Virus record (IMG/VR): IMGVR_UViG_3300024518_004461
Coordinates: 1-64,000 of that record
Source of the DNA: a virus
Reading direction: 5' to 3' (one strand)
Length of the DNA: 64,000 bases
This document shows positions 1 through 64,000 of this stretch, in pieces. Under the pieces are notes generated by a model. That model saw only the letters and a list, made by a program, of their open reading frames with translations, was not told where the DNA came from and did no database searches. Positions within the stretch are counted from its first letter, which is position 1. Every line of letters begins with the position of its first letter. Position numbers and translations under genes: made by a program.

Positions 1-2
1 CC

Positions 3-461
3 ATAAAATGAGCTGGCAGAAATGTTTGAGGATGCGGAAACATCGATTGTTGTAATCGTGATTGCTCCATCAATATTATTTGAGTCGTCAATTGTGACTC
101 CCGAGTTTTGTATTATTTTGCCAGTAGCTAAATCATATCTTGCAATCGCATTATCAGTAGATAAAGCGGGACCAGTAACATCGCCGGTTCCACCTCCGCC
201 GCCAGTAGTGATCGTAACTTCGCCACCAGTATTGTCGGTCAAAGTCCCGTTACTAACATTGATGGTAGTTACATTAGGAACGTTAGGTACGCCACCGACT
301 TCTTTAACAGTAAGAGGGCTACCACCACCACCAGTAATAGCATCACCATTAAGAGTTAAACTACCAGTAATATTAACACTACCAGTGAATTCGTGAGATG
401 ACCCCGAAGCATATGTGTTCCCTACTGTTACATTGGGTGATGGTTTAAATCCGCTAGCCAC
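3..461 (-). CDS. tail-fibre-like virion protein, N-terminal part (runs off the window start)
   Basis: Not in the ORF track. GTG at 459-461 preceded by AGAGGAGA. Open frame MASGFKPSPNVTVGNTYASGSSHEFTGSVNITGS...GGGGTGDVTGPALSTDNAIARYDLATGKIIQNSGVTIDDS is Gly/Thr/Ser-rich and fibre-like. Confidence 0.7.
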   Translation of the reverse strand, partial: MASGFKPSPNVTVGNTYASGSSHEFTGSVNITGSLTLNGDAITGGGGSPLTVKEVGGVPNVPNVTTINVSNGTLTDNTGGEVTITTGGGGGTGDVTGPALSTDNAIARYDLATGKIIQNSGVTIDDSNNIDGAITITTIDVSASSNISASSFY

Positions 462-473
462 TTAAGTTCTCCT

Positions 474-887
474 CTAGTCCGTCAAACCTGAACCCGTCAA
501 GGGGGGCATTTGACTATCATCAATTCCCGTCAATTCCGCTATGAGTTGATAGCCGGTGGGATCTACATTTGTGGCTGGTGCAGAAATAAAAATCTCTTTG
601 CACTTTAGTGTAAAAGTAAAAGAATCTCTCGCAAAGCCAAGCGTTACAAAGTGAAGTCCGCTAATTACATTCCCTGCTGATGATGTCGAGTTATAGTGAA
701 TGCGTATCGCATCATTGTTCATTGTGTCCGGGTCAGCGTTGATAATTGTAACCGCCTTGGCTACGGTCGGAAACACTATCTGATCTTCTACTCCGGGGGC
801 TAGAGAAGTAGAACCAGTGAGATAAGGACGACCGGCGACCTGATAAGATCCTACATCACCTATTCCTGCTTTATATTGATAAGACAT
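474..887 (-). CDS. hypothetical virion-associated protein
   Basis: 137-aa ORF with GAGGA RBS and an ACTATTTA motif about 20 nt upstream; beta-rich with LTGS motifs. Confidence 0.6.
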   Translation of the reverse strand: MSYQYKAGIGDVGSYQVAGRPYLTGSTSLAPGVEDQIVFPTVAKAVTIINADPDTMNNDAIRIHYNSTSSAGNVISGLHFVTLGFARDSFTFTLKCKEIFISAPATNVDPTGYQLIAELTGIDDSQMPPLTGSGLTD

Positions 888-906
888 TTTTATATTCCTC
901 TTTCCT

Positions 907-914
907 TAAATAGT
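907..914 (-). promoter_or_regulatory. putative late promoter ACTATTTA
   Basis: Intergenic copy of the recurrent ACTAWTTA motif, upstream of 474..887. Confidence 0.55.
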
Positions 915-915
915 C

Positions 916-1122
916 TCAATAATCATTTGATTGTTGTTCTTTTTTCTTTTGCCGTTCAATTTCAATTAGGCGACGTTGATGTTTCTCACGTCTTTTTTCT
1001 GATGGTTTCTTGTAGTAACGCCTTTCGAGATATTCTTCAATTATATTTTCTTTTTTCATCTTGCGAGTAAACCTCTTGATTAAGTTTTCGGTGGTTTCAT
1101 TTCTTCTAATTTTTATTTCCAT
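916..1122 (-). CDS. rpsU: phage-encoded 30S ribosomal protein bS21
   Basis: 68 aa, basic. IKIRRNETTENLIKRFTRKMKKENIIEEYLERRYYKKPSEKRR matches the bS21 pattern (lrRFkr...giL.e.r.r.yyeKPSekRr). Confidence 0.9.
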   Translation of the reverse strand: MEIKIRRNETTENLIKRFTRKMKKENIIEEYLERRYYKKPSEKRREKHQRRLIEIERQKKKEQQSNDY

Positions 1123-1132
1123 TTGCTTCTTC

Positions 1133-1546
1133 TTATTTTGTTAGGTGGGACCAGCCCCCAGTCATCTTTACTAGACCATCAATATTTACACCAGCATCAC
1201 TCGGGTCTTTATCTCGCAAAGCCCCATATTTGTTAGACTGACCTCCACCGCTTGACGGCATTGGCTTTGTTCCCTCAAAAATTCCATGTAATCCAGTTGC
1301 TTTCTGTAGCGAGTCTTTCACTTCCTTGAGCTGATTCTTTGCTTCGATAATACTTTGGCTTTGTTGTTGTTTTTTTGTTATTGTGGGTTGGGCGACTTGT
1401 TGCAACTGTGGTGCTGGATTAATATTTCCTAATCCCTGCGCCACTTCAGTTATAAGACCGGACAGAACACCTTCTTCAAAAATAGCCTCACGAATACATT
1501 CTTTAATAAGGGGCTTTAAGATTTCCTTCAACTCTGATTTTTTCAT
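1133..1546 (-). CDS. hypothetical head-module protein with leader-like N-terminus
   Basis: MKKSELKEILKPLIKECIRE resembles the recurrent MKxTKSxLKxIIKEE leader; Gln-rich linker. Confidence 0.7.
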   Translation of the reverse strand: MKKSELKEILKPLIKECIREAIFEEGVLSGLITEVAQGLGNINPAPQLQQVAQPTITKKQQQSQSIIEAKNQLKEVKDSLQKATGLHGIFEGTKPMPSSGGGQSNKYGALRDKDPSDAGVNIDGLVKMTGGWSHLTK

Positions 1547-1821
1547 ATTTCATCCCGAAGTTTTTTTTCATTTTTTAATTCTCTGAGTTCATTAGTTTTT
1601 CCGATCAGGTAATCTTTCCCTTGTATTTTTAACATAGCATCGCTTAAGGAATCAATTTCAGATTTAAGTTGTTCAATTTCATCTTCAACATTCCGATTGC
1701 CCCACTTTAATAATCGTCTGGATGCTTCATCTGTGGCAAATTGGGCATCCAAGATAACAAGCTCTTCGGCATCAATTTCATCGATTAAATTTTGTAATCG
1801 TTTTATACGCTTTTCAGCCAT
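1543..1821 (-). CDS. hypothetical coiled-coil protein
   Basis: 92-aa ORF, GGAG RBS, ATGA overlap with the downstream gene. Confidence 0.6.
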   Translation of the reverse strand: MAEKRIKRLQNLIDEIDAEELVILDAQFATDEASRRLLKWGNRNVEDEIEQLKSEIDSLSDAMLKIQGKDYLIGKTNELRELKNEKKLRDEI

Positions 1822-1859
1822 TATTTTTCTCCAATAATATCATTTAATATTTATTTTTT

Positions 1860-2852
1860 TCACATCATCTTCTTTCGATTATCAATCTCTTCTTTAATGA
1901 TTTCTTGTAGTCTTTCTTTAGAAATTGACATAAGGTTGCGTGATTCTGCGACGGGAGGTTGACCAACGGGATCTTCTTCAGGTTTTCCCCAGGGAGGACT
2001 AACATCAACATGTCCCTTCTCAAGAGCATTTACTGCGGCTGGAATATCAGGTTCATCGATTACTGGCATATCAGGTCGTTCTGGTGCCCAACTTGGAGTT
2101 GACATATTAATTCCTCCAAGATTATTAACCATTTTTGTAACCGCAGACTCAACTGCATCTTCACCTTGTTTGCCTGTCCAATCTTGTAAGAGCTTCATTA
2201 CTTGTTCCGGGGTTCGTCCTTGCCATCCCTTGAAGGTGTCTGGTACTGTGTCTTGACTGATTCCTCCCTTTGCCATTGATGTTAACATATCTCTAATAGG
2301 TTTTTCCTTAAATTGTTCAAAACCGCCCGAAGCTGGTTTCCCTTTCATCACTTGAAACTGACCCTTTGTCATCGCATTTAAAACCGCAACAAGTTGTTCA
2401 CCTGGAAAGTCAACATCATAACCACCAACCGATTGAGATGGATCAACCATCGCTGTAGCAATCCATCTATGATGTCCATCCATGATATATTTATCACTAC
2501 TAATGAAAGCGCCAAGATCGCCGCCCGCTTCCATTTTACTTGTAGGATCAATCATATGTAAGACAAATGTCATGGCTTTACCAATATTCATGCTAGATTG
2601 AGAAGGACTTAAATCTTGAACTGCTGCCACTCCACTTGGTTTGTAGTCCACATTAATTTCGTCATCGGTAGGATCTTGATCAAACTTTGAATGACCATGA
2701 GTTACGGCAACTTCAGCCGCAGCGGGATCTACATCAGATAATTTCAGCGGGAAGCGTACTGGATCGAACTCGTCGGGGTTTGCTTTTTCTCCTAATAGAT
2801 CTTCCGTTTCTTCTTTGATCATTCGTTCTAAATCTTCTCGTGATAGTTTCAT
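1860..2852 (-). CDS. ParB/sulfiredoxin-like domain protein carrying the leader motif at both ends
   Basis: ParB/Srx core DLSPSQ...FISSDKYIMDGHHRW. N-terminus MKLSREDLERMIKEE; C-terminal MSISKERLQEIIKEEI. Confidence 0.75.
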   Translation of the reverse strand: MKLSREDLERMIKEETEDLLGEKANPDEFDPVRFPLKLSDVDPAAAEVAVTHGHSKFDQDPTDDEINVDYKPSGVAAVQDLSPSQSSMNIGKAMTFVLHMIDPTSKMEAGGDLGAFISSDKYIMDGHHRWIATAMVDPSQSVGGYDVDFPGEQLVAVLNAMTKGQFQVMKGKPASGGFEQFKEKPIRDMLTSMAKGGISQDTVPDTFKGWQGRTPEQVMKLLQDWTGKQGEDAVESAVTKMVNNLGGINMSTPSWAPERPDMPVIDEPDIPAAVNALEKGHVDVSPPWGKPEEDPVGQPPVAESRNLMSISKERLQEIIKEEIDNRKKMM

Positions 2853-2856
2853 CTCT

Positions 2857-3456
2857 TTAGTCTCCTATAATATCGTTCAGTATTCTATTGATTCGATCAG
2901 CCTTTGAATATGGTTGTTTTATTTTTGATTCGGTAAGACTCATAAATGCACCTTGCGTTGAGGGTTCAGAAACTATATCAAAACATATCAACTGAAGATC
3001 TTCTTCTACAATCGTTTTCCCTTGGCTTTCGTGAACAGACCCCAAAGCCCGAGATGAAATTCCCAAAGTAACACCATCATTCACCAAAGATTCTAAAATT
3101 TTTCCTGCTGGTGTAGATAATACTTTAATTTTTCCTTTCAAGTCTTTACCTTCCCACCACAAATCAGTAACCATATGAGAAGCATTTTTAAGATTGACAA
3201 CTGAATCTTCTGGATGATCTAATTCTCCACAAGCCCGGTTCTCCTTGACTGTCTTCATATAGTTTTTGACTTCTCTTTCTAAGATTGGTTTAGGATAGAC
3301 ACGACCATTACCGTTTTGCTCATCTACTCTCTGCATAATTCCTGATAAGAAAGTTGCACCATTCTTAACTTGTATCTTTTCCGCCTCTGTCAATAAATCT
3401 TCACAGACTCCGCCAGCGCACAATTCATAATATTCTCTAAGAAGGTACTTGCTCAT
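2857..3456 (-). CDS. prohead core protease (T4 gp21-like)
   Basis: NGNGRVYP, GELDHP, LGISSRALGS and FDIVSEPST motifs of gp21-type serine proteases. Confidence 0.93.
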   Translation of the reverse strand: MSKYLLREYYELCAGGVCEDLLTEAEKIQVKNGATFLSGIMQRVDEQNGNGRVYPKPILEREVKNYMKTVKENRACGELDHPEDSVVNLKNASHMVTDLWWEGKDLKGKIKVLSTPAGKILESLVNDGVTLGISSRALGSVHESQGKTIVEEDLQLICFDIVSEPSTQGAFMSLTESKIKQPYSKADRINRILNDIIGD

Positions 3457-3460
3457 TTTA

Positions 3461-4669
3461 TTATCTCCCGTCTAATCCGTTAACCGATAAGACCGCAACA
3501 AGACCTGGTAAGTTCTCTTTGATATATACCCCAGAAAACAAGGTTTCGCATCTTCCACCAACATAAGACACGGCTGCGTCTAAATGTTTGCTAATCTCTG
3601 GATCTGTTGCCATCTCCGGTGTAATAATTAGTAGCATCGTTCCTGTAACAGACTTGCCTTTTGGCATCGGACACGGAGAACGCTTAATACAATTTTGATA
3701 AATGGCAGCGCCAAGCTTAGGATCTGCTGGATTTGCTATCATAGTAGAGCCCAAGAACATCCTTCCCTCGGTTCCTAAGCAGCGCCCAAGATCTTTTGAA
3801 TCAAAGGTCTGAACATAAGATTTTTCTGAAGCTAGTTTTAAAACTTGATGAAACAACTTAGCAAATGTAGAGTTCGCTACGGGATACATATTTAGAATAC
3901 CAACCTTTCCACGAAGTAGTTGTGTCTGTCTCTCATTATCAATAAGAATATGAGGGTGTGGTGCTACATCATTGGCTAGGGATAGTGCATTTTTAGAGAT
4001 AGTGTGGTTGAGAGATTCTTGCGCAGTAGGCCAAGATATGATATATACCACTTTTCCTTCGGCTTGGACTGAACTTAGATATCGCTCAAAAACTTCGTGA
4101 AGCTCTACGCAGGAACTTCCGGTGCCTCCACCTCCACCAGCCAAAACAAAAATCCAATCCACTTTGCCAAGCTTGGTTCGAATAGCGTCTTCAACAACTG
4201 CGCTGTTTTCGCTAAATACTTTCTTTCCATAAGCGACATTTTTGGCTACGCCATCAGCATCAGGGATTAGAATCAAATGGTCTGGATCTACACCTTCCGG
4301 CTGATCCTTTTCAGTAGTATTTAGGAGTAGTGTTTTATTGAATCCTAAATCTAAAAATGCTTTCGCTAGTTTTCCACCAGCACCACCAACACCAATAAAG
4401 GCACAATTCAAAGCAGACACCGCTTCATTCTCGGGCAGTTGCTCATCATGCTGGACTGTGATTTCCTCACCATAGTGCTCAATAAACCCAAAGTCTTCAG
4501 CATCAAAAGTTTCAAAAGAGGTACTAGTTACTGGCTCATCACTTGGTAAACTAAAAGCGTCTGCTTCTGTGATTAGTTCGGCTTTTATTTCTTCTTCCGG
4601 TTTTGCTTCTTCAATTTCACCAGCATCAATTTCTTCGTTTACATCTGGCTCTTGTTCGTCATCAATCAT
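3461..4669 (-). CDS. tubulin/FtsZ-family GTPase (PhuZ/TubZ/CetZ-like) with acidic N-terminal extension
   Basis: FIGVGGAGGK (T1 loop), AGGGGGTGSS (tubulin signature), LIDNE, TFDSKDL (T7-like DxxD). Confidence 0.88.
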   Translation of the reverse strand: MIDDEQEPDVNEEIDAGEIEEAKPEEEIKAELITEADAFSLPSDEPVTSTSFETFDAEDFGFIEHYGEEITVQHDEQLPENEAVSALNCAFIGVGGAGGKLAKAFLDLGFNKTLLLNTTEKDQPEGVDPDHLILIPDADGVAKNVAYGKKVFSENSAVVEDAIRTKLGKVDWIFVLAGGGGGTGSSCVELHEVFERYLSSVQAEGKVVYIISWPTAQESLNHTISKNALSLANDVAPHPHILIDNERQTQLLRGKVGILNMYPVANSTFAKLFHQVLKLASEKSYVQTFDSKDLGRCLGTEGRMFLGSTMIANPADPKLGAAIYQNCIKRSPCPMPKGKSVTGTMLLIITPEMATDPEISKHLDAAVSYVGGRCETLFSGVYIKENLPGLVAVLSVNGLDGR

Positions 4670-4672
4670 TTC

Positions 4673-4786
4673 TTATCTCCATTCATTATAAAAAGCGGGC
4701 GCAACCCGCGTGACTATGCACCCTGATTTGCATCGACGCACTGGTCGAAGCATACGAGATTTGCTTGTCCATAGATTTTCTAACAT
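4673..4786 (-). CDS. small basic Cys-containing peptide (37 aa)
   Basis: ATG overlaps the upstream TAA (TAATG). Translates MLENLWTSKSRMLRPVRRCKSGCIVTRVAPAFYNEWR; below the ORF-track cutoff. Confidence 0.45.
   Translation of the reverse strand: MLENLWTSKSRMLRPVRRCKSGCIVTRVAPAFYNEWR
4690..4709 (-). terminator. intrinsic terminator-like hairpin
   Basis: Minus strand GCGGG-TTGCG-CCCGC followed by TTTTT; short 5-bp GC stem. Confidence 0.45.
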
Positions 4787-5079
4787 TATTTTTCACCCCA
4801 CATTTTAAAATTTATTCCTTGATCACCAAAGATCATATTTCCAACATATGAAGTTCCAGAACTCACGCACCCCAAAATAAGTGCTGTGGTTATAGAATAT
4901 TCATAAGTAAATAGTTCTGTTTGTCCGTTTATCGCCCACAAAAACCATCCGACATGAAACCCCATACACATGGGACAATGGAACAAATGATATGATGGTC
5001 TGATTTTGTCAAATATTTTAGCATATACTAGGAGTTGTGTTAATCCATAGGAGGCTAAAACAAAATAGAATAGGCTCAT
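4786..5079 (-). CDS. small membrane protein with CxxC (DUF1360-like)
   Basis: Hydrophobic segments flank HCPMCMGFHVGW. Start placed at the ATGA overlap at 5079 (track start 5106). Confidence 0.65.
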   Translation of the reverse strand: MSLFYFVLASYGLTQLLVYAKIFDKIRPSYHLFHCPMCMGFHVGWFLWAINGQTELFTYEYSITTALILGCVSSGTSYVGNMIFGDQGINFKMWGEK

Positions 5080-5636
5080 GAATAATAGCCGGAATAATAT
5101 GTCCAAGGATTATTGGGACTGATTGAGCCCTTGTCTGGTGACTCGGGAACTTCTCCAAGTGCAGTCGAATCCTCTGCGTCGGGCTCTGTATACCAATCGT
5201 CAATTTCTTCTTCGTATCTTTCTTCTGCTTCAAACTTTGGTCTTTCTTGTTCTATGAATTGATAAGTAGAAAGAAGCACGACTTGTGTAGCATCTACACC
5301 CTCGTCGATGGCTTCGGGGTAATTCCCTTGAATACTGGCGTATACATCACCAGCATGGACTGATGATCTTTCAACGACACCTTTTTGTGACAGGTAATTA
5401 AAATAATTATTTTGAATCTGGTAGACTTCATCACTCATTTCGTTTTTTGGAAATGTAATGATCTTCTTGTTTGCATGGTCAATAACAATATCCAAGTCCT
5501 TATGATCCAAAACCATAATTTTTCCATCAACGGTCTTACGAGCAATCAAAGAAATCTGTGGGTGTGTTTCACTTTCTTCTTTGATTTCTTCTGCGCTCAA
5601 GGCATCAGGAGTAACATTTATTTTAATTGACGCCAT
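5076..5636 (-). CDS. hypothetical protein
   Basis: 186-aa acidic ORF in the portal operon, overlapping its neighbours. Confidence 0.7.
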   Translation of the reverse strand: MASIKINVTPDALSAEEIKEESETHPQISLIARKTVDGKIMVLDHKDLDIVIDHANKKIITFPKNEMSDEVYQIQNNYFNYLSQKGVVERSSVHAGDVYASIQGNYPEAIDEGVDATQVVLLSTYQFIEQERPKFEAEERYEEEIDDWYTEPDAEDSTALGEVPESPDKGSISPNNPWTYYSGYYS

Positions 5637-6459
5637 CGGATTTTATCTCATGTATCAAACCTTGTACCTTGATCACTTTTTGTATCATTTCCTTTTTTGG
5701 TTCTTCGTTTTTAAATTCTTCTAAGGATTCTATTATGGCTTGAACCTTTTTTGTCATAGCCGCATCACTTATAATTTCTTCCATCATTAAAGATTTTTTC
5801 AAATCCTTTTTCAGTCTAGATATCTCCTCGTTCAAATATAACTTTAGACGAAGACCGTTGTCCACAAAGGAAGAAACAAATTTAGATAATAGTTCCTTCT
5901 GTTCTTTCAGGAGTTCACCCGAGTATTCAGCATTAAACTTTTTAGTAAAAGTCTTATATACCAAGTTGTCAATAGGAACCATTTGATCTTTGCCCTTACC
6001 TTCGGACAAAATCATTCCTTTTATGATCTGGTTCTCTAATAGAACTTTTGTTTTTATGGTACTACGTTGATTAAAGATTTGATAAATAGTAGCAAGAGAT
6101 TTATAGTTAGGAACAAAATTATTGAAAGTGTCTTCTGGAAGCATCTTCTTGATTTTGCGAACTAGTTTATTTTGTTCCGATAATAGTCGTTTCTTATCAA
6201 TAACCTCTCTCTGCTTAAGCACTTCCGATAATATTCTCTCTGCCGTGCGGGGGTGAGCATTTTGAGTTTTTGTCAGCGAATGATATAGTTTCAATTCTTG
6301 ATGGAGAGATGTATCAAACCTAAAAGATTCTTTTATCAGAGATGCTATTTTTGTTTTTGAACTCTCATCTTTTTTCAAGATTGCTTTTGTTAGTTCTAGA
6401 ACCAGAGCCTCATATAAAAAAGCACTATTCTTTTTCTTGTTGTGTTTAAATTTTACCAT
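5623..6459 (-). CDS. helical head-assembly-region protein downstream of portal
   Basis: MVKFKHNKKKNSAFLYEAL..., Lys/Glu/Leu-rich. Start moved to ATG at 6459 (track start 6492). Confidence 0.7.
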   Translation of the reverse strand: MVKFKHNKKKNSAFLYEALVLELTKAILKKDESSKTKIASLIKESFRFDTSLHQELKLYHSLTKTQNAHPRTAERILSEVLKQREVIDKKRLLSEQNKLVRKIKKMLPEDTFNNFVPNYKSLATIYQIFNQRSTIKTKVLLENQIIKGMILSEGKGKDQMVPIDNLVYKTFTKKFNAEYSGELLKEQKELLSKFVSSFVDNGLRLKLYLNEEISRLKKDLKKSLMMEEIISDAAMTKKVQAIIESLEEFKNEEPKKEMIQKVIKVQGLIHEIKSDGVN

Positions 6460-8374
6460 TTTTTGCTTCTTCTCTTTTCTCCAAATTCTCAATAATTTGT
6501 TTGACTTCTCTACTATTACTTAAAACTTCGTTTTCTACCTTGGAGTCCTCAGTATAATTAGTTTCGGTATTTTCCTTTATCCCTTTGTATTGTTGCTTAA
6601 ATCCGTCAAGACCTGGGAAAACATTTCTTTGTGTATTCTTTCCCATCTCGGAAGCCACTTTCCCCATCATGTTTTTTCTTCTTCCGGCTTCTTCTCGATC
6701 ATCGTGCTTTTCTGGTATGTATGCTTTTCCTTTATCCTTTGGTGTATGGTGTGGCTTTGGGTTTTGAGTTCTCCACTTCATATCATTACGCTTCCCCGGT
6801 TCAGCCAATAGTGTTTCGTCTTCGCCGCCATCGTCTTCCCCGGCGTCGTCTTCGCCACCGAGATCTCCACCAAGATCGTCTCCGCCAAGATCTCCACCAA
6901 GGTCGTCGCCGCCGCCTTCATCTCCGCCGCCTTCTTCAGCCGCGCCCTCAAGCATCGCTTCAAATTTCTTGTCGTAAAACATTTCACGCTGGTTGCGAAC
7001 AATTTCTTCATCAGATAGATTGAGAAGATTCTTTGCTACCCACTGTTTGCTAAAGTATCCTTCAGTCGCAGCACCAGCAATTTCGAATTTCGTTCTCCAA
7101 TGCTCTAGTTCCTGAAGTTCAGCAATTTTAGAAGGGCTATTGAGATGTAGCTTGAAAGATAATAAATCCTTTCCTTTGAAGCCTAGTGTATACAAATGAA
7201 CAACCGCAATCTTTTCCAGTTCTGATACCACACTTCTTTGAAGCCTTTGTATTGTTCTGGCAAAACGCACGTCCTTTTGTGCAAGGGTAGTTTTTTCGTC
7301 ACCACCTTCATCTGATTGCGTAAGGTATGATGGTGGGACTTTCAACGCAGAAAATAGTTTATCACGCAAATATTTTACATCGTCCACATCACCCGTGTAA
7401 GTTCCGCCTGGAAGACTTTCAACTCTCGTATTAGAAGCTCCTCCGCGAACAGGGATAAAATAATCTTCATCGGTGCTCATGGGGTTGTAGCGCAAATCAA
7501 CACGACCAGTTTGAGAATCAATAACTTGATTTCTTTTCATCTGTGTTACAATGCGTTGCATATGCTGTTCAATTTCCTTTTCAGGAATTCCACCAACATC
7601 CACATAAAAAACACGTCGCTCGGGTGAGCGCACAACACGATAAGCCATCATCGCATCTTCTAATAGTTGTAGTTGTCTCCAAATGCGTCGGCAAGGCTCC
7701 AAAACAGAAGTTCCATAAGGAGCATATTTATCGTTTCCTAAAATTCGGAAATGTCCTATTTGCCAATTCTCAAAAGTAAGGCCACCACTGTTCCATTGGA
7801 ATTGAACATAGTTGGGGTTTGTTTTATCTTCACCCTCCATTCTTTCTACTTCCATAGACGGAAGTCCAATGACGTTGGTGATTCCCAATTCTTCGTTAAT
7901 ATCAAGATATAGAAACATATCCCCAAATTTGCACATTGATCGACACCATCCAAAAATATTAAACTCAATATTCAAAACATCATAAAACAGTTGTGATAAT
8001 ATCTCTTTGATTTCTTCGTTGGGACAATTGATTAGAAGTAGTTTTTGAATTGCTGACGAGGTGGTCATTTCATCTGCATAGATGTCTAACCCTGAAGCAA
8101 TCTCGGGCATGTATTCCATTTGATCAAAATCAATATATCGCTCTGCTCGGTTGACGTTTTGATATGCGGCTGTTCTAAAATTATCAAAAGGATTATGAGT
8201 TTGCTTTTTAAAGCTCAAACCACCAGGAGATGTAAAACTATATTTATTCAACTGACGGCGCTTAAGCTGACGTGGGTTTTGCTTTCGCCGATCAGTAATA
8301 GGACCAGATAAGAGTCTAGTTAGTGCGCGGTACAATGGGTTCTGATCATTGTTGGGGTTTCTTTTATTTTCCAT
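6446..8374 (-). CDS. portal protein (T4 gp20-like)
   Basis: LEDAMMAYRVVRSPERRVFYVDVG, EDYFIPVRGG, DVKYLRDKLFSALKVP, DVRFARTIQRLQ. Confidence 0.95.
   Translation of the reverse strand: MENKRNPNNDQNPLYRALTRLLSGPITDRRKQNPRQLKRRQLNKYSFTSPGGLSFKKQTHNPFDNFRTAAYQNVNRAERYIDFDQMEYMPEIASGLDIYADEMTTSSAIQKLLLINCPNEEIKEILSQLFYDVLNIEFNIFGWCRSMCKFGDMFLYLDINEELGITNVIGLPSMEVERMEGEDKTNPNYVQFQWNSGGLTFENWQIGHFRILGNDKYAPYGTSVLEPCRRIWRQLQLLEDAMMAYRVVRSPERRVFYVDVGGIPEKEIEQHMQRIVTQMKRNQVIDSQTGRVDLRYNPMSTDEDYFIPVRGGASNTRVESLPGGTYTGDVDDVKYLRDKLFSALKVPPSYLTQSDEGGDEKTTLAQKDVRFARTIQRLQRSVVSELEKIAVVHLYTLGFKGKDLLSFKLHLNSPSKIAELQELEHWRTKFEIAGAATEGYFSKQWVAKNLLNLSDEEIVRNQREMFYDKKFEAMLEGAAEEGGGDEGGGDDLGGDLGGDDLGGDLGGEDDAGEDDGGEDETLLAEPGKRNDMKWRTQNPKPHHTPKDKGKAYIPEKHDDREEAGRRKNMMGKVASEMGKNTQRNVFPGLDGFKQQYKGIKENTETNYTEDSKVENEVLSNSREVKQIIENLEKREEAKNGKI
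6820..6945 (-). repeat. Gly/Asp low-complexity repeat (GGDDLGGDL) in the portal C-terminus
   Basis: EEGGGDEGGGDDLGGDLGGDDLGGDLGGEDDAGEDDGGED; locally GC-rich. Confidence 0.8.
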
Positions 8375-8376
8375 TT

Positions 8377-9966
8377 CTATCCTTTTATAATCCAGCCGAA
8401 GTCTTCATAAAGTTTTTTAGCTTCTTGTATTCTATCACTACTTTCCACACTTTTGTAGCCGGTCATGCCGGGTATTGTAGTATTTAGTTTTGTGTTTGAT
8501 ACAATCATCGCGTTCAGTGTTGCCCTCTTAAATTGTAAGTCGCGGGTATTCTCCTGTAAGACCGTATCTCTAATCCAACAAGTTATAGCCAGAGCCATAA
8601 CTAGGTCGTCATTGTAGCTTCGCTGTGCTTCTGGTCTTCCGTTTTTCCATACAAAGGTTTTTAGTTCTTGATAAGTCCTCTCCGAATTTATAGTAATTAG
8701 TTCGTTGCGAACGAATTCTTCTAACTTGGCGACGATGAGCGGTCGTGTCTTTTGTGAAGTGGTGAAGCCTGGAACAGAGTTAGAAATTTGCTCGGCTTCA
8801 TATTGTTCAACATATTGATGAGTTCCTTTAGTAGAGTAATATAAATTTGGATAACCGGCATCAATGAGCTTTTCCAATACCGAGAAACCGATATTGTTGT
8901 TTTCAACAACCAGCATCGCATTTCCATATTCTTTTCCAGCATCAAATAAAATCCTCGCAAACAAATCAGTCGTAGGTTTGCCTCGATATTCGGCAACCTG
9001 AACCATCGTGTTTGTATTAAAAATGTGAAACACTGAATAATCAGCGCCATCGCCTCGTGAAACATCACCAACTAATAGATACTTGTTATCTGGATCATAT
9101 TGTTCCCAGATCCAAAAGTTTCTATCAAAACCTGTTTGGTGTTCTGGACTGCGACAAGCTAGTGCCATCTTATTTAAATTATCCGGGTGAATAACTGTTT
9201 CGCCTGAAGCATTAAAGTTGCACTCATACTCTTGTGCAACTTTACGGCGCGAAAGGTTTCTAGTTGTTTCATCGAACCAGGCTTGATCTCTTTCCGGGTG
9301 TAATGTCCAATGAAGGATCGTGGGGTGAAAATCATTTTCGCCAGCTTGTGCAGAAACATAAGTTTTATGAAACCAGTTGCCCACCCCATTAGGAGAAGAC
9401 AAGGCAATACAACGACCGCCCGCTGCCATTGTAGGTTGAAGTGCTGTCCATAATTCACTGAAGCCATCGATATGGGCGGCTTCGTCAATCACTAACAATG
9501 AGAGTGCTTCAGAGCGACCAGCATCAGCCGATGTGGACGTTGCTTTAATTTCAGAACCGTTACTCAAAACAAATGATGAACGATTATCAATGGCAATTTT
9601 GGCGATCTGATCAAACCAAGGAGGTAATAATTTGATCATCGCTTTTACTTTTTTTACAAGATTGGCTGCTGTACTAAATTTAGTTGCAATAACAAGAACA
9701 TTTTTATCACGATGAAAAAGAAGCATCCACGAAACATATGCAGCGGTAATTGTTGAAATACCCATTTGACGGGATTTTAAAATAACGTTGTTACGATAAT
9801 CGTTAAACTTTTGTAGTAAATCTTTTTGGAAGTCCCAAGTCTTAAATGGAATTTGCCCACGTTGAGGGTGAGCAATCTTACAATAATTGTCTATAAAATA
9901 AACAGGATCTTTGCCGCACTTAACAAGTTCTCGGACAAGTTCTTTTTTAGAAAGATATTGTGACAT
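8377..9966 (-). CDS. terL: terminase large subunit (T4 gp17-like)
   Basis: Walker A KSRQMGIST, Walker B LLVIDEAAH, nuclease motifs GDVSRGDGADYS and NDDLVMA. Confidence 0.95.
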   Translation of the reverse strand: MSQYLSKKELVRELVKCGKDPVYFIDNYCKIAHPQRGQIPFKTWDFQKDLLQKFNDYRNNVILKSRQMGISTITAAYVSWMLLFHRDKNVLVIATKFSTAANLVKKVKAMIKLLPPWFDQIAKIAIDNRSSFVLSNGSEIKATSTSADAGRSEALSLLVIDEAAHIDGFSELWTALQPTMAAGGRCIALSSPNGVGNWFHKTYVSAQAGENDFHPTILHWTLHPERDQAWFDETTRNLSRRKVAQEYECNFNASGETVIHPDNLNKMALACRSPEHQTGFDRNFWIWEQYDPDNKYLLVGDVSRGDGADYSVFHIFNTNTMVQVAEYRGKPTTDLFARILFDAGKEYGNAMLVVENNNIGFSVLEKLIDAGYPNLYYSTKGTHQYVEQYEAEQISNSVPGFTTSQKTRPLIVAKLEEFVRNELITINSERTYQELKTFVWKNGRPEAQRSYNDDLVMALAITCWIRDTVLQENTRDLQFKRATLNAMIVSNTKLNTTIPGMTGYKSVESSDRIQEAKKLYEDFGWIIKG

Positions 9967-9975
9967 ACATTACAA

Positions 9976-10554
9976 TTAGTCGCGAGGCTCTAGATCTCGT
10001 TTTCCTGAAACATTTTCTGGCTTCTTGGTTTTTGGGAATTTATCTTTTCCAAGGCCAAGCCAATTCTTGATGCTCGTATCCAAGCGTTCTTCTACAGTGT
10101 GTCCTAGTTCGGGTTCATCTGGGATTCCGCCAATCTTATATTCTTGCTGGGCTTGGACCCAAGACCTTACCTTGCTCGTAGTTTGAACAATCATATGAGG
10201 TTCACTGTCTTTTGGTTTAGTCAACGTAAGACCGTTGCCTGTGATCTTTTTATATTCCTTCTTTAGAAAGTTGGCAATATCTTGGAGTCGTTGTTCAATC
10301 TCTCCTTCATAATCACCCTTGTAGACCTCACGCAAAGTGACTTCACCCTGATATTTGATGGTGAGCATATTACCGTGAAAGGTTACACCAAATCCATCCA
10401 TGACTCTCTTATCGAGAATTGGATGACCCTCCTCTCTTTGAAGACCAACCTTGAGTGGTTCTCCATTTTCATCAAGCGCACCGTCAAAAGCGTTTGCAGC
10501 CGCTTGTTGGATACCTTGGATAATTTCTAGGACATTTGATTTTTTTTCAGCCAT
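9976..10554 (-). CDS. hypothetical protein upstream of terminase
   Basis: 192-aa ORF with GAGGA RBS. Confidence 0.7.
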   Translation of the reverse strand: MAEKKSNVLEIIQGIQQAAANAFDGALDENGEPLKVGLQREEGHPILDKRVMDGFGVTFHGNMLTIKYQGEVTLREVYKGDYEGEIEQRLQDIANFLKKEYKKITGNGLTLTKPKDSEPHMIVQTTSKVRSWVQAQQEYKIGGIPDEPELGHTVEERLDTSIKNWLGLGKDKFPKTKKPENVSGKRDLEPRD

Positions 10555-11141
10555 TATTTTTTATTCCTCTTAATAGATAGTTTGATTGATTTTTTTTCTT
10601 TAGCTAGCGATTGTATAACTTCGTAAGCTGCTGGTGAAACATAATAATTTTGCTTGGATTCCTTCACAAGATTACTAAAATCCCCAGATAAGATCTTTAT
10701 TACTTCTTTGCCAATTCTCTGTATGACGGGTGCATCTTCTTTGGCAAAATTCTTTCTTTGTGGGCCAGCTTTTTTATGAATAGTTTTGATTGCTTTGATG
10801 ATGGCTTCTCGGAACTTCTTCGAATCAATTCCTTGATTCCGCAATTGATTGAGTGCAGTCTGGATAGTTCCTGGTTTTAATTGCTTCAAGCCACGAAGGT
10901 CTTTTTTCTCGTCTTTTTGATCGTCATCTTTTTTGTCGTCTTTTTTGTCGTCTTCTTGATCGTCATCTTTTTTATCTTTATCTTTTTGATCCGAAGACGA
11001 ATCTTCCTCTTCTGACTCTTCTTCATCCTTCGCTTTAGCTTGTGCAAGTGTTTTAGAAAATTCCCCTTCTTTAAGGAAGTGGATTTCTTCGGAAATAAAA
11101 CTCTTTAGTTCGGATCTTGTAAGTCTAACTTTTCTAGCCAT
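10554..11141 (-). CDS. leader-bearing protein with Asp/Lys repeats
   Basis: VRLTRSELKSFISEEI leader variant; DDKKDDKKDDDQKDEKK low-complexity linker. Confidence 0.7.
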   Translation of the reverse strand: MARKVRLTRSELKSFISEEIHFLKEGEFSKTLAQAKAKDEEESEEEDSSSDQKDKDKKDDDQEDDKKDDKKDDDQKDEKKDLRGLKQLKPGTIQTALNQLRNQGIDSKKFREAIIKAIKTIHKKAGPQRKNFAKEDAPVIQRIGKEVIKILSGDFSNLVKESKQNYYVSPAAYEVIQSLAKEKKSIKLSIKRNKK

Positions 11142-11473
11142 TTTTCTTCGCGTCCTTCAACGTTTACAATATAACACCGGAAACAGCACATAAACTTTGA
11201 CATATAAAGATCGTCTTTCGCCTTGAAAGAATAAATATTACATACTGGGCAAGTGCGTTCTGATTCTTTTATAAATAGTTTCTTGGGCAGTAAAACACCA
11301 TCAACCTCAACCTTCTCTTTGGTCTTCTCTTTTCTGGACATCTCTTTGATTTGAGATAGGTAATCTTTTTCTTTTTCTTTATCCCAATTATTTTTAGGAT
11401 TTTGTATTGCTTCGTCGCCATACTTCTCTTGTATGGCTTTCTCAACTTTTATAAGATGATCGGGATCTTTCAT
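11105..11473 (-). CDS. putative zinc-binding protein
   Basis: CPVC...CCFRC. Confidence 0.7.
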   Translation of the reverse strand: MKDPDHLIKVEKAIQEKYGDEAIQNPKNNWDKEKEKDYLSQIKEMSRKEKTKEKVEVDGVLLPKKLFIKESERTCPVCNIYSFKAKDDLYMSKFMCCFRCYIVNVEGREEKWLEKLDLQDPN

Positions 11474-11949
11474 CTCTTTACTATTTCGCTAGCGGCGAAA
11501 AAGATTGCGATTGATGTAATCATTCCCACTGCTATTCCACCACCAAACCACAGTATATCATAATCTCCAACATCAGTTGCAATTTTTTGTAAGCGTAAGA
11601 TTTCCTCATCTTGAGCTGCAACAATAATATTGTATTTCCTTTTCTCTATCTTGAGTTCGCTAGAAAGTAAATCGTTGTCTCTCGTGCATTTTGCCTGTAG
11701 GGTGTCCGTCTCATATTTTACTTTTAATTTGCACTCTTGTTCTGCTCGTGCTTTTTCTGCCAATAGCTTTGCGGTTGCCTCTATTGAGAATAGTGTTCCC
11801 GTGAATGGTGCAACATCACCTTCGTTTAAAAAAGTAAATTTCGCACTTGTGCTTGTGGTTGTTTGGGCATTAGCTATGACCGACGAGGAAATAAAAATAA
11901 TACTAATCAGTATTGCTATTGTTTTTTTTAGGCTCATATTCAAATCCAA
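11470..11949 (-). CDS. secreted coiled-coil protein with C-terminal TM (spanin-like candidate)
   Basis: Signal peptide MSLKKTIAILISIIFISSSVIANA, coiled coil with 2 Cys, C-terminal hydrophobic helix; overlaps 11903..12301. Confidence 0.5.
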   Translation of the reverse strand: MDLNMSLKKTIAILISIIFISSSVIANAQTTTSTSAKFTFLNEGDVAPFTGTLFSIEATAKLLAEKARAEQECKLKVKYETDTLQAKCTRDNDLLSSELKIEKRKYNIIVAAQDEEILRLQKIATDVGDYDILWFGGGIAVGMITSIAIFFAASEIVKR

Positions 11950-12301
11950 ACTCTAATGTAATTCTCTCTGCCATCTGATCGGGATCATCAGTCCACTCTT
12001 TTATAACAGACTTGACAAATTTCTTTTCTTTCTTGTCTAGCGTCTTATTTTCTTTGGAATACTTTTCTTCAATTTTTTTAATTGCGTTGTCGTATTCTTT
12101 ATCGATCCACTCTTTCTCTTTCTTTTTATTTAATTCGGCTACTTCGATTGCATCTAATTGTTTCTTGTGAGAATCATCAGCAGCTTTGATAATCTCCTCA
12201 ATCTTGTTTTCTTTAGATCGAAAAACTAAAGCGACTATTATGAGAACAGGTATATACCAATAAGACTTTAGGAAAGACCAGATTTTTTTTATTATAATCA
12301 T
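11903..12301 (-). CDS. N-terminal TM plus coiled-coil protein (i-spanin-like candidate)
   Basis: YWYIPVLIIVALVF followed by a charged helical region. Confidence 0.5.
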   Translation of the reverse strand: MIIIKKIWSFLKSYWYIPVLIIVALVFRSKENKIEEIIKAADDSHKKQLDAIEVAELNKKKEKEWIDKEYDNAIKKIEEKYSKENKTLDKKEKKFVKSVIKEWTDDPDQMAERITLEFGFEYEPKKNNSNTD

Positions 12302-12702
12302 TTACCTTTATTATGATCTTTCCACGCTTTCGCAAATGCTTGTGGGCAATCGTCTTTTCCTCCACACATTTCTTTCTTCAATGCCATAACCAGATCTTTT
12401 TTCCCCGGTGGGGCTACTTCTTGGAGAGGGGTGGGCTGAAAGCCTTCTAGCTCCGCTGCAACCGCATCATCTATGACCTGCGCTAGTCTTTGTGCTAAAG
12501 CTTGTTGCTCTTTGTATTCTAGTGCTTTGTACTTGTGTCTTATAACAGAATCAATAAATCTTTTTTCTGTGTCATCTACAGATGGGCTAGGCGCATTCTT
12601 TTTTTGTTTTGGGGGAGACACGCTGAAATCACCAGGTTCCATAAAACTTTCATCAAGTTCTTCTTGAATAATCTTCTTGAGTTGTGACTTAGTGATTTTC
12701 AT
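12298..12702 (-). CDS. leader-bearing putative internal head protein
   Basis: Starts MKITKSQLKKIIQEEL; C-terminal LQEVAPPGKKDLVMALKK module. Confidence 0.7.
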   Translation of the reverse strand: MKITKSQLKKIIQEELDESFMEPGDFSVSPPKQKKNAPSPSVDDTEKRFIDSVIRHKYKALEYKEQQALAQRLAQVIDDAVAAELEGFQPTPLQEVAPPGKKDLVMALKKEMCGGKDDCPQAFAKAWKDHNKGK

Positions 12703-12705
12703 ATT

Positions 12706-13149
12706 TTATGAACTCCATCTATTACGCATCTCTTGTGTTGCTTCTTCAATTGCTTGGTTGAGCCACTGTGGATCTTCTTCCTCTAATGAGTTGAATTTGA
12801 TTGACCAGCCTTCGGTGGTGTTCTCGGGAAGTTCGGTGGTTTTGGGGCCGCCGCCATAGCTCCAATTATTCGATTCGCTCGCTCTATAAGCATCAATAGC
12901 ATCTATTAGGTTCGTTCCCTTGGGACCGATAAAATCAGGACTCGCAGAAGAACCACCAGAAGTCCCAGCGGCTACCACTCTGACTTGATCTGTTAGGGGG
13001 TCTGTATTTTTGAGTTGCCAAGCTTGTTCGTTTGGTGCCCACTCAAAACTCCACGGGCCTTCTTCACCCTCGAAAGTGACTTCTTCTTTTAACAAACGAG
13101 TCATTTCTTCTTTAATAATTTTCTTAAGTTGTGATCTTGTAACTTTCAT
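12706..13149 (-). CDS. leader-bearing putative internal head protein
   Basis: Starts MKVTRSQLKKIIKEEM; body is acidic and Trp-rich, unrelated to its neighbours. Confidence 0.7.
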   Translation of the reverse strand: MKVTRSQLKKIIKEEMTRLLKEEVTFEGEEGPWSFEWAPNEQAWQLKNTDPLTDQVRVVAAGTSGGSSASPDFIGPKGTNLIDAIDAYRASESNNWSYGGGPKTTELPENTTEGWSIKFNSLEEEDPQWLNQAIEEATQEMRNRWSS

Positions 13150-13910
13150 TTTTTCTTTCTGCGGATTTTTATTTTCCTGTTTTCTTGTAACGGAAATTCC
13201 ATTTGTGCTGGGTCTTCGCCAGGTCCAGGGGCATCCACGCCTTGTGGTGATAGAACACCACGGATAAAATTAATTGCGTCCATTAGTGTTTCGGGGTTTG
13301 CATGTTGCATAGCTTCTTCATCTGTGGATGGATACACTTCAACTTCATAATTGCTATCATCCCACACATCAATCGTAGCACTCTTGTAGGGCTCTCCCGA
13401 GGGGCTACTGTAGTTTGTTATTCCTTGTTGTTTCTCGCGACTGGATGCTTTATCTTGCAAGCCTAGATTTTCCATCTCAGGAGAGATAATGGTGTTAATA
13501 GCATTTTCCAGTTCTACGGCTAGTTCCTTGTTGTATCTGTCTTCGCCGAAGCGAGTTACGATTTCATCAAAGTCAGCAAACTTTTCTGCGCCCGCAGTTA
13601 CTTCTGCAAGAATTTCTTTAATATATTCCTGTAGCGATTCTTTTTCTAAGAGTGATTCATTTTTTTTATCAACACCTACATCCTTGATGCTTCCGTATTT
13701 ATCGGGATTAGCATTGACGGCTGCTCGGGCCCTTTCTTCTGTCTTTCCACCGGCTCTTAAGGCGTCGGCCACCTTGCTTACAGAAATATCTTCATCCTCG
13801 GGAACACCAAGCTCTCTGTGCAACGCGCCTTTGTTTTTTCCAAATGCTTTTTGCATCCAGTCTTCTTCTTCTTGGATAATTTGTTTGAGTTTTGATTTTG
13901 TGATTTTCAC
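13146..13910 (-). CDS. leader-bearing putative internal head protein
   Basis: Starts (GTG) MKITKSKLKQIIQEEE; internal second motif ESLQEYIKEILAE. Confidence 0.7.
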   Translation of the reverse strand: MKITKSKLKQIIQEEEDWMQKAFGKNKGALHRELGVPEDEDISVSKVADALRAGGKTEERARAAVNANPDKYGSIKDVGVDKKNESLLEKESLQEYIKEILAEVTAGAEKFADFDEIVTRFGEDRYNKELAVELENAINTIISPEMENLGLQDKASSREKQQGITNYSSPSGEPYKSATIDVWDDSNYEVEVYPSTDEEAMQHANPETLMDAINFIRGVLSPQGVDAPGPGEDPAQMEFPLQENRKIKIRRKKK

Positions 13911-14149
13911 GACATCGTCCTTGACTCGATTGTATCCATTATATCAGCATCAGTAACTCCGGCTTCGACGCATTGATTTACCGCAGCTTCTAAAGCGGCG
14001 AGTGCCGCCCCTTGCTTGTCAGTTAGATCGGTATACAACTTTTGTCCGGTCTGATCAGCGTAGAGTTGAGCGGTTGGATCATCATAACGAGGAGCTTCGC
14101 TCAATTCCTCTTTGATGATTTGTTTAAGTTTTTGTTTTGTAATTTTCAT
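13907..14149 (-). CDS. leader-bearing putative internal head protein
   Basis: Start moved to ATG at 14149, giving MKITKQKLKQIIKEEL. Confidence 0.7.
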   Translation of the reverse strand: MKITKQKLKQIIKEELSEAPRYDDPTAQLYADQTGQKLYTDLTDKQGAALAALEAAVNQCVEAGVTDADIMDTIESRTMS

Positions 14150-14150
14150 T

Positions 14151-14336
14151 TTAGTTTCCGTGTTTCCAGTTAGTCGCAATATCCGCGATGCCCTGTATTC
14201 CTATGTAACCCAACGCAATAGCCACCCATTGATCGCCACTGATCGGACCTAGATATAAAAAGAGAGTGGCTAAAGAGAAAACCGTAAATTTTCTCGATAC
14301 CACTTTCTTTAATGTTTTGTCAATAAATGAACTCAC
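14151..14336 (-). CDS. holin-like small membrane protein
   Basis: 61 aa, SRKF followed by two hydrophobic helices. Confidence 0.55.
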   Translation of the reverse strand: MSSFIDKTLKKVVSRKFTVFSLATLFLYLGPISGDQWVAIALGYIGIQGIADIATNWKHGN

Positions 14337-14563
14337 TCTTTTCCTTTGTTGAACAAACTCAACAAAACAATAAGCGACAATAGTCCAACAAACCCACTTG
14401 ATCCAATAGACTCAATTAGTTTGACAACGTTGCCGACGACGCCCATTCCAAAAATACCTGCTCCATAAATTACTTCAACAAGAATTGCCAAAGCGAGCAA
14501 ATTCATTACCAGACCTGTAAGTCCACTAACACCTTCATTAACTGTTTTTAAAATATCTTTCAT
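14333..14563 (-). CDS. small membrane protein (holin/antiholin candidate)
   Basis: Start at ATG 14563 after AGGAGG; two to three TM segments. Confidence 0.55.
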   Translation of the reverse strand: MKDILKTVNEGVSGLTGLVMNLLALAILVEVIYGAGIFGMGVVGNVVKLIESIGSSGFVGLLSLIVLLSLFNKGKE

Positions 14564-14587
14564 ATTCACGTACCTCCTACGCAAATA

Positions 14588-14595
14588 TAAATAGT
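14588..14595 (-). promoter_or_regulatory. putative late promoter ACTATTTA
   Basis: Intergenic AACTATTTATA at the head of the holin/leader-gene run. Confidence 0.6.
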
Positions 14596-14598
14596 TAG

Positions 14599-17500
14599 CT
14601 ACGCAGTAACATTCGCATATCCATCTTTCTTTTCTATAGTGATGATTGAGTCCGCAGCATCTTTTAAGTTATCAAGATGAGAAATTAAAATAACAGTTTT
14701 GAAAATAGAAGTTGTAATATCGAGAATACGCACAAAGCCTTCCATTCTTTCAGCATCTAAAGCAGTACCGGGCTCGTCTAAAATAAACAATTGTGATTTG
14801 GGTAATGAAGAAATATTTGTGAACGCCAAACGTATTGCCATCGCAGCCACAGTTTTTTCCGCACCACTAGCCATTTCTAATGGACTAGGATCACGATCTG
14901 GTTGTTGGATATAAATATCTAGACGATTGTCGTCCGTCTCAAAGAGCACTTGGAAATCTACTACATTCGCAAGTATCTTGGAAATCTCATTATTGATTGT
15001 TGGCAAACTCTTTTTGATTATGTTATATGCAATACCGTTCGGGTGCATACAGCGCATATACAGATCGTGTGCTTCATAATCATTCTTTAGGTTTTCGCAC
15101 TTGGTCTTTTCTACTTCGAGATTTTGAATTCTATGTTCGCTAAACCCATGAAGTTTATAAAGCCTTAGCAATTCGCTTTCGCATTCCTCTAACTTAACAA
15201 CGCATTTCCTAAGCGCAGAAATCTTTAAGTTCTTATCTTTAACAATCCCTTCTAAATCTTCTATGACCTCTTTATTATCATCATAAAACTTTTCTTTCTC
15301 TTGGAGTTCTCTTATTTCGTGTTCTATGATCAATTTCTTTGAGGATAGGTTCTCTATCAAAAGTTCATCAGTAGGTATCTGATTCTCTAAATCTTTTTTG
15401 AGTTTCAGTAGATCCTCAAACTTGGCAAGATGGCTCTCTACATTATCAATTTCTAAAGAATTCATTTCCACTTGAATTGATTGGGACTCCTCCTGTTTAG
15501 TTTGTTGACCAATTTGAACTAATGGAATTTTATTTTTGGCTTCATACGCATCACGAATAAATTTACAATGTGAAAATTCAGATCCACAAGGAACCTCTTT
15601 CAATAACTTCGCTCGCGTCTCAAATTGAGATAATTCAGTTTTACTGGCTTTTAGATCTAAAGTGATATTCACTAGTTCTTTTTCGAGTTCTAGATATTTT
15701 CGCTTCTGTGAAAATAGAAAATCCTCATCAAACGATTTAATGAAATCGTTAGCTTTAGTAATTTTGTTTTTATTTTTGATGTTCTCATCAGTCTTGTGTA
15801 TTATGTCTTTTTCGTATAGTAACAACTTCTTCTCTGACTGAGATATGGAATTACGAATATTAAGAATATCAATGATTTCTGTGGGGGCTGATTGAATTTT
15901 ATCTTCTAGATCTGAAATCTGATCCTTAAGAACAACAACCTCCTTCTTTAATATCTCACAACTATTTTTTCTTTTTATCGTCGCGGCTTCGTTATCAAGA
16001 AGATCTTTATGGGCTATCCTTATGTCTTCATCATAATCAACCGCATCAAGAACTTTAATCTCGGCTTTGATATCGGCTGCATCTTCCTTTGCTGTCTTGA
16101 ATTTTTTATCAAAGATCTCTAGATCTAAAAACTTTGCCAAGATTTCTTTGCGCCTTGTAGAGCCTTCATTAATAAATGCTAGCGCACCCAATTGAGAACT
16201 CATAGAAGTTATTAAGAAATCGTCAAGACTTCCAAAATATTTCATAATATTCTTGTCGGTGTCTGAGCGAGTAAGCCCATTTAAAGATTCTTCCTTTTCA
16301 GTCGCTATGTCCCAAGATTTAAAGTCTACAACAGTTTTAGCCTCAACTGTTTCTGCCCCTTTTAGCCGCTTGAGATACTTGCTGGATTCTCTCCTAATTG
16401 TATATACTTTGTTGCCTCGCCTAATCTTAACCTGACCAAAGCCTTCGGTCTTGTTGTTATTGATTATGTTGAGGTTCTTACGCGAATTCTTTGAAATTGA
16501 GTTGTAGATCGTATACAAAAGCGAATCAACGATACTGGACTTACCAGAAAAGTTGCGACCATAAATCCCAGTAATTCCACTATAATTGGTAAAGTCTATG
16601 CGATTGCCTTCGCCATAATTAAACAGGTTGCTCCACTCCAATTCCAGAATTTCAAAATCCACATTACGATAAGTCTCGTCATTGTTTTCGACAATCTGTT
16701 TATATTTTTTGTTTAGATCCCGGATCTTCTTTTCAAGAGCTTCATCAATTTTATAGTCTTCTAGATATTCGCCAATTAATTTTTCTTGAACTACAAGATC
16801 TCTGAGGTTTTCTTTTTGAAAAGAGTCTCCTATCTCCACACCGCTGGTGAACGTAGATTTATTCACTACCGTAATTGATTCTGGCTTGTGGCGTTTTTTT
16901 GCAACATCCACAGCCTTCTTTAGTGCTATGGCGGAAATGCTGTTCTCTACCACCAATCTCAAACGAGCACCTTCAGGTACAGAAGTTTCGGGAACTTTGC
17001 CATCCTTGGTAAGAGGTAGCGAGATAAATGGTTTTGGATTTGTAAGAGTGACGGGTCTAACGGTAAAATCTTCTTTGCTCTTAATATCCCAAATCAAGAA
17101 ACCTTTACAAGTTCCTTCGCCATGATTTTGTTGGATGGTGCTGCCAGCATAACGAATGCGGCCGGCTTTGTCCATAATTTGATTTGTTAAGTGTATGTCT
17201 CCCAACATCGCATAATCAAATTTATCAAAGATCGAAATGTCATGCTCGCCAATATCCATCTTCCACCCTATGTCTGTTTGACAACCACTAATGGAGCCAT
17301 GATAAAGAGCAATATTTATTTGATCAGGATTGGACGGATCTTTCCAATTATCCTCATCAAACACGCTCAACACGTTTAAGGTAAACTCGTGACCCATATC
17401 AACTTCGCAAGAGTTCTTTAGTAAATGTAGGTTGGAATGATTAAGAGATTTTACGATTGGAGTGATTGCATCTTGTCTGCTTGTGTTTCTTAAGTTGCCG

Positions 17501-17742
17501 TCGTGATTGCCTAAGATGATATATGTTGGGGCAATCTCCGCTAAATTATAAAGAAAGTCAGAAGTCATCTCCACATATTCAGGAGAAATCTGTGTCTTGG
17601 TGTGGCATATGTCGCCACAATGAACAATATAATCCACCTTCTCTTTTCGGAGAGTTTCATATATTTTATTAAATATAATCTTATATTCGGTGTGATATTT
17701 GAGATTGCGAATATGGGTATCCGCGATGTGAGCAAACTTCAT
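14599..17742 (-). CDS. Mre11/SbcD-Rad50/SbcC fusion (T4 gp47-gp46-like recombination nuclease)
   Basis: Phosphoesterase motifs AHIADTH, GDICH, GNHD, GDIH; Walker A GRNFSGKSS; long coiled coil; ASGAEK signature; FILDEP; ISH. Confidence 0.93.
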   Translation of the reverse strand: MKFAHIADTHIRNLKYHTEYKIIFNKIYETLRKEKVDYIVHCGDICHTKTQISPEYVEMTSDFLYNLAEIAPTYIILGNHDGNLRNTSRQDAITPIVKSLNHSNLHLLKNSCEVDMGHEFTLNVLSVFDEDNWKDPSNPDQINIALYHGSISGCQTDIGWKMDIGEHDISIFDKFDYAMLGDIHLTNQIMDKAGRIRYAGSTIQQNHGEGTCKGFLIWDIKSKEDFTVRPVTLTNPKPFISLPLTKDGKVPETSVPEGARLRLVVENSISAIALKKAVDVAKKRHKPESITVVNKSTFTSGVEIGDSFQKENLRDLVVQEKLIGEYLEDYKIDEALEKKIRDLNKKYKQIVENNDETYRNVDFEILELEWSNLFNYGEGNRIDFTNYSGITGIYGRNFSGKSSIVDSLLYTIYNSISKNSRKNLNIINNNKTEGFGQVKIRRGNKVYTIRRESSKYLKRLKGAETVEAKTVVDFKSWDIATEKEESLNGLTRSDTDKNIMKYFGSLDDFLITSMSSQLGALAFINEGSTRRKEILAKFLDLEIFDKKFKTAKEDAADIKAEIKVLDAVDYDEDIRIAHKDLLDNEAATIKRKNSCEILKKEVVVLKDQISDLEDKIQSAPTEIIDILNIRNSISQSEKKLLLYEKDIIHKTDENIKNKNKITKANDFIKSFDEDFLFSQKRKYLELEKELVNITLDLKASKTELSQFETRAKLLKEVPCGSEFSHCKFIRDAYEAKNKIPLVQIGQQTKQEESQSIQVEMNSLEIDNVESHLAKFEDLLKLKKDLENQIPTDELLIENLSSKKLIIEHEIRELQEKEKFYDDNKEVIEDLEGIVKDKNLKISALRKCVVKLEECESELLRLYKLHGFSEHRIQNLEVEKTKCENLKNDYEAHDLYMRCMHPNGIAYNIIKKSLPTINNEISKILANVVDFQVLFETDDNRLDIYIQQPDRDPSPLEMASGAEKTVAAMAIRLAFTNISSLPKSQLFILDEPGTALDAERMEGFVRILDITTSIFKTVILISHLDNLKDAADSIITIEKKDGYANVTA

Positions 17743-17750
17743 TACTTACC

Positions 17751-17778
17751 ATTATACCAGGAGATATGGTTAAGTCAA
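17751..17778 (-). promoter_or_regulatory. sigma70-type promoter
   Basis: TTGACT-16 nt-TATAAT with a TG extension; the -10 box ends 8 nt before the ATG at 17742. Confidence 0.65.
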
Positions 17779-17802
17779 GAGAAAGTTTTTGTTTAGTTAA
17801 TT

Positions 17803-18042
17803 TTATCCACTCTTTCTCCAAGGGCACGGTGGTTTGCTGGGGTCATTGGTTATCGCATCCATTTTGGCTTCCAGCTCATCAAGAAACTGTCCATCTTGAG
17901 CGCCGCTCGGATCGTTCCGCATGTTGGCCAGAGCCTGAGCATAATGCCGTTGTAACTTCGCACACTCATCTTCTTCTTCGTTCATTAGTGTATCAAGTTC
18001 TTCCTTAATAATTTGTTTAAGTTTTGATTTAGTTAATTTCAT
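17803..18042 (-). CDS. leader-bearing putative internal head protein
   Basis: Starts MKLTKSKLKQIIKEEL; RBS AGGAGAAACAA. Confidence 0.72.
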   Translation of the reverse strand: MKLTKSKLKQIIKEELDTLMNEEEDECAKLQRHYAQALANMRNDPSGAQDGQFLDELEAKMDAITNDPSKPPCPWRKSG

Positions 18043-18075
18043 TTGTTTCTCCTATAAAACCGAAAGTTTCTTTAA

Positions 18076-18083
18076 TAAATAGT
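18076..18083 (-). promoter_or_regulatory. putative late promoter ACTATTTA
   Basis: 33 nt upstream of the ATG at 18042. Confidence 0.6.
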
Positions 18084-18086
18084 TGC

Positions 18087-18350
18087 TTATACTTCTTCTA
18101 AGCGAAACCGCACTAGAACAAAGTTTCTTCCTGGGTTTTCATTGGAGTATTCTTCTAGTACGTCTTGGCCATCTTTATCATCATATCCACTCCATCCATC
18201 CTCTCCACGAGGCATCATCAATTTGCCGCGCTCTTTTTCCGCGACATAAACAATATCTTCTCTATCATATTGCACCGATTCCTCGTTTAAGTTAATACCA
18301 GAGATTTCCTCTTTGATGATCTGTTTGAGTTTTGATTTGGTAAGTTTCAT
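18087..18350 (-). CDS. leader-bearing putative internal head protein
   Basis: Starts MKLTKSKLKQIIKEEI; RBS AGGAGAAACAA. Confidence 0.72.
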   Translation of the reverse strand: MKLTKSKLKQIIKEEISGINLNEESVQYDREDIVYVAEKERGKLMMPRGEDGWSGYDDKDGQDVLEEYSNENPGRNFVLVRFRLEEV

Positions 18351-18362
18351 TTGTTTCTCCTG

Positions 18363-19274
18363 TTAAAGCGAAAGTTTCTCCAATAAATAGTTGTCTAAAG
18401 AAACAAAAGTGGAAGTTTTCTTGCGAGCTTGGAATGTTTCCTTATCCATCTCTCCAATGTCTCCAAACCCCGAAGTATCAATCCTGTAAACATCCACGCC
18501 ATATGACATAAATAGTTTGCTTATTTTATATTCTTTTGCGCGGGCATCATCATCCAGGGCAATATATATCTTATCGCAGTTATCCACAATCTTTTGAAAA
18601 CTATAGCTATTTTCTCGTAGTGTAGAGCCAAGCAGGGGAATAGCGTTGGTTGCTTTTATTGCGTCGAACACACCTTCCACAATTGTGATGTCTTTATCCC
18701 AATCAAGATACAGTTCGTTAAAGATGAAATCGCGTTCTGCTGGTGGGTTTTTATATTTCATCCAGTCGTCGCTATATCCTCTAGCGATAAAATAATTAAT
18801 GTTTCCATCAAGATCAAACGAAGGCACGATCACTCTTTTAGCATACTGCCCGTCAGGGCAATAACCAATCTTCCACCACAAAATATCTTCGCGGTCAATA
18901 CCTCGGGTCTTTAAATAATTTCTGGCTGGCAAAGAAAGTGGAGTGAGTTTCTTTTTGGTTAAAGAAATAAATTCTTCTGGAAGTGTGACGATGATCTTTT
19001 CTTCTTCCGGTTTTTCCAGATCGGACATGTCAACAATGCCGCAAAGTGTTTTCCACTCAGAACGGTTTTTTGGTTTTCCATAAGATGAAACAAGATGCGA
19101 AATCCTGCGACCGTTATAGTCGCAGACCCAACACTTGAAAACATTCTTGTCAAAATTTATCGAAAACTTTGGTTTGTGGTGTTTGCACTTGGGGCAATAA
19201 AAAAGAAACTCATCTTTTGATTTGGAATAAGATCCAAGGAAATCTTCAATTATTCTAACTTTTCTTTCAGACAT
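18363..19274 (-). CDS. DNA primase (Zn ribbon plus TOPRIM)
   Basis: CPKC...CWVC, IVEGVFDA, IALDDDA. Confidence 0.9.
   Translation of the reverse strand: MSERKVRIIEDFLGSYSKSKDEFLFYCPKCKHHKPKFSINFDKNVFKCWVCDYNGRRISHLVSSYGKPKNRSEWKTLCGIVDMSDLEKPEEEKIIVTLPEEFISLTKKKLTPLSLPARNYLKTRGIDREDILWWKIGYCPDGQYAKRVIVPSFDLDGNINYFIARGYSDDWMKYKNPPAERDFIFNELYLDWDKDITIVEGVFDAIKATNAIPLLGSTLRENSYSFQKIVDNCDKIYIALDDDARAKEYKISKLFMSYGVDVYRIDTSGFGDIGEMDKETFQARKKTSTFVSLDNYLLEKLSL
18384..18391 (-). promoter_or_regulatory. putative late promoter ACTATTTA inside the primase 3' end
   Basis: 33 nt upstream of the ATG at 18350. Confidence 0.55.
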
Positions 19275-19783
19275 TCAAAACCCGCTCTCGCAATTATTAA
19301 GGAATCAGCCTGGTCATAACAATATGGCTTTGGCTTACCCGTTCTTCCATACTCTACAGTAAAGTGGGGTTCGTTGTCAATAAGAAAATTCATAACCTGC
19401 TCTTTTGCCTTGGTTCCTCTTTTAATAGTAATTCCGCATTTCTTTCTTGCGGAGATGGCAGGGATGTATTCTGGGATTATATCAAATGCCTCATAGCATA
19501 ACCAAGACACAATACCGTTGAACTTTGATAAAGTTGCGATTGTGTGAGAAGATGACTTTCCCATCATAAACATATTAAGCGCGGGCTCAATAAAAATATT
19601 CTCAAATGGATAAGAGTCTTTTAGTTTATTTAATTTATCTTTTATGTGGAGGGCTTTGGAAAAGAGATCGGTGAAGTGATTTTTATTTCTTGTATCCCAG
19701 TGTCCGATCTCTGCTATTTGTCCGTTATTCAAAAGAACAGTATATCCCGTAATGCTGGTGGATATATCAAGTCCTAAAATCAT
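19250..19783 (-). CDS. RuvC-like Holliday junction resolvase
   Basis: MILGLDISTSITG, IFIE and DQADS acidic RNase H-fold motifs. Confidence 0.85.
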   Translation of the reverse strand: MILGLDISTSITGYTVLLNNGQIAEIGHWDTRNKNHFTDLFSKALHIKDKLNKLKDSYPFENIFIEPALNMFMMGKSSSHTIATLSKFNGIVSWLCYEAFDIIPEYIPAISARKKCGITIKRGTKAKEQVMNFLIDNEPHFTVEYGRTGKPKPYCYDQADSLIIARAGFECLKEKLE

Positions 19784-19789
19784 AATTCT

Positions 19790-19795
19790 ATTATA
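19790..19795 (-). promoter_or_regulatory. -10 box TATAAT, putative leaderless promoter
   Basis: TATAAT-AGAATT-ATG; no SD; weak -35. Confidence 0.45.
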
Positions 19796-20989
19796 CTAGA
19801 AGTCGAGCTTAAGTTTAAATGTGAAGTCGTCTATTTCTCTTTTGCGGACTGGGTTTGCTAATTTAGCAACGCCAATGAGATTTCGTTTTTGATCGTAGAT
19901 TCCGATCTTACTAATATAAGTTGTCTTCTCGAAAGATGCGGTGGGTTCTGCCCAAGTGCCTGAAGTAATATTTGCGATTGGAACAGTTTGCCTTTGTTGA
20001 TAGGCTAAAGTTCCCGAAGAAACTTCATAAGATGAACTTCCATATTTAAGATAGGTTGGGTTATTAGAATAATTTAGTTGGCCGCGAGCAGCATGAGCAA
20101 ACATTGTTTTTACAGGAACATATTGTGTGCCCTTGAAATCCAATCCAAAACTTGCACTCTGAAGAACACTCGCTCCTCCACAATCCGAATCGCACATTGG
20201 GCTAGTTTGAGGAATATCAATCCAGCGAGGGTTAGTGGCGGGATCTGGAGAACAATCAACCCAGTGAGCCATATTAGTATTAATATTCCAACTACCAGTT
20301 AGAATCAGGAACCCTTCATTATATAAAGCAACGCCAGCTACAGAACCACTATTTGCATCGGCTGGATATTTTTGTATCAATTCCCCGTTGCGTAAGTCAT
20401 CAACTAATTCTGCCGCCAAAGTTCCAGTCCAATACATCTTAAGAGAGATGCTCCCCTTCTTGATCGACGAGCCATAAAAAATAGAAGGAATAGAAACAAT
20501 ACGCATTTCTTGTTGTAACTTATCACCCAACGACGAAGAATAAAGATAATGCGGACTGAGCGTGGCATAAGAATTGAGTGCAGTTCTCAATGATTGAATT
20601 TGTCTTTTTGGCTCTGATACAGATGGTGCGCTTGGGCCTGAATACCACGAAGAAGTTATGGTAGCAGATAATGGATATGAACCAGTAATGATGTCTCCAT
20701 AAGCAAAATCATTATTAAAATTTGTTGTAGAGATTGTGCTGAATGAAGTTAGACTTCCCGCTTTTGTAATGAACGGATAAATGAGTTGACTAGTTTGTCG
20801 GTCAACATTCATTTCATATAGGTTGGCATATCCCGTGGGAACACCTCCAACATTATCTACGAAAGCGCCGGGTACTTGTGGGGTGTTGTTTAAAAACGTC
20901 CGGCACCGATAGATAAAAAAGGATTGCTGTGGGTATGTTTTTATTTGGTTATGAAAAATATCATTGGGACCAAATTTATAAAACGACAT
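19796..20989 (-). CDS. baseplate/tail-fibre attachment structural protein
   Basis: C-terminus YISKIGIYDQKRNLIGVAKLANPVRK...FKLKLDF, paralogous to 21012..22082. Confidence 0.7.
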   Translation of the reverse strand: MSFYKFGPNDIFHNQIKTYPQQSFFIYRCRTFLNNTPQVPGAFVDNVGGVPTGYANLYEMNVDRQTSQLIYPFITKAGSLTSFSTISTTNFNNDFAYGDIITGSYPLSATITSSWYSGPSAPSVSEPKRQIQSLRTALNSYATLSPHYLYSSSLGDKLQQEMRIVSIPSIFYGSSIKKGSISLKMYWTGTLAAELVDDLRNGELIQKYPADANSGSVAGVALYNEGFLILTGSWNINTNMAHWVDCSPDPATNPRWIDIPQTSPMCDSDCGGASVLQSASFGLDFKGTQYVPVKTMFAHAARGQLNYSNNPTYLKYGSSSYEVSSGTLAYQQRQTVPIANITSGTWAEPTASFEKTTYISKIGIYDQKRNLIGVAKLANPVRKREIDDFTFKLKLDF

Positions 20990-20997
20990 ATCAAATG

Positions 20998-21005
20998 TAA
21001 ATAGT
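20998..21005 (-). promoter_or_regulatory. putative late promoter ACTATTTA
   Basis: In a 22-nt intergenic gap, 8 nt before the ATG at 20989. Confidence 0.6.
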
Positions 21006-21011
21006 CAGTCT

Positions 21012-22082
21012 CTAGTAATCTAATCTAACCCGCAAGGTCATTTCATTTGTCGGATCTTTCTTTAGAGGCTCCGATAATTTAGCGACTGCTAGCAATTCAT
21101 TATCCGCAGAATATAATCCAACCGTCGTCATATAAGAAACAGGAGCGTCAAGTGTATTATTCTTTACGACCATTTTGCTTGAAGCCAAATAAGTTGGATT
21201 AGAACTATAGTTGTAATCATTGTTGTTGACACGACAGAAATGAATTGTGGAGTTTAATTCTGTGGTGTTGTTATAATCATTATCATACCACCTATGGCGA
21301 ATAGCATTACAAGAGGCTGTGATTGCTGAACCCGTAAGCAGATCTGTTATTATATTTCCTGCTTGATCCATTAGAGCATCAAAGCCCAAAACAGGCGTCT
21401 GAAAGACCGAAGCAGTCAAGACAGCAATACCCGCTTGATAATAAACTAATCCTACCAATCCATTACCAGACGAGCCGGAATATGCACCACCCGTTGAGCA
21501 AGAAAGAATACCATACTCGCCCGCTGGTGAATTTACTTTATAGGAATTTTCAGCACCAGCATCCGTAATTGTAAGTCGTGAACTATTAGCTATGCTATAA
21601 GTTGTGGAACCACCCAACTGCAAAACAAACGAACCTTTTTTGATTTCGTCTTTTGTAAGCAAGCGAGCAAAGTTAATGAACAAGCATTCTTTATGTTTTG
21701 TTCCACCACCGTCGATATTACCATCTTGATCAAATTCAAGAATAGAGCCAGTGGCATCGTAACCCATAAGCACTTGAGCCATTTGGGTATACATGTTTAT
21801 TTTTTTAGCTTGTTGGACATTGGGAACCGCCGCAGATAAAGAAGACTTCGCAGAATAGCCCACAGTCAAATCAAAAATATTATTTGCTGAAGAACTTAGA
21901 TAAGGATAATCATACACGCTCTGAAACATTCCATGAGCATAGTTTTTGATGTTTCCTCCATTGGGAAAGACCGGAGTATATGTACCCGACATGATAGATC
22001 CCGTGATCGGAATCGCCTCGTGCAACATCGTGCGAGTGCTTACAATGTCGTTGTTTAGAAATGCTTTGTATGTTGTTGCCAT
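21012..22082 (-). CDS. baseplate/tail-fibre attachment structural protein
   Basis: C-terminus YMTTVGLYSADNELLAVAKLSEPLKK...VRLDY; NYSSNPTY shared with the paralog. Confidence 0.7.
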   Translation of the reverse strand: MATTYKAFLNNDIVSTRTMLHEAIPITGSIMSGTYTPVFPNGGNIKNYAHGMFQSVYDYPYLSSSANNIFDLTVGYSAKSSLSAAVPNVQQAKKINMYTQMAQVLMGYDATGSILEFDQDGNIDGGGTKHKECLFINFARLLTKDEIKKGSFVLQLGGSTTYSIANSSRLTITDAGAENSYKVNSPAGEYGILSCSTGGAYSGSSGNGLVGLVYYQAGIAVLTASVFQTPVLGFDALMDQAGNIITDLLTGSAITASCNAIRHRWYDNDYNNTTELNSTIHFCRVNNNDYNYSSNPTYLASSKMVVKNNTLDAPVSYMTTVGLYSADNELLAVAKLSEPLKKDPTNEMTLRVRLDY

Positions 22083-22095
22083 TTATATTATCCTT

Positions 22096-23052
22096 TTATA
22101 CCTTTGCGAACCTTACTGGAATATCAATTCTATATCCCGTTGTTTGTCCCGTCACCTTCACAATGGAATCAATGTAGTTACAGGAGGAACCAAAATTATT
22201 TACAATTCCCGTAGCGATTGTGCTTCCTAATTGACTAAAGAGAAATGTGCTGGTTTGTAACTCAATGGACGCTTGAATTTTAAATTGTATCCTTGTTCCT
22301 CTCGGTCCTCGAATTGGGGTTACGCTTGGGATACTAGCTTCTTGTTGTTGATCCCCAGTCACTTCAATTCCATTTACATAAGCGGCATCAGTTCCTAAAG
22401 AAAAATAATAACTTGCGATGTTGTCGTCGTCAATGAACGAAACTGCGGCGGGTGCTGCCGTTGAATCTGGTGCGACGATAGAACCAAGACGATTATCAAT
22501 CTGGACAATATATCCAGTCTCAACTAAATCTGAATCTAAATTAAACTGTGGAGAAATTTCCGTTGTGTTGAGTCCTTGATCTACACGGATGCTTCCAGGC
22601 TCATTACCCGGACTTGCGCCGTTAAGAAGACCAGCGTTATTACTTCCGAACAATCCCGTAGGTTGGGATTTTACAGAGTCAGTGTCTACTGCTACAACAT
22701 AAGATCCGCTTGTTGCTGGTGAGTACATTCGTTTAGAGCCGTCAACTCCATCAGCTAACATCAGCACCGGAAGATACAAGAGATTTGTTCTGGGAATAGA
22801 AATAAGTCTTGATTTCATAGAAGACGCATTATTTGTAAAGGCCTCCAACACTGGGGTTTGCAAAATCTCTAAATCATAATACGCAGATCCGCTTGGATTG
22901 TTTTTATCATAAAGACCATAATTGATCTCGTCATCGCCAATCGAAAATTTTACAATTTTGAACGAGCCATCGCCCTTTGCAAGTCGATATCTACCTGTGT
23001 CCGTAAGCACCGCATCTAATATGATGTCTCCTGAATTATCTAAAAATGCCAT
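22096..23052 (-). CDS. baseplate structural protein
   Basis: N-terminus IILDAVLTDTGRYRLAKG...KFSIGDDEINY resembles the tail-collar/fibre N-terminal motif. Confidence 0.65.
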   Translation of the reverse strand: MAFLDNSGDIILDAVLTDTGRYRLAKGDGSFKIVKFSIGDDEINYGLYDKNNPSGSAYYDLEILQTPVLEAFTNNASSMKSRLISIPRTNLLYLPVLMLADGVDGSKRMYSPATSGSYVVAVDTDSVKSQPTGLFGSNNAGLLNGASPGNEPGSIRVDQGLNTTEISPQFNLDSDLVETGYIVQIDNRLGSIVAPDSTAAPAAVSFIDDDNIASYYFSLGTDAAYVNGIEVTGDQQQEASIPSVTPIRGPRGTRIQFKIQASIELQTSTFLFSQLGSTIATGIVNNFGSSCNYIDSIVKVTGQTTGYRIDIPVRFAKV

Positions 23053-23073
23053 AAATTTCTCCTATTCTCCTAA

Positions 23074-23081
23074 TAAATAGT
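23074..23081 (-). promoter_or_regulatory. putative late promoter ACTATTTA followed by a tandem SD (AGGAGAATAGGAGAA)
   Basis: Intergenic, 21 nt upstream of the ATG at 23052. Confidence 0.6.
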
Positions 23082-23108
23082 TTGTTTGTTTACTATTCAT
23101 CTTCTTTT

Positions 23109-25382
23109 TTATGTTGTAGAGTCTCCACCTTCGGTGTCGCCCCTATGCTTAAATTCTAAATTAATATCTATTTTTCTTCCAGTCTTTTTTGAAACCAAAC
23201 GAACTTTGTATTTTTGATCCCAGACCCCCTCATTCATTACACCAATTGGCAAACTATTAAACGAATCATTAATTTGAGGACTTATCCTCGGTCCACCGTT
23301 AAATAGTTGTTCTTCGTTTAATAAAGTTTGTGGCAAAGAAGGAATAAGCTGAATGTATTTTCTCATACTTTTTGTTCTTCTTTTAGTAAAAAATCCAGGT
23401 GGTCGAAGTTGAATCACTTCTATCAATGGATATACCGCACCAGAATCATCAACCATTTTGAATTGATAAATTGGCGAAGGGTTGGATACATGCCCATGAT
23501 TATCCACTACGCGCAAAGTATAATAATAAGTAACGTTGGGTAATATGTTATCAACGAACGCTGCGGAAGGAAGAAAATAATTCTTATCCTTCTGGAATGC
23601 TGTATCAACTGTAGCAATCATATTTCCATCAAAATCATTATAAGATGCCGGGGATCTCTCTAGCCTAAAGACCTGAAACGTAGTAGACTTATCATCAGTT
23701 TTATATTCCACTGGTCCGGTGGGGCGCTTTTGTGCTTCCCGAATGGCTGCAATCAAGGCTTCATCTTCGCCGGTTATTGAAACAGGATCTAATTCATAGA
23801 AACCCACATTACTATTCATACTAAGCAGTACCTTGTCTTTTACGCCACGATAGGGCACAATGTCTACATCAGGAAAAACTGGTGGACGATCAAGAACCCG
23901 GTTTGTCATGCTGTTTAGAGGTACTTTGAATATCTTAAATGAAACATTGTTTTCTATTTCTATTTCTGCCGAATTTGCATCTATAGATTGTGTGTTGTTG
24001 AGATACTTGTATTTGTTTCCCATCACCATTTGATATGCATGGACCACATATGTATATTGCTTATTATATTTTACTTGAGTGTCTACAAATTTTAAAACAT
24101 CAATATCGTTAGAGTTTATAAAATAAAAACTTTGTATGGCATTATCTTCAACGGGTTGATCGCCTTCATATTTTTTTACTTCATAAAATACTGTCTCCGA
24201 TGGAGAGAGTGCGCTACTGAAGATCTCGTTCATGGTGCGAAAAGACTCTTTAGATAATTGAAGCAACTTAGAATATAAAAGTGTTGACATCAGTGTTCTA
24301 TATAATTTGTTCTTGGAATTATTGGAGACACTATTGTCTTTGCTTTGCTGACCTCCCATAAAGATCATATTGTCGTTCCCAATTTTTCGCTGTAAGACTA
24401 CATTACTTTCGTTCCCCCTGAGTGATGTAATCCAATTTGTAATATCCCACGACTCAAAAAAGTTTTGGACGGTTTCCGTATCGTCGGCGGAACCAACGGC
24501 TGAATTTATAATAGTATCAGTCTTTGCTGTACCAAACAGGACACTATCCGTTTCAATGATGTACTTGATTAAATCACCACCAAGACCACACTCCGAAAGT
24601 ATTTGCGCCATTTCAGTAAATTGATCAGTTTGAAATACGATCTCAGCATACATCGGAAATAAATTCTTATAACCATTATAGTCCTTCATCATTTGTATTC
24701 CGGCTTGTGGAAAGACAATATTTTTATATTGATTACTAAGCACTTCTAGATCGGCTGGTAGCGGACTGATAACGGGTGGGTTAGAAATCGCCCTAACATA
24801 TTTATCAAAATATTCACCTGAATCCGATTCACCAATTTTCTCTCCCGTCTTATCACTAACAATATCAACAAACACATCCTTCACTCTGCCGTTTAGTGTT
24901 AGTTGTTTTGCGTATAAGGTTCCAGGTGTGCCGTTGGTGGCGTCTAAGTTTTCCTCTTGTATCTCCGAACCAAATACATATAAATTTGGCAAAAGAGTTT
25001 CCGGTATTGATCTGGACGTAGATCTCTCGTATCCGTTTATAAAGAAATTGTATTCAAAATTATAATTGATAAACGGGGGCTTGTTTACTAATGCTTGCTT
25101 ATCAATTCCCAAAGCTTCGTCATCAACTAGCATTTCTACCTGAAAGGCATAATCTGTGAAATATCCCCTTTGAGCTGAAGTATTAAAAATTCCTTCGTGA
25201 TATTGGCTCCACCTTACCGGATTAAATTCTCCGCTGGTGTCGGTTGTTGAGGGTGGTGCTGGGTTAGGTGGCGTAGGTATTGAAGGCTGTGCTGGGGTCG
25301 ATCTCATTCCGGTGCGATTTTGAGTTTGATTTCCTCCAATGGGGCTAGTTAGTGGATTTAAATTATTATATGAAAACGACAT
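23109..25382 (-). CDS. structural protein with Ig/FN3-like segments
   Basis: FVDTQVKYNKQYTYVVHA and FVDNILPNVTYYYTLRVVDNHGHVSNPS are FN3-type motifs. Confidence 0.65.
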   Translation of the reverse strand: MSFSYNNLNPLTSPIGGNQTQNRTGMRSTPAQPSIPTPPNPAPPSTTDTSGEFNPVRWSQYHEGIFNTSAQRGYFTDYAFQVEMLVDDEALGIDKQALVNKPPFINYNFEYNFFINGYERSTSRSIPETLLPNLYVFGSEIQEENLDATNGTPGTLYAKQLTLNGRVKDVFVDIVSDKTGEKIGESDSGEYFDKYVRAISNPPVISPLPADLEVLSNQYKNIVFPQAGIQMMKDYNGYKNLFPMYAEIVFQTDQFTEMAQILSECGLGGDLIKYIIETDSVLFGTAKTDTIINSAVGSADDTETVQNFFESWDITNWITSLRGNESNVVLQRKIGNDNMIFMGGQQSKDNSVSNNSKNKLYRTLMSTLLYSKLLQLSKESFRTMNEIFSSALSPSETVFYEVKKYEGDQPVEDNAIQSFYFINSNDIDVLKFVDTQVKYNKQYTYVVHAYQMVMGNKYKYLNNTQSIDANSAEIEIENNVSFKIFKVPLNSMTNRVLDRPPVFPDVDIVPYRGVKDKVLLSMNSNVGFYELDPVSITGEDEALIAAIREAQKRPTGPVEYKTDDKSTTFQVFRLERSPASYNDFDGNMIATVDTAFQKDKNYFLPSAAFVDNILPNVTYYYTLRVVDNHGHVSNPSPIYQFKMVDDSGAVYPLIEVIQLRPPGFFTKRRTKSMRKYIQLIPSLPQTLLNEEQLFNGGPRISPQINDSFNSLPIGVMNEGVWDQKYKVRLVSKKTGRKIDINLEFKHRGDTEGGDSTT

Positions 25383-25385
25383 TTT

Positions 25386-25811
25386 TTAAAACCCAAACCT
25401 TTCTATAATATCTGAACCCACAGTTCCGCCCGAGCCTGTCACAAGATTTCCCTGTGCTGCTTCTTGCTCAAGTTGAGACTGTATTACCTCTACTCGCTCT
25501 GTTACGTCTACGCGAGGTGTTGATGTAGAAAAGCCAGATTTCCAGCGATCCGAAGAAGTGTTTGGGCTAAAAGTTATTTTCTCGATTCGAGAAGTTGAAC
25601 TTATTGTTTGCACGGTGGCGAGAGTTACTTGACTATAGGCATCTTCATTTGCTGGAATACCTGCCCCAATAAATCTGCCATGATTCCAGTAAACGTTCAA
25701 TCCACTTCTTATTGTGTCTGGGATGGGTACAAAACTATCATCATCTAGAGATGCGTTTATGTTAAGTCCATTGATAAAACTAATAAAAGAATATGCGCTT
25801 ATGCTTGTCAT
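25386..25811 (-). CDS. hypothetical protein
   Basis: 141-aa ORF, ATGA overlap with the upstream gene. Confidence 0.55.
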   Translation of the reverse strand: MTSISAYSFISFINGLNINASLDDDSFVPIPDTIRSGLNVYWNHGRFIGAGIPANEDAYSQVTLATVQTISSTSRIEKITFSPNTSSDRWKSGFSTSTPRVDVTERVEVIQSQLEQEAAQGNLVTGSGGTVGSDIIERFGF

Positions 25812-28800
25812 CCTTGCTCCCGTTCGGTTTGTCTTTGTTGCCGCCGTGCATTGGCTTCGCGGCGTAGTCTTTCATCCTCTGCACGGTCAGCCTCTCTTTG
25901 ATCGCTTTCTGCATCTTGTCGTCGCTGTTGTTCTTCTCGTCGTCGGTCTTGTTCTTCTCGCTCCTCGGCGCGGGGATCTGAGTGGGCGGAGTTTCGATGG
26001 AATTCGTCAATTCTTGCGTTGCGCTCGGCTTCCGACTCATAAGTATCGAAGGAGGAAGTATTACCCACTTGTTCATAAGCGTCGGCATCTGCTTGTGAAA
26101 ATCCTGTAGATCCAGCGGGTAGTGAAAGAGGTGGAGGATCGTAAAATACCGTCTGCATAATCTCCGTAGTGATCTCCGTTGTACTTCGCACACCCCCATA
26201 AATACTTCGAATATCCTGCGAAGACGCAGGGGGCTCAATATAAAAAGTTGAGGAATCAACACCCGGTAGATCGCCGAATAGAGATCCAAAATTTGATGGC
26301 GAAAATGCGTTGGCGTTAAATCCTGGTGGTAAATCAAAAATCTCTAACGCCGCTTGAGCTGTTCGTGGTTCTAAAAGAAAAAAGGTATCAATGGTTGGGA
26401 ACTCTGATTGTAAGTCACGGGTAACTCCAAATACTTTATTTTGATATGGACTCAAGCGACATATTAAAGTTCCTCCGAGTGCTTGGTTATATATTTGTCT
26501 AGTGAGTGGTTGCCACTGTGGTTTCGTCAATTGATCTTCTTGGTAGCCTGTCATGATCTCAATCGCATCGAGTTTGAAGAATTTTATATTAACTTCTGAT
26601 TGCGAAGAAACACTGGTTGAAGTTCGTCCGATTACTTCTCTTATGTTTGTCGGAAGTATCTCTTGTTTTGTCAACACTTTCATGTGATTAGGGGTCGTCG
26701 AGATCCATCCTTGTGATGGGCTTAAATCGTTTGCGTGTGGTGCTCCTCTAAATAAAAAGCTTGGAGTCCAGATCGAGTAGTTTTTTTGAAAGTTACTTGC
26801 TGGTCCACTAGGGTTGTTTGGTGAAAAGAAAGTGGATGCGTCTCTTATAGTTTGGGCTACAAGGGCTCTATCTTCATTGATAATGGCTTGTCCTGTAGTT
26901 TCATATGGCCCGCCGAACTGATATGAGTTAGGATTTATTTCTTCTAAAAGCCTCATAAACATAGAAAAGGGATTCGCAGACGCATTCGCGCTCTCAACCG
27001 GGCAAATTTGGTTATCTTTGTTGACGGGATCAGTGAGTCCATCTACAAGTGTTAGTGTAGTAAATGCAAATGCAGGTTCAACAACAACTCCCAAAGTCAC
27101 CATCTTGGTGGTTACAACGGTTGATGCGGCAGGTTCGCCCGGAGACGAGGTTGGAGGTTGCTCCTCCGTGGGAGCGCCGCCAAGCGCATCTCCCACTGCG
27201 GCGGCTACCAAGTCTCCTTCGTCGCTTGGTGGAGCTGATCCAACAATCTGCAAAGACTTACCGTGAGCCATGTTGACTCGCGCTGGTGATAAATACGAAA
27301 AATCTGTGAACTGAAGATTATCTCCTGTATTGAATTCCTGACCGTTGATCGCAAAAGTTAAACTATCTTGTGGGTTGCGGAAAAGTCGATTCGTTTCTTG
27401 GCTTATTCTATTAAGAAATTCTGTTTCGCTCATCTTCTTTATTCCCATATTCAAGGAATTTTCTTGCAGTCCCAAAAAATCAAAAGAGGAGGTTCTATCC
27501 ACATTACTATTGAAATAATTTACAAAAGTATTTTTAATTTGAAAAGAGATAGTAGGCTTGGAATAATTCATTAGCGTAGAAGGTTGTCTAGCTGCCAAAG
27601 TCGTATTATCATTACTGAGTTTTGTTAGAGTGTTAAGTTCTTTTATCTTCAGTATATCAAAAGTTTTATCTATCAAAACTTCCATTAATCCAATAATCGC
27701 TGATGTGCCATTTGGAGTTCGCGGGTTTACTAATGAAATTAATTGATCGCGCAAGGCATCCCCGTTAGATGGGCGAGAGGGATCATAGGTTGCTGATGTT
27801 GTTTCTTTTGAAAACAAAAATAGCATTTGTAAATAAGTGTTGATGGAGTTTCTTATTCTCCTGTAATCCAAAGTAATTTTATTTTTTCTAGATACAGTTT
27901 TCCCTTCTTGTTCGTAGTCAATATGTGGATCAACCTTCCAAGTATAACTCGCTTCTTGCCCTGGTTTTGTTATTTCATTTAAATAAAACTGAAGATAATC
28001 TTTGGCGGATTGTAAATCTCTTAGTTGAGATAGTATGTATTCATCCGTCTTGTCAATTATTTCCATTTCTATTCTATACTGATAGTATCCGTCCGTAACT
28101 TGTGGCATTGATTTATCAATACCTGAAATGTGTCGAATACCTTCAGCGTCATTGAGCCTGATCCCTGTGAGTTCCTCGATAGTTCCAATAACTGTTTTAT
28201 TCGCGAAGTTAGTTGGTAATTGTCCTGGTAGTGTAGATAAGCTAGACACCGGAGGAATAGCACCGATTGGAAATCCAATAGAAGGCATTATGGTTACGGG
28301 AGTAAAATCATTAATTTTAAAATACTCATTAGTTTTTAAAACTCCATTTTCCTCTGAAGTAAATGCGATCAACTGATCAACCTGATTGCAGTCGAAATTT
28401 GATGGAGGTGACGCAGGATCTAAAGGAACAAAGGTGTCTCCATTTATGGTGGACGCTACTAAATATGGTTTAGAACCAGTCTCAGCAGAACCATGAATTC
28501 GCCTTCTGAAGATTTTTAAAGAGGATATGCGACAATAATTTCTTGCAATATTACTTGGATCTATAAGCCCTTTCTTTTTTAATAGACCCCCAAACAAAGT
28601 ATAATCTTCAATTATTTTATTGTAATCCATTGAAAAGAAAAACCGAGCCTGACCTAAGTTATCTCTAGAATAAGATATGTCCGAAAAATAAGATTTAGGT
28701 TTCTGGTTTTCAACAGTCTGACTTGTGACACTCCTAGAAATAACTTTTGAAATCTTTTGTTGTGCTTGTTGAATCTCAATCTCTCTCTTATCTATGTACG

Positions 28801-29614
28801 AAGATATTCTATAATCCTGTATCCTTGTGTTGGGCAAATTTCTTCTTGATAAATATTTACTAGAGTCGGAGTGTATTGCGTCTGTCATCCATCTGCCATT
28901 AGGCATTTGATGAATTGGGCCGGTCCAAAGAGTTCCCGATTCTTCCTCCACGAACACAGGCATCGTTGACAATACATTACCACCCTCAATGATCACATTG
29001 TAGGATAAATTACCCGCAAGTAAATCATCTGGTAGTTCATCCACAATATCAGTTTGAATTTGTAGTGTGCTTGGTGCCTGTTTGAATAGAGCGTCCAAGT
29101 CTATACGGCAGCACGAAAAAACAGCTAAGTATGGAATGTTGTTATCTATTTCCAGTGAATAGTCAAAGCTAAAATAATGAATGCGATTTCCATCGCTATC
29201 TACTTTGGTAACTCTGTTCCTAAATCCTTGTTCGGCTAATGCTGTCTTGAGTGGAATTGCTCCGATGATTATTTTAGAATCATAATTTAGGCTTCGGTTA
29301 GATTGTAAAATATAATTGGTAGTTTCGGGATTGGTTGATAACGTTATGCGAACATCAAGAAGATCAACAATGTCTCGGTTCTTGAACCAATAACTCAAAG
29401 CACTATCGGTAACTGCATCTTTTACAGTAAGACCAACTGTCACCTTCATGGCTTGCGTATCGCTTCGCTTAACCGTTAATCCCTCATTTTTATAATCAAT
29501 GTGAGGATTATTCTTATATGTAAACTCACCACCAGAATTTTCTAATGTGACGATACCAATATTGACATTTGGTAGAGACGAATCCAGTATCTCTTGAATT
29601 TCTTGAGAAGGCAT
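25808..29614 (-). CDS. large virion structural protein
   Basis: 1268 aa in the baseplate operon; WTGPIHQMPNGRWMT motif; charged E/R/Q helical C-terminus. Confidence 0.7.
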   Translation of the reverse strand: MPSQEIQEILDSSLPNVNIGIVTLENSGGEFTYKNNPHIDYKNEGLTVKRSDTQAMKVTVGLTVKDAVTDSALSYWFKNRDIVDLLDVRITLSTNPETTNYILQSNRSLNYDSKIIIGAIPLKTALAEQGFRNRVTKVDSDGNRIHYFSFDYSLEIDNNIPYLAVFSCCRIDLDALFKQAPSTLQIQTDIVDELPDDLLAGNLSYNVIIEGGNVLSTMPVFVEEESGTLWTGPIHQMPNGRWMTDAIHSDSSKYLSRRNLPNTRIQDYRISSYIDKREIEIQQAQQKISKVISRSVTSQTVENQKPKSYFSDISYSRDNLGQARFFFSMDYNKIIEDYTLFGGLLKKKGLIDPSNIARNYCRISSLKIFRRRIHGSAETGSKPYLVASTINGDTFVPLDPASPPSNFDCNQVDQLIAFTSEENGVLKTNEYFKINDFTPVTIMPSIGFPIGAIPPVSSLSTLPGQLPTNFANKTVIGTIEELTGIRLNDAEGIRHISGIDKSMPQVTDGYYQYRIEMEIIDKTDEYILSQLRDLQSAKDYLQFYLNEITKPGQEASYTWKVDPHIDYEQEGKTVSRKNKITLDYRRIRNSINTYLQMLFLFSKETTSATYDPSRPSNGDALRDQLISLVNPRTPNGTSAIIGLMEVLIDKTFDILKIKELNTLTKLSNDNTTLAARQPSTLMNYSKPTISFQIKNTFVNYFNSNVDRTSSFDFLGLQENSLNMGIKKMSETEFLNRISQETNRLFRNPQDSLTFAINGQEFNTGDNLQFTDFSYLSPARVNMAHGKSLQIVGSAPPSDEGDLVAAAVGDALGGAPTEEQPPTSSPGEPAASTVVTTKMVTLGVVVEPAFAFTTLTLVDGLTDPVNKDNQICPVESANASANPFSMFMRLLEEINPNSYQFGGPYETTGQAIINEDRALVAQTIRDASTFFSPNNPSGPASNFQKNYSIWTPSFLFRGAPHANDLSPSQGWISTTPNHMKVLTKQEILPTNIREVIGRTSTSVSSQSEVNIKFFKLDAIEIMTGYQEDQLTKPQWQPLTRQIYNQALGGTLICRLSPYQNKVFGVTRDLQSEFPTIDTFFLLEPRTAQAALEIFDLPPGFNANAFSPSNFGSLFGDLPGVDSSTFYIEPPASSQDIRSIYGGVRSTTEITTEIMQTVFYDPPPLSLPAGSTGFSQADADAYEQVGNTSSFDTYESEAERNARIDEFHRNSAHSDPRAEEREEQDRRREEQQRRQDAESDQREADRAEDERLRREANARRQQRQTEREQG

Positions 29615-30715
29615 TTAGTCGCAGTCCTCCTCAATTATCTCATATGAAGGTTTGTAAAGATCCGTAATCGTAATATCCTTATCCTTTCGTTGTTCTAGCT
29701 TGTTCATCACTTCTACAAGTATTTTTGGATCTATTTCTCGATCTGTAAGAACATCAAAGAAGTAGCCAACATAACTAGGGTCATCTTCTGGAATTTCTTT
29801 TTCTTCCGCGCTTATATCTGCGGGATCTAAAAGGATACCATTTCTTACCAAGTCTGGTTTTTTAGAAAAATATAATGGAACCAGCACTTCTTTATTGGTT
29901 CCAATTTTATTAGCACTAGCTTGTGTTGCAACTTTATAAACTTCTATATCAAAGTTCTCTTTATCAAAGTCAGTATTTTCTTCTGTTACTTCCAAGATCA
30001 ATGAATCGTCATAAATGGCTAAATAATTTCCATCCTCAAATTGATCTACAAATTCACCAGAACCCAAGCCAGGTTGAGAGGTATTTTCTTCAAGAGCAGT
30101 TTGATTTGGGTGAGCATCAGGATTATCTAAAAAATCATCGCTATCTTCTATATCTCTCATCTCTGAGGCTGGTATCTTATCTCCATCCACTATTCTGTAT
30201 TTGTAGGTCACTGCGTTTGGAGAAATTTGGGGTATAAAAGAATTTTGATATGATCCCGTCATTAGAGGCACTGACCCAGAAATTGTCCCGTTAAGAAATG
30301 ATATGTTCCATGCGGGTGCATAATCACTATCCAACTTTGATGTGCCTAGTGGAGAAGTCATGGCATGATATTGCGCTCCTTGTGGTAGTGTGGCTTCGCT
30401 TCCTAGTTCCGCTAGTAACCCATAAGTATGATTTTTTTCATCAGCACTTCTAATATAATCATTGACCTTGAGAACTTGGTCCTCAATAGAATCAAAAACA
30501 TATTGAGCTTCAACTTGCGGTGTGTTCTCGACAATTCTATTGTGAACTTCGTTTTGATGTTCTGTGGTTGTGCCAGCATATTCTGCATCATATAAAATAT
30601 TGTCGTCATAAAAAGCATAATAGATTGGTTCTAGTATGCCCTTGGAGAGTAAATGCTTTCCGTATTGGGTGAGTTTCACTTGTATGATTTCTTCTTTCTT
30701 ATTTAAAAATTTCAT
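29615..30715 (-). CDS. baseplate structural protein
   Basis: N-terminus IIQVKLTQYGKHLLSKG...YAFYDDNILYD resembles the N-terminus of 22096..23052. Confidence 0.65.
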   Translation of the reverse strand: MKFLNKKEEIIQVKLTQYGKHLLSKGILEPIYYAFYDDNILYDAEYAGTTTEHQNEVHNRIVENTPQVEAQYVFDSIEDQVLKVNDYIRSADEKNHTYGLLAELGSEATLPQGAQYHAMTSPLGTSKLDSDYAPAWNISFLNGTISGSVPLMTGSYQNSFIPQISPNAVTYKYRIVDGDKIPASEMRDIEDSDDFLDNPDAHPNQTALEENTSQPGLGSGEFVDQFEDGNYLAIYDDSLILEVTEENTDFDKENFDIEVYKVATQASANKIGTNKEVLVPLYFSKKPDLVRNGILLDPADISAEEKEIPEDDPSYVGYFFDVLTDREIDPKILVEVMNKLEQRKDKDITITDLYKPSYEIIEEDCD

Positions 30716-33700
30716 CTATTCTTCTTCCTCGCCCGACGAAACGTCCTTTAGGTGATCAAGAATTCTGGTTACTCCAACATCTTCTATGCCTGGAATTTCT
30801 ATGATTGGTGTCCTTTCGATAAATTGATCCTTCACCTCAATTTCTGCTAATTCAATCAGCGAACAAAAATCATAGGGCCAGTTGTAACTATACGGTAAGT
30901 CTTTTCCTCCAACATTAAAATCGAAGCTAAATTTATCGTCGTCGCTTGTATCAGCCGTCATTTTATAATAATTAAAGCTAGCACGTTTCTTTACCTTGAA
31001 GACCATCCATCGTATATCTTCTGGAATAGCTTTGCCTCCGAAGAATTCATTTGGTCCCGTTGGATGAGTAAACACGTTGTCGTCCACTGTAGTGTCTGAA
31101 AGTTGCGCTATTCTTGAAATATCTGGCATAACTCCTTGCCAAATGTCCGCTAGGTCTTGTTGACTTAGAGAGTGATTAAATTCAAACATATACATCACAA
31201 ATGGGTCAACCTTGAGATTTCCTTCTGGAAAGTTAAGGGAATCTAATTCAGGAGGAATAATATATTTGTCCATCATCTTAAGCATCTTTGTGACTGATTG
31301 ACCAAGAAGTGGATCTGCTGAAAAGATTTTGTTTTTGCTTGCAAGATAATGTTGTCGGTTTGCGTCAAACACATCCTGATCAATCCTGAAGAAGTTCTTG
31401 TTCATCATCACAGTTGTTTCAGGATGTCTTGATTCTTTTGAGAATCCGCGAACTGAAAATGGAATTGCAACGATGGCTTCAGAAATTTCTTTTTGTGATG
31501 CTATTTCGCCAACTTGTTTTTCTTCTGGGTTTGTGAAGCATTTTTGTAGGAGTGAACCAGTGGCCGCGCTTTGCAAGATGGAACCACCCTTATATGTTTC
31601 CTCAATTCCAAATGTAATTCCGTTGCTTGAGGTTAAGATATTTCCATAACCACTCCACATTCCTCGACCCCAACCTTTTTGTTCGGGCTGTGTGCTGAAA
31701 TCTAAAACAGGTGTTTCCATTCGTGGACTAATAACCCATTTGTTTAGACCTGGATTCTGGTTATTGGTTGCAGAGATCAAATTTCCAGCATCGTCACCAG
31801 CCGTTTGTGGTTCTGGGAAAAACCCGAAAAGATTAAGAGATGATGAAAGACCCATAGCACCGGAGAGTGCGATGGCTGAGTTTGTAGCTGGGGAAGTTTG
31901 GCCGGCGCGGATAACCTCAAACATATTTTTCATCGTTGGATTAGTTTGGGTAACTGTGGCCTTCTCAAATACTTTTTTATAATTAAAGCCATTATCTTCG
32001 TCACTCTCATCTGCTGTATAGGCAATTGTGGAAACTGATTTTCCATAAAAATATGGAGGAGTGTAAGGGGCATAAGCCGGGTCGCCCATTCTTGTGGCTG
32101 CGTTACCCCAACCTGTTCCACCGAGGCCGCCACCCGGGCCGAAAGCACCGGCTTGTACCGGGGGCCCGAAAAATCTTCCATTCCAACTACGATATTCCGT
32201 ATCATCTGTAAGTGGATCGGGATTTGGTTCGTACCCACCAGCGTTTCCTCGTAAACCATTCCAATAATCTTGCATCATTACAATGTTTGGATCTTTTTCC
32301 AAATACACATTCATATAATAAGTTGTGCCACTCACCAAGCTCACCTCCCCAGCGGGTTTAGAAACAATTGTTTTTAATTTATTATCCTTCAAGAAGAAAG
32401 ATGGTATCTCGGCAAGAAGGTTGTTGATCGCTAAACGATATTGGTTATACTTCGTGCTGGAAATTGCTCGTGCTCGTTGAATGTCCTCTAGGTCAATATA
32501 AGGTGCGCGGGCATCACCTAGGGCATGGGCGGCCCATGAGGTGCCACCCAACCAACGATAAGACGGGTAAATAAGATTAAGTTTCCCCTCCCCATCGGAA
32601 GAACTTACCGGAATACCAACATCAGCCAAGGGTTCTAGAATAGATTCAAAAGGAATTCTATAGTTAGAAACCAGATTAAGATATGGATTGTTATTTCCAG
32701 ATGTTCCCCCGGCATGGGCAGAGCCAGTATATGCCGCCCAATCACAAGCAATTCCCGCTTTAATTGTATTATATAAAATACCAGGCGCATAATAAGGTTG
32801 GAGTAAAGATTGAACAGCCAACGCGCCCGAGGGATATGTTGTAGCCTCTGTCGTTGTTCCTGAAGCCCAAGCGATGCCACCAATGTAAGGCGCAATAGAT
32901 TGTGAAAACAAACTCGCAACCTGAAGTGTTCTGTGTGATGGATAGAATCCATGATAAGGCAACAACTTCTTTATGCCGTTACATTTTAGTGTAATCTCAT
33001 TTACCTGATTGTCTGCGTCAAACTTTCCAAAATACTTTTGGAAATCAGTATTGGAATATTCGCTAAAGAATTGCTTATCAAATCCTCGCGAAATATTGGA
33101 AGAAGTCGGTGACGGTGCCACCGCACTGCTCGTAATCGTTGCACCATCAAGTGTTAGGAACTGATCATTTTGTTTTCTAAATAATCCGTCCGCATAATAG
33201 TCCATATGTTGAGAAATTCTAAACTCAGGAATAATTGTAAAACTTTTTCCGGTTCCGCGAATGTCCTGAACATAATCTTCATAAGTATCAAACCACGGAT
33301 TTTTACCGGAGAGTTCTGCTACACGCCACTTCATCCCCAAGGAGGATGTGCCAAAAGTACCTGGATAAACCACAGAATGTTGATGATAATAATAACAAGA
33401 AGCCGTTGGATAAAGACTAGAGTTTACAGCTAATTTGATGGGAGTGGCTGTGAGAAGTGAGGATTGGTCGGCTGTTCCTAGGTATCCTGCGATGGTTTGA
33501 AAATTAGCAGAATTTAACTCACCGCAATCACTATAAGTGGTTAACAAATCAAGACCCTCAAAAGATCCAGAGTAAGTAGCAGTGCGCGAGCGCGGTAATG
33601 GAACGCCAATCGTGCCTGTAACAAAAACCATAGGGTGGGTTCCCCAGCCGTTAACACTGGTGGCAAACCCGGAACGATAACCCTGGGAGTTGGGAAGCAC

Positions 33701-36700
33701 TCCCGTAATATCTGGGATAAATTTAAAATCTGTGCTTACATCATAATAACTAAGCGATGATCTCCTATTCCTAAACACAGGATCGGTTCTCCAAAATGTT
33801 CGACGATACAGAGGACCGCGATCAATTCCGTTTGATCCGTTAGAGAGTGAAGCGGAAACAAAAATTACCTTTCCACCGGAATAGATATTTGTTCCATCAG
33901 CAACTTCCGCATATTCTGTTCGTTGGCGATATTCTTTAAGACCAGCGTGAATTTCTCGCGGATAAACAATTTCACTATAATCAACGCTCAACATTTCTTG
34001 AACTGGGCTGTCGCTTGGTGCATTGTGATACATTCCTTTGATGCGATCATACATTTGTTCTTCGCATTTGATGCTCGTCCCTAGGAAATTATTAATGTCT
34101 GGATTTGGGAAGCCTCCCATATTGTTTCCATAGACACTATTAAGCGTGAGTGGATCTGGTGAGCCAGATAATATCAAAGTAGTTCCCACTGGTTTATAGC
34201 GGAATGTTACGGGTGGCTCTGTGAAGTGGATTAGCGTATCTCTTGTTAGACCTGCGTTTGCTGGTGTCACTTCATTGGAGCCGTAAATATCTTCTTCTTT
34301 TTTGAAGGAGATAATATTATTATTTTTTTGATACCGCGCAACTGGTGTTTCGCCAGTGCGGATTTGTTTCCAAGATGGGTATTGGTATGGACCGTTGCGA
34401 TGAAGATTTAGTGAGTTGAGTTGATCATATGATGCGATTGTTGCGATGGAAGTATTGAGATAGCTTCCATTTGATGAACTCAAAAGATTAGATGCCGTAA
34501 ACATCGGATCATAAACTAACGTATTCATTCCCACAAAGTCTACATAAATTCCGCCCGCGATGGTTGCACTTGCTGTAACAAACTGGATGGTTTCTGCCGC
34601 CATTGACTCGCTACTTCCAGAAGGAACAGAAAAATTATTTCTTCCGCAATTTGGTGAGCCGACATGGTTTGGTGGTTGTGGAAACGACTTATGATAAGAA
34701 TCACTTATCCATGCATATTGCAAATCACTTTGAGGAATTGAGTGTTGAACAAACCAGTTATCAAATGTATCTGCAACTGAAAATTGTTTAAATCCGTGAA
34801 TTATAGAATAACTCGAATAAATATTAAATTTTGGATAAAGTGTCGAACCTAAATATTCATCATCTACAAAATAAAAAACCGTATTATCCACCATAAAATA
34901 TACAAGACTACCAAAGCGCATAATGGAATAAGTTGCTCCCAATATCTCAGGATAATAACTTCCAATGATAACACCATCTATTATAATCCTGATTCCTATA
35001 TTAGTGTCGCCCGCGAAAGCCGGGGTGTTACGAATCATTCCGTATTTGATATCCGTATAGCCGGTAGTGGCGATATTGCCCTCGATCAAACCAATTGCAG
35101 ATTGTCCAATGTTAGGGGTCGGCTTGGGTGGTTCATATTGAAATTGAATACCTTCCTTGCCAGCAACGCCGACATCGCCCGCTGAATAAGAATCATCCCA
35201 AGCATCAGATGGGTCGGCACAATCTTTTGAAATTGTTGTGCTTGTGGAGAAACTGAAAACTGGCGGCAAAACCGTCCAGCACGTAGGCTCTGTAAAACAC
35301 CCCCAACATATAAGGTTGTATTTGACAGATCTGTTTCTATTGACTTTGTGATACGAAGCGGACACATTATAATTAAGTGCAGAAACGGAATCCTGAAAAT
35401 CAGTTCCATAGGGACCACAATGTTCGGTGGACCATTCATTTAGTGGTCCGCGAACCACCATGTTCCTTTGATTGAGATCATTACGAACCGCATATTCTTC
35501 CGCGTATAAATCTAGAACACCACGCGAACTAACATCAGGTCCACCAGGGGCATTAAATCTTTCTACAAAGATATTTTTTGTTGCGCCGTATTTGCTGAAG
35601 TCTGGAAGCGCATATTCTACTAAACCAGATACCCAAGAAGATGTAGAATATTCTGGAACAAAGCCGCCATTCTTAACAAAGAACCTATTATTTATTTTAC
35701 GCCCTGAAGTTTGTAGGACTTCATATTGATGGGAATAGTTTCCAATAATGGTTGAGCCGGTTGTTTGTTTTATATTGCGAATATTAATGGGGCGTTTTGC
35801 TAATGGTTCGCGCAAGATTGTTGAACGGGCTTGGTGGGCTGTCCTAGACGAAAGGGTAATATTCGGCATGAAACCCACTGGTGGAATATCACTGGTAAAC
35901 TGAGTGCCGTCTGTATTCGCACAAATTCCATTATTATAAATAGCTTCTGGTCCCGTGGCAACGTCTATGATGGGACCACCATCGGTACAGTCATCTCCAG
36001 GCGCATCACCCATTCGATACCATGATATTACATCATCATAATCATCATGCTTGTCTAGGCACCCTGGTCCTCCACCGTTCCAAATTTCATTAATATCTAC
36101 GAAAGATATGGCATTGTCCCAAAGTGATACTTCATCAACATACGTGTTTTCCACACCACCAGTGTTGGTCCATGATATAGATGACCAATACGCGCCGATT
36201 CCGACCTTACAATCGCCAACATCCGTTCCTAGCTTTGGGCCGGCGAGGAGTGCTGTTTCATGCTCAGCACCATTATCTAAATCTAAAAATATTCCACCAT
36301 CATTCATTCCGAAACAAACTAGATGCCACTTCCCATCGGCAATACTGTTTTCAATAAGTTCAAAAGAAGTTTCTACACTAGTTACAGACCCGTCGCCGTC
36401 ATCTTCGTGATACGAATAATATTCTAACTTTGCTCGGGGTGTTGCCGCCGATAGTGCTTCGACATACATATTCACATTAAAATCGTAACCCTCTGGAAAG
36501 GGAGTTCCTGTGGATCTGGTCCGAGACATGAGAGTTTGAGCAACGTAGTTACTGGGAAGTGGCTCCACCTTAAACCACATCGCTACGCTCCAATCTCCAT
36601 CCAAACCAGACGGCCAGCCCGTTTTGTTTCCTATAAAACACCGGGATGGATCGGATAAGCGAGACACGTCGGGTAGTTCTACTGCTTTGTGTAATCCGCC

Positions 36701-39700
36701 GAAAAAAGGAACTTGAGGAAAAAGTTTCATCGAGAATTGATTATCTAAAAGACACCCAGTAGTAGTTTCCAAATTCCATGCTTCCGGTCGGCACTGATCA
36801 GCTAAAGAACCAGTCGCAAGTGATCCGGTTGATGGCGAACAATTTGTGTTTGGAAAAGGAACATGCCTGTGTTTCCAGCCACCAACATATTTTTCAGTAA
36901 ATGGTCCCTGCATTGGGACTTCTTTGTCGCTTCCATATGTATCGTTATGATAATTAACCAAATCAACAAATACCGCATCGGGGCCCATTCGTGGTAATTG
37001 GGAGGCATAGCCACTAGATACAGAAGAACTCATTAAATCAAACGGAGCAAAAATATTTCCATTTCCAGATTTATATCCAATAGGATTATTAGTGAGTTTG
37101 TATCTTAGCTTTACTTTATCATTTGGTTCAACAACATCGTTACAATCAATATTCCCCTCTACCTGAGAGGAACTAATAGTAAGTTTTGTAGACGCTCCAA
37201 ACGGGAGTTCTGTGTGAGCATACTGAAGATTTTTTATTCTTGCTACATTTGTTCCGCCTTTAAGTTCGGGCATCTCTTTTGTCTTTAAAAGATATGTCTT
37301 GGTGAAATTTCTTATAGCATACGCTGATCCCTGATACTGTGTTGGTGTTCCCGAAGATATATCAGTAAGAGTAGGAGGAGAACCGTTTCTAAAATCGTCA
37401 GCCAAGCGATAGATGTTTCTTCCCGCATCAACTTCAGCATCACCCGAAGGAAAAACAGATGCAGAGGCTCGGTTGTTTGCCCAGTAACAATTATCATCTT
37501 GCGCTAAAGGTATTGGAGCGTGACCGCGTTTCCAAGGATAAGTGCCCTCCACAATACCTCTCGCTCCGGCTTCTGGGTCATTGAGCTTCATTTCCAAAGT
37601 AGGAAACTTAGACCAATATTTGTTGCGCTCAAGGACATGGCTCTCGATCATTGTTCTGACTTTTTCTGCGAAGTTTGCGGAAGCAGGAACAAGTTGCATC
37701 AGCATTTGAGACAATGAATCATCGACCCACTTAAAGAAGTCCACAAATCTTTCAAAGTCAATAGTGTTGCCTACGCTTCTAAAATATACCTCTCTAAGTT
37801 TTGCAAGAGGTTTATATTCCTGACGATAACGATTTACTGGATCACCAATCAAGAAATTGAAGTCTTTGATTGTCGCAAACCATTTCATCATCTCCTCGGA
37901 AATGATTGCGGATTGACTTTTTTCTATAGCATAGAAATAATTTTGTGGTCTTGTTTCCCGCGTGAATAATTCGTCATCTTGAGTTCTTACTTCCACCATG
38001 TTGGAGCTATTAAGAATTTCTGGTGCTAATTGTTTTGCGCTATAAACATATTCTCTGTTTACTGCGTTGGTGTCAAATGGTAAGAAGAAATCTCCCTTAC
38101 CAGAATGTAAGAAATTGACAACTGGTCCGAGCCAGCCATATTCTGAAGTTGTGGCAGTAGAGCCCGAAGATAAGTCAGGGACAAAGAAATTTGCATCGGA
38201 TAACGTGGGACTACCTGTAGAACTGTCGCTAGATCCTGTAACAGTATCAAATGTCCAAGAAAGTGAAAGCGTTTTGGCTTGGGGTGCTTCTATCTGCTGA
38301 AAAAAGTCGGCTGTATTCTTTACCAAATAAGCACTCTTATGAGGCTCCAAAGGACCAAACGCTGATGCATCTTTTGAGTGTGCTTCGATGGCTTCATTAG
38401 GTAAGTCATCAATCCAGTATCGCACCGAAGAAATTTTGGCATCCGATAGATCGATAGACGATCCTGTAAAATTAGTTCTGTGTGACCCGGCATAAACGCG
38501 AGTAGAACTTGATAAAAATGCGGAAGCACTTGCTAAAGAAATAGATGCGGTAAGATAAAAATTATTTTCTACATTGTCGCCTAAAGAATTATATCCTACA
38601 AATTCAACACTCGCACTACCGGCTTCGCTTCCCGAAAGTCCAGGGATATAATAATTATCAGGCTTGATCCTAACTGCTAAATTCCATTTAGTATTTGCAT
38701 AAACATCCGTATACACACTACTCGTAATAAGTGGAATGACGCCACCCGCACTGCTCGTTAGTTTAAAATAAACATCATCACTTTCTATTTCTGTCCTTAC
38801 CGCATAAACTTGAAAGTTGGACCAATCGTTAGTTGCCCATGTGAGATCGGTTTGATCGGCAGACGTAGGTGTATGGGCACCAAACAAAGAACAAGAAATG
38901 AACGGAGTTCGAAAATACAACTCTGAATCTTGTTTAAACTTCTTGGGAAAGATTGCTTCGGCTTGCATCGTTTTCGGAATAAACTGCATATCCGAGGAAG
39001 CCGTAATAAAATTTCGTGTATTTGTATCTGTGCTGGAAGTTTGCTGATAAACAGTTGAATCAAATCGGTCAACATTATTAAAATCTACAAAAGATTTTTG
39101 TGCAGTAGTGTTCCGACTATTTGTTCGAAGTTCCTGTGTTGTTTCATCACCATACAAACTAATCTTCATCAAGGGTTCATCAACACCATAACAGCGCATT
39201 AGATTTCTAAAAGAGTTTTCAGTTCCCTTGGTTTTAAAAACATGAACGAGATTATTGTAAATGTTTTCATAAATGCGGTTCTTGGTGTCATTTAGTTTTT
39301 TAGAAAAATCCAAAAAGTCATCGCGTGAAGCATAATATTCCAGTGCAGAAGCATCGGCAAATATTTCAGGAGTATATAACCCAACGCCCGACAAGAAGCG
39401 ATTTATAAAGGGAGCAATCTTTTGTGAGCCAGTAGTATACTGAACATTTTTTACTTTAGGTAACGACTCAATTTGAAGCTGGACATCATCAAAATAACTA
39501 CCAATAATTTGAGTAAGATTTTTTAAAGTTCCTCCTCTAATTTCCTGTGAATCCCCTGTGATGTATTCTGGTATGGAAGTATAGATTCCTGAATTGTTCC
39601 TTACATCATAATCATAACCAATATTTTTCTTCGTAGTTCTAAAAACCGACACAAGTGGATTTGATGGATAAATAATAGGATCTTTGAATTCTGAAAGTGC

Positions 39701-40981
39701 AGCCTTGGATATGACCATCGCTGATCCTGTATTTCTGGAACCAAGATCATAACCCGTCCAAGAGCCATTAGTAATACGACCAGAATAATCGAGGACATTT
39801 GTATCTAGAGTAGCAATAGCGGTGGTATCCACAATGCCCTCATTAAATTTATAGTAGACACCCAAGTCAACATTTGATAAGTCTGTATTAGATCCAGCGT
39901 TTACTTGAGTAAACCAATACCTACCAACTTCGGTTTCTGTTCGGGAAGATTTCCAAAATCTAAACTCATCCATTGAGCCAGATAATTTAGCATATCCTAA
40001 AGCTCCTGTCACTGGGCTATTGATGCTTGTGCCCATGGCACCGATCCAACCCAGCATAGAGCCAGTAATCTTATTTATAATACTTCCAGTGGTTATAGTA
40101 TCGTTCAGATCTCCATTGACATAAAGTTTGGCTTCTAGATCAGAGCCTACATTTGCAAACGTAAGTGCATAATGATTCCAAGTGGAACCAGTAAGATTAA
40201 TACTTTGACCGATCTTTCCAAGATCAGAGTCTAGGAAACCGTTGGTAGTACCTGATTGAAACGCTACAGAAAATTGATGCGGAGTAATTCCAAAATCACA
40301 CTCCACACGAAAACGACCATAAGTATTGCCGATAGAAGCACTGTTCCAAACATCAACAAAAATTTGTTTTTCGGATTCAACTGGATCGCCGGCCCAGCCG
40401 TTTTTCTTAAACCAAAACTCAACGGAGTTTCCTACAGGGGCGTTTAATTCTAAATTGGATTCGCGGACATCATCTTTATAATAGTTGGAGCCAGTAAATG
40501 TCTGGGACAGAGGTTTCCCGATCATTCCGGCTGAAGCTGTATGTGGGCCGCCCTTAAAATATATGTACTCATCGACGGTAGGGGCTTCATATCCACTTAC
40601 GCCACCACCTCCTACACCACCATAGTTTATGCCAAGATTTATAAATCCATGAGTCCTAGGATACTCATTTTCAAATAGATAATTATCAAAGTACGATGAA
40701 CTCAAATACCAATTAGCTTTTTCTTTTCCAGATCCATCATACGGATATCTATTGATGATGTAATCTATTGTGTCGGTATAATATTTTTCTGCTGAACCAT
40801 AACGAGCAAATGATTTAGGAATGGAATAATCTACATAAGGTTCAAAACGAAGTTTTTCTTCATCAGTGCTTTGGATATATCCAGCAGATTCTACACCAGA
40901 TCCCGTGACTAGATTACCTAGGCTTTTACCGGGCAGAACTTTAATGTTATTTTTTCCAAATAGATCTTTGATATTGGACAT
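30716..40981 (-). CDS. giant baseplate wedge protein (gp7-like) with LamG/concanavalin-like domains
   Basis: 3421 aa; FKTKGTENSFRNLMRCYG (gp7/gpI-like KGT motif); LamG motifs SVEFWFK..WNHYALT..LYVNG..MDEFRFW and WSVAMWFK..DGKWHLV..VDEVSLWD. Confidence 0.75.
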   Translation of the reverse strand: MSNIKDLFGKNNIKVLPGKSLGNLVTGSGVESAGYIQSTDEEKLRFEPYVDYSIPKSFARYGSAEKYYTDTIDYIINRYPYDGSGKEKANWYLSSSYFDNYLFENEYPRTHGFINLGINYGGVGGGGVSGYEAPTVDEYIYFKGGPHTASAGMIGKPLSQTFTGSNYYKDDVRESNLELNAPVGNSVEFWFKKNGWAGDPVESEKQIFVDVWNSASIGNTYGRFRVECDFGITPHQFSVAFQSGTTNGFLDSDLGKIGQSINLTGSTWNHYALTFANVGSDLEAKLYVNGDLNDTITTGSIINKITGSMLGWIGAMGTSINSPVTGALGYAKLSGSMDEFRFWKSSRTETEVGRYWFTQVNAGSNTDLSNVDLGVYYKFNEGIVDTTAIATLDTNVLDYSGRITNGSWTGYDLGSRNTGSAMVISKAALSEFKDPIIYPSNPLVSVFRTTKKNIGYDYDVRNNSGIYTSIPEYITGDSQEIRGGTLKNLTQIIGSYFDDVQLQIESLPKVKNVQYTTGSQKIAPFINRFLSGVGLYTPEIFADASALEYYASRDDFLDFSKKLNDTKNRIYENIYNNLVHVFKTKGTENSFRNLMRCYGVDEPLMKISLYGDETTQELRTNSRNTTAQKSFVDFNNVDRFDSTVYQQTSSTDTNTRNFITASSDMQFIPKTMQAEAIFPKKFKQDSELYFRTPFISCSLFGAHTPTSADQTDLTWATNDWSNFQVYAVRTEIESDDVYFKLTSSAGGVIPLITSSVYTDVYANTKWNLAVRIKPDNYYIPGLSGSEAGSASVEFVGYNSLGDNVENNFYLTASISLASASAFLSSSTRVYAGSHRTNFTGSSIDLSDAKISSVRYWIDDLPNEAIEAHSKDASAFGPLEPHKSAYLVKNTADFFQQIEAPQAKTLSLSWTFDTVTGSSDSSTGSPTLSDANFFVPDLSSGSTATTSEYGWLGPVVNFLHSGKGDFFLPFDTNAVNREYVYSAKQLAPEILNSSNMVEVRTQDDELFTRETRPQNYFYAIEKSQSAIISEEMMKWFATIKDFNFLIGDPVNRYRQEYKPLAKLREVYFRSVGNTIDFERFVDFFKWVDDSLSQMLMQLVPASANFAEKVRTMIESHVLERNKYWSKFPTLEMKLNDPEAGARGIVEGTYPWKRGHAPIPLAQDDNCYWANNRASASVFPSGDAEVDAGRNIYRLADDFRNGSPPTLTDISSGTPTQYQGSAYAIRNFTKTYLLKTKEMPELKGGTNVARIKNLQYAHTELPFGASTKLTISSSQVEGNIDCNDVVEPNDKVKLRYKLTNNPIGYKSGNGNIFAPFDLMSSSVSSGYASQLPRMGPDAVFVDLVNYHNDTYGSDKEVPMQGPFTEKYVGGWKHRHVPFPNTNCSPSTGSLATGSLADQCRPEAWNLETTTGCLLDNQFSMKLFPQVPFFGGLHKAVELPDVSRLSDPSRCFIGNKTGWPSGLDGDWSVAMWFKVEPLPSNYVAQTLMSRTRSTGTPFPEGYDFNVNMYVEALSAATPRAKLEYYSYHEDDGDGSVTSVETSFELIENSIADGKWHLVCFGMNDGGIFLDLDNGAEHETALLAGPKLGTDVGDCKVGIGAYWSSISWTNTGGVENTYVDEVSLWDNAISFVDINEIWNGGGPGCLDKHDDYDDVISWYRMGDAPGDDCTDGGPIIDVATGPEAIYNNGICANTDGTQFTSDIPPVGFMPNITLSSRTAHQARSTILREPLAKRPINIRNIKQTTGSTIIGNYSHQYEVLQTSGRKINNRFFVKNGGFVPEYSTSSWVSGLVEYALPDFSKYGATKNIFVERFNAPGGPDVSSRGVLDLYAEEYAVRNDLNQRNMVVRGPLNEWSTEHCGPYGTDFQDSVSALNYNVSASYHKVNRNRSVKYNLICWGCFTEPTCWTVLPPVFSFSTSTTISKDCADPSDAWDDSYSAGDVGVAGKEGIQFQYEPPKPTPNIGQSAIGLIEGNIATTGYTDIKYGMIRNTPAFAGDTNIGIRIIIDGVIIGSYYPEILGATYSIMRFGSLVYFMVDNTVFYFVDDEYLGSTLYPKFNIYSSYSIIHGFKQFSVADTFDNWFVQHSIPQSDLQYAWISDSYHKSFPQPPNHVGSPNCGRNNFSVPSGSSESMAAETIQFVTASATIAGGIYVDFVGMNTLVYDPMFTASNLLSSSNGSYLNTSIATIASYDQLNSLNLHRNGPYQYPSWKQIRTGETPVARYQKNNNIISFKKEEDIYGSNEVTPANAGLTRDTLIHFTEPPVTFRYKPVGTTLILSGSPDPLTLNSVYGNNMGGFPNPDINNFLGTSIKCEEQMYDRIKGMYHNAPSDSPVQEMLSVDYSEIVYPREIHAGLKEYRQRTEYAEVADGTNIYSGGKVIFVSASLSNGSNGIDRGPLYRRTFWRTDPVFRNRRSSLSYYDVSTDFKFIPDITGVLPNSQGYRSGFATSVNGWGTHPMVFVTGTIGVPLPRSRTATYSGSFEGLDLLTTYSDCGELNSANFQTIAGYLGTADQSSLLTATPIKLAVNSSLYPTASCYYYHQHSVVYPGTFGTSSLGMKWRVAELSGKNPWFDTYEDYVQDIRGTGKSFTIIPEFRISQHMDYYADGLFRKQNDQFLTLDGATITSSAVAPSPTSSNISRGFDKQFFSEYSNTDFQKYFGKFDADNQVNEITLKCNGIKKLLPYHGFYPSHRTLQVASLFSQSIAPYIGGIAWASGTTTEATTYPSGALAVQSLLQPYYAPGILYNTIKAGIACDWAAYTGSAHAGGTSGNNNPYLNLVSNYRIPFESILEPLADVGIPVSSSDGEGKLNLIYPSYRWLGGTSWAAHALGDARAPYIDLEDIQRARAISSTKYNQYRLAINNLLAEIPSFFLKDNKLKTIVSKPAGEVSLVSGTTYYMNVYLEKDPNIVMMQDYWNGLRGNAGGYEPNPDPLTDDTEYRSWNGRFFGPPVQAGAFGPGGGLGGTGWGNAATRMGDPAYAPYTPPYFYGKSVSTIAYTADESDEDNGFNYKKVFEKATVTQTNPTMKNMFEVIRAGQTSPATNSAIALSGAMGLSSSLNLFGFFPEPQTAGDDAGNLISATNNQNPGLNKWVISPRMETPVLDFSTQPEQKGWGRGMWSGYGNILTSSNGITFGIEETYKGGSILQSAATGSLLQKCFTNPEEKQVGEIASQKEISEAIVAIPFSVRGFSKESRHPETTVMMNKNFFRIDQDVFDANRQHYLASKNKIFSADPLLGQSVTKMLKMMDKYIIPPELDSLNFPEGNLKVDPFVMYMFEFNHSLSQQDLADIWQGVMPDISRIAQLSDTTVDDNVFTHPTGPNEFFGGKAIPEDIRWMVFKVKKRASFNYYKMTADTSDDDKFSFDFNVGGKDLPYSYNWPYDFCSLIELAEIEVKDQFIERTPIIEIPGIEDVGVTRILDHLKDVSSGEEEE

Positions 40982-40984
40982 AAT

Positions 40985-42481
40985 TTATTCCACTCTAAAT
41001 GTAAAAGTCTCTGATTGTTCTTCGTATACTTGATTGAGGAAATATGCAAACTTAATTCCATATTCATACCCCGACTCTAGTAGTGAAACGTCTAAGTCAA
41101 AATAACTACCAGATTGATCATAAGATAGGCGAGTAGAATCATATGAGCCAGTTCCAAAATCAATAACAACTTTTGAATCCACAACTCTAAAAATTTTGTA
41201 ATATGCATCGTCTACAACTTTTAATTGTATCGGTGCTGCTGCACGAGTATAAATGGTATCATCCCAATTCTTTTCGCGTGTAAAGACCCTGAACCTATTG
41301 TTATCATCGCGACAATATTCAGATTTTATATTTACTATCGAAGTAACATATTTGGGTATGTAAAATATTTGCGATGGTTTAAGTGTTTTTGGATTGTAAC
41401 TACCAGTATAATAGCAAATTGTTTCACCAGCATTAGACCACCGATCAAATACAACCTCCTCCGTAGTCCTAAGAGCAAAGGATGCAGTATAAATGCCAGT
41501 CTCTACCCACCCGCCTGTGATTGGGTTATCCGGGGCGGCGGAGATTTGTGCTCCTGTGGATGCAGATATATAATTTCTTACATAAATTGGTCCTGTTCCA
41601 ATTCCATTAAGATTGGTGGGTTGACCATTATAATAATTATACAAGTATAGGGTCATTAAATTGTCTGCTCCGCTCAATACAGAACTAGAGACAAAGAACT
41701 TTCCACGGTCATCTTTGCGCGTGTTGTCCCATCGTGCTTCTATTATTGGGCGGCTGAAGAAATATTCACTTCCCCGTGCTGAAAAGAATTTTGAATAATA
41801 AGATCTAGAACCATCACCACTTTGACAAAGCTCTTGACTACAAGTAAGAAAAACTCCTAAACCATAATTTTCATATCCATTTCCCACTGTACCAGTGATC
41901 CATTTTTCTACAAGTTTGGTAATATCAACTTCTAGATCTTCTGTTCCTATTCTAAAAGTTTGTTTATAGTTTACAGCAGAATATTGTGATGCCGTCAAGT
42001 ATGAACCACCCTCTATGGAAGTTCCAAGAATGTCTTTCCAAGTAGTGTGAGCCTGCGCATTTATCCAGTTAGATCCAGTGCCGCCATAAGTTTCATCTGA
42101 ATAGTTGGACAAGTCAACCCCGTATCCTTCTTCCCATGACTGAGAGACAGGAGAGACTACCAAAGTAAAATCACGAGGAACTGTGGTGGTACTAACAACG
42201 TTCGCAAGTTTTAAATAAAATCCCACGCTACCTGACGCGGGTATTTTGCCAGCAGTACGATCTGATAGAATTGTTGTACCCGGATCACTAGAAGATACGG
42301 GAAATTGTATCAAGACCCTAGCAGCCTCTAATGAAAAACTATTCGCTTGGGCATAGATGGAGAAAATCTCCATTGAATCTGCAAGGCCCATATTGGAACC
42401 TGTGGCACGAGTTTCAAGATTTGCTTTATAAGCATTAGTGATTGTATTGTCTTTATATGCGGTGTATCGTTTAATGCCCAT
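40985..42481 (-). CDS. DNRLRE-domain-like virion protein
   Basis: KDNTI..ARVLIQF..VSQSWEEG..DITKLVEKW..NYGLG..FSAR..RPIIEARW. Confidence 0.65.
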   Translation of the reverse strand: MGIKRYTAYKDNTITNAYKANLETRATGSNMGLADSMEIFSIYAQANSFSLEAARVLIQFPVSSSDPGTTILSDRTAGKIPASGSVGFYLKLANVVSTTTVPRDFTLVVSPVSQSWEEGYGVDLSNYSDETYGGTGSNWINAQAHTTWKDILGTSIEGGSYLTASQYSAVNYKQTFRIGTEDLEVDITKLVEKWITGTVGNGYENYGLGVFLTCSQELCQSGDGSRSYYSKFFSARGSEYFFSRPIIEARWDNTRKDDRGKFFVSSSVLSGADNLMTLYLYNYYNGQPTNLNGIGTGPIYVRNYISASTGAQISAAPDNPITGGWVETGIYTASFALRTTEEVVFDRWSNAGETICYYTGSYNPKTLKPSQIFYIPKYVTSIVNIKSEYCRDDNNRFRVFTREKNWDDTIYTRAAAPIQLKVVDDAYYKIFRVVDSKVVIDFGTGSYDSTRLSYDQSGSYFDLDVSLLESGYEYGIKFAYFLNQVYEEQSETFTFRVE

Positions 42482-42490
42482 TATGAATAC

Positions 42491-44293
42491 CTACTTGATC
42501 GCTCCTTTGATGTCTTGTGCTGGAATCTTTAATTCTAGAATTGCGTTAGTTGGGACTTCGATGTATCTTTCATCCGGTGATGTTTGCCCCTCTATATCAA
42601 AATAAGTATCCGAATAGGACGCTCCTGTTTTTTGAGAAACTTTCACACTCAACACATCTACTAATCCCGGAACTTGTTGCAAAGTTTTATAAATTTCTGT
42701 TATATAAAATGGTTCGCCAATTTCCATTTTCTGTGTTCCAAAGCGATCTCGCAGTGCTTGGGTAGCACGATCTAAAACCAAAAACCTGTTAGTCTCCACT
42801 TCGCCCTTCGCCACAAAGTCTATTCCAATATTAACAATCTTTGCATCTAAAATATCTACCGTGTCGTTTATCATTCTACTTTGATTGATCCAATTTTTTA
42901 AATTATTTTTTATAGAAGAGTTTGCAGTTATTAGATTTCCGTTTATGTCTTCAGAAATTATATACATATTCAAATTTCTCTTGAATGAATCAGGATCTTG
43001 CATTATGCTTACTCTTTTTATTGCTCCGAAATTTGGTGGCATTGAATATGCGATGCTTTTATAGTCTTGGGCTGTAACTGCTCTATTTTGAGAAGCAAAC
43101 GTATCATACATTCTAATCTTTAGATCTTCTGTCGTGGGTATCGTGATGTCTCCAATAATTGGTTCGTCATTATTTATTTCTATAGAATTACGAACATCTG
43201 AAACTAACGCTGAATTTAAGTTTACTACATCCTCAAAGTCTAGGATAGCATTATCAACTTGCGTCAAGGTGTCTGACGTAGCATTGACGTTTCCAATTTG
43301 ATTGGTTCTCAGAATAATACTTAGACTGGTATTAGATGGAGAAACTCCCAACTTATCCGTTCCTAACATATTGGTAGGATCAAATGATGGCTGAGTAATG
43401 TAATCTCTCCCATGTACGTTCAAGATAACTGTACTAGGATCAATATAGGGATCGCTTAAGGTATTAGTGTCCGAACCAGCACCAAATTGTATAAAAGTGG
43501 TGTTAGCGTCTCGCTCGACAATAAAGCGACGAGGAACCGCAAAGGGCTTCAAGAGAGATGGCGTTGTTGCTTTGTTCGCTCCACGGTTTGTGACTGCCTT
43601 AAAAATTACATCTTGCGATAAATAATCTACACCATAAAATTCATTACCTTCTTGGTCAATGATAGAAATAACTTCAGAAACGTCCGGGGTGTCTAGTTGT
43701 AATCTCAAAAATCTTTGGAATGTTCCAATCTCTATTATTTCTTGCGTTCTTCGTCCCGATATCACTTGACCAAAAGACTTGATGGCATAGTGTGTTGGTG
43801 TTCCCGTAGTTTGATCAACGCGAGCGACCACAACATTTAATAGGGGGTCGGTAAAACTCACATCCTGATTTAATAGAAAACCATTTCCATTTTGAGAAGT
43901 GAAAGAACTATTCCTCTTGAGTATGGGAATATACCTTTGGTCCGGTCCAAGGCCCGAGGCATTCGCAGGAACTACTACATAAAAAGTTGCTATACCATAT
44001 GAAGTTGGGTTGCCCTTAAGTTGAAACCCCATTTGCTTTCCCAACTTTAAAACATTGTTATATTCTACCGCAGTATCTACAAAAGACTCGTTAACATTGT
44101 AGTCGAGGTAAAAAGATAAAATATCCCCAACATATGAAACAGTGTCTAGCATAAGAGCACCGAAACCCGCTTCATTAAAATCTTTGAAAGTATTGGGATA
44201 GTATCTTCTGGCATAATCAACCAAGTCTTCCTTAATTGAGTTAAAGTCTCGCGAAGTATATTTTATTGCTGGAAGTGGTTTTTTGTTAGCCAA
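42491..44293 (-). CDS. baseplate wedge subunit (T4 gp6-like)
   Basis: YTSRDFNSIKEDL, DFNEAGFG..LDTVSYVGDILSFYLD, IQFGAG, QNRAVTAQDY. Confidence 0.9.
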   Translation of the reverse strand: MANKKPLPAIKYTSRDFNSIKEDLVDYARRYYPNTFKDFNEAGFGALMLDTVSYVGDILSFYLDYNVNESFVDTAVEYNNVLKLGKQMGFQLKGNPTSYGIATFYVVVPANASGLGPDQRYIPILKRNSSFTSQNGNGFLLNQDVSFTDPLLNVVVARVDQTTGTPTHYAIKSFGQVISGRRTQEIIEIGTFQRFLRLQLDTPDVSEVISIIDQEGNEFYGVDYLSQDVIFKAVTNRGANKATTPSLLKPFAVPRRFIVERDANTTFIQFGAGSDTNTLSDPYIDPSTVILNVHGRDYITQPSFDPTNMLGTDKLGVSPSNTSLSIILRTNQIGNVNATSDTLTQVDNAILDFEDVVNLNSALVSDVRNSIEINNDEPIIGDITIPTTEDLKIRMYDTFASQNRAVTAQDYKSIAYSMPPNFGAIKRVSIMQDPDSFKRNLNMYIISEDINGNLITANSSIKNNLKNWINQSRMINDTVDILDAKIVNIGIDFVAKGEVETNRFLVLDRATQALRDRFGTQKMEIGEPFYITEIYKTLQQVPGLVDVLSVKVSQKTGASYSDTYFDIEGQTSPDERYIEVPTNAILELKIPAQDIKGAIK

Positions 44294-44316
44294 AATAAAT
44301 TTTCCCCCCTAGGATA

Positions 44317-44324
44317 TAATTAGT
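44317..44324 (-). promoter_or_regulatory. putative late promoter variant ACTAATTA
   Basis: Upstream of the AGGGGG RBS and TTG start of gp6. Confidence 0.5.
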
Positions 44325-44709
44325 TAATTGGTAAAGTTATATCTAATCTATCCGTAAAATCTAACGGAGTGATAATATAGGTCATAGACATATACAAAAA
44401 GTTTGCATCTAGTTCTGGGTTATCTCTTTGGGACGCAAATGAAATCCCTTGAATGTTTATCCAAGGAATATAAACTCCAACTTGCTGAGATATTTTTCCT
44501 GCAATATCTGATCTTACTTGCTCTGATTCTAATTCAAACAAATAGGTTCTCAACCCCACCCCAAAATTTGGGTCCATTATTCTTTCTCCTGGGACAGTTA
44601 AAATAAGCCCTACGAGATTTTGTTTAACAGCCTCCTGAAATGTCTGATTTAATTGATACCCGTTTGTGGCATCAAGTGTTAGCGGTAGGCTTGGTGATAT
44701 TCCTGTCAT
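44320..44709 (-). CDS. baseplate wedge subunit (gp25-like)
   Basis: KQNLVGLILTVPGERIMDPNFGVGLRTYLFE. Confidence 0.92.
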   Translation of the reverse strand: MTGISPSLPLTLDATNGYQLNQTFQEAVKQNLVGLILTVPGERIMDPNFGVGLRTYLFELESEQVRSDIAGKISQQVGVYIPWINIQGISFASQRDNPELDANFLYMSMTYIITPLDFTDRLDITLPIN

Positions 44710-44720
44710 TTTTTTTCTCC

Positions 44721-47700
44721 TTATGATTCGGTTGGGCCAGATGGTTCACAATCTGGTCTTACGAATGGTCCTCCTGTCGGATATTGTTTGGGTGGCGTAT
44801 TGGGTGGGCCATAAAAATTTAAAGCTGCTTCAGTCTGTGGTCCGTAATATCCATCCACCACAATCTTTGCGCATGTCTGAAATTGTCTTAAAAGTTCTCT
44901 ATTGTATAATAGGCGTTCTGATGCTAGAATGTTAGCGTGAACTTCTACCGCCAAATCATAACAGGGCTCTCCGCAAGGTTGTGGAGGGACAACTGGTTTA
45001 TCCGCGCAATCAGGAAGAATAAACGGACCACCACGAGGATATTGTTTTGGTGGAGTATTCGATGGTCCATAGAATTTTAAAGCTGCTTCAGTTTGTGGAC
45101 CGTATAATCCATCCACCACAATCTTTGCGCAGGTCTGAAATTCTTTAAGAAGGTTACGATCATACTGTCGCCTTTCAGTCGCGAAGATATTTAACCATAC
45201 TTGATCAGCCAGCCCTGAACAAAGTTCTTCACAGGGCTCCTCAACTACGGGAGGCTCTGGTACTGTTCCTGTGTCTTGCGCGAGCACTTCAGGCTTTGGA
45301 CAACCATCGACATTATTTGCTTCATCAAGCTTTATCTTTCCTGCACTTTTTTCTTTAATCCTTTTCTTTCTTAGTTCTTTTTCTTTTGGACTCAACAATG
45401 CTCCTGCGGCATCAGTAGCTAAGTATGCTATCCCCATTGGGGTTATGGGTGGACCCAAACCATAGGGCGGGGGAATAATGTTCATTGGTAATGCTAGGAG
45501 TGATGCGGCAAGCATTGGAATGTCTACATCTCCCAAGAGGGCAGCATCATGAATCTTCTTTGCAAGCGCAATGTTTGGATCGGCGGTTTCCGCCATTCCC
45601 TTTAGGATTAAGATAGGTGTCTTTGCCGCCAAGGAAAGCAAGTCGATGCCTGGTATTTCTTCGTTGTTATCCGCTAATGCAGCCAATCCTTTATTACCTC
45701 CTATCTTTTTCATAGTCTCGTTTTCGTATGTTGGATCATTCACATTGAGCATTGTATAAAATGTAGATTTTAATTGCTCTTTGGTGTTCGTGAATAGATT
45801 ATTAACACTTTTATTAAAGGTAAAGTATGTTGAACTATAAGTCATAAGCAAAAATACCATTCGCTTGAGAGGGAAACAATAATCAAACAAAAATTGGAAT
45901 TCTTCTTTGGCAATAAGTTTTTGTGTTAGTTCTTGTGAATAGCTTTGCCAAAAAACTTTCAAATCAGTTAGTTGTGGAATAAATTGCGAAACACTAATTT
46001 GTAGAAGCGAAGAAGGTATAACAGCAGTGACATCCAAAAGTGGTATAGTCTCAATAGCACGGTTTATACTTCGTGGGGGAGCCGTTACTTGTCTAGGACC
46101 ATTAACGGAATAAGTCGTAAACGTTGTCGCAGTTGTAATTTCCTCCTCTATAAGATTATATGCTTTGTACTGAATAGAAGATGCTGAAGGTGGTCTTGTA
46201 GGATCTGGTGCATCAGGGTTGCTCGTAGTAGAAGGAGGCGGAACATAAGTGAGTCTAAGTCCAATAGAAATTGGACCATCAAAGAAATTAGATAAAGGCT
46301 GTGCTTTCTCCTCTGGTGTTTTTGCGGAAAGAATATCCCTAAATCGTTCTAGGCTTATATCCCCCGAATCCCAAGCTATCGACGGATTTGTTTTGTCGGT
46401 TTTAGAAATATATCTCTCTAAAATTATATTACCATCTCCTAAATCGAAACTCTCTCGACTAAGAGCCGATACTGAGATGTTTTCAATTACGTCCGAAGAA
46501 ATATGATTTAAGGCTGTAAGATCAAAAAATCGACTTTCTCTATCGGTTGATGGCAAATCAAATAGAGGAAGCCAATTTTCTAAAAACATTTTTGCCAAAG
46601 ACGAATCAGAAAAATTTACACCAAGGATTTGTAACATTCGACTAATCACTGATCGTAGCTGTTGTGATACCAGATTATCTAGCGCAACTTTTACATCCCC
46701 GGTCTTAGTCCAATCATTTTCTTTGGCAATTTTATTATGATATAGAACTGCTTGAGTCTGAAAATCTATTGAGTATTTCTTATCTAATTTTCCTAGGTCA
46801 TCTATTATAAGGCTTGTAAAATAAGATTGGATGAGAGAATCAATTATTTTACTTTTATCATCTGGGGATTCTAAAGGGAATTTAGATAACACAAAAAGAG
46901 ATCTCAAAGAAAACTCTGTAAGGTACACACGAATAATTGTGGAGATAACTCCGCCGATACTAGCAGCGTCTAATGGGCTTGCCGATTCAGTGGCATCATC
47001 GCTCCGAATTGTTTTTCCACACTTAGATTCTTCAAACTCTTTAATAACCGACTTCTTTATCGACTCTAAATCTAATAAGTGGGGGTCAGGGCAGTGGCAC
47101 TCTTTTTGTTTTAAGGTTAGTTGTGGGGTGAAATCTACAAGAGACAATATATCCCTATTGAAAAAATCTGAAGTTGCTACTTCTTTACCGGCGTCAATGA
47201 AAATATCTTTAAAGGTGGAAGCATAATCTAGAGTATTGATGCTTTTCGCAATTCCCGTTCCATCGTAATATGAATCTTCAACAAATTTCTTAAAATCTGT
47301 TTTGGGACTAAAGGTAGTTGTATTCGCGAAGCCCTCTCTTATCCTCCTGACAGAGTCGATAAGAGGTGCGTTGGCATGAGAAGCATAGGTAAAAATAGTT
47401 GATGCTTGCGATCCCTCTGATCTAACAGACATATTATATCTCTCAACGCTAATGTCGTCGCTGGGTACTGGATCATATGTAATTATGAAATTTGTATTAG
47501 CATTTTGAGAGGCTATATGATCGGTTGATTTCCACTCATTTAGCTTAGCGGCATATTCTGCATTTGAACTATCCAACTGTGTTTTGTTGGGTATGGTAAA
47601 AATAAATTTAGTATCTTGATTTTGCAAAAGAGTATTGCCTTCGGCAAAACTTTCATAGAAACCTTTTAACTCGGGGGCAATTACTTTTAGTGATCCTGAC

Positions 47701-50700
47701 TTTGCTTGTTGTAGAACATTTACTGTTCCAGGGGGCGACAATTTAGGGTCCGATTGCTTTGGTGCCTCCGGCGCATCTGGAATTTCTGTGGGAGCTTCGA
47801 TCTCAACTGTAATTGCATCTGGAAAACTGCGAACTTCTTTATTGAAGCTCATATAGGTTCCATCATAGATCACATCCACTGTCTTCTTTAAAAGATAATC
47901 ATTTATTGGTGGTTCTTTTGGAGCAAGAGATGGTTTTTTTCTACCCGATGGAGTAAGGGTACAATCATCTTCAGGGATGACACCATCCATCAATTTATCT
48001 TGAGCCAATAAGTCAGCGAGTTCGGCAAACTTCTTCTTTTTTCTTTTCTTTGTGCGGGCTAATTGTTTTACAATCTCATCTTCAGGGATGCCTTTTTTTC
48101 TAAGTTCATTTCTTTCATATACTTCTTGAGGCGGATCACAAGCAACTAATAATTCTTTATCGGGATTTGAAGGAAGTGTTTGCTTTGTTAGTTCGGATAT
48201 CTTTTCAGTTAGGAGCACTTTATCCACCATAGTTCCAACATTAGAAAATAGGCGATTAATCTGCGCATCGGATTGCAAAGCGGGCGCAATTTGTGTATAT
48301 CTAGAATCGGAATTGATTATATTCTGGATCGCTCCCAAAACATTACCGGGAGATTCGCCCAATAATAAGCCACCCGTTTGGCCAGGCTTTAGGATTTCTG
48401 ATACATTATCTATTAAGTTTTCTAATGAGTTTGTGACTTGTGCGAATGGAACGTCAGTGGGTAATACGTCCTTTAGACCTCCTACAACTGAATTTTTTAG
48501 TTCTTGCATTTTCTCTGGCGAAAATGATGATTTAGCACTTTCACCAATTAGATTTCCTATATCTAAATCTCCAATCTTTCCTTGCTCGCAAGATTCACAC
48601 ACTGCTTTGATGGTGCTCTTCAAAAGAGACAAGGTAGCTTGAGATATAGCTTCCATGATAGTGTCGGCGATGCCAGTAGAAATACTCGCCAATAAATCAA
48701 CCGTAGGTGACAAGTCTAAATCAATAGTTGGTAATTCAGGTAATTCTCCGATAGGAACCATTTGAAAATTATCAAAATTCATAAGATCAAGTGAGAAATC
48801 TGGTATGTCAATGCCTAACCCATCCTTTACAATTTTCAATAACTTTTCATATAAACTTCCTGCAACATCAGATACATTATCGGCTATGTTGCTTACCAAA
48901 TCAGTAAAATCAATATTTCCTAATTTTCGGAAAATCATTTTCACTTCTTCGCAATCAAGATCACTCAAATTGATACCACTCAATTGTTGTATGTCAAAGT
49001 TGCGACTGTCAAAGTTAATTCCCTGAAGTGTTGTGAAGATATCAGCCATTTGCGAAAGTTTATTTTTTGCTGGTAACAAATTAAAATCTATATCCACTCC
49101 AAAGTCAATAGAGTCTATTTGTGAAGTATCTAGTGTTGATAAAATTTGAAAAGGCGTAATCAACTTCGACCAGTCTATACCACCCATCAAACTCCACTTT
49201 ATGTCTGGTATATTTTGTATATCCTGTGAAAAATCTATACTCCACAATTGCCTCCAAGTGATGGGGGCTCCAACGCCAGGATTAAAATTCAGTTCACAAA
49301 TATTATTAAAAATATTACTTAATTGACTAAAATCAATATTCTTGAGATTGCTTATTATATCCAGAAAGGAAGTGTCTAAATCTAGTGAGACGGACAAACT
49401 ACCAATATCATCTAAATTTATTTGGTTAAGTATTTCAACTACTTGATCAAGAATATCTCCTTTGTCTTGGTCGCATACAGCATAAAGCAAAATATCAAAA
49501 AGATTTTGTCTCTCAAAAAAGGAAACAAGATCTTGAGGACTCCATTGTTCTATAACATCCACGATGTCTTCGATCTGCTGTGGCATTTTTATACTAGTGC
49601 TAGTGATTGTACTCGATGAAGACTCAACGCCAATATAATTGGTTGCTAAATTTATTTCAGGAGTCTTTAGGATCAAATTTAATTGGCTAGCCGGTAAAGC
49701 AGATATAACCGTTCGGGCTTGACTCTTTAGTAAATTTGCTATCTTATCAATTTTCCAGAATTCAGTTATATTAGGTCCACGCTCAATGCCTGTCATATCA
49801 ATTACAGTATCTATAAGGCTCAAAAACATATTACAGTCTAACTGTTTTATGAAAGCCATTAACATGACTTCCTTCAAGTCAAGAATTGGCAAATCTATTC
49901 CAGCGCATTGTGCTGCTTTTTTAATCAAACCCCGCAGACCATATTTATTTAAAATCTCTTGATAGGCTTGAGGTAATGTTTGAATTAGGTCTATGTCGCC
50001 ACAGGGACCAGGCTCGCCAGATGATCGCGAACTATCAGGGTCATCATCCGATAATTCACCGGGAGGCAAAAGTGGTTCACTTGACGGGTTTTTCTTTGGA
50101 CCAATAGTGCTTCCAACAAATTTGGCATCACCTTTATTTTGATTGGAGGCACACTCTCGAATAGTGCAATTCTCATTAAGTTCTTTATCTTCCCAATCTT
50201 TATATGTTTGAGAAACTATCGCATCAACTTTCACATCCGGTAAAGGACACAAAAGAAGTGAGTTTTTCATATCTGGAATACCAGTTGCTTTTGATATTGC
50301 AGCGCAACCGGAAGGTCCGGTCGCGGTTGGGGGTGGTCCTTGTCTTGGGGGTGACGGCTCGCCTTCTTTTATTTCGTCAATTTCATCTTCAGGTGTATCT
50401 TCATCATCACACTCACAACAATCATCTTTTGGTTTTTCTGGTATTGGTTTTTCAAGACCTAGTACAATCTTTAAAACCTTCTTTATATCTGTGCTTGCAA
50501 AACTCGGTAACTCCAACAAAGATAAGACTTCATCAAAAGATATGCGGAAAAGAATAGCATTTTTAAAAGCATCCGTAGAAGCAATATTTTTATCTTCTAC
50601 TGTTATTTTATCTAGGATGTCTACTACTTGAGAAAACTTTTCTAATGCCTCTGATTCTATATTTTCAACAAATAAATTCTGTAAAATAGAGTTGGCGGCA

Positions 50701-50900
50701 CGAATGGTGTCGATGCCTAAAGTTTCGCTCTGAACTAATTCTTTTCCTGTCTTTCCTTGTAAGTTGGTTACAACAGAATCAGAAGTCAATACAGATGAAT
50801 AAAAAAATCCACCACCACCTTGATTAGTGTTAGTTTGCGAACCCCATACCGTTTCTTCGCTTTCCCATTTTGGGGTTATTTTTTGGATTATCTCTGACAT
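44721..50900 (-). CDS. giant baseplate/tail-associated protein with two C-terminal peptidoglycan-binding repeats
   Basis: 2059 aa; twice FQTCAKIVVDG(L/Y)YGPQTEAAL (PG_binding_1-like DGxxGpxT). Confidence 0.7.
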   Translation of the reverse strand: MSEIIQKITPKWESEETVWGSQTNTNQGGGGFFYSSVLTSDSVVTNLQGKTGKELVQSETLGIDTIRAANSILQNLFVENIESEALEKFSQVVDILDKITVEDKNIASTDAFKNAILFRISFDEVLSLLELPSFASTDIKKVLKIVLGLEKPIPEKPKDDCCECDDEDTPEDEIDEIKEGEPSPPRQGPPPTATGPSGCAAISKATGIPDMKNSLLLCPLPDVKVDAIVSQTYKDWEDKELNENCTIRECASNQNKGDAKFVGSTIGPKKNPSSEPLLPPGELSDDDPDSSRSSGEPGPCGDIDLIQTLPQAYQEILNKYGLRGLIKKAAQCAGIDLPILDLKEVMLMAFIKQLDCNMFLSLIDTVIDMTGIERGPNITEFWKIDKIANLLKSQARTVISALPASQLNLILKTPEINLATNYIGVESSSSTITSTSIKMPQQIEDIVDVIEQWSPQDLVSFFERQNLFDILLYAVCDQDKGDILDQVVEILNQINLDDIGSLSVSLDLDTSFLDIISNLKNIDFSQLSNIFNNICELNFNPGVGAPITWRQLWSIDFSQDIQNIPDIKWSLMGGIDWSKLITPFQILSTLDTSQIDSIDFGVDIDFNLLPAKNKLSQMADIFTTLQGINFDSRNFDIQQLSGINLSDLDCEEVKMIFRKLGNIDFTDLVSNIADNVSDVAGSLYEKLLKIVKDGLGIDIPDFSLDLMNFDNFQMVPIGELPELPTIDLDLSPTVDLLASISTGIADTIMEAISQATLSLLKSTIKAVCESCEQGKIGDLDIGNLIGESAKSSFSPEKMQELKNSVVGGLKDVLPTDVPFAQVTNSLENLIDNVSEILKPGQTGGLLLGESPGNVLGAIQNIINSDSRYTQIAPALQSDAQINRLFSNVGTMVDKVLLTEKISELTKQTLPSNPDKELLVACDPPQEVYERNELRKKGIPEDEIVKQLARTKKRKKKKFAELADLLAQDKLMDGVIPEDDCTLTPSGRKKPSLAPKEPPINDYLLKKTVDVIYDGTYMSFNKEVRSFPDAITVEIEAPTEIPDAPEAPKQSDPKLSPPGTVNVLQQAKSGSLKVIAPELKGFYESFAEGNTLLQNQDTKFIFTIPNKTQLDSSNAEYAAKLNEWKSTDHIASQNANTNFIITYDPVPSDDISVERYNMSVRSEGSQASTIFTYASHANAPLIDSVRRIREGFANTTTFSPKTDFKKFVEDSYYDGTGIAKSINTLDYASTFKDIFIDAGKEVATSDFFNRDILSLVDFTPQLTLKQKECHCPDPHLLDLESIKKSVIKEFEESKCGKTIRSDDATESASPLDAASIGGVISTIIRVYLTEFSLRSLFVLSKFPLESPDDKSKIIDSLIQSYFTSLIIDDLGKLDKKYSIDFQTQAVLYHNKIAKENDWTKTGDVKVALDNLVSQQLRSVISRMLQILGVNFSDSSLAKMFLENWLPLFDLPSTDRESRFFDLTALNHISSDVIENISVSALSRESFDLGDGNIILERYISKTDKTNPSIAWDSGDISLERFRDILSAKTPEEKAQPLSNFFDGPISIGLRLTYVPPPSTTSNPDAPDPTRPPSASSIQYKAYNLIEEEITTATTFTTYSVNGPRQVTAPPRSINRAIETIPLLDVTAVIPSSLLQISVSQFIPQLTDLKVFWQSYSQELTQKLIAKEEFQFLFDYCFPLKRMVFLLMTYSSTYFTFNKSVNNLFTNTKEQLKSTFYTMLNVNDPTYENETMKKIGGNKGLAALADNNEEIPGIDLLSLAAKTPILILKGMAETADPNIALAKKIHDAALLGDVDIPMLAASLLALPMNIIPPPYGLGPPITPMGIAYLATDAAGALLSPKEKELRKKRIKEKSAGKIKLDEANNVDGCPKPEVLAQDTGTVPEPPVVEEPCEELCSGLADQVWLNIFATERRQYDRNLLKEFQTCAKIVVDGLYGPQTEAALKFYGPSNTPPKQYPRGGPFILPDCADKPVVPPQPCGEPCYDLAVEVHANILASERLLYNRELLRQFQTCAKIVVDGYYGPQTEAALNFYGPPNTPPKQYPTGGPFVRPDCEPSGPTES
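44745..45240 (-). repeat. tandem duplication (period 258 nt) encoding Cys-flanked PG-binding modules
   Basis: Near-identical DNA blocks starting at 44821 and 45079. Confidence 0.85.
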
Positions 50901-50901
50901 C

Positions 50902-51849
50902 TTAATTCAAATAATGATAACGACTGAAAATTGCTCGCGCTCCTGTAACACATAAGTAATTGGTTTTTATTTTTTCTATATTTTGCTTTTGTGTAACTAG
51001 ACCTGCTTTGGCATTTTGTAAATGATCGACTGCTGTTTTTGCTCCTCTGGCTTGTACCGGAGGAGAGGGCGTCGTGGCTAAACCATGAAATGGGGAAAAG
51101 TGAAAATGATGAGAAACTTCTGCATTCATTAGCATTTGTGCGGATAATAAAGAATCCACAATTCCATTCAACGCACTTACCTGATCTGCCAAGGCTCTGC
51201 CCATATCGGCGACTTGATTTCCTAAGACCATAGGGTGCATATTGCTGTCATCATCTCCAGCGATCATACTTACTCCCTCAACACCATCTATTGTTCCTCC
51301 TTGAGAATTACGAACATCAGTACGAGTCACCAACTTAATTCCCTCACGCGCTATAATTCTAACACCATCAGCCTTTAGTGCAATTGCAGATTTACCGTCC
51401 GAATCTGTAGACTGATTTCCCCCGGCAAGTCTAAAATTTCGATCTATATCGGTTTTTTGGCTTATGTATATTCGGGCAGCATCGTGTTCAAATGAAGGAT
51501 TCACATAGGCTCTTTCATTCCCAATGAAAGAACGAGCTTGAAATCCCCACCGACCAACAACAATATCAATAGATCCGGCTTGAGTATGACCAGCGCCGCC
51601 ATACCCACTAAGACGGGTTGAGGGTCGATCCCTACCTAAAACAATACTGGTGTTGTTTGATCCCTCAATTACTTTTTCAGAATTTGTAGGAATTAGGGTA
51701 GGAACGCCCTCGGTTAATGGATCACCAGCAATACCTTGAGCGCGAATTGTAGAGTCTTTTCCTAACGATTCTAATCGTTCTTTTACACTTGGCTGAATTT
51801 CATTTCGCCCTGATTTTGAAACTGATTTATTCCAATTACTTTCGGTCAT
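50902..51849 (-). CDS. baseplate spike-like protein (gp5 C-terminal/gp138-like)
   Basis: Beta-helix-like IVLGRDR..ARIYISQKTDID..IALKADGVRIIAREGIKL; HHFH apex-type HxH motif. Confidence 0.6.
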   Translation of the reverse strand: MTESNWNKSVSKSGRNEIQPSVKERLESLGKDSTIRAQGIAGDPLTEGVPTLIPTNSEKVIEGSNNTSIVLGRDRPSTRLSGYGGAGHTQAGSIDIVVGRWGFQARSFIGNERAYVNPSFEHDAARIYISQKTDIDRNFRLAGGNQSTDSDGKSAIALKADGVRIIAREGIKLVTRTDVRNSQGGTIDGVEGVSMIAGDDDSNMHPMVLGNQVADMGRALADQVSALNGIVDSLLSAQMLMNAEVSHHFHFSPFHGLATTPSPPVQARGAKTAVDHLQNAKAGLVTQKQNIEKIKTNYLCVTGARAIFSRYHYLN

Positions 51850-51854
51850 TTCTT

Positions 51855-53912
51855 TTATACTCCTCCACTTCTTATTTGTGCTAAATTAGCTCTCTTTGTT
51901 GGTTCGTGTTGCCAATGCCAATGTTCTATTTTAATTTGACGAAATCCATATTTTCCGCCATTCTTGTTTAGCCATTCCCACACATCCCCCTGGCCTGTAC
52001 TTACTTTTGTTCTGCGGCGAATTGCTTTATCGTTTGGAATACCTTTTGTATTTAAATCAAGAGCCACACCACTTTGATGGTTTGAGAAACCTGGCTTTGC
52101 CGCCTTGTTTCCTGTCCCATTTAAGTATTTACAATAAAAATATTCCTGTTCTTCTGGAAGGCGGAAGGCACTATTGATTTTAATATTCACTCCCACCCGT
52201 TTTGCATCAGACTGCATTCGTAAAAATGCTTGCGCTACTCGCGCATCCAAAATATGCTTTCCAATATATTGTGCTTCGAAGTTGTATTCCTTTCCTCTTA
52301 TTATTCCTTTTTGAGTCCAGGTGCCACTCGATGTTGGAGTTGGTCGCGAAGGTCTTACACACAAGCCATCTGATTGACCCGGAACATTCGAAGGAATAGA
52401 ACTGTCCGAACAAATCGTATCGCCGGTAGTAGAAGACGCATTTGTAATAGTATCTGGAGACGATGTGGGACCAGCAGATGTGTTTGAAAACCTTTCATAT
52501 GCCTTTTTTAATTTGGGAGAATAAGAGCTAACTTGAGCACTGCCATTATAAATTCTAACAACCGCATCGAAATTTGGTGGAGAATAAGTAAATGCTTTGC
52601 GCTTCCTCGACGACCTGAAAGCATCTTTGAACCACTGAACAATCATAAGATCACCAGAAGTAATAGGATCGGCATCATATCCCGCAAGAGCTTCTGAAGG
52701 ATTGTCTCCGTAAGCTCGAAGGAGTGCCCATCCCATTACCTGATAACTTCCCCATGAAGTTGATTTTATCGCTTGAACTGGATCTAGGTTGTATGCCCGA
52801 TCAAACGCGGCACGATTCGTATGAGATTTTTTCTTATCAATAAAAAAATCCCTCCCACTTGATCCTTTTTTTTTATTCTTTGGGTGCGATGCCCATTCTT
52901 CTTTAGAACGAGTATTGTATTTAGAGCTATAGGGCACTTTTTTGCTTCCGGTATAGTTAGGTCCGCCATATAAACTAGGCTTAGACCCCTTATCACCCGT
53001 TACAATGGCGGGGCCACGCATACCCAAAAAAACATGAGGTTCAAATCTAACCGTATTTTTTGTGGGAGTTCTACCTGAACTTTCAACTTCCATAAATGCG
53101 TATAATAGTGAAACTGGAACCCCAATGCCGGTTTCTGATTTTATCAAAGAAGCTACATTTTGTGCGCGGGCTAATTTAGAATCACCAGCGGAAGATGGTG
53201 ATAATCGTCCGCCTGGTGAAGCGGCAGAGAGGTAGCCACCGGATGAAGCTTCACATCCTCTTATAAACGGTGCGTTAGTTGGTGGCGTAGTAGAGCTTCC
53301 GTTGCCGCGAAGTCCATTAGAGGCACCAAACGCACTTGAACCGTCATTACTCTGGTCTGGATCATAAATGCCATTTTTAGTTGGATTAGTTGTTCCCGCA
53401 GTTCCAGCACCATCGGCAAACTTCTTGATGTATACAGGTTGTGTTAAGTTGTTTTTATCCGCAAAATCTACAATCACAATATCTCCTACAGAAATATTTT
53501 CCTTACTTGCGGCTTCATCGTTGGCAGTAAAAGTCGGATACAGATCAATGATGCCTTGGTGTGGACCCTTCGGCACATCCCCATATAAAGCAGGTTCGGG
53601 GAGGGCTGAATGAATTTCTGGTATCCTGACTTTAAGTTGCTTGAGTGGCTTCGTAATCATCCCCTTCAGGGAAGACCAAATACTGTTGGCAGAATTATCA
53701 TGCCCTGGTTCAACTCTCAAAACAATTCCCTTAAGTTGTCCAACATTTTCAAATACTTTATTATTATACTGATCTTTGAGAACGTTGCGTAATGCGCCCA
53801 TGACTGTGGTGTCAGTAGGATCGTATGTTATTGCCGTATTTGGTTTTTCTATTTGATTTAGATCACCGAATCCCGGTCGAAGGCGTGTGTTCTTTGGTTT
53901 AGGGTCCGCCAC
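51855..53912 (-). CDS. baseplate hub lysin: gp5-like OB fold plus N-acetylmuramidase (DUF3380-like) plus M15 peptidase
   Basis: LKVRIPE..VGDIVIVDF (OB fold); EVESSG, FEPHVF, STSWGSYQVMG, YNG (muramidase); INSAFR, PGFSNHQSGVALD, EHWHW (VanY/M15). Confidence 0.82.
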   Translation of the reverse strand: MADPKPKNTRLRPGFGDLNQIEKPNTAITYDPTDTTVMGALRNVLKDQYNNKVFENVGQLKGIVLRVEPGHDNSANSIWSSLKGMITKPLKQLKVRIPEIHSALPEPALYGDVPKGPHQGIIDLYPTFTANDEAASKENISVGDIVIVDFADKNNLTQPVYIKKFADGAGTAGTTNPTKNGIYDPDQSNDGSSAFGASNGLRGNGSSTTPPTNAPFIRGCEASSGGYLSAASPGGRLSPSSAGDSKLARAQNVASLIKSETGIGVPVSLLYAFMEVESSGRTPTKNTVRFEPHVFLGMRGPAIVTGDKGSKPSLYGGPNYTGSKKVPYSSKYNTRSKEEWASHPKNKKKGSSGRDFFIDKKKSHTNRAAFDRAYNLDPVQAIKSTSWGSYQVMGWALLRAYGDNPSEALAGYDADPITSGDLMIVQWFKDAFRSSRKRKAFTYSPPNFDAVVRIYNGSAQVSSYSPKLKKAYERFSNTSAGPTSSPDTITNASSTTGDTICSDSSIPSNVPGQSDGLCVRPSRPTPTSSGTWTQKGIIRGKEYNFEAQYIGKHILDARVAQAFLRMQSDAKRVGVNIKINSAFRLPEEQEYFYCKYLNGTGNKAAKPGFSNHQSGVALDLNTKGIPNDKAIRRRTKVSTGQGDVWEWLNKNGGKYGFRQIKIEHWHWQHEPTKRANLAQIRSGGV

Positions 53913-53914
53913 AT

Positions 53915-54220
53915 TTATTCACCTAGATTGTTGAGTTCGTTAAAAATTTCATCGCGTTCTTCAGAAGACAAGCCCGTATCGTCCTTTTCACTTTTTTGTT
54001 TTAGTCCAGCAATTTTAACCAATTGCTCGTTTGAGCGTTGTAAAGTTTCAACATACTTCGCTGCGGTTACACCAACATCACGATGACGATCTTCGGAAGC
54101 AGCAATATATTTTACCAAGTCTTTTAAGAGTTCTTTTGTTTGTTCTCTGTCTTCTCTGATATTGTCAATCGCTTCGCTAGTAAGTGTATCAAAATCTGTT
54201 TTTGTCTTTACTCGTTCCAT
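53915..54220 (-). CDS. hypothetical helical protein
   Basis: 101-aa ORF between the sigma factor and the hub gene. Confidence 0.7.
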   Translation of the reverse strand: MERVKTKTDFDTLTSEAIDNIREDREQTKELLKDLVKYIAASEDRHRDVGVTAAKYVETLQRSNEQLVKIAGLKQKSEKDDTGLSSEERDEIFNELNNLGE

Positions 54221-54891
54221 CTTTTTTTAAAATTAGAATAATCACTTCTAAAGCGCTGAAGGCTATTGAGAACCTGCTTCGTGTTTAGATTTGTGATTTC
54301 TCTAATGTATAAATAAATAGCCTTCTTATTGAAAATTTCAATCACATCTGGTTCAGCGAGCAAGATCTTAATTGCTTTCAAAACCTTGACTTCGTTTTCT
54401 TTCAGATTTTGTTTTTCCCACCTATAGATCTCTTTCCATAGATGTTCCATATATTCTCTCCATTCCCTGACCTCATCGTAATCATTATATACAGCTAGGT
54501 GCCTGGACTCTGCATTTTTGGATATATCTTCATATGCTGATTCTCTACGAAGTTGGATCGCTGTTTTTTTGACTTTGGCAATAAACCAGTTCTTTGTTAT
54601 AACACTGAAATAGGAAAACGCTTTAGATCCTTTAGTGGCATCAAAATTACTCAATATGGTTATAAGATGGATTTCACACTCATCTTTCAGCATGGATACA
54701 TTAGGTAGGTTGGTAAACTTATATGTAAAAACAATTTTGTTTATCATTTCTAGAAAAACAGGTCGAATCACATCACGATAAACAGTATTCCGATATTTCA
54801 TATTATCTGAAGCGATATAGTCCAAAATTGCCTTCTCATGAACAATGGTAAAATATTTTTTACTTTTACGCTTCGAGTTCTTCTTCGTCAC
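54208..54891 (-). CDS. late-transcription sigma factor (T4 gp55-like)
   Basis: KKYFT N-terminus; NFDATKGSKAFSYFSVITKNWFI region-2-like motif. Confidence 0.8.
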   Translation of the reverse strand: MTKKNSKRKSKKYFTIVHEKAILDYIASDNMKYRNTVYRDVIRPVFLEMINKIVFTYKFTNLPNVSMLKDECEIHLITILSNFDATKGSKAFSYFSVITKNWFIAKVKKTAIQLRRESAYEDISKNAESRHLAVYNDYDEVREWREYMEHLWKEIYRWEKQNLKENEVKVLKAIKILLAEPDVIEIFNKKAIYLYIREITNLNTKQVLNSLQRFRSDYSNFKKRWNE

Positions 54892-55228
54892 TTTCCATAT
54901 CCTCCGATGCCTGAAGTAATTGTTGCTCTAGTTCTGGCTGTGTAAAGGAATAAATTTCTTCATACCCTTTGAGATATTCTATCATCTCGTTTGTGTGGTC
55001 GAGGAGGGACTTTAGTGTTTCATCACCATAAAAGGTCGGCATTTCATAAACAGAATTTAAGTGTTCTCTGAACGCATCCATCAAGCTAAAAATTTCAGTG
55101 CTTGCTTCGGCGGCATTATAAACCGTCTCGATCTTCACCAAGGTATTTTTAGCATAGCCAAACATAAAAATATTAATGAGAACAGAAATTCCCGCAAATA
55201 CCGAAAGAGAAATTATCACATAACTCAT
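54866..55228 (-). CDS. membrane-anchored hypothetical protein
   Basis: N-terminal TM; VYEMPTFYGDETL. Confidence 0.65.
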   Translation of the reverse strand: MSYVIISLSVFAGISVLINIFMFGYAKNTLVKIETVYNAAEASTEIFSLMDAFREHLNSVYEMPTFYGDETLKSLLDHTNEMIEYLKGYEEIYSFTQPELEQQLLQASEDMESDEEELEA

Positions 55229-55491
55229 TTTTTATACCTCCTGGTTTTCAAGTCAGATTGATCCTGCTTCAGTTCTTCTTTCGCTTCAGCGATGGCACTC
55301 TCAACAACGCTTCCAGCTTTAGAATCTCCACGAATTTTAGAATCTTTTTGGGCTATAAAGATCTCGCTTGGTATGCGGGCGATATAACCATCTTCTCCAC
55401 AATTTTTACAAATTGTATAAGTTTCATGCAAGGAGTGGAAAATCTCAAAATGTGAATCGCACTCGCTACAATTATAAGAATACCTAGGCAA
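55225..55491 (-). CDS. FmdB-family zinc-ribbon protein
   Basis: MPRYSYNCSEC..FEI...CKNCG. Confidence 0.85.
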   Translation of the reverse strand: MPRYSYNCSECDSHFEIFHSLHETYTICKNCGEDGYIARIPSEIFIAQKDSKIRGDSKAGSVVESAIAEAKEELKQDQSDLKTRRYKK

Positions 55492-55675
55492 CTGTTTCCT
55501 GTTCTGGTTCTTTCACTTCTAGTATGGGTGGATTCTCTACAATCAGTCCATCGGCTGTACTTACCAAAACAAATTCTTTTAACATACCTGTTATGTCCGT
55601 CTGTTCCATTAAGCCTTTTTGCAAAGCCATCATTAGGGCCCCGATTGCTTGATTAGATAATTTATAGTTTGTCAT
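55484..55675 (-). CDS. hypothetical protein
   Basis: 63 aa with AAGGAG RBS. Confidence 0.65.
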   Translation of the reverse strand: MTNYKLSNQAIGALMMALQKGLMEQTDITGMLKEFVLVSTADGLIVENPPILEVKEPEQETVA

Positions 55676-55684
55676 GTATTCTCC

Positions 55685-56719
55685 TTATGTTTCATTAACA
55701 TATAATAGATTCTTGATTCTTTCTGGTTCCCAAAAACCTTTATACCATAGTTTATCACTTAACTGATCTTTTTTTAAATCTTCTTTCATTGTGTTAAGAA
55801 TGAGATTTTCATAATGGTATAAATATAATTCTTTGCCGTAGTACATCACACGTCGATCTTGTTCGTTTGCTCTTAGGCACAAATCAACATCCTGATATGA
55901 GGCTTTAAGAGATGGGCAAAAGCCCCCGGTTTTTATATACCATTCTGCATCTATAATCAAGAAGGCACCCGTTATAAACAACTCGCCTTTGTTGCAATTT
56001 ACTTTTGGATCATCCTTGGGATAGCCGCGAAACATGTGTAAGGCAAATAACCCAACCTCGTTTGGTCTTGGTCCAAACATAGAACCGGCATATTGAACCT
56101 TGTCTGCTCTATCGGGCTTGTGATATAAAAAATCTTTGGTAGGATAAAGGAGCTTGGTTCCTGTGATTGTATTTTTGTTTTCAGTGTGCTTCTTATAAAG
56201 TATTGGCAACATCTCTGGATTATTTGTCCATAGATCTGAACTCCACAAAATAATATCTTTTAGGTTTGGTGATTTCGTTTTCAGGGCGTGAGTTGCGAGA
56301 TTGTGCAGCATTGAAAAATTAAATTGATTTGCGGTGTTATCTACCCGCATATATGAACAGTCGCTTTCAAGAGCAATCGCCTTAATGTGTTCTGTCTCTG
56401 AACGATCATCAATTATTAATACGTTTGCAAAATCAAAAATCTTGTTCTGCTTCATATTATTCAAAGTAAATTGCAAAAGTTCTGCATTGTCCTTTATGCA
56501 AAGAAGTATATGTGGTTTTTTATAATCGGTAGTTTCGGCTTCAATAAATTGGCACTTATATTCATTAGAAGTCGTCTTTAGATTATACGAATTAGAATAG
56601 AAGCTTTTTACCACGTCATCTTCTGATTGTGTTACGGTGAATTTGGATGGATTAATTTTCTTTTTAAAATTGTATACGTGTGTGTGATTATTCATTTTTA
56701 TAACACCATATATTTCCAC
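55685..56719 (-). CDS. glycosyltransferase family 2
   Basis: LIIDDRS, FNFSMLHN, ITGAFLII, GGF..YQDVDLCLR. Confidence 0.85.
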   Translation of the reverse strand: MEIYGVIKMNNHTHVYNFKKKINPSKFTVTQSEDDVVKSFYSNSYNLKTTSNEYKCQFIEAETTDYKKPHILLCIKDNAELLQFTLNNMKQNKIFDFANVLIIDDRSETEHIKAIALESDCSYMRVDNTANQFNFSMLHNLATHALKTKSPNLKDIILWSSDLWTNNPEMLPILYKKHTENKNTITGTKLLYPTKDFLYHKPDRADKVQYAGSMFGPRPNEVGLFALHMFRGYPKDDPKVNCNKGELFITGAFLIIDAEWYIKTGGFCPSLKASYQDVDLCLRANEQDRRVMYYGKELYLYHYENLILNTMKEDLKKDQLSDKLWYKGFWEPERIKNLLYVNET

Positions 56720-57450
56720 TTATTTTTAGGATTAGGGATGGAGTCTTGACCAATATTATCCCATTCTCCACGAAGGAGTTTGTTCTTTATTAAAGGATAT
56801 CCATCATTGATTAATTCCTCCCAGTATGTTACATGCATATTTAGAAATTTATTTTTCATGGGTTTCCAGTTTTTTATAGAATAACGAGCGCCAACTTTGA
56901 GATTATACTGTTGCATAAAATATGTAAGACCATATTCGCAATTTACAATTATTTTACTTCTCAATTCCACATTTGATTCTTTCATAAATTTTTTTTCAAA
57001 TTCTATCTTATTGAAGAACGCAGGTAAAAGAGATAGTGCGCGTTTCTCAAAAACCAAGAAATGACTTTGAACATGATAGGAATGTATATCTTTGACCTGT
57101 GGATGTCTTTGTTGCGAATCGGTCAATCCCCATATATCTAATTTTGATTTATTTCCCCAGTTAAATATTTTATCAAATTTTCCAACAAGTGAGTTGCTAT
57201 CGTTCACAAGGGCAATTCTATTATATTGATTTAGATCAATACTTTTCAAAACCTTATAAAATTGCCCGAAATCATATCCCTCATTTTTATATGATCTAAA
57301 TGTATAGGGGAGGTCTATATATCCCCGATAGTTCGTGGTTACTATTGTCTCAGAGAAATATTGACTTATTTCTTTAAGATATGATTCAGTGGACAAAGGT
57401 ATGAACCCTTGGGCATAAAGAGGAAATATTAATAGGGTCTTGTTTTTCAT
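56698..57450 (-). CDS. rhamnan synthesis RgpF-like protein (N-terminal-type domain)
   Basis: NEGYDFG, LVNDS, WGLTDS, HVQSHFLVF, EYGLT, YPLIK. Start at the TGATG overlap at 57450. Confidence 0.75.
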   Translation of the reverse strand: MKNKTLLIFPLYAQGFIPLSTESYLKEISQYFSETIVTTNYRGYIDLPYTFRSYKNEGYDFGQFYKVLKSIDLNQYNRIALVNDSNSLVGKFDKIFNWGNKSKLDIWGLTDSQQRHPQVKDIHSYHVQSHFLVFEKRALSLLPAFFNKIEFEKKFMKESNVELRSKIIVNCEYGLTYFMQQYNLKVGARYSIKNWKPMKNKFLNMHVTYWEELINDGYPLIKNKLLRGEWDNIGQDSIPNPKNKWKYMVL

Positions 57451-58292
57451 CACGGCTCTATCATCCACGGAGTATATCCGAGGCTCTTTACCACCGAATC
57501 AAACATTCTCTCAAAGGCGTGAGATCTCAATCCGTCATTGTTCGCCCCTACTTCAAAATCATGTATAGTAATGTCCTGTTCCATTAAGAAATCCCAAACA
57601 TCCCCTTTCATCCAAAACATAGTACCTGCTAAAAAATATTTGTTATGTGGATAACATACCACGTCGGGGAGATTCATTTTTTTTTTAAAGAATAGGTAAT
57701 TTCTCATATTCTTGTTTTCATTAAAATCATGCCGACCATAAAACGTCTTGCATGATATCATCCCCACTGAAGGATATGTTTGGAAGGTCTTCAATATATT
57801 GGTGACTTTTCTTTTTGAGCCAAGTAAACTTGAAAAAAGCTTCATTCTCCACTCTGTTTTTGTAAGATTACGAGAACGTATGGTTCGTCCACGAACACTA
57901 ACTATACTTGTCTTAAAAGAGGATAACTCCTCTGAGTCAGCCTTAGTGTGAATTTTACAAATTAAATCATAAGATAACTTCTTTTCCCGTGCGACTGCTG
58001 TCGAAGCAAAAAACCCTCCTAAATCTTGACCCCGATTATTGGACGTTGTAAAATAACACTCTCCTGGTATTGCTTTTTTGAGATCTTTTTTTATCTTATC
58101 GATCATTTTTTTTTGTGAATGAGAGATATGACTGAAATTTAAAAACAGATCAAAATTTCCAGGCACATTTTGAACATAATCAAAAATCTCCCCCAACACG
58201 TTCAAGTGATGGGCATGTATAATTATTGCAATTTTAGGACTTCGCATCCTGAAGAAATTGTACCACCTTTTGATGAATTTTTGAATCAACAT
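57450..58292 (-). CDS. rhamnan synthesis RgpF-like protein (C-terminal-type domain)
   Basis: IAIIIHAHH, NRGQD, CKIHTK, AGTMFW, HAFER. Confidence 0.82.
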   Translation of the reverse strand: MLIQKFIKRWYNFFRMRSPKIAIIIHAHHLNVLGEIFDYVQNVPGNFDLFLNFSHISHSQKKMIDKIKKDLKKAIPGECYFTTSNNRGQDLGGFFASTAVAREKKLSYDLICKIHTKADSEELSSFKTSIVSVRGRTIRSRNLTKTEWRMKLFSSLLGSKRKVTNILKTFQTYPSVGMISCKTFYGRHDFNENKNMRNYLFFKKKMNLPDVVCYPHNKYFLAGTMFWMKGDVWDFLMEQDITIHDFEVGANNDGLRSHAFERMFDSVVKSLGYTPWMIEP

Positions 58293-58644
58293 TTTCTTTC
58301 CACGAGTTATCCTCGTTATTTATTTGATTACGGATTTGCGTGGCTGAAATAAAACCAATATCTTTAGGTGGTACGTGCTCAACAATTCCATATCCAACTC
58401 CACGGCCATAATTAACAGATTCAATATCTGGTATTGATAATACCACAACATCATCATCAACATACGCAGTCTCTAACATGTCGATAGTTTGCTCAGTTGT
58501 GAATGGATTTTTTTCATCAGGAGGAATATCTCTTACACAAATAAGAACTGGCACTCCTTGATTTAGTTTTTGACCAATAAGCCATTTGTGACCATTGTGT
58601 AAAGGTTGCCATCGACCTACAAACATCGCTCTTTTATTATTCAT
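58234..58644 (-). CDS. HIGH-motif nucleotidyltransferase (cytidylyltransferase-like)
   Basis: FVGRWQPLHNGH, NPF, ISATQIR. Confidence 0.85.
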   Translation of the reverse strand: MNNKRAMFVGRWQPLHNGHKWLIGQKLNQGVPVLICVRDIPPDEKNPFTTEQTIDMLETAYVDDDVVVLSIPDIESVNYGRGVGYGIVEHVPPKDIGFISATQIRNQINNEDNSWKENVDSKIHQKVVQFLQDAKS

Positions 58645-59009
58645 TTGTTTTCTCCTTGTTCAATGAATTCAATTGTTTTGTGCCATGCGTTCGGATCTGT
58701 TTTGTCAAATCTAATAGCATGATCATCAATATAATATTTGGCCGGGTGTTTTATATTTGTAACATCATCAAAGAAATGAGATAAATTATATTTCTCTAGC
58801 CAATTCCTAATAGGTTCAACTGGTCGGCTTGATACAATAATTAAGCGATAGCCATAACCCTTAAGTTTTTGTAAAGATGGAATAGCTCCTGGCATTGGCG
58901 GATCATAGGCATTATCTAATCCCTGGAAACCTTTGGAGTATCGATGAATAACTCCGTCAAAATCAATAGCAATTGTGGCTTCTTTAAATTCTGTTTTAAT
59001 TTCTTTCAT
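58641..59009 (-). CDS. HAD-superfamily phosphatase
   Basis: IAIDFDGVI, SSR, KHP..YIDD. Confidence 0.85.
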   Translation of the reverse strand: MKEIKTEFKEATIAIDFDGVIHRYSKGFQGLDNAYDPPMPGAIPSLQKLKGYGYRLIIVSSRPVEPIRNWLEKYNLSHFFDDVTNIKHPAKYYIDDHAIRFDKTDPNAWHKTIEFIEQGENK

Positions 59010-59719
59010 TATGTATTAGACGTAATAAAGGCTTCTAATTTTACAGCACTTTTTTCAAGGTCATCAGTAGAAGTGTCAACAACTAATGCCGCATCGGTTG
59101 GTTCTTCGAATGGATCTGAGATGCCTGTAAAGTTTTTGATTTCACCCGACAAAGCTTTGGCATACAATCCTTTAACATCACGATCAATACATTTTTCTAC
59201 GGGACACTTTATAAAAACTGTTTTAGCAGCACAAGTGTCTTCAAGTTCTTTTCTTACACTATCATAAGGATTGATAGCTGACATAATTGTGATGACATTG
59301 TTCCGAGAAAGAACTTTCCCAACAAACCCTAATCGTCGAATATTAGTATTGCGATCTTCTTTTGAGAAGCCTAGGTCATTACACAATCCTTCTCGATATT
59401 CATCACCATCAATAATTTCAACCTTATAGCCCTTTGCAGCTAGTCTTTTTTCCACCGCACGAGCCAGTGTTGTTTTACCGGCACCTGAAAGTCCAGTCAT
59501 TTGTATAAACATACCTTTTGTTTTACCCCACTTAATAAAATTCCATAATCGCTCATGTATAAAGAACACAAGCACTTGAACACTATGATAACATAAAGTG
59601 ATTAAAGTTGTAAATTTTATATTTCCTGTAGCGAGATATGTAACAGTTGTTAACAGGACTATAGCAAATGTACGCCAAGTAATCGCCTTCCATAAGCTTC
59701 GTTGTTTGGAATCAATCAT
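59009..59719 (-). CDS. cysC: DUF2061 membrane domain fused to adenylyl-sulfate kinase
   Basis: RSLWKAITWR...HERLW (DUF2061); TGLSGAGKTT, DGDEYR, DLGFSKEDR, RDVKGLY, FTGISDPFEEP. Confidence 0.92.
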   Translation of the reverse strand: MIDSKQRSLWKAITWRTFAIVLLTTVTYLATGNIKFTTLITLCYHSVQVLVFFIHERLWNFIKWGKTKGMFIQMTGLSGAGKTTLARAVEKRLAAKGYKVEIIDGDEYREGLCNDLGFSKEDRNTNIRRLGFVGKVLSRNNVITIMSAINPYDSVRKELEDTCAAKTVFIKCPVEKCIDRDVKGLYAKALSGEIKNFTGISDPFEEPTDAALVVDTSTDDLEKSAVKLEAFITSNT

Positions 59720-59725
59720 TCTTTT

Positions 59726-60493
59726 CTAATCCGAATCACCCATCTGATCTTGAATCTTTATCAGGTATTTATAAACTTTAGGATAATTTCTTATATCTTC
59801 ACAATCTTCCGTGTTCCACACCCAGTCGTTTTGGGTAAAAATTTTATAATGTATTCCAAGCCCCTTCGGTAGTCCCTGATCCCATGCTTTTTGCCGCCGT
59901 TCAAAAACCGCAACTCGATTTTCTTTTCCCTTAGAAGGCCCATAATTAAACTTAGCGCCGTTAACCTTAAATGATTTTTCTCTGCTCCTTCTTATTCTTT
60001 CAGGGCGGAAATTCATATCACGGCAATATTTCGAAATCATAATTTGAGTTTTTGTGGTGCCTCCTCTAAGATAAAAGTAACTATTAAAAGGATCGAAGGG
60101 ATCGGATAGCTCAAAAGAAGATTCACCAGTATTATAAAAGGTGATGAGTGGGCACGAAATACAATTATATCCGTTTCTGTCAGCTTGTTTTATGGTTTCC
60201 CCAATGCCTTCGTCAAAAGATATAAAATCGTCCGCATCGATGTATATTGCCCAATCTGGCTTTATTTTATGCAGAGTTTTCGTCATTTCTTTCACATTTT
60301 TACTAAGATGAAACGCGCCATCGGTATCAAACCTGTGAGAAGGAATATTGTTATCTTGAAGCCACTCCCAACTACCATCATCGGAAAAATTATCAATAAT
60401 ATAGGGTTCAATCCCATTTAATTTACACCATTTTATTTTCAGTGGTAAAAATCTTATTTCATTCCATATACACATAATCGCACTAACTTTCAT
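59726..60493 (-). CDS. glycosyltransferase family 2-like
   Basis: WNE, IIDNFSDDGS, YIDADDF. Start at ATG 60493 after AGGAG. Confidence 0.8.
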   Translation of the reverse strand: MKVSAIMCIWNEIRFLPLKIKWCKLNGIEPYIIDNFSDDGSWEWLQDNNIPSHRFDTDGAFHLSKNVKEMTKTLHKIKPDWAIYIDADDFISFDEGIGETIKQADRNGYNCISCPLITFYNTGESSFELSDPFDPFNSYFYLRGGTTKTQIMISKYCRDMNFRPERIRRSREKSFKVNGAKFNYGPSKGKENRVAVFERRQKAWDQGLPKGLGIHYKIFTQNDWVWNTEDCEDIRNYPKVYKYLIKIQDQMGDSD

Positions 60494-60522
60494 TTTTGTC
60501 TCTCCTAGAAATATTGCCAATC

Positions 60523-60533
60523 ATTATAGCACA
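60523..60533 (-). promoter_or_regulatory. extended -10 sigma70-type promoter
   Basis: TGTGCTATAAT upstream of the RBS of the GT2-cysC run. Confidence 0.55.
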
Positions 60534-60549
60534 CTCTTCCGCAAAAACT

Positions 60550-60601
60550 AAAAGCATTATATACTCAATCCCTTAAAAAGCATTATATACTCAATCCCTT
60601 A
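60550..60601. repeat. perfect 26-bp tandem duplication
   Basis: AAAAGCATTATATACTCAATCCCTTA twice (60550-60575, 60576-60601). Confidence 0.95.
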
Positions 60602-61620
60602 AGATGTGATATAACTAAACAATGTTCACCGCCTCCACAATATAACATATACACATTACCACTTTCAGTATAAATACAGGGATCGCGAAGTTCATGGACT
60701 TTTTTGAGTATGCCCCCCCGAATTGATTGTCGTCTTGGCTCAAAGCCTCCTTCATAATCCATTTCAGGATAAACCAAAGAAAATGTTTCGACTATCTTCC
60801 ACTCTTTCCCTTCAGAATTAAGCACAACCTTGCTACAAATAATGTGTTCAGGATTATCTCCCGCATTTGTGTAAAAAACATATAATAAATCATCAACCAC
60901 CAACACATCACAATGTCTAAACCGATTGTTAAATAATTTAACCACAAACTCATATACGTCAGACGTGGGATTATATTTTGCCACAATTCCAGGCATTGTA
61001 ATAATATAGTCTTCATCTTTCCATGCGAAGGTCCGCACATACCACGGTGCCACGATTTTGCCGCTTGATATAAAATTTATCCCATCCGTAGACGTTGCCA
61101 TAAAACTTTTTTGGTCTTGCATTCCCTTCGGGAGAGCCTTGTTTATCCATTCCGGTTCAGGAATATTTATTCGAGACTTTTGAGGAAATCCATGATAATA
61201 CATGCGTAACTGCTTATTTTTTTCATCCACATAAATATGTGGAGATGCTATATGATGATGACAAAATGAATTTTTCAAATACAAAGTGCCACGATTATAA
61301 ATTCTCCAAGGGCCATGTAATGAATCGGAATAGGCTAATCTAATAAATTTTCCGTAATGATCAGCAAAATAAATATAATATTTTCCTAATGGGTTGGAGA
61401 TCCAAGAAGGAACCTTGATCAAAGAAGGATGAGTGATGCTTCCAGACAAGCCCGCTTCTTTCAAATCTTGTTGAGAAATAATAGGATTGGAATCAAACCT
61501 ATGAACACTAAAATCATTGACATTTCTTATCATCGAATTGGCTCCAACGTCGTTGCTGTTAAATAATATATCCCATTTTCTCAACAATCTTACTTTTTTT
61601 AATTTCATTAAGTTGTTCAT
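60583..61620 (-). CDS. five-bladed beta-propeller glycoside hydrolase-like protein (GH43/GH130-like)
   Basis: NPII, HPSLIKVP..YYIYFADH.G..IRLAYSD.L.GPW, HIASP, STDGINF, LRDPCIY. Confidence 0.7.
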   Translation of the reverse strand: MNNLMKLKKVRLLRKWDILFNSNDVGANSMIRNVNDFSVHRFDSNPIISQQDLKEAGLSGSITHPSLIKVPSWISNPLGKYYIYFADHYGKFIRLAYSDSLHGPWRIYNRGTLYLKNSFCHHHIASPHIYVDEKNKQLRMYYHGFPQKSRINIPEPEWINKALPKGMQDQKSFMATSTDGINFISSGKIVAPWYVRTFAWKDEDYIITMPGIVAKYNPTSDVYEFVVKLFNNRFRHCDVLVVDDLLYVFYTNAGDNPEHIICSKVVLNSEGKEWKIVETFSLVYPEMDYEGGFEPRRQSIRGGILKKVHELRDPCIYTESGNVYMLYCGGGEHCLVISHLKGLSI

Positions 61621-62248
61621 CGGTAAGTTCTATTTTAGAAGGATCATTCATATTTTTAAATGGATGGCTAATTTGCCATGTGCGTAAAGAATCATGTTGA
61701 ATACTGGGAGGCGCAGGTAATGAACTTGTTTGTTGCCCCGAAGTGAACATATCGTAAGAATATTTAATCCCCAAATCATTAAAAATCTGAATCAATTTTT
61801 CATAATTATTATCAAACATATCTTCATATCTAATGTGATAAAAATCTGGTATTTTATTATTCTTACTTTCTACAAACCAGTTCGCAACTTGCTCGTATAT
61901 AGAAAATTGGTGATAACGTGGAATATTTCTTCTTCCAAATCTGCGATTTATGGAAGAATATACATATAGGGGGTTTCTCATTATAAACACTGTTTTATAT
62001 TGATTACCAAAATCCGGTAAAAAAGAACCTGTCTGATACGTCGCAGCAGTATGTTGAGTTCCTTTGATGAGTGTATAGTTTTTGCCCTCATTGTGGGCTC
62101 GTGTGATTAATTTCTCATCAGGAGTCATGTGTTCAGAAAGACCGGGTGATGCAACTACTGAAGGGCTCTTTGCCATTATTTTTTTTAGAATACTGGTGCC
62201 ACTGTGGGAAAAGCCGAATATAAGAATATTTTCCACCTCTTTCTTCAT
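61559..62248 (-). CDS. sulfotransferase
   Basis: 5'-PSB-like FGFSHSGTS, 3'-PB-like IMRNPLYVYSS, IRYEDM. Confidence 0.8.
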   Translation of the reverse strand: MKKEVENILIFGFSHSGTSILKKIMAKSPSVVASPGLSEHMTPDEKLITRAHNEGKNYTLIKGTQHTAATYQTGSFLPDFGNQYKTVFIMRNPLYVYSSINRRFGRRNIPRYHQFSIYEQVANWFVESKNNKIPDFYHIRYEDMFDNNYEKLIQIFNDLGIKYSYDMFTSGQQTSSLPAPPSIQHDSLRTWQISHPFKNMNDPSKIELTDEQLNEIKKSKIVEKMGYII

Positions 62249-63012
62249 TCTGCTTTCCTCAAAACAACATTAAAATCAAATTTATTTTTCATGGTATTGT
62301 AAACATTAATTAGTTCAAATTTAGCATACCCTAAGTGAAAAAGATTAGAATATAATTTTTCGAAATGGTTGGGGTGAAACTGCCACTTATGCACATCCAA
62401 ATCTTTACTCTGATACACTTTGATCGCTTTTTTTACGCTCTCTAAATTGTTTTCATAGATCGGTCGCCCATGTTTTCCACTCCAATGATTTTGTGCGTTA
62501 TTGTGTGTGACCATTGATCGATGTTCGATGACTGACTTTAAACTATGTTTCTGGATGGGGTTGTAATAAGCTTCTAAAACATCAGCGATAGTTGATTCTG
62601 ACAGAAAGTGATCAAAGCAATATCTTTTATCCGGTATGGTAAGGAGATAATGCCCACCAAAGTTTAAAATATTATATATATCTTCAAGGTGACGAATGAG
62701 ACAGAGTTGATGTTCTATACAATGACCGCTATACACGATATCAAATTTTTCTATAATTTCAGGGAGTCTTGCTTCGTGGCACACATAATCTACAAAAGGT
62801 TTTTCTGGTAATGTCTCTCCGGGGAATTTATTTTGAAAGCGTTTCTTTAGGGTTTCTTGATCGCAAATATCAGCATATTTAACATTTTTGCCTCTGATTC
62901 TCGGAAATATACTTGGACCTATTTCTAAAACCCTAGAGCTTGATTTAACGTAATGATTTTTAAACTTTTCAAAATCTTGATAAAGATGTTCTTGTTTAAT
63001 AAAAACACTCAT
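62245..63012 (-). CDS. class I SAM-dependent methyltransferase
   Basis: VLEIGP, FDIVYSGHCIEH, LNFGGHYLLTIPDKRYCFD. Confidence 0.82.
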   Translation of the reverse strand: MSVFIKQEHLYQDFEKFKNHYVKSSSRVLEIGPSIFPRIRGKNVKYADICDQETLKKRFQNKFPGETLPEKPFVDYVCHEARLPEIIEKFDIVYSGHCIEHQLCLIRHLEDIYNILNFGGHYLLTIPDKRYCFDHFLSESTIADVLEAYYNPIQKHSLKSVIEHRSMVTHNNAQNHWSGKHGRPIYENNLESVKKAIKVYQSKDLDVHKWQFHPNHFEKLYSNLFHLGYAKFELINVYNTMKNKFDFNVVLRKAE

Positions 63013-63710
63013 TTTTTATCTCCCAAACTTGTGTCTCGGGGTATAAAAGAGCCAACATCATTTCTATTTATTTTTTTAACACTTTCGTTCCTGTCGGTGG
63101 CTATATTATAAATACTTCGCCGTTCATTTCCCACATGCACCACACCTCTTTTATCACTCAATATCTCTCTTAAGACTTTCGGCGCAATAATATCCACATA
63201 ATCTTTTGAACTCCATTGATCCACAAACGCAGCTTCATAAGGAAACTCATAGCCAAAAAAGCTTGTCCTAATGACTAAACTATTTTCATAAGTTCTTACC
63301 AGCAATTCGGCGGCGGCTTTTGTCTTTGCATATTTTGACAATGGATTAATGGGATCATTGATCGTATAGTTTCCTTTCTCTCCGTCGAACACATAATCAG
63401 TTGATATAAAGACAAGCTTTTTTCCTAAATCTTTACAACTTTTCAAGACATTTATGGTCCCAAATACATTCACATCCCAAGCAAGTGAAGGATCGTTTTC
63501 TGTGTTTTTTACATCGGTTATTGCAGCGGAATGAACCACGGTATCACAACCTGAATCCTTGATGTGATTGTGGATTTGATAAGGATTGGTTATGTCACAA
63601 TATTTAGAGGCTGGTGCTATAAAATCTACATCATGGGCTTTGGAGATTTTTATTAGCTCGCTGCCCAGTGTTCCCGAACCTCCTGTAAGGAATATTTTTT
63701 TTAAAACCAC
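63009..63710 (-). CDS. rmlD: dTDP-4-dehydrorhamnose reductase-like
   Basis: TGGSGTLG, HSAAITDV, ISTDYVFDG, YAKTK. Confidence 0.88.
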   Translation of the reverse strand: MVLKKIFLTGGSGTLGSELIKISKAHDVDFIAPASKYCDITNPYQIHNHIKDSGCDTVVHSAAITDVKNTENDPSLAWDVNVFGTINVLKSCKDLGKKLVFISTDYVFDGEKGNYTINDPINPLSKYAKTKAAAELLVRTYENSLVIRTSFFGYEFPYEAAFVDQWSSKDYVDIIAPKVLREILSDKRGVVHVGNERRSIYNIATDRNESVKKINRNDVGSFIPRDTSLGDKK

Positions 63711-64000
63711 TTATATATCCCTTTAGAATGCTTTGGTTCCCACCCAATCTTTCTTATTTTTTTAGAACTCACAGAATAGCGCAAATCTTGACCCCAACGA
63801 TTATCCACAAACTTAACCGACCGTCGATCTTTCTCTTTCCATTTTAGCATTGTATCCACAACTTCAAGATTGGTCATAGGATTTTCGGCTGCAATATTAT
63901 ATGTTTCGTTTTTGATGCCACTCTCAATAATATGAAATATTGCTTCCACATTATCTCTAACATATGTCCAGTCGCGAACATAAGAGCCGTCACCGTGAAC
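63701..64000 (-). CDS. rmlB: dTDP-glucose 4,6-dehydratase, C-terminal part
   Basis: Frame is open to the window edge: VHGDGSYVRDWTYVRDNVEAI...ETYNI...FVDNRWGQDLRYS...IGWEP. Confidence 0.85.
   Translation of the reverse strand, partial: VHGDGSYVRDWTYVRDNVEAIFHIIESGIKNETYNIAAENPMTNLEVVDTMLKWKEKDRRSVKFVDNRWGQDLRYSVSSKKIRKIGWEPKHSKGIYKWF

Follow-up and report, generated by a model that had tools for sequence, protein, structure and literature searches.

Tagged genes in the phage genome

We analyzed a window of 64,000 nucleotides from an uncultured marine T4-like phage, which belongs to a lineage without a cultured member and has a genome of ∼180 kb (the contig is 111 kb, at a CheckV value of 61%). 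Translation of the open reading frames (ORFs) in this 64-kb window showed eight minus-strand ORFs that begin with MKxTKxxLKxIIKEE or a variant of it, with each leader located at an ORF start or no more than four codons from one. At all eight positions named by an earlier sequence-only reading, the minus strand encodes the peptide that had been claimed. The tagged genes (A to H) are as follows.

18087..18350, minus strand: gene A, 87 aa; leader MKLTKSKLKQIIKEE at 18306-18350; acidic orphan body
17803..18042, minus strand: gene B, 79 aa; leader MKLTKSKLKQIIKEE at 17998-18042
13907..14149, minus strand: gene C, 80 aa; leader MKITKQKLKQIIKEE
13146..13910, minus strand: gene D, 254 aa; leader VKITKSKLKQIIQEE; GTG start
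12706..13149, minus strand: gene E, 147 aa; leader MKVTRSQLKKIIKEE
12298..12702, minus strand: gene F, 134 aa; leader MKITKSQLKKIIQEE
10554..11141, minus strand: gene G, 195 aa; variant leader MARK-VRLTRSELKSFISEE, at 11085-11129
1860..2852, minus strand: gene H, 330 aa; N-terminal variant leader at 2808-2852
∼1887..1934, minus strand: C-terminal second tag copy on H, MSISKERLQEIIKEEI, from a profile HMM

The GTG start of gene D overlaps the stop of gene C, and gene E carries a second LKE at residues 20 to 22. In gene G, the preceding MARK shifts the leader four residues inward, and the leader is followed by an acidic low-complexity stretch and then a basic tail. Gene H lies directly downstream of a prohead protease gene within a head module.

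8377..9966, minus strand: terminase large subunit, the commonest neighbor of tag genes in other contigs
6446..8374, minus strand: portal protein, T4 gp20-like (phrog_213, E 6.5e-77)
2857..3456, minus strand: prohead protease of the T4 gp21 family (Pfam PF03420 Peptidase_S77, phrog_207)
1133..1546, minus strand: conserved 137-aa head-module protein with a tag-like N terminus, MKKSELKEILKPLIKECIREAIFEE

Conservation of the leader

The scan of the genome with a leader HMM that the sequence-only reading had proposed was run on six frames of the entire 111,008-base contig, using a profile built from the eight leaders. It returned these leaders (E 9e-8 to 2.5e-5; next match, E 0.5) and no further N-terminal copy, the single additional copy (E 7) being the C-terminal one on the 330-aa protein H. 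In six of six relatives, an invariant Glu-Ser stands before this copy and P3 is occupied by V, L, I, or A, so that the sequence reads [VLI]-x-E|S in five of them, the exception being L131, with A at P3.

Similarity between the tagged proteins does not end abruptly at EE, as had been thought, since conservation continues to approximately residue 22: residue 16 is hydrophobic in 89%, residues 19 and 20 are hydrophobic, and Glu occupies position 22 in 43%. The length of the tag is 15 to 22 residues. Each of the eight leaders terminates in I-x-E-E, as originally described, and 97% of copies have I-x-E at the tag end. Of the tag proteins, 40% contain another [LI]-x-E at residue 21 or 22, compared with a background of 1.3%. 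The description of the leader as an amphipathic helix fared less well: its hydrophobic moment (0.35) is equalled by 24% of shuffles, and the helix is only moderately amphipathic.

At the codon level, the six canonical leaders differ at 67 synonymous and 50 nonsynonymous codons (117 in total). In 229 metagenomic copies, the residue at each degenerate site stays the same although several codons encode it (six codons for Leu8 and four for Thr4). Several codons per fixed residue, together with the synonymous excess in the window, indicate that selection acts on the peptide and not on the DNA, in agreement with the sequence-only reading.

Unrelated bodies and rapid turnover

Behind the leader, the eight proteins have no mutual BLASTP similarity (best E, 0.24), which bears out the view of a portable tag on unrelated bodies. 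The same holds more broadly, as the bodies of 237 tag proteins encoded on other contigs make up 176 clusters, and the domains found in the 60 longest of them (LRR, RNase_T, DUF6321, and DUF6745) occur in single members each. The payloads in the window are all orphans except for the weak ParB/sulfiredoxin-like fold of H; homologues of gene B are metagenomic only, and the ESM Atlas gave no lead for gene D. The bodies have a pI of 4.0 to 4.7 in six of eight cases. Payload bodies show no depletion of [LI]-x-E (297 observed versus 306 expected). Protein H has no Pfam match and contains a DGHHRW motif. Residues ∼71 to 180 may form a ParB/sulfiredoxin-like domain, judged from a weak match; in comparison of the AF2 model (mean pLDDT, 51) with the PDB, seven of the eight best matches were sulfiredoxin, ParB, or ParB-related chains (Z, 3.4 to 4.7), with rank 6 as the sole exception.

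The sequence-only reading had also called for a comparison of payloads between close relatives, and these do differ. In the near-identical relative G001, whose flanking proteins are 98% identical, genes A, B, and E are missing, and the counterparts of D and F are 74% and 55% identical, respectively. Homologues of F in G001 and in a further relative, G005, span 55 to 63% identity, and E has no counterpart in G005 either. Gene G is kept in relatives L126 and L131. The tagged genes are grouped in islands with fast turnover; one lies upstream of the terminase-portal-protease module, the other between primase and SbcCD.

Upstream motifs and gene neighborhood

The following promoter-like elements were located around the islands.

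18383..18390, minus strand: CTATTTAT motif, putative late promoter, 40 nt upstream of gene A
18075..18082, minus strand: CTATTTAT motif, 40 nt upstream of gene B
14587..14594, minus strand: CTATTTAT motif heading a gene run with C to F that continues to terminase and portal
17751..17778, minus strand: near-consensus sigma-70-type promoter (TTGACT-16-TG-TATAAT) before the SbcCD-like gene

Upstream of gene A, CTATTTAT is followed by AGGAGAAACAA-ATG, and the identical motif, spacing, and ribosome-binding site precede the putative scaffold gene in six relatives. The motif is not general, as it precedes 5 of 188 metagenomic tag genes, which equals the rate in other ORFs. Genes A and B are placed between primase/resolvase and SbcCD, amid replication and recombination genes and outside the structural module. 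The SbcCD-like gene that separates the tag islands (14599-17742; SbcC-like, phrog_77) has the sigma-70-type promoter, unlike A and B.

Distribution of the tag

A degenerate DNA pattern of the tag gave at least 120 matches in IMG/VR viral contigs, whereas 185,579 prokaryotic genomes (596 Gb) contained no match, a difference that excludes chance. The tag is specific to viruses, in which it is very widespread, and ∼15,900 protein clusters (50% identity) match its profile. Although the 120 loci were found by the tag pattern alone, 99 contain homologues of this phage's genes, most commonly terminase (63) and portal (55). Of 10 long tag contigs, 9 encode the S77 protease, among them all 3 with a completeness of at least 95%; the long tag contigs hold 6 to 17 copies of the tag per genome, which always lie on the strand of the protease. 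No more than one weak copy is present in any of HTVC008M, immuto, and Mel-JY01. Alongside the tag, relatives of this phage bear a second class, MKxLxENWRxxLxE.

Protease and cut motif

The gp21-like protease that had been noted at 2857-3456 was confirmed by its match to PF03420 (105 bits against a cutoff of 27) and phrog_207 (E 6.6e-54), and the alignment columns of T4 His85, Ser140, and Asp168 are invariant. T4 gp21 cleaves after L/I-X-E (PMC9026906). The T4 gp23 cut site LTE|A lines up with LRE|A of the lineage's capsid protein, E65|A66 of gp23 being invariant columns. In addition, the 137-aa protein (8 observed versus 1.7 expected; z, 5.5), the putative scaffold (17 versus 10), and a 289-aa head-module protein (12 versus 5.7) are enriched in [LI]-x-E, and no enrichment was seen in terminase, portal, or SbcC. 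The invariant gp23 site and the enrichment in putative scaffold/core proteins suggest that the T4-type L/I-x-E specificity is plausibly retained in the lineage. The 137-aa protein, which has no PHROG or Pfam family and no BLASTP similarity to T4 gp68, is a candidate prohead core protein.

A probable analogue of the T4 capsid-targeting sequence

We consider it reasonably probable that the leader serves this lineage as its own functional analogue of the capsid-targeting sequence (CTS) of T4. As a propeptide of predicted helical structure, it would dock newly made proteins on the scaffold/core of the assembling prohead, and these would be enclosed when the shell closes. The S77 protease would then cleave behind Glu in I-K-E|E to release the tag, with a backup cut at [LI]-x-E about seven residues downstream, and H, tagged at both ends, would be processed at both termini in the manner of T4 Alt. 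Once freed, the payloads, most of them acidic, would remain beside the DNA inside the head and presumably pass into the cell during infection. Docking, cleavage, virion presence, and injection are steps that we infer. The analogy is supported by the position of the tag at ORF starts, unrelated bodies, and peptide-level selection; by an S77 protease in which His and Ser are conserved, the probable conservation of its specificity, and the cut motif in the tag; by linkage to the head module and the two-ended tag on H; and by the promoter-like motif plus ribosome-binding site common to A, B, and the putative scaffold gene of six relatives, the turnover, and the virus specificity. Arguing against it are a tag that is longer than the T4 CTS and lacks similarity to it, mostly acidic bodies that are not depleted in [LI]-x-E, the location of A and B outside the structural module, a promoter motif that is not general, and a lineage without a cultured member. 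Furthermore, I-x-E-E is short, and a Lys/Glu-rich helix could bear it for other reasons.

In T4, the CTS is likewise a short N-terminal propeptide on unrelated hypervariable proteins (IPI, IPII, IPIII, and Alt) and is removed by gp21 (PMC9026906, PMC3012670). Both tags end in L/I-x-E in phages encoding a gp21-family protease; the cargo set varies between close relatives here, just as T-even internal proteins are diverse behind a conserved CTS (PMC3012670), and one cargo (H) bears the tag at both termini, much as Alt has propeptides at both (PMC9026906). By contrast, the tag described here has no sequence similarity to MKTYQEFIAE and spans 15 to 22 residues instead of 10. It is found on 8 putative cargo genes in this fragment and 6 to 17 per genome in tag contigs, compared with 3 to 4 in T4, and on ∼15,900 putative cargo clusters in the lineage; the bodies are mostly acidic. 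The proposal of a different address tag therefore holds at the sequence level and not as a new kind of system, since the concept is that of the T4 CTS and hypervariable internal proteins (PMC3012670, PMC9026906). The giant phages phiKZ, 201phi2-1, and SPN3US also have many head-internal proteins with propeptides cut after Glu by a diverged gp21 homologue, with redundant cut sites in the propeptides of phiKZ head proteins, whereas the review of these phages describes no single near-invariant tag common to all their propeptides (PMC9026906) and the tag here is nearly identical on every cargo. Their cut motif is S/A-x-E and they are jumbo phages, unlike the ∼180-kb phage studied here. Encapsulin systems are similar in that a short portable peptide, which here may also be C-terminal, directs diverse cargo into an HK97-fold shell. 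Encapsulins are bacterial nanocompartments without scaffold or protease, and their cargo tags, which usually sit at the C terminus, attach directly to the shell protein and remain uncleaved; no encapsulin is present in this phage.

Alternative explanations

The shared 5′ end could act at the level of nucleic acid or gene flow, with a functionless peptide, either as an A-rich unstructured translation-initiation region or as a homology patch for cassette recombination between phages. The leader DNA is indeed A-rich, cassettes are often gained and lost, adjacent tag genes are sometimes fused in frame, 333 profile matches (E 1e-10 or better) hold more than one tag copy, with internal copies mostly after Met, and the C-terminal copy on H resembles the captured start of another tag gene. 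Fixed residues with several codons at each degenerate site, and the 67 synonymous changes among 117 codon differences, make this explanation very improbable. Recombination may exploit the leader patch but cannot explain its conservation. It also appears improbable, if less strikingly so, that the tagged proteins are disposable core or scaffold filler, analogous to T4 gp67/gp68 and bulk internal protein, and not delivered effectors. The tag would then be a core-assembly or processing element, and the proteins would be degraded or serve only head assembly and DNA condensation, their variable bodies being largely neutral filler. The conserved 137-aa protein with its tag-like N terminus and strong [LI]-x-E excess fits this idea, as do the variant tag and acidic low-complexity stretch of G, reminiscent of T4 gp67, and the preponderance of short orphan bodies without recognizable domains. 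However, some tagged proteins carry folded domains (LRR, a DEDD exonuclease, and the possible ParB/sulfiredoxin fold), G has no BLASTP similarity to gp67, as the 137-aa protein has none to gp68, and the bodies lack a cut-motif excess and would probably survive the protease.

The tag may instead be a docking helix for a conserved partner outside the prohead, with proteins that act in the infected cytoplasm and are never packaged; we regard this as unlikely, though worth serious consideration. The partner could be a host factor or a phage machine, such as RNA polymerase, the ribosome, whose protein S21 the phage encodes, the tubulin-like protein, or DNA. A near-invariant tag over ∼15,900 clusters implies one conserved partner without saying which, the bodies are acidic, and A and B sit between primase/resolvase and SbcCD. 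Small, fast-turnover orphans are, moreover, also typical of T4 early host-takeover genes. This explanation is countered by the protease motif that ends 97% of tags, with its enriched second site, and by the tight linkage to terminase, portal, and the S77 protease. In addition, H, whose gene directly follows that of the protease, bears a tag at either end and the cut motif before its C-terminal copy, and the promoter-like motif of A and B matches that of the putative scaffold gene and not the sigma-70-type promoter of their neighbor.

Organization of the tagged genes

The window is the first 64 kb of an IMG/VR virus contig of 111,008 bases that is estimated to be 61% complete. From 1 to 20 kb, every gene lies on the minus strand. 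The eight genes that carry the N-terminal leader peptide (the tag), designated A to H, are found there in the following order.

Genes of the first 20 kb in transcription order (minus strand throughout)
18363-19274 (-), DNA primase, first in transcription order, with a RuvC-like resolvase
after primase and resolvase (-), tagged genes A and B
14599-17742 (-), fused SbcD/SbcC-like nuclease (SbcCD), after A and B
between SbcCD and C (-), two small ORFs
next (-), tagged genes C, D, E and F, then three small conserved ORFs
10554-11141 (-), tagged gene G, then a 192-aa ORF
8377-9966 (-), terminase large subunit
6446-8374 (-), portal, after terminase
between portal and tubulin/FtsZ-like gene (-), ORFs of 289, 186 and 106 aa
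3461-4669 (-), tubulin/FtsZ-like protein, 402 aa, between portal and prohead protease
2857-3456 (-), prohead protease (Pfam Peptidase_S77)
1860-2852 (-), tagged gene H, directly after protease
1543-1821 (-), 92-aa ORF, after H
1133-1546 (-), conserved 137-aa protein, after the 92-aa ORF and before S21
916-1122 (-), ribosomal protein S21 homologue (Pfam, 46 bits), within the head-gene module
474-887 (-) and 3-461 (-), paralogues of about 135 aa

The contig ends about 2.8 kb past the protease, and the capsid gene is absent from this 61%-complete fragment. As the contig stops before the scaffold and capsid genes, we turned to relatives for these. In the near-identical relative L126, whose protease is 100% identical, scaffold and capsid genes follow in T4 order: the first encodes a putative scaffold of 408 aa, acidic, and the second a gp23-like major capsid protein (phrog_138, E = 2e-70). 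The nearest cultured phages, Flavobacterium phage immuto and Microcystis phage Mel-JY01, are distant (∼40% identity in the portal); marine heterotrophs are candidate hosts of the lineage.

The element CTATTTAT lies 40 nt upstream of both A and B, together with the ribosome-binding site AGGAGAAACAA. The same arrangement is found 34 to 40 nt upstream of the putative scaffold gene in six relatives, and the CTATTTAT arrangement also heads the gene run that contains C to F. The SbcCD gene, which lies between the two tag islands, has a near-consensus extended −10 sigma-70 promoter (17751-17778, minus strand). Within the window, the placement of CTATTTAT is thus compatible with late expression of the tagged genes. 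The element was rejected as a mark of tag genes in general, since it accompanies 2.7% of metagenomic tag genes versus 3.1% of long ORFs.

The leader peptide

Translation of the eight stretches gave exactly the peptides reported in an earlier, sequence-only reading of this DNA, and a six-frame search of the window by regular expression found the motif in those eight places only. A profile HMM of the leader, run against the six frames of the whole contig, recovered the eight copies at E values of 9e-8 to 2.5e-5 (next, E = 0.5) and revealed one extra copy near the C terminus of H. The bodies behind the leaders (64 to 315 residues; pI 4.0 to 4.7 in six of eight) had been called unrelated, and we detected no similarity among them (best BLASTP E = 0.24). 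Selection on the peptide, as claimed there, is borne out by the six canonical window leaders, which differ by 67 synonymous and 50 nonsynonymous codon differences. Likewise, the 229 distinct metagenomic copies use several codons at each degenerate position (six for Leu8 and four for Thr4) while the residue stays constant.

All eight window leaders do end in I-x-E-E, and 97% of 230 metagenomic tag copies end in I-x-E. A second [LI]-x-E is present at residue 21 or 22 in 40% of tag proteins, compared with 1.3% per position in the bodies, an enrichment of about 20-fold. Conservation beyond the positions fixed by the search pattern comprises a hydrophobic residue at 16, hydrophobic residues at 19-20 and Glu at 22, after which it falls to background. 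The similarity therefore reaches residue 22 and does not stop abruptly after EE, as the sequence-only reading had it; for the leader helix, which it called amphipathic, strong amphipathicity found no support.

The prohead protease and its predicted cut sites

In T4, the protease gp21 cleaves after Glu in L/I-X-E, and in IPIII the first ten residues form the capsid-targeting sequence (CTS) (PMC9026906). T4 Alt is processed at both termini, and head proteins of giant phages (phiKZ) have redundant cut sites in their propeptides (PMC9026906). The gp21-like protease that had been recognized at 2857-3456 is confirmed by a match to PF03420, Peptidase_S77 (105.3 bits versus a curated cutoff of 27). 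The columns of T4 gp21 His85 and Ser140 are invariant in it, and its C-terminal LTE/S aligns with T4 ITE/S (the slash marks the known or predicted cut). In an alignment with the capsid proteins of the lineage, Glu65 and Ala66 of T4 gp23, which flank its maturation cut, are also invariant columns, with LTE/A opposite LRE/A.

The motif [LI]-x-E is in excess in the 137-aa protein, a candidate prohead core protein (8 versus 1.7 expected; z = 5.5), in the putative scaffold (17 versus 10 expected) and in the 289-aa head-module protein (12 versus 5.7 expected). There is no excess in terminase, portal, the tubulin-like protein or SbcCD. This pattern would fit core proteins that are shredded as in T4. 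Payload bodies showed no depletion of the motif (297 observed versus 306 expected).

Linkage to head genes and turnover of tagged genes

The tag marks one phage lineage, and tag genes usually adjoin packaging and head genes. Among the 120 tag loci listed, which were retrieved by the tag alone, 99 hold homologues of this phage's genes, most commonly the terminase (63), the portal (55) and the small ORFs that immediately precede the terminase. Of ten long contigs with the tag, nine encode an S77 protease, among them all three with a completeness of ≥95%; the sole contig without it is a 62%-complete fragment. Five long records, three of them ≥95% complete, hold 3 to 17 tag copies each (6 to 11 in the near-complete three), all on the strand of the protease, with 0 to 1 matches to a reversed control pattern.

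The payloads vary between close relatives. The related contig G001 lacks A, B and E despite 98%-identical flanks: its primase and SbcCD are 98 to 99% identical to those of the window, a 76-bp gap takes the place of A and B, and its D and F are 74% and 55% identical, respectively. A second relative, G005, has a different set of tag genes. By these differences, the test of payload variation proposed in the sequence-only reading is positive.

Spread of the tag and diversity of the tagged proteins

At least 120 IMG/VR stretches match a degenerate DNA pattern of the tag, which has zero matches in 185,579 prokaryotic species (one genome each). A 36-position tag profile, built from 120 N termini, matches 15,933 cluster representatives (50% identity) among 1.84 billion at E ≤ 0.001. 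A word-index protein search with gene B returned only 46 matches, mostly true B homologues, and is no gauge of tag spread.

Clustering of the bodies of 237 tag proteins from the retrieved loci gave 176 clusters. Among the 60 longest, LRR, RNase_T-type exonuclease, DUF6321 and DUF6745 domains occur on single members and the others lack a Pfam family; with such distinct domains behind it, the tag is truly portable across folds. The payloads of A to G gave nothing above threshold in Pfam or PHROGs, and the ESM Atlas gave no lead for D.

In these searches we found neither a cultured member of the lineage nor a relative backed by proteomics. Neither a typed consensus nor gene B gave a useful tblastn match, probably owing to low-complexity masking of the tag, and a pattern search through the whole records of Pelagibacter phage HTVC008M, immuto and Mel-JY01 found at most one weak copy each.

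Of the 15,933 profile matches, 333 reach E ≤ 1e-10, a value that requires more than one tag copy, and the best ones listed (P0047-P0196) hold 2 to 4 copies. Most internal copies follow a Met and codons that resemble a translated ribosome-binding site. The multicopy proteins probably represent neighboring tag genes fused in frame, either as real polyproteins or as gene-calling artifacts. Eighteen tag copies are found within 45 residues of a C terminus.

The same lineage has a second N-terminal tag, MK[LQ]L[FM]ENWR[KR]x[LM]xE, on 17 distinct and apparently unrelated proteins of 78 to 324 aa (for example, L141:563-1513 [+], L138:15959-16933 [+], L053:4096 [+] and L067:7074 [+]). It likewise ends in [LM]-x-E; the contig studied here holds no copy.

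Proteins H and G

In five relatives, the gene for H comes directly after that for the protease. Throughout the six sequences, conservation is higher in the C-terminal 30 residues (ESRNLMSISKERLQEIIKEEL...) than in the body. Before these residues stands an invariant Glu-Ser, and P3 is V, L, L, I or A. This Glu-Ser site, just before the second tag copy of H, is a plausible predicted cut site. The body holds an invariant DGHHRW in the six relatives and has no Pfam match and no PDB sequence match. In an AF2 model of low confidence (mean pLDDT, 51), seven of the eight best PDB matches (all but rank 6) are related to ParB/sulfiredoxin (Z = 3.4 to 4.7), including sulfiredoxin, Atu1540, PadC, KorB and pNOB8 ParB. 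The model offers a lead, not proof, that H is a candidate ParB/sulfiredoxin-like cargo.

Protein G (10554-11141, minus strand) combines a tag variant with FLKEGE and a long acidic low-complexity stretch of D/E/K. In this it recalls gp67 of the T4 prohead core, which combines …LIKEEK…FLIEGEE with an acidic tail; no similarity was found by BLASTP, and we do not infer homology. Nor do we infer it between the 137-aa protein and T4 gp68, which are alike in architecture but gave no BLASTP match.

Comparison with the T4 capsid-targeting sequence

Like the CTS system of T4, the tag is a short N-terminal peptide on unrelated proteins of one phage, and it ends in the prohead protease motif L/I-x-E. This phage has a gp21-family protease, a portal and a terminase, and its relatives have a gp23-like capsid protein, as in T4; as with T4 internal proteins, the tag is conserved while the set of proteins behind it is hypervariable among close relatives. 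Its overlap with the T4 CTS (MKTYQEFIAE) is limited to the MK at the start and the I-x-E at the end, and the tag spans 15 to 22 residues instead of 10. It resembles the CTS in each of these functional features but, as both sequence and length differ, does not belong to the same sequence family.

We consider it fairly probable that the tag is a CTS-like propeptide: it would dock the tagged protein onto the prohead core, the S77 protease would cut it off, and the cargo would remain in the head. In the main rival explanation, the tag helix would dock onto a different conserved partner and the proteins would function in the cytoplasm. This seems improbable to us, and it leaves the protease motif, the linkage to the head module and the two-ended protein H unexplained. 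The synonymous variation of the tag codons contradicts conservation for a role at the nucleic-acid level alone.

A bolder extension of the propeptide reading is speculative, and we hold it to be rather doubtful. The MKITKSQLKQIIKEE tag might be the address label for a virion-delivered protein repertoire that ranks among the largest known. Through a single invariant peptide, the capsids of a marine T4-like lineage, uncultured but abundant, would take up about 16,000 unrelated protein families; the head protease would trim these proteins, and they would be injected as effectors of host takeover or counter-defense. The label would work at either terminus, fused tag genes would be polyproteins resolved by the protease, and the peptide could be transferred to other proteins as a ready-made engineering tag for packaging.

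That a conserved CTS can precede diverse internal proteins is an established principle in T-even phages (PMC3012670, PMC9026906). In the literature searched, we found no mention of the tag sequences, the scale or the lineage, and the CTS literature searched did not mention marine phages. T4 has three or four internal proteins; if the tag loads capsids, these marine phages would pack a far larger and faster-changing protein set. In that case, a single short peptide would identify the products of thousands of viral "dark matter" ORFs as virion-internal and probably injected, giving a simple sequence rule to annotate a large share of the orphan genes in ocean viromes, a pool of candidate counter-defense or takeover effectors, and a compact tag to package foreign proteins.

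Other features of the region

In the SbcCD gene, an SbcD-like phosphoesterase N terminus and an SbcC-like ATPase are joined in one 1047-aa ORF (14599-17742, minus strand); the T4 counterparts gp47 and gp46 are separate proteins. The position of the S21 homologue is that of the annotated S21 in Mel-JY01. Between S21 and the putative scaffold gene lie one to three tandem paralogues of a protein of about 135 aa (M..Y.[FY]K.G.GD..[AS]YQV[SA]G[KR]P[FYW]..G; in L126 at 12257-13496 [+]), for which a family match was not found and whose copy number differs among relatives. The tubulin/FtsZ-family GTPase has its best PDB match in 3zid_A (E = 1.1e-9), with numerous FtsZ chains next at about 1e-4, and scores 27.9 bits against Pfam Tubulin, below the cutoff. 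Its gene is kept in the same place in L126, L132, L141 and L143, and a tubulin homologue within the head module of a T4-like phage of about 180 kb is unusual.
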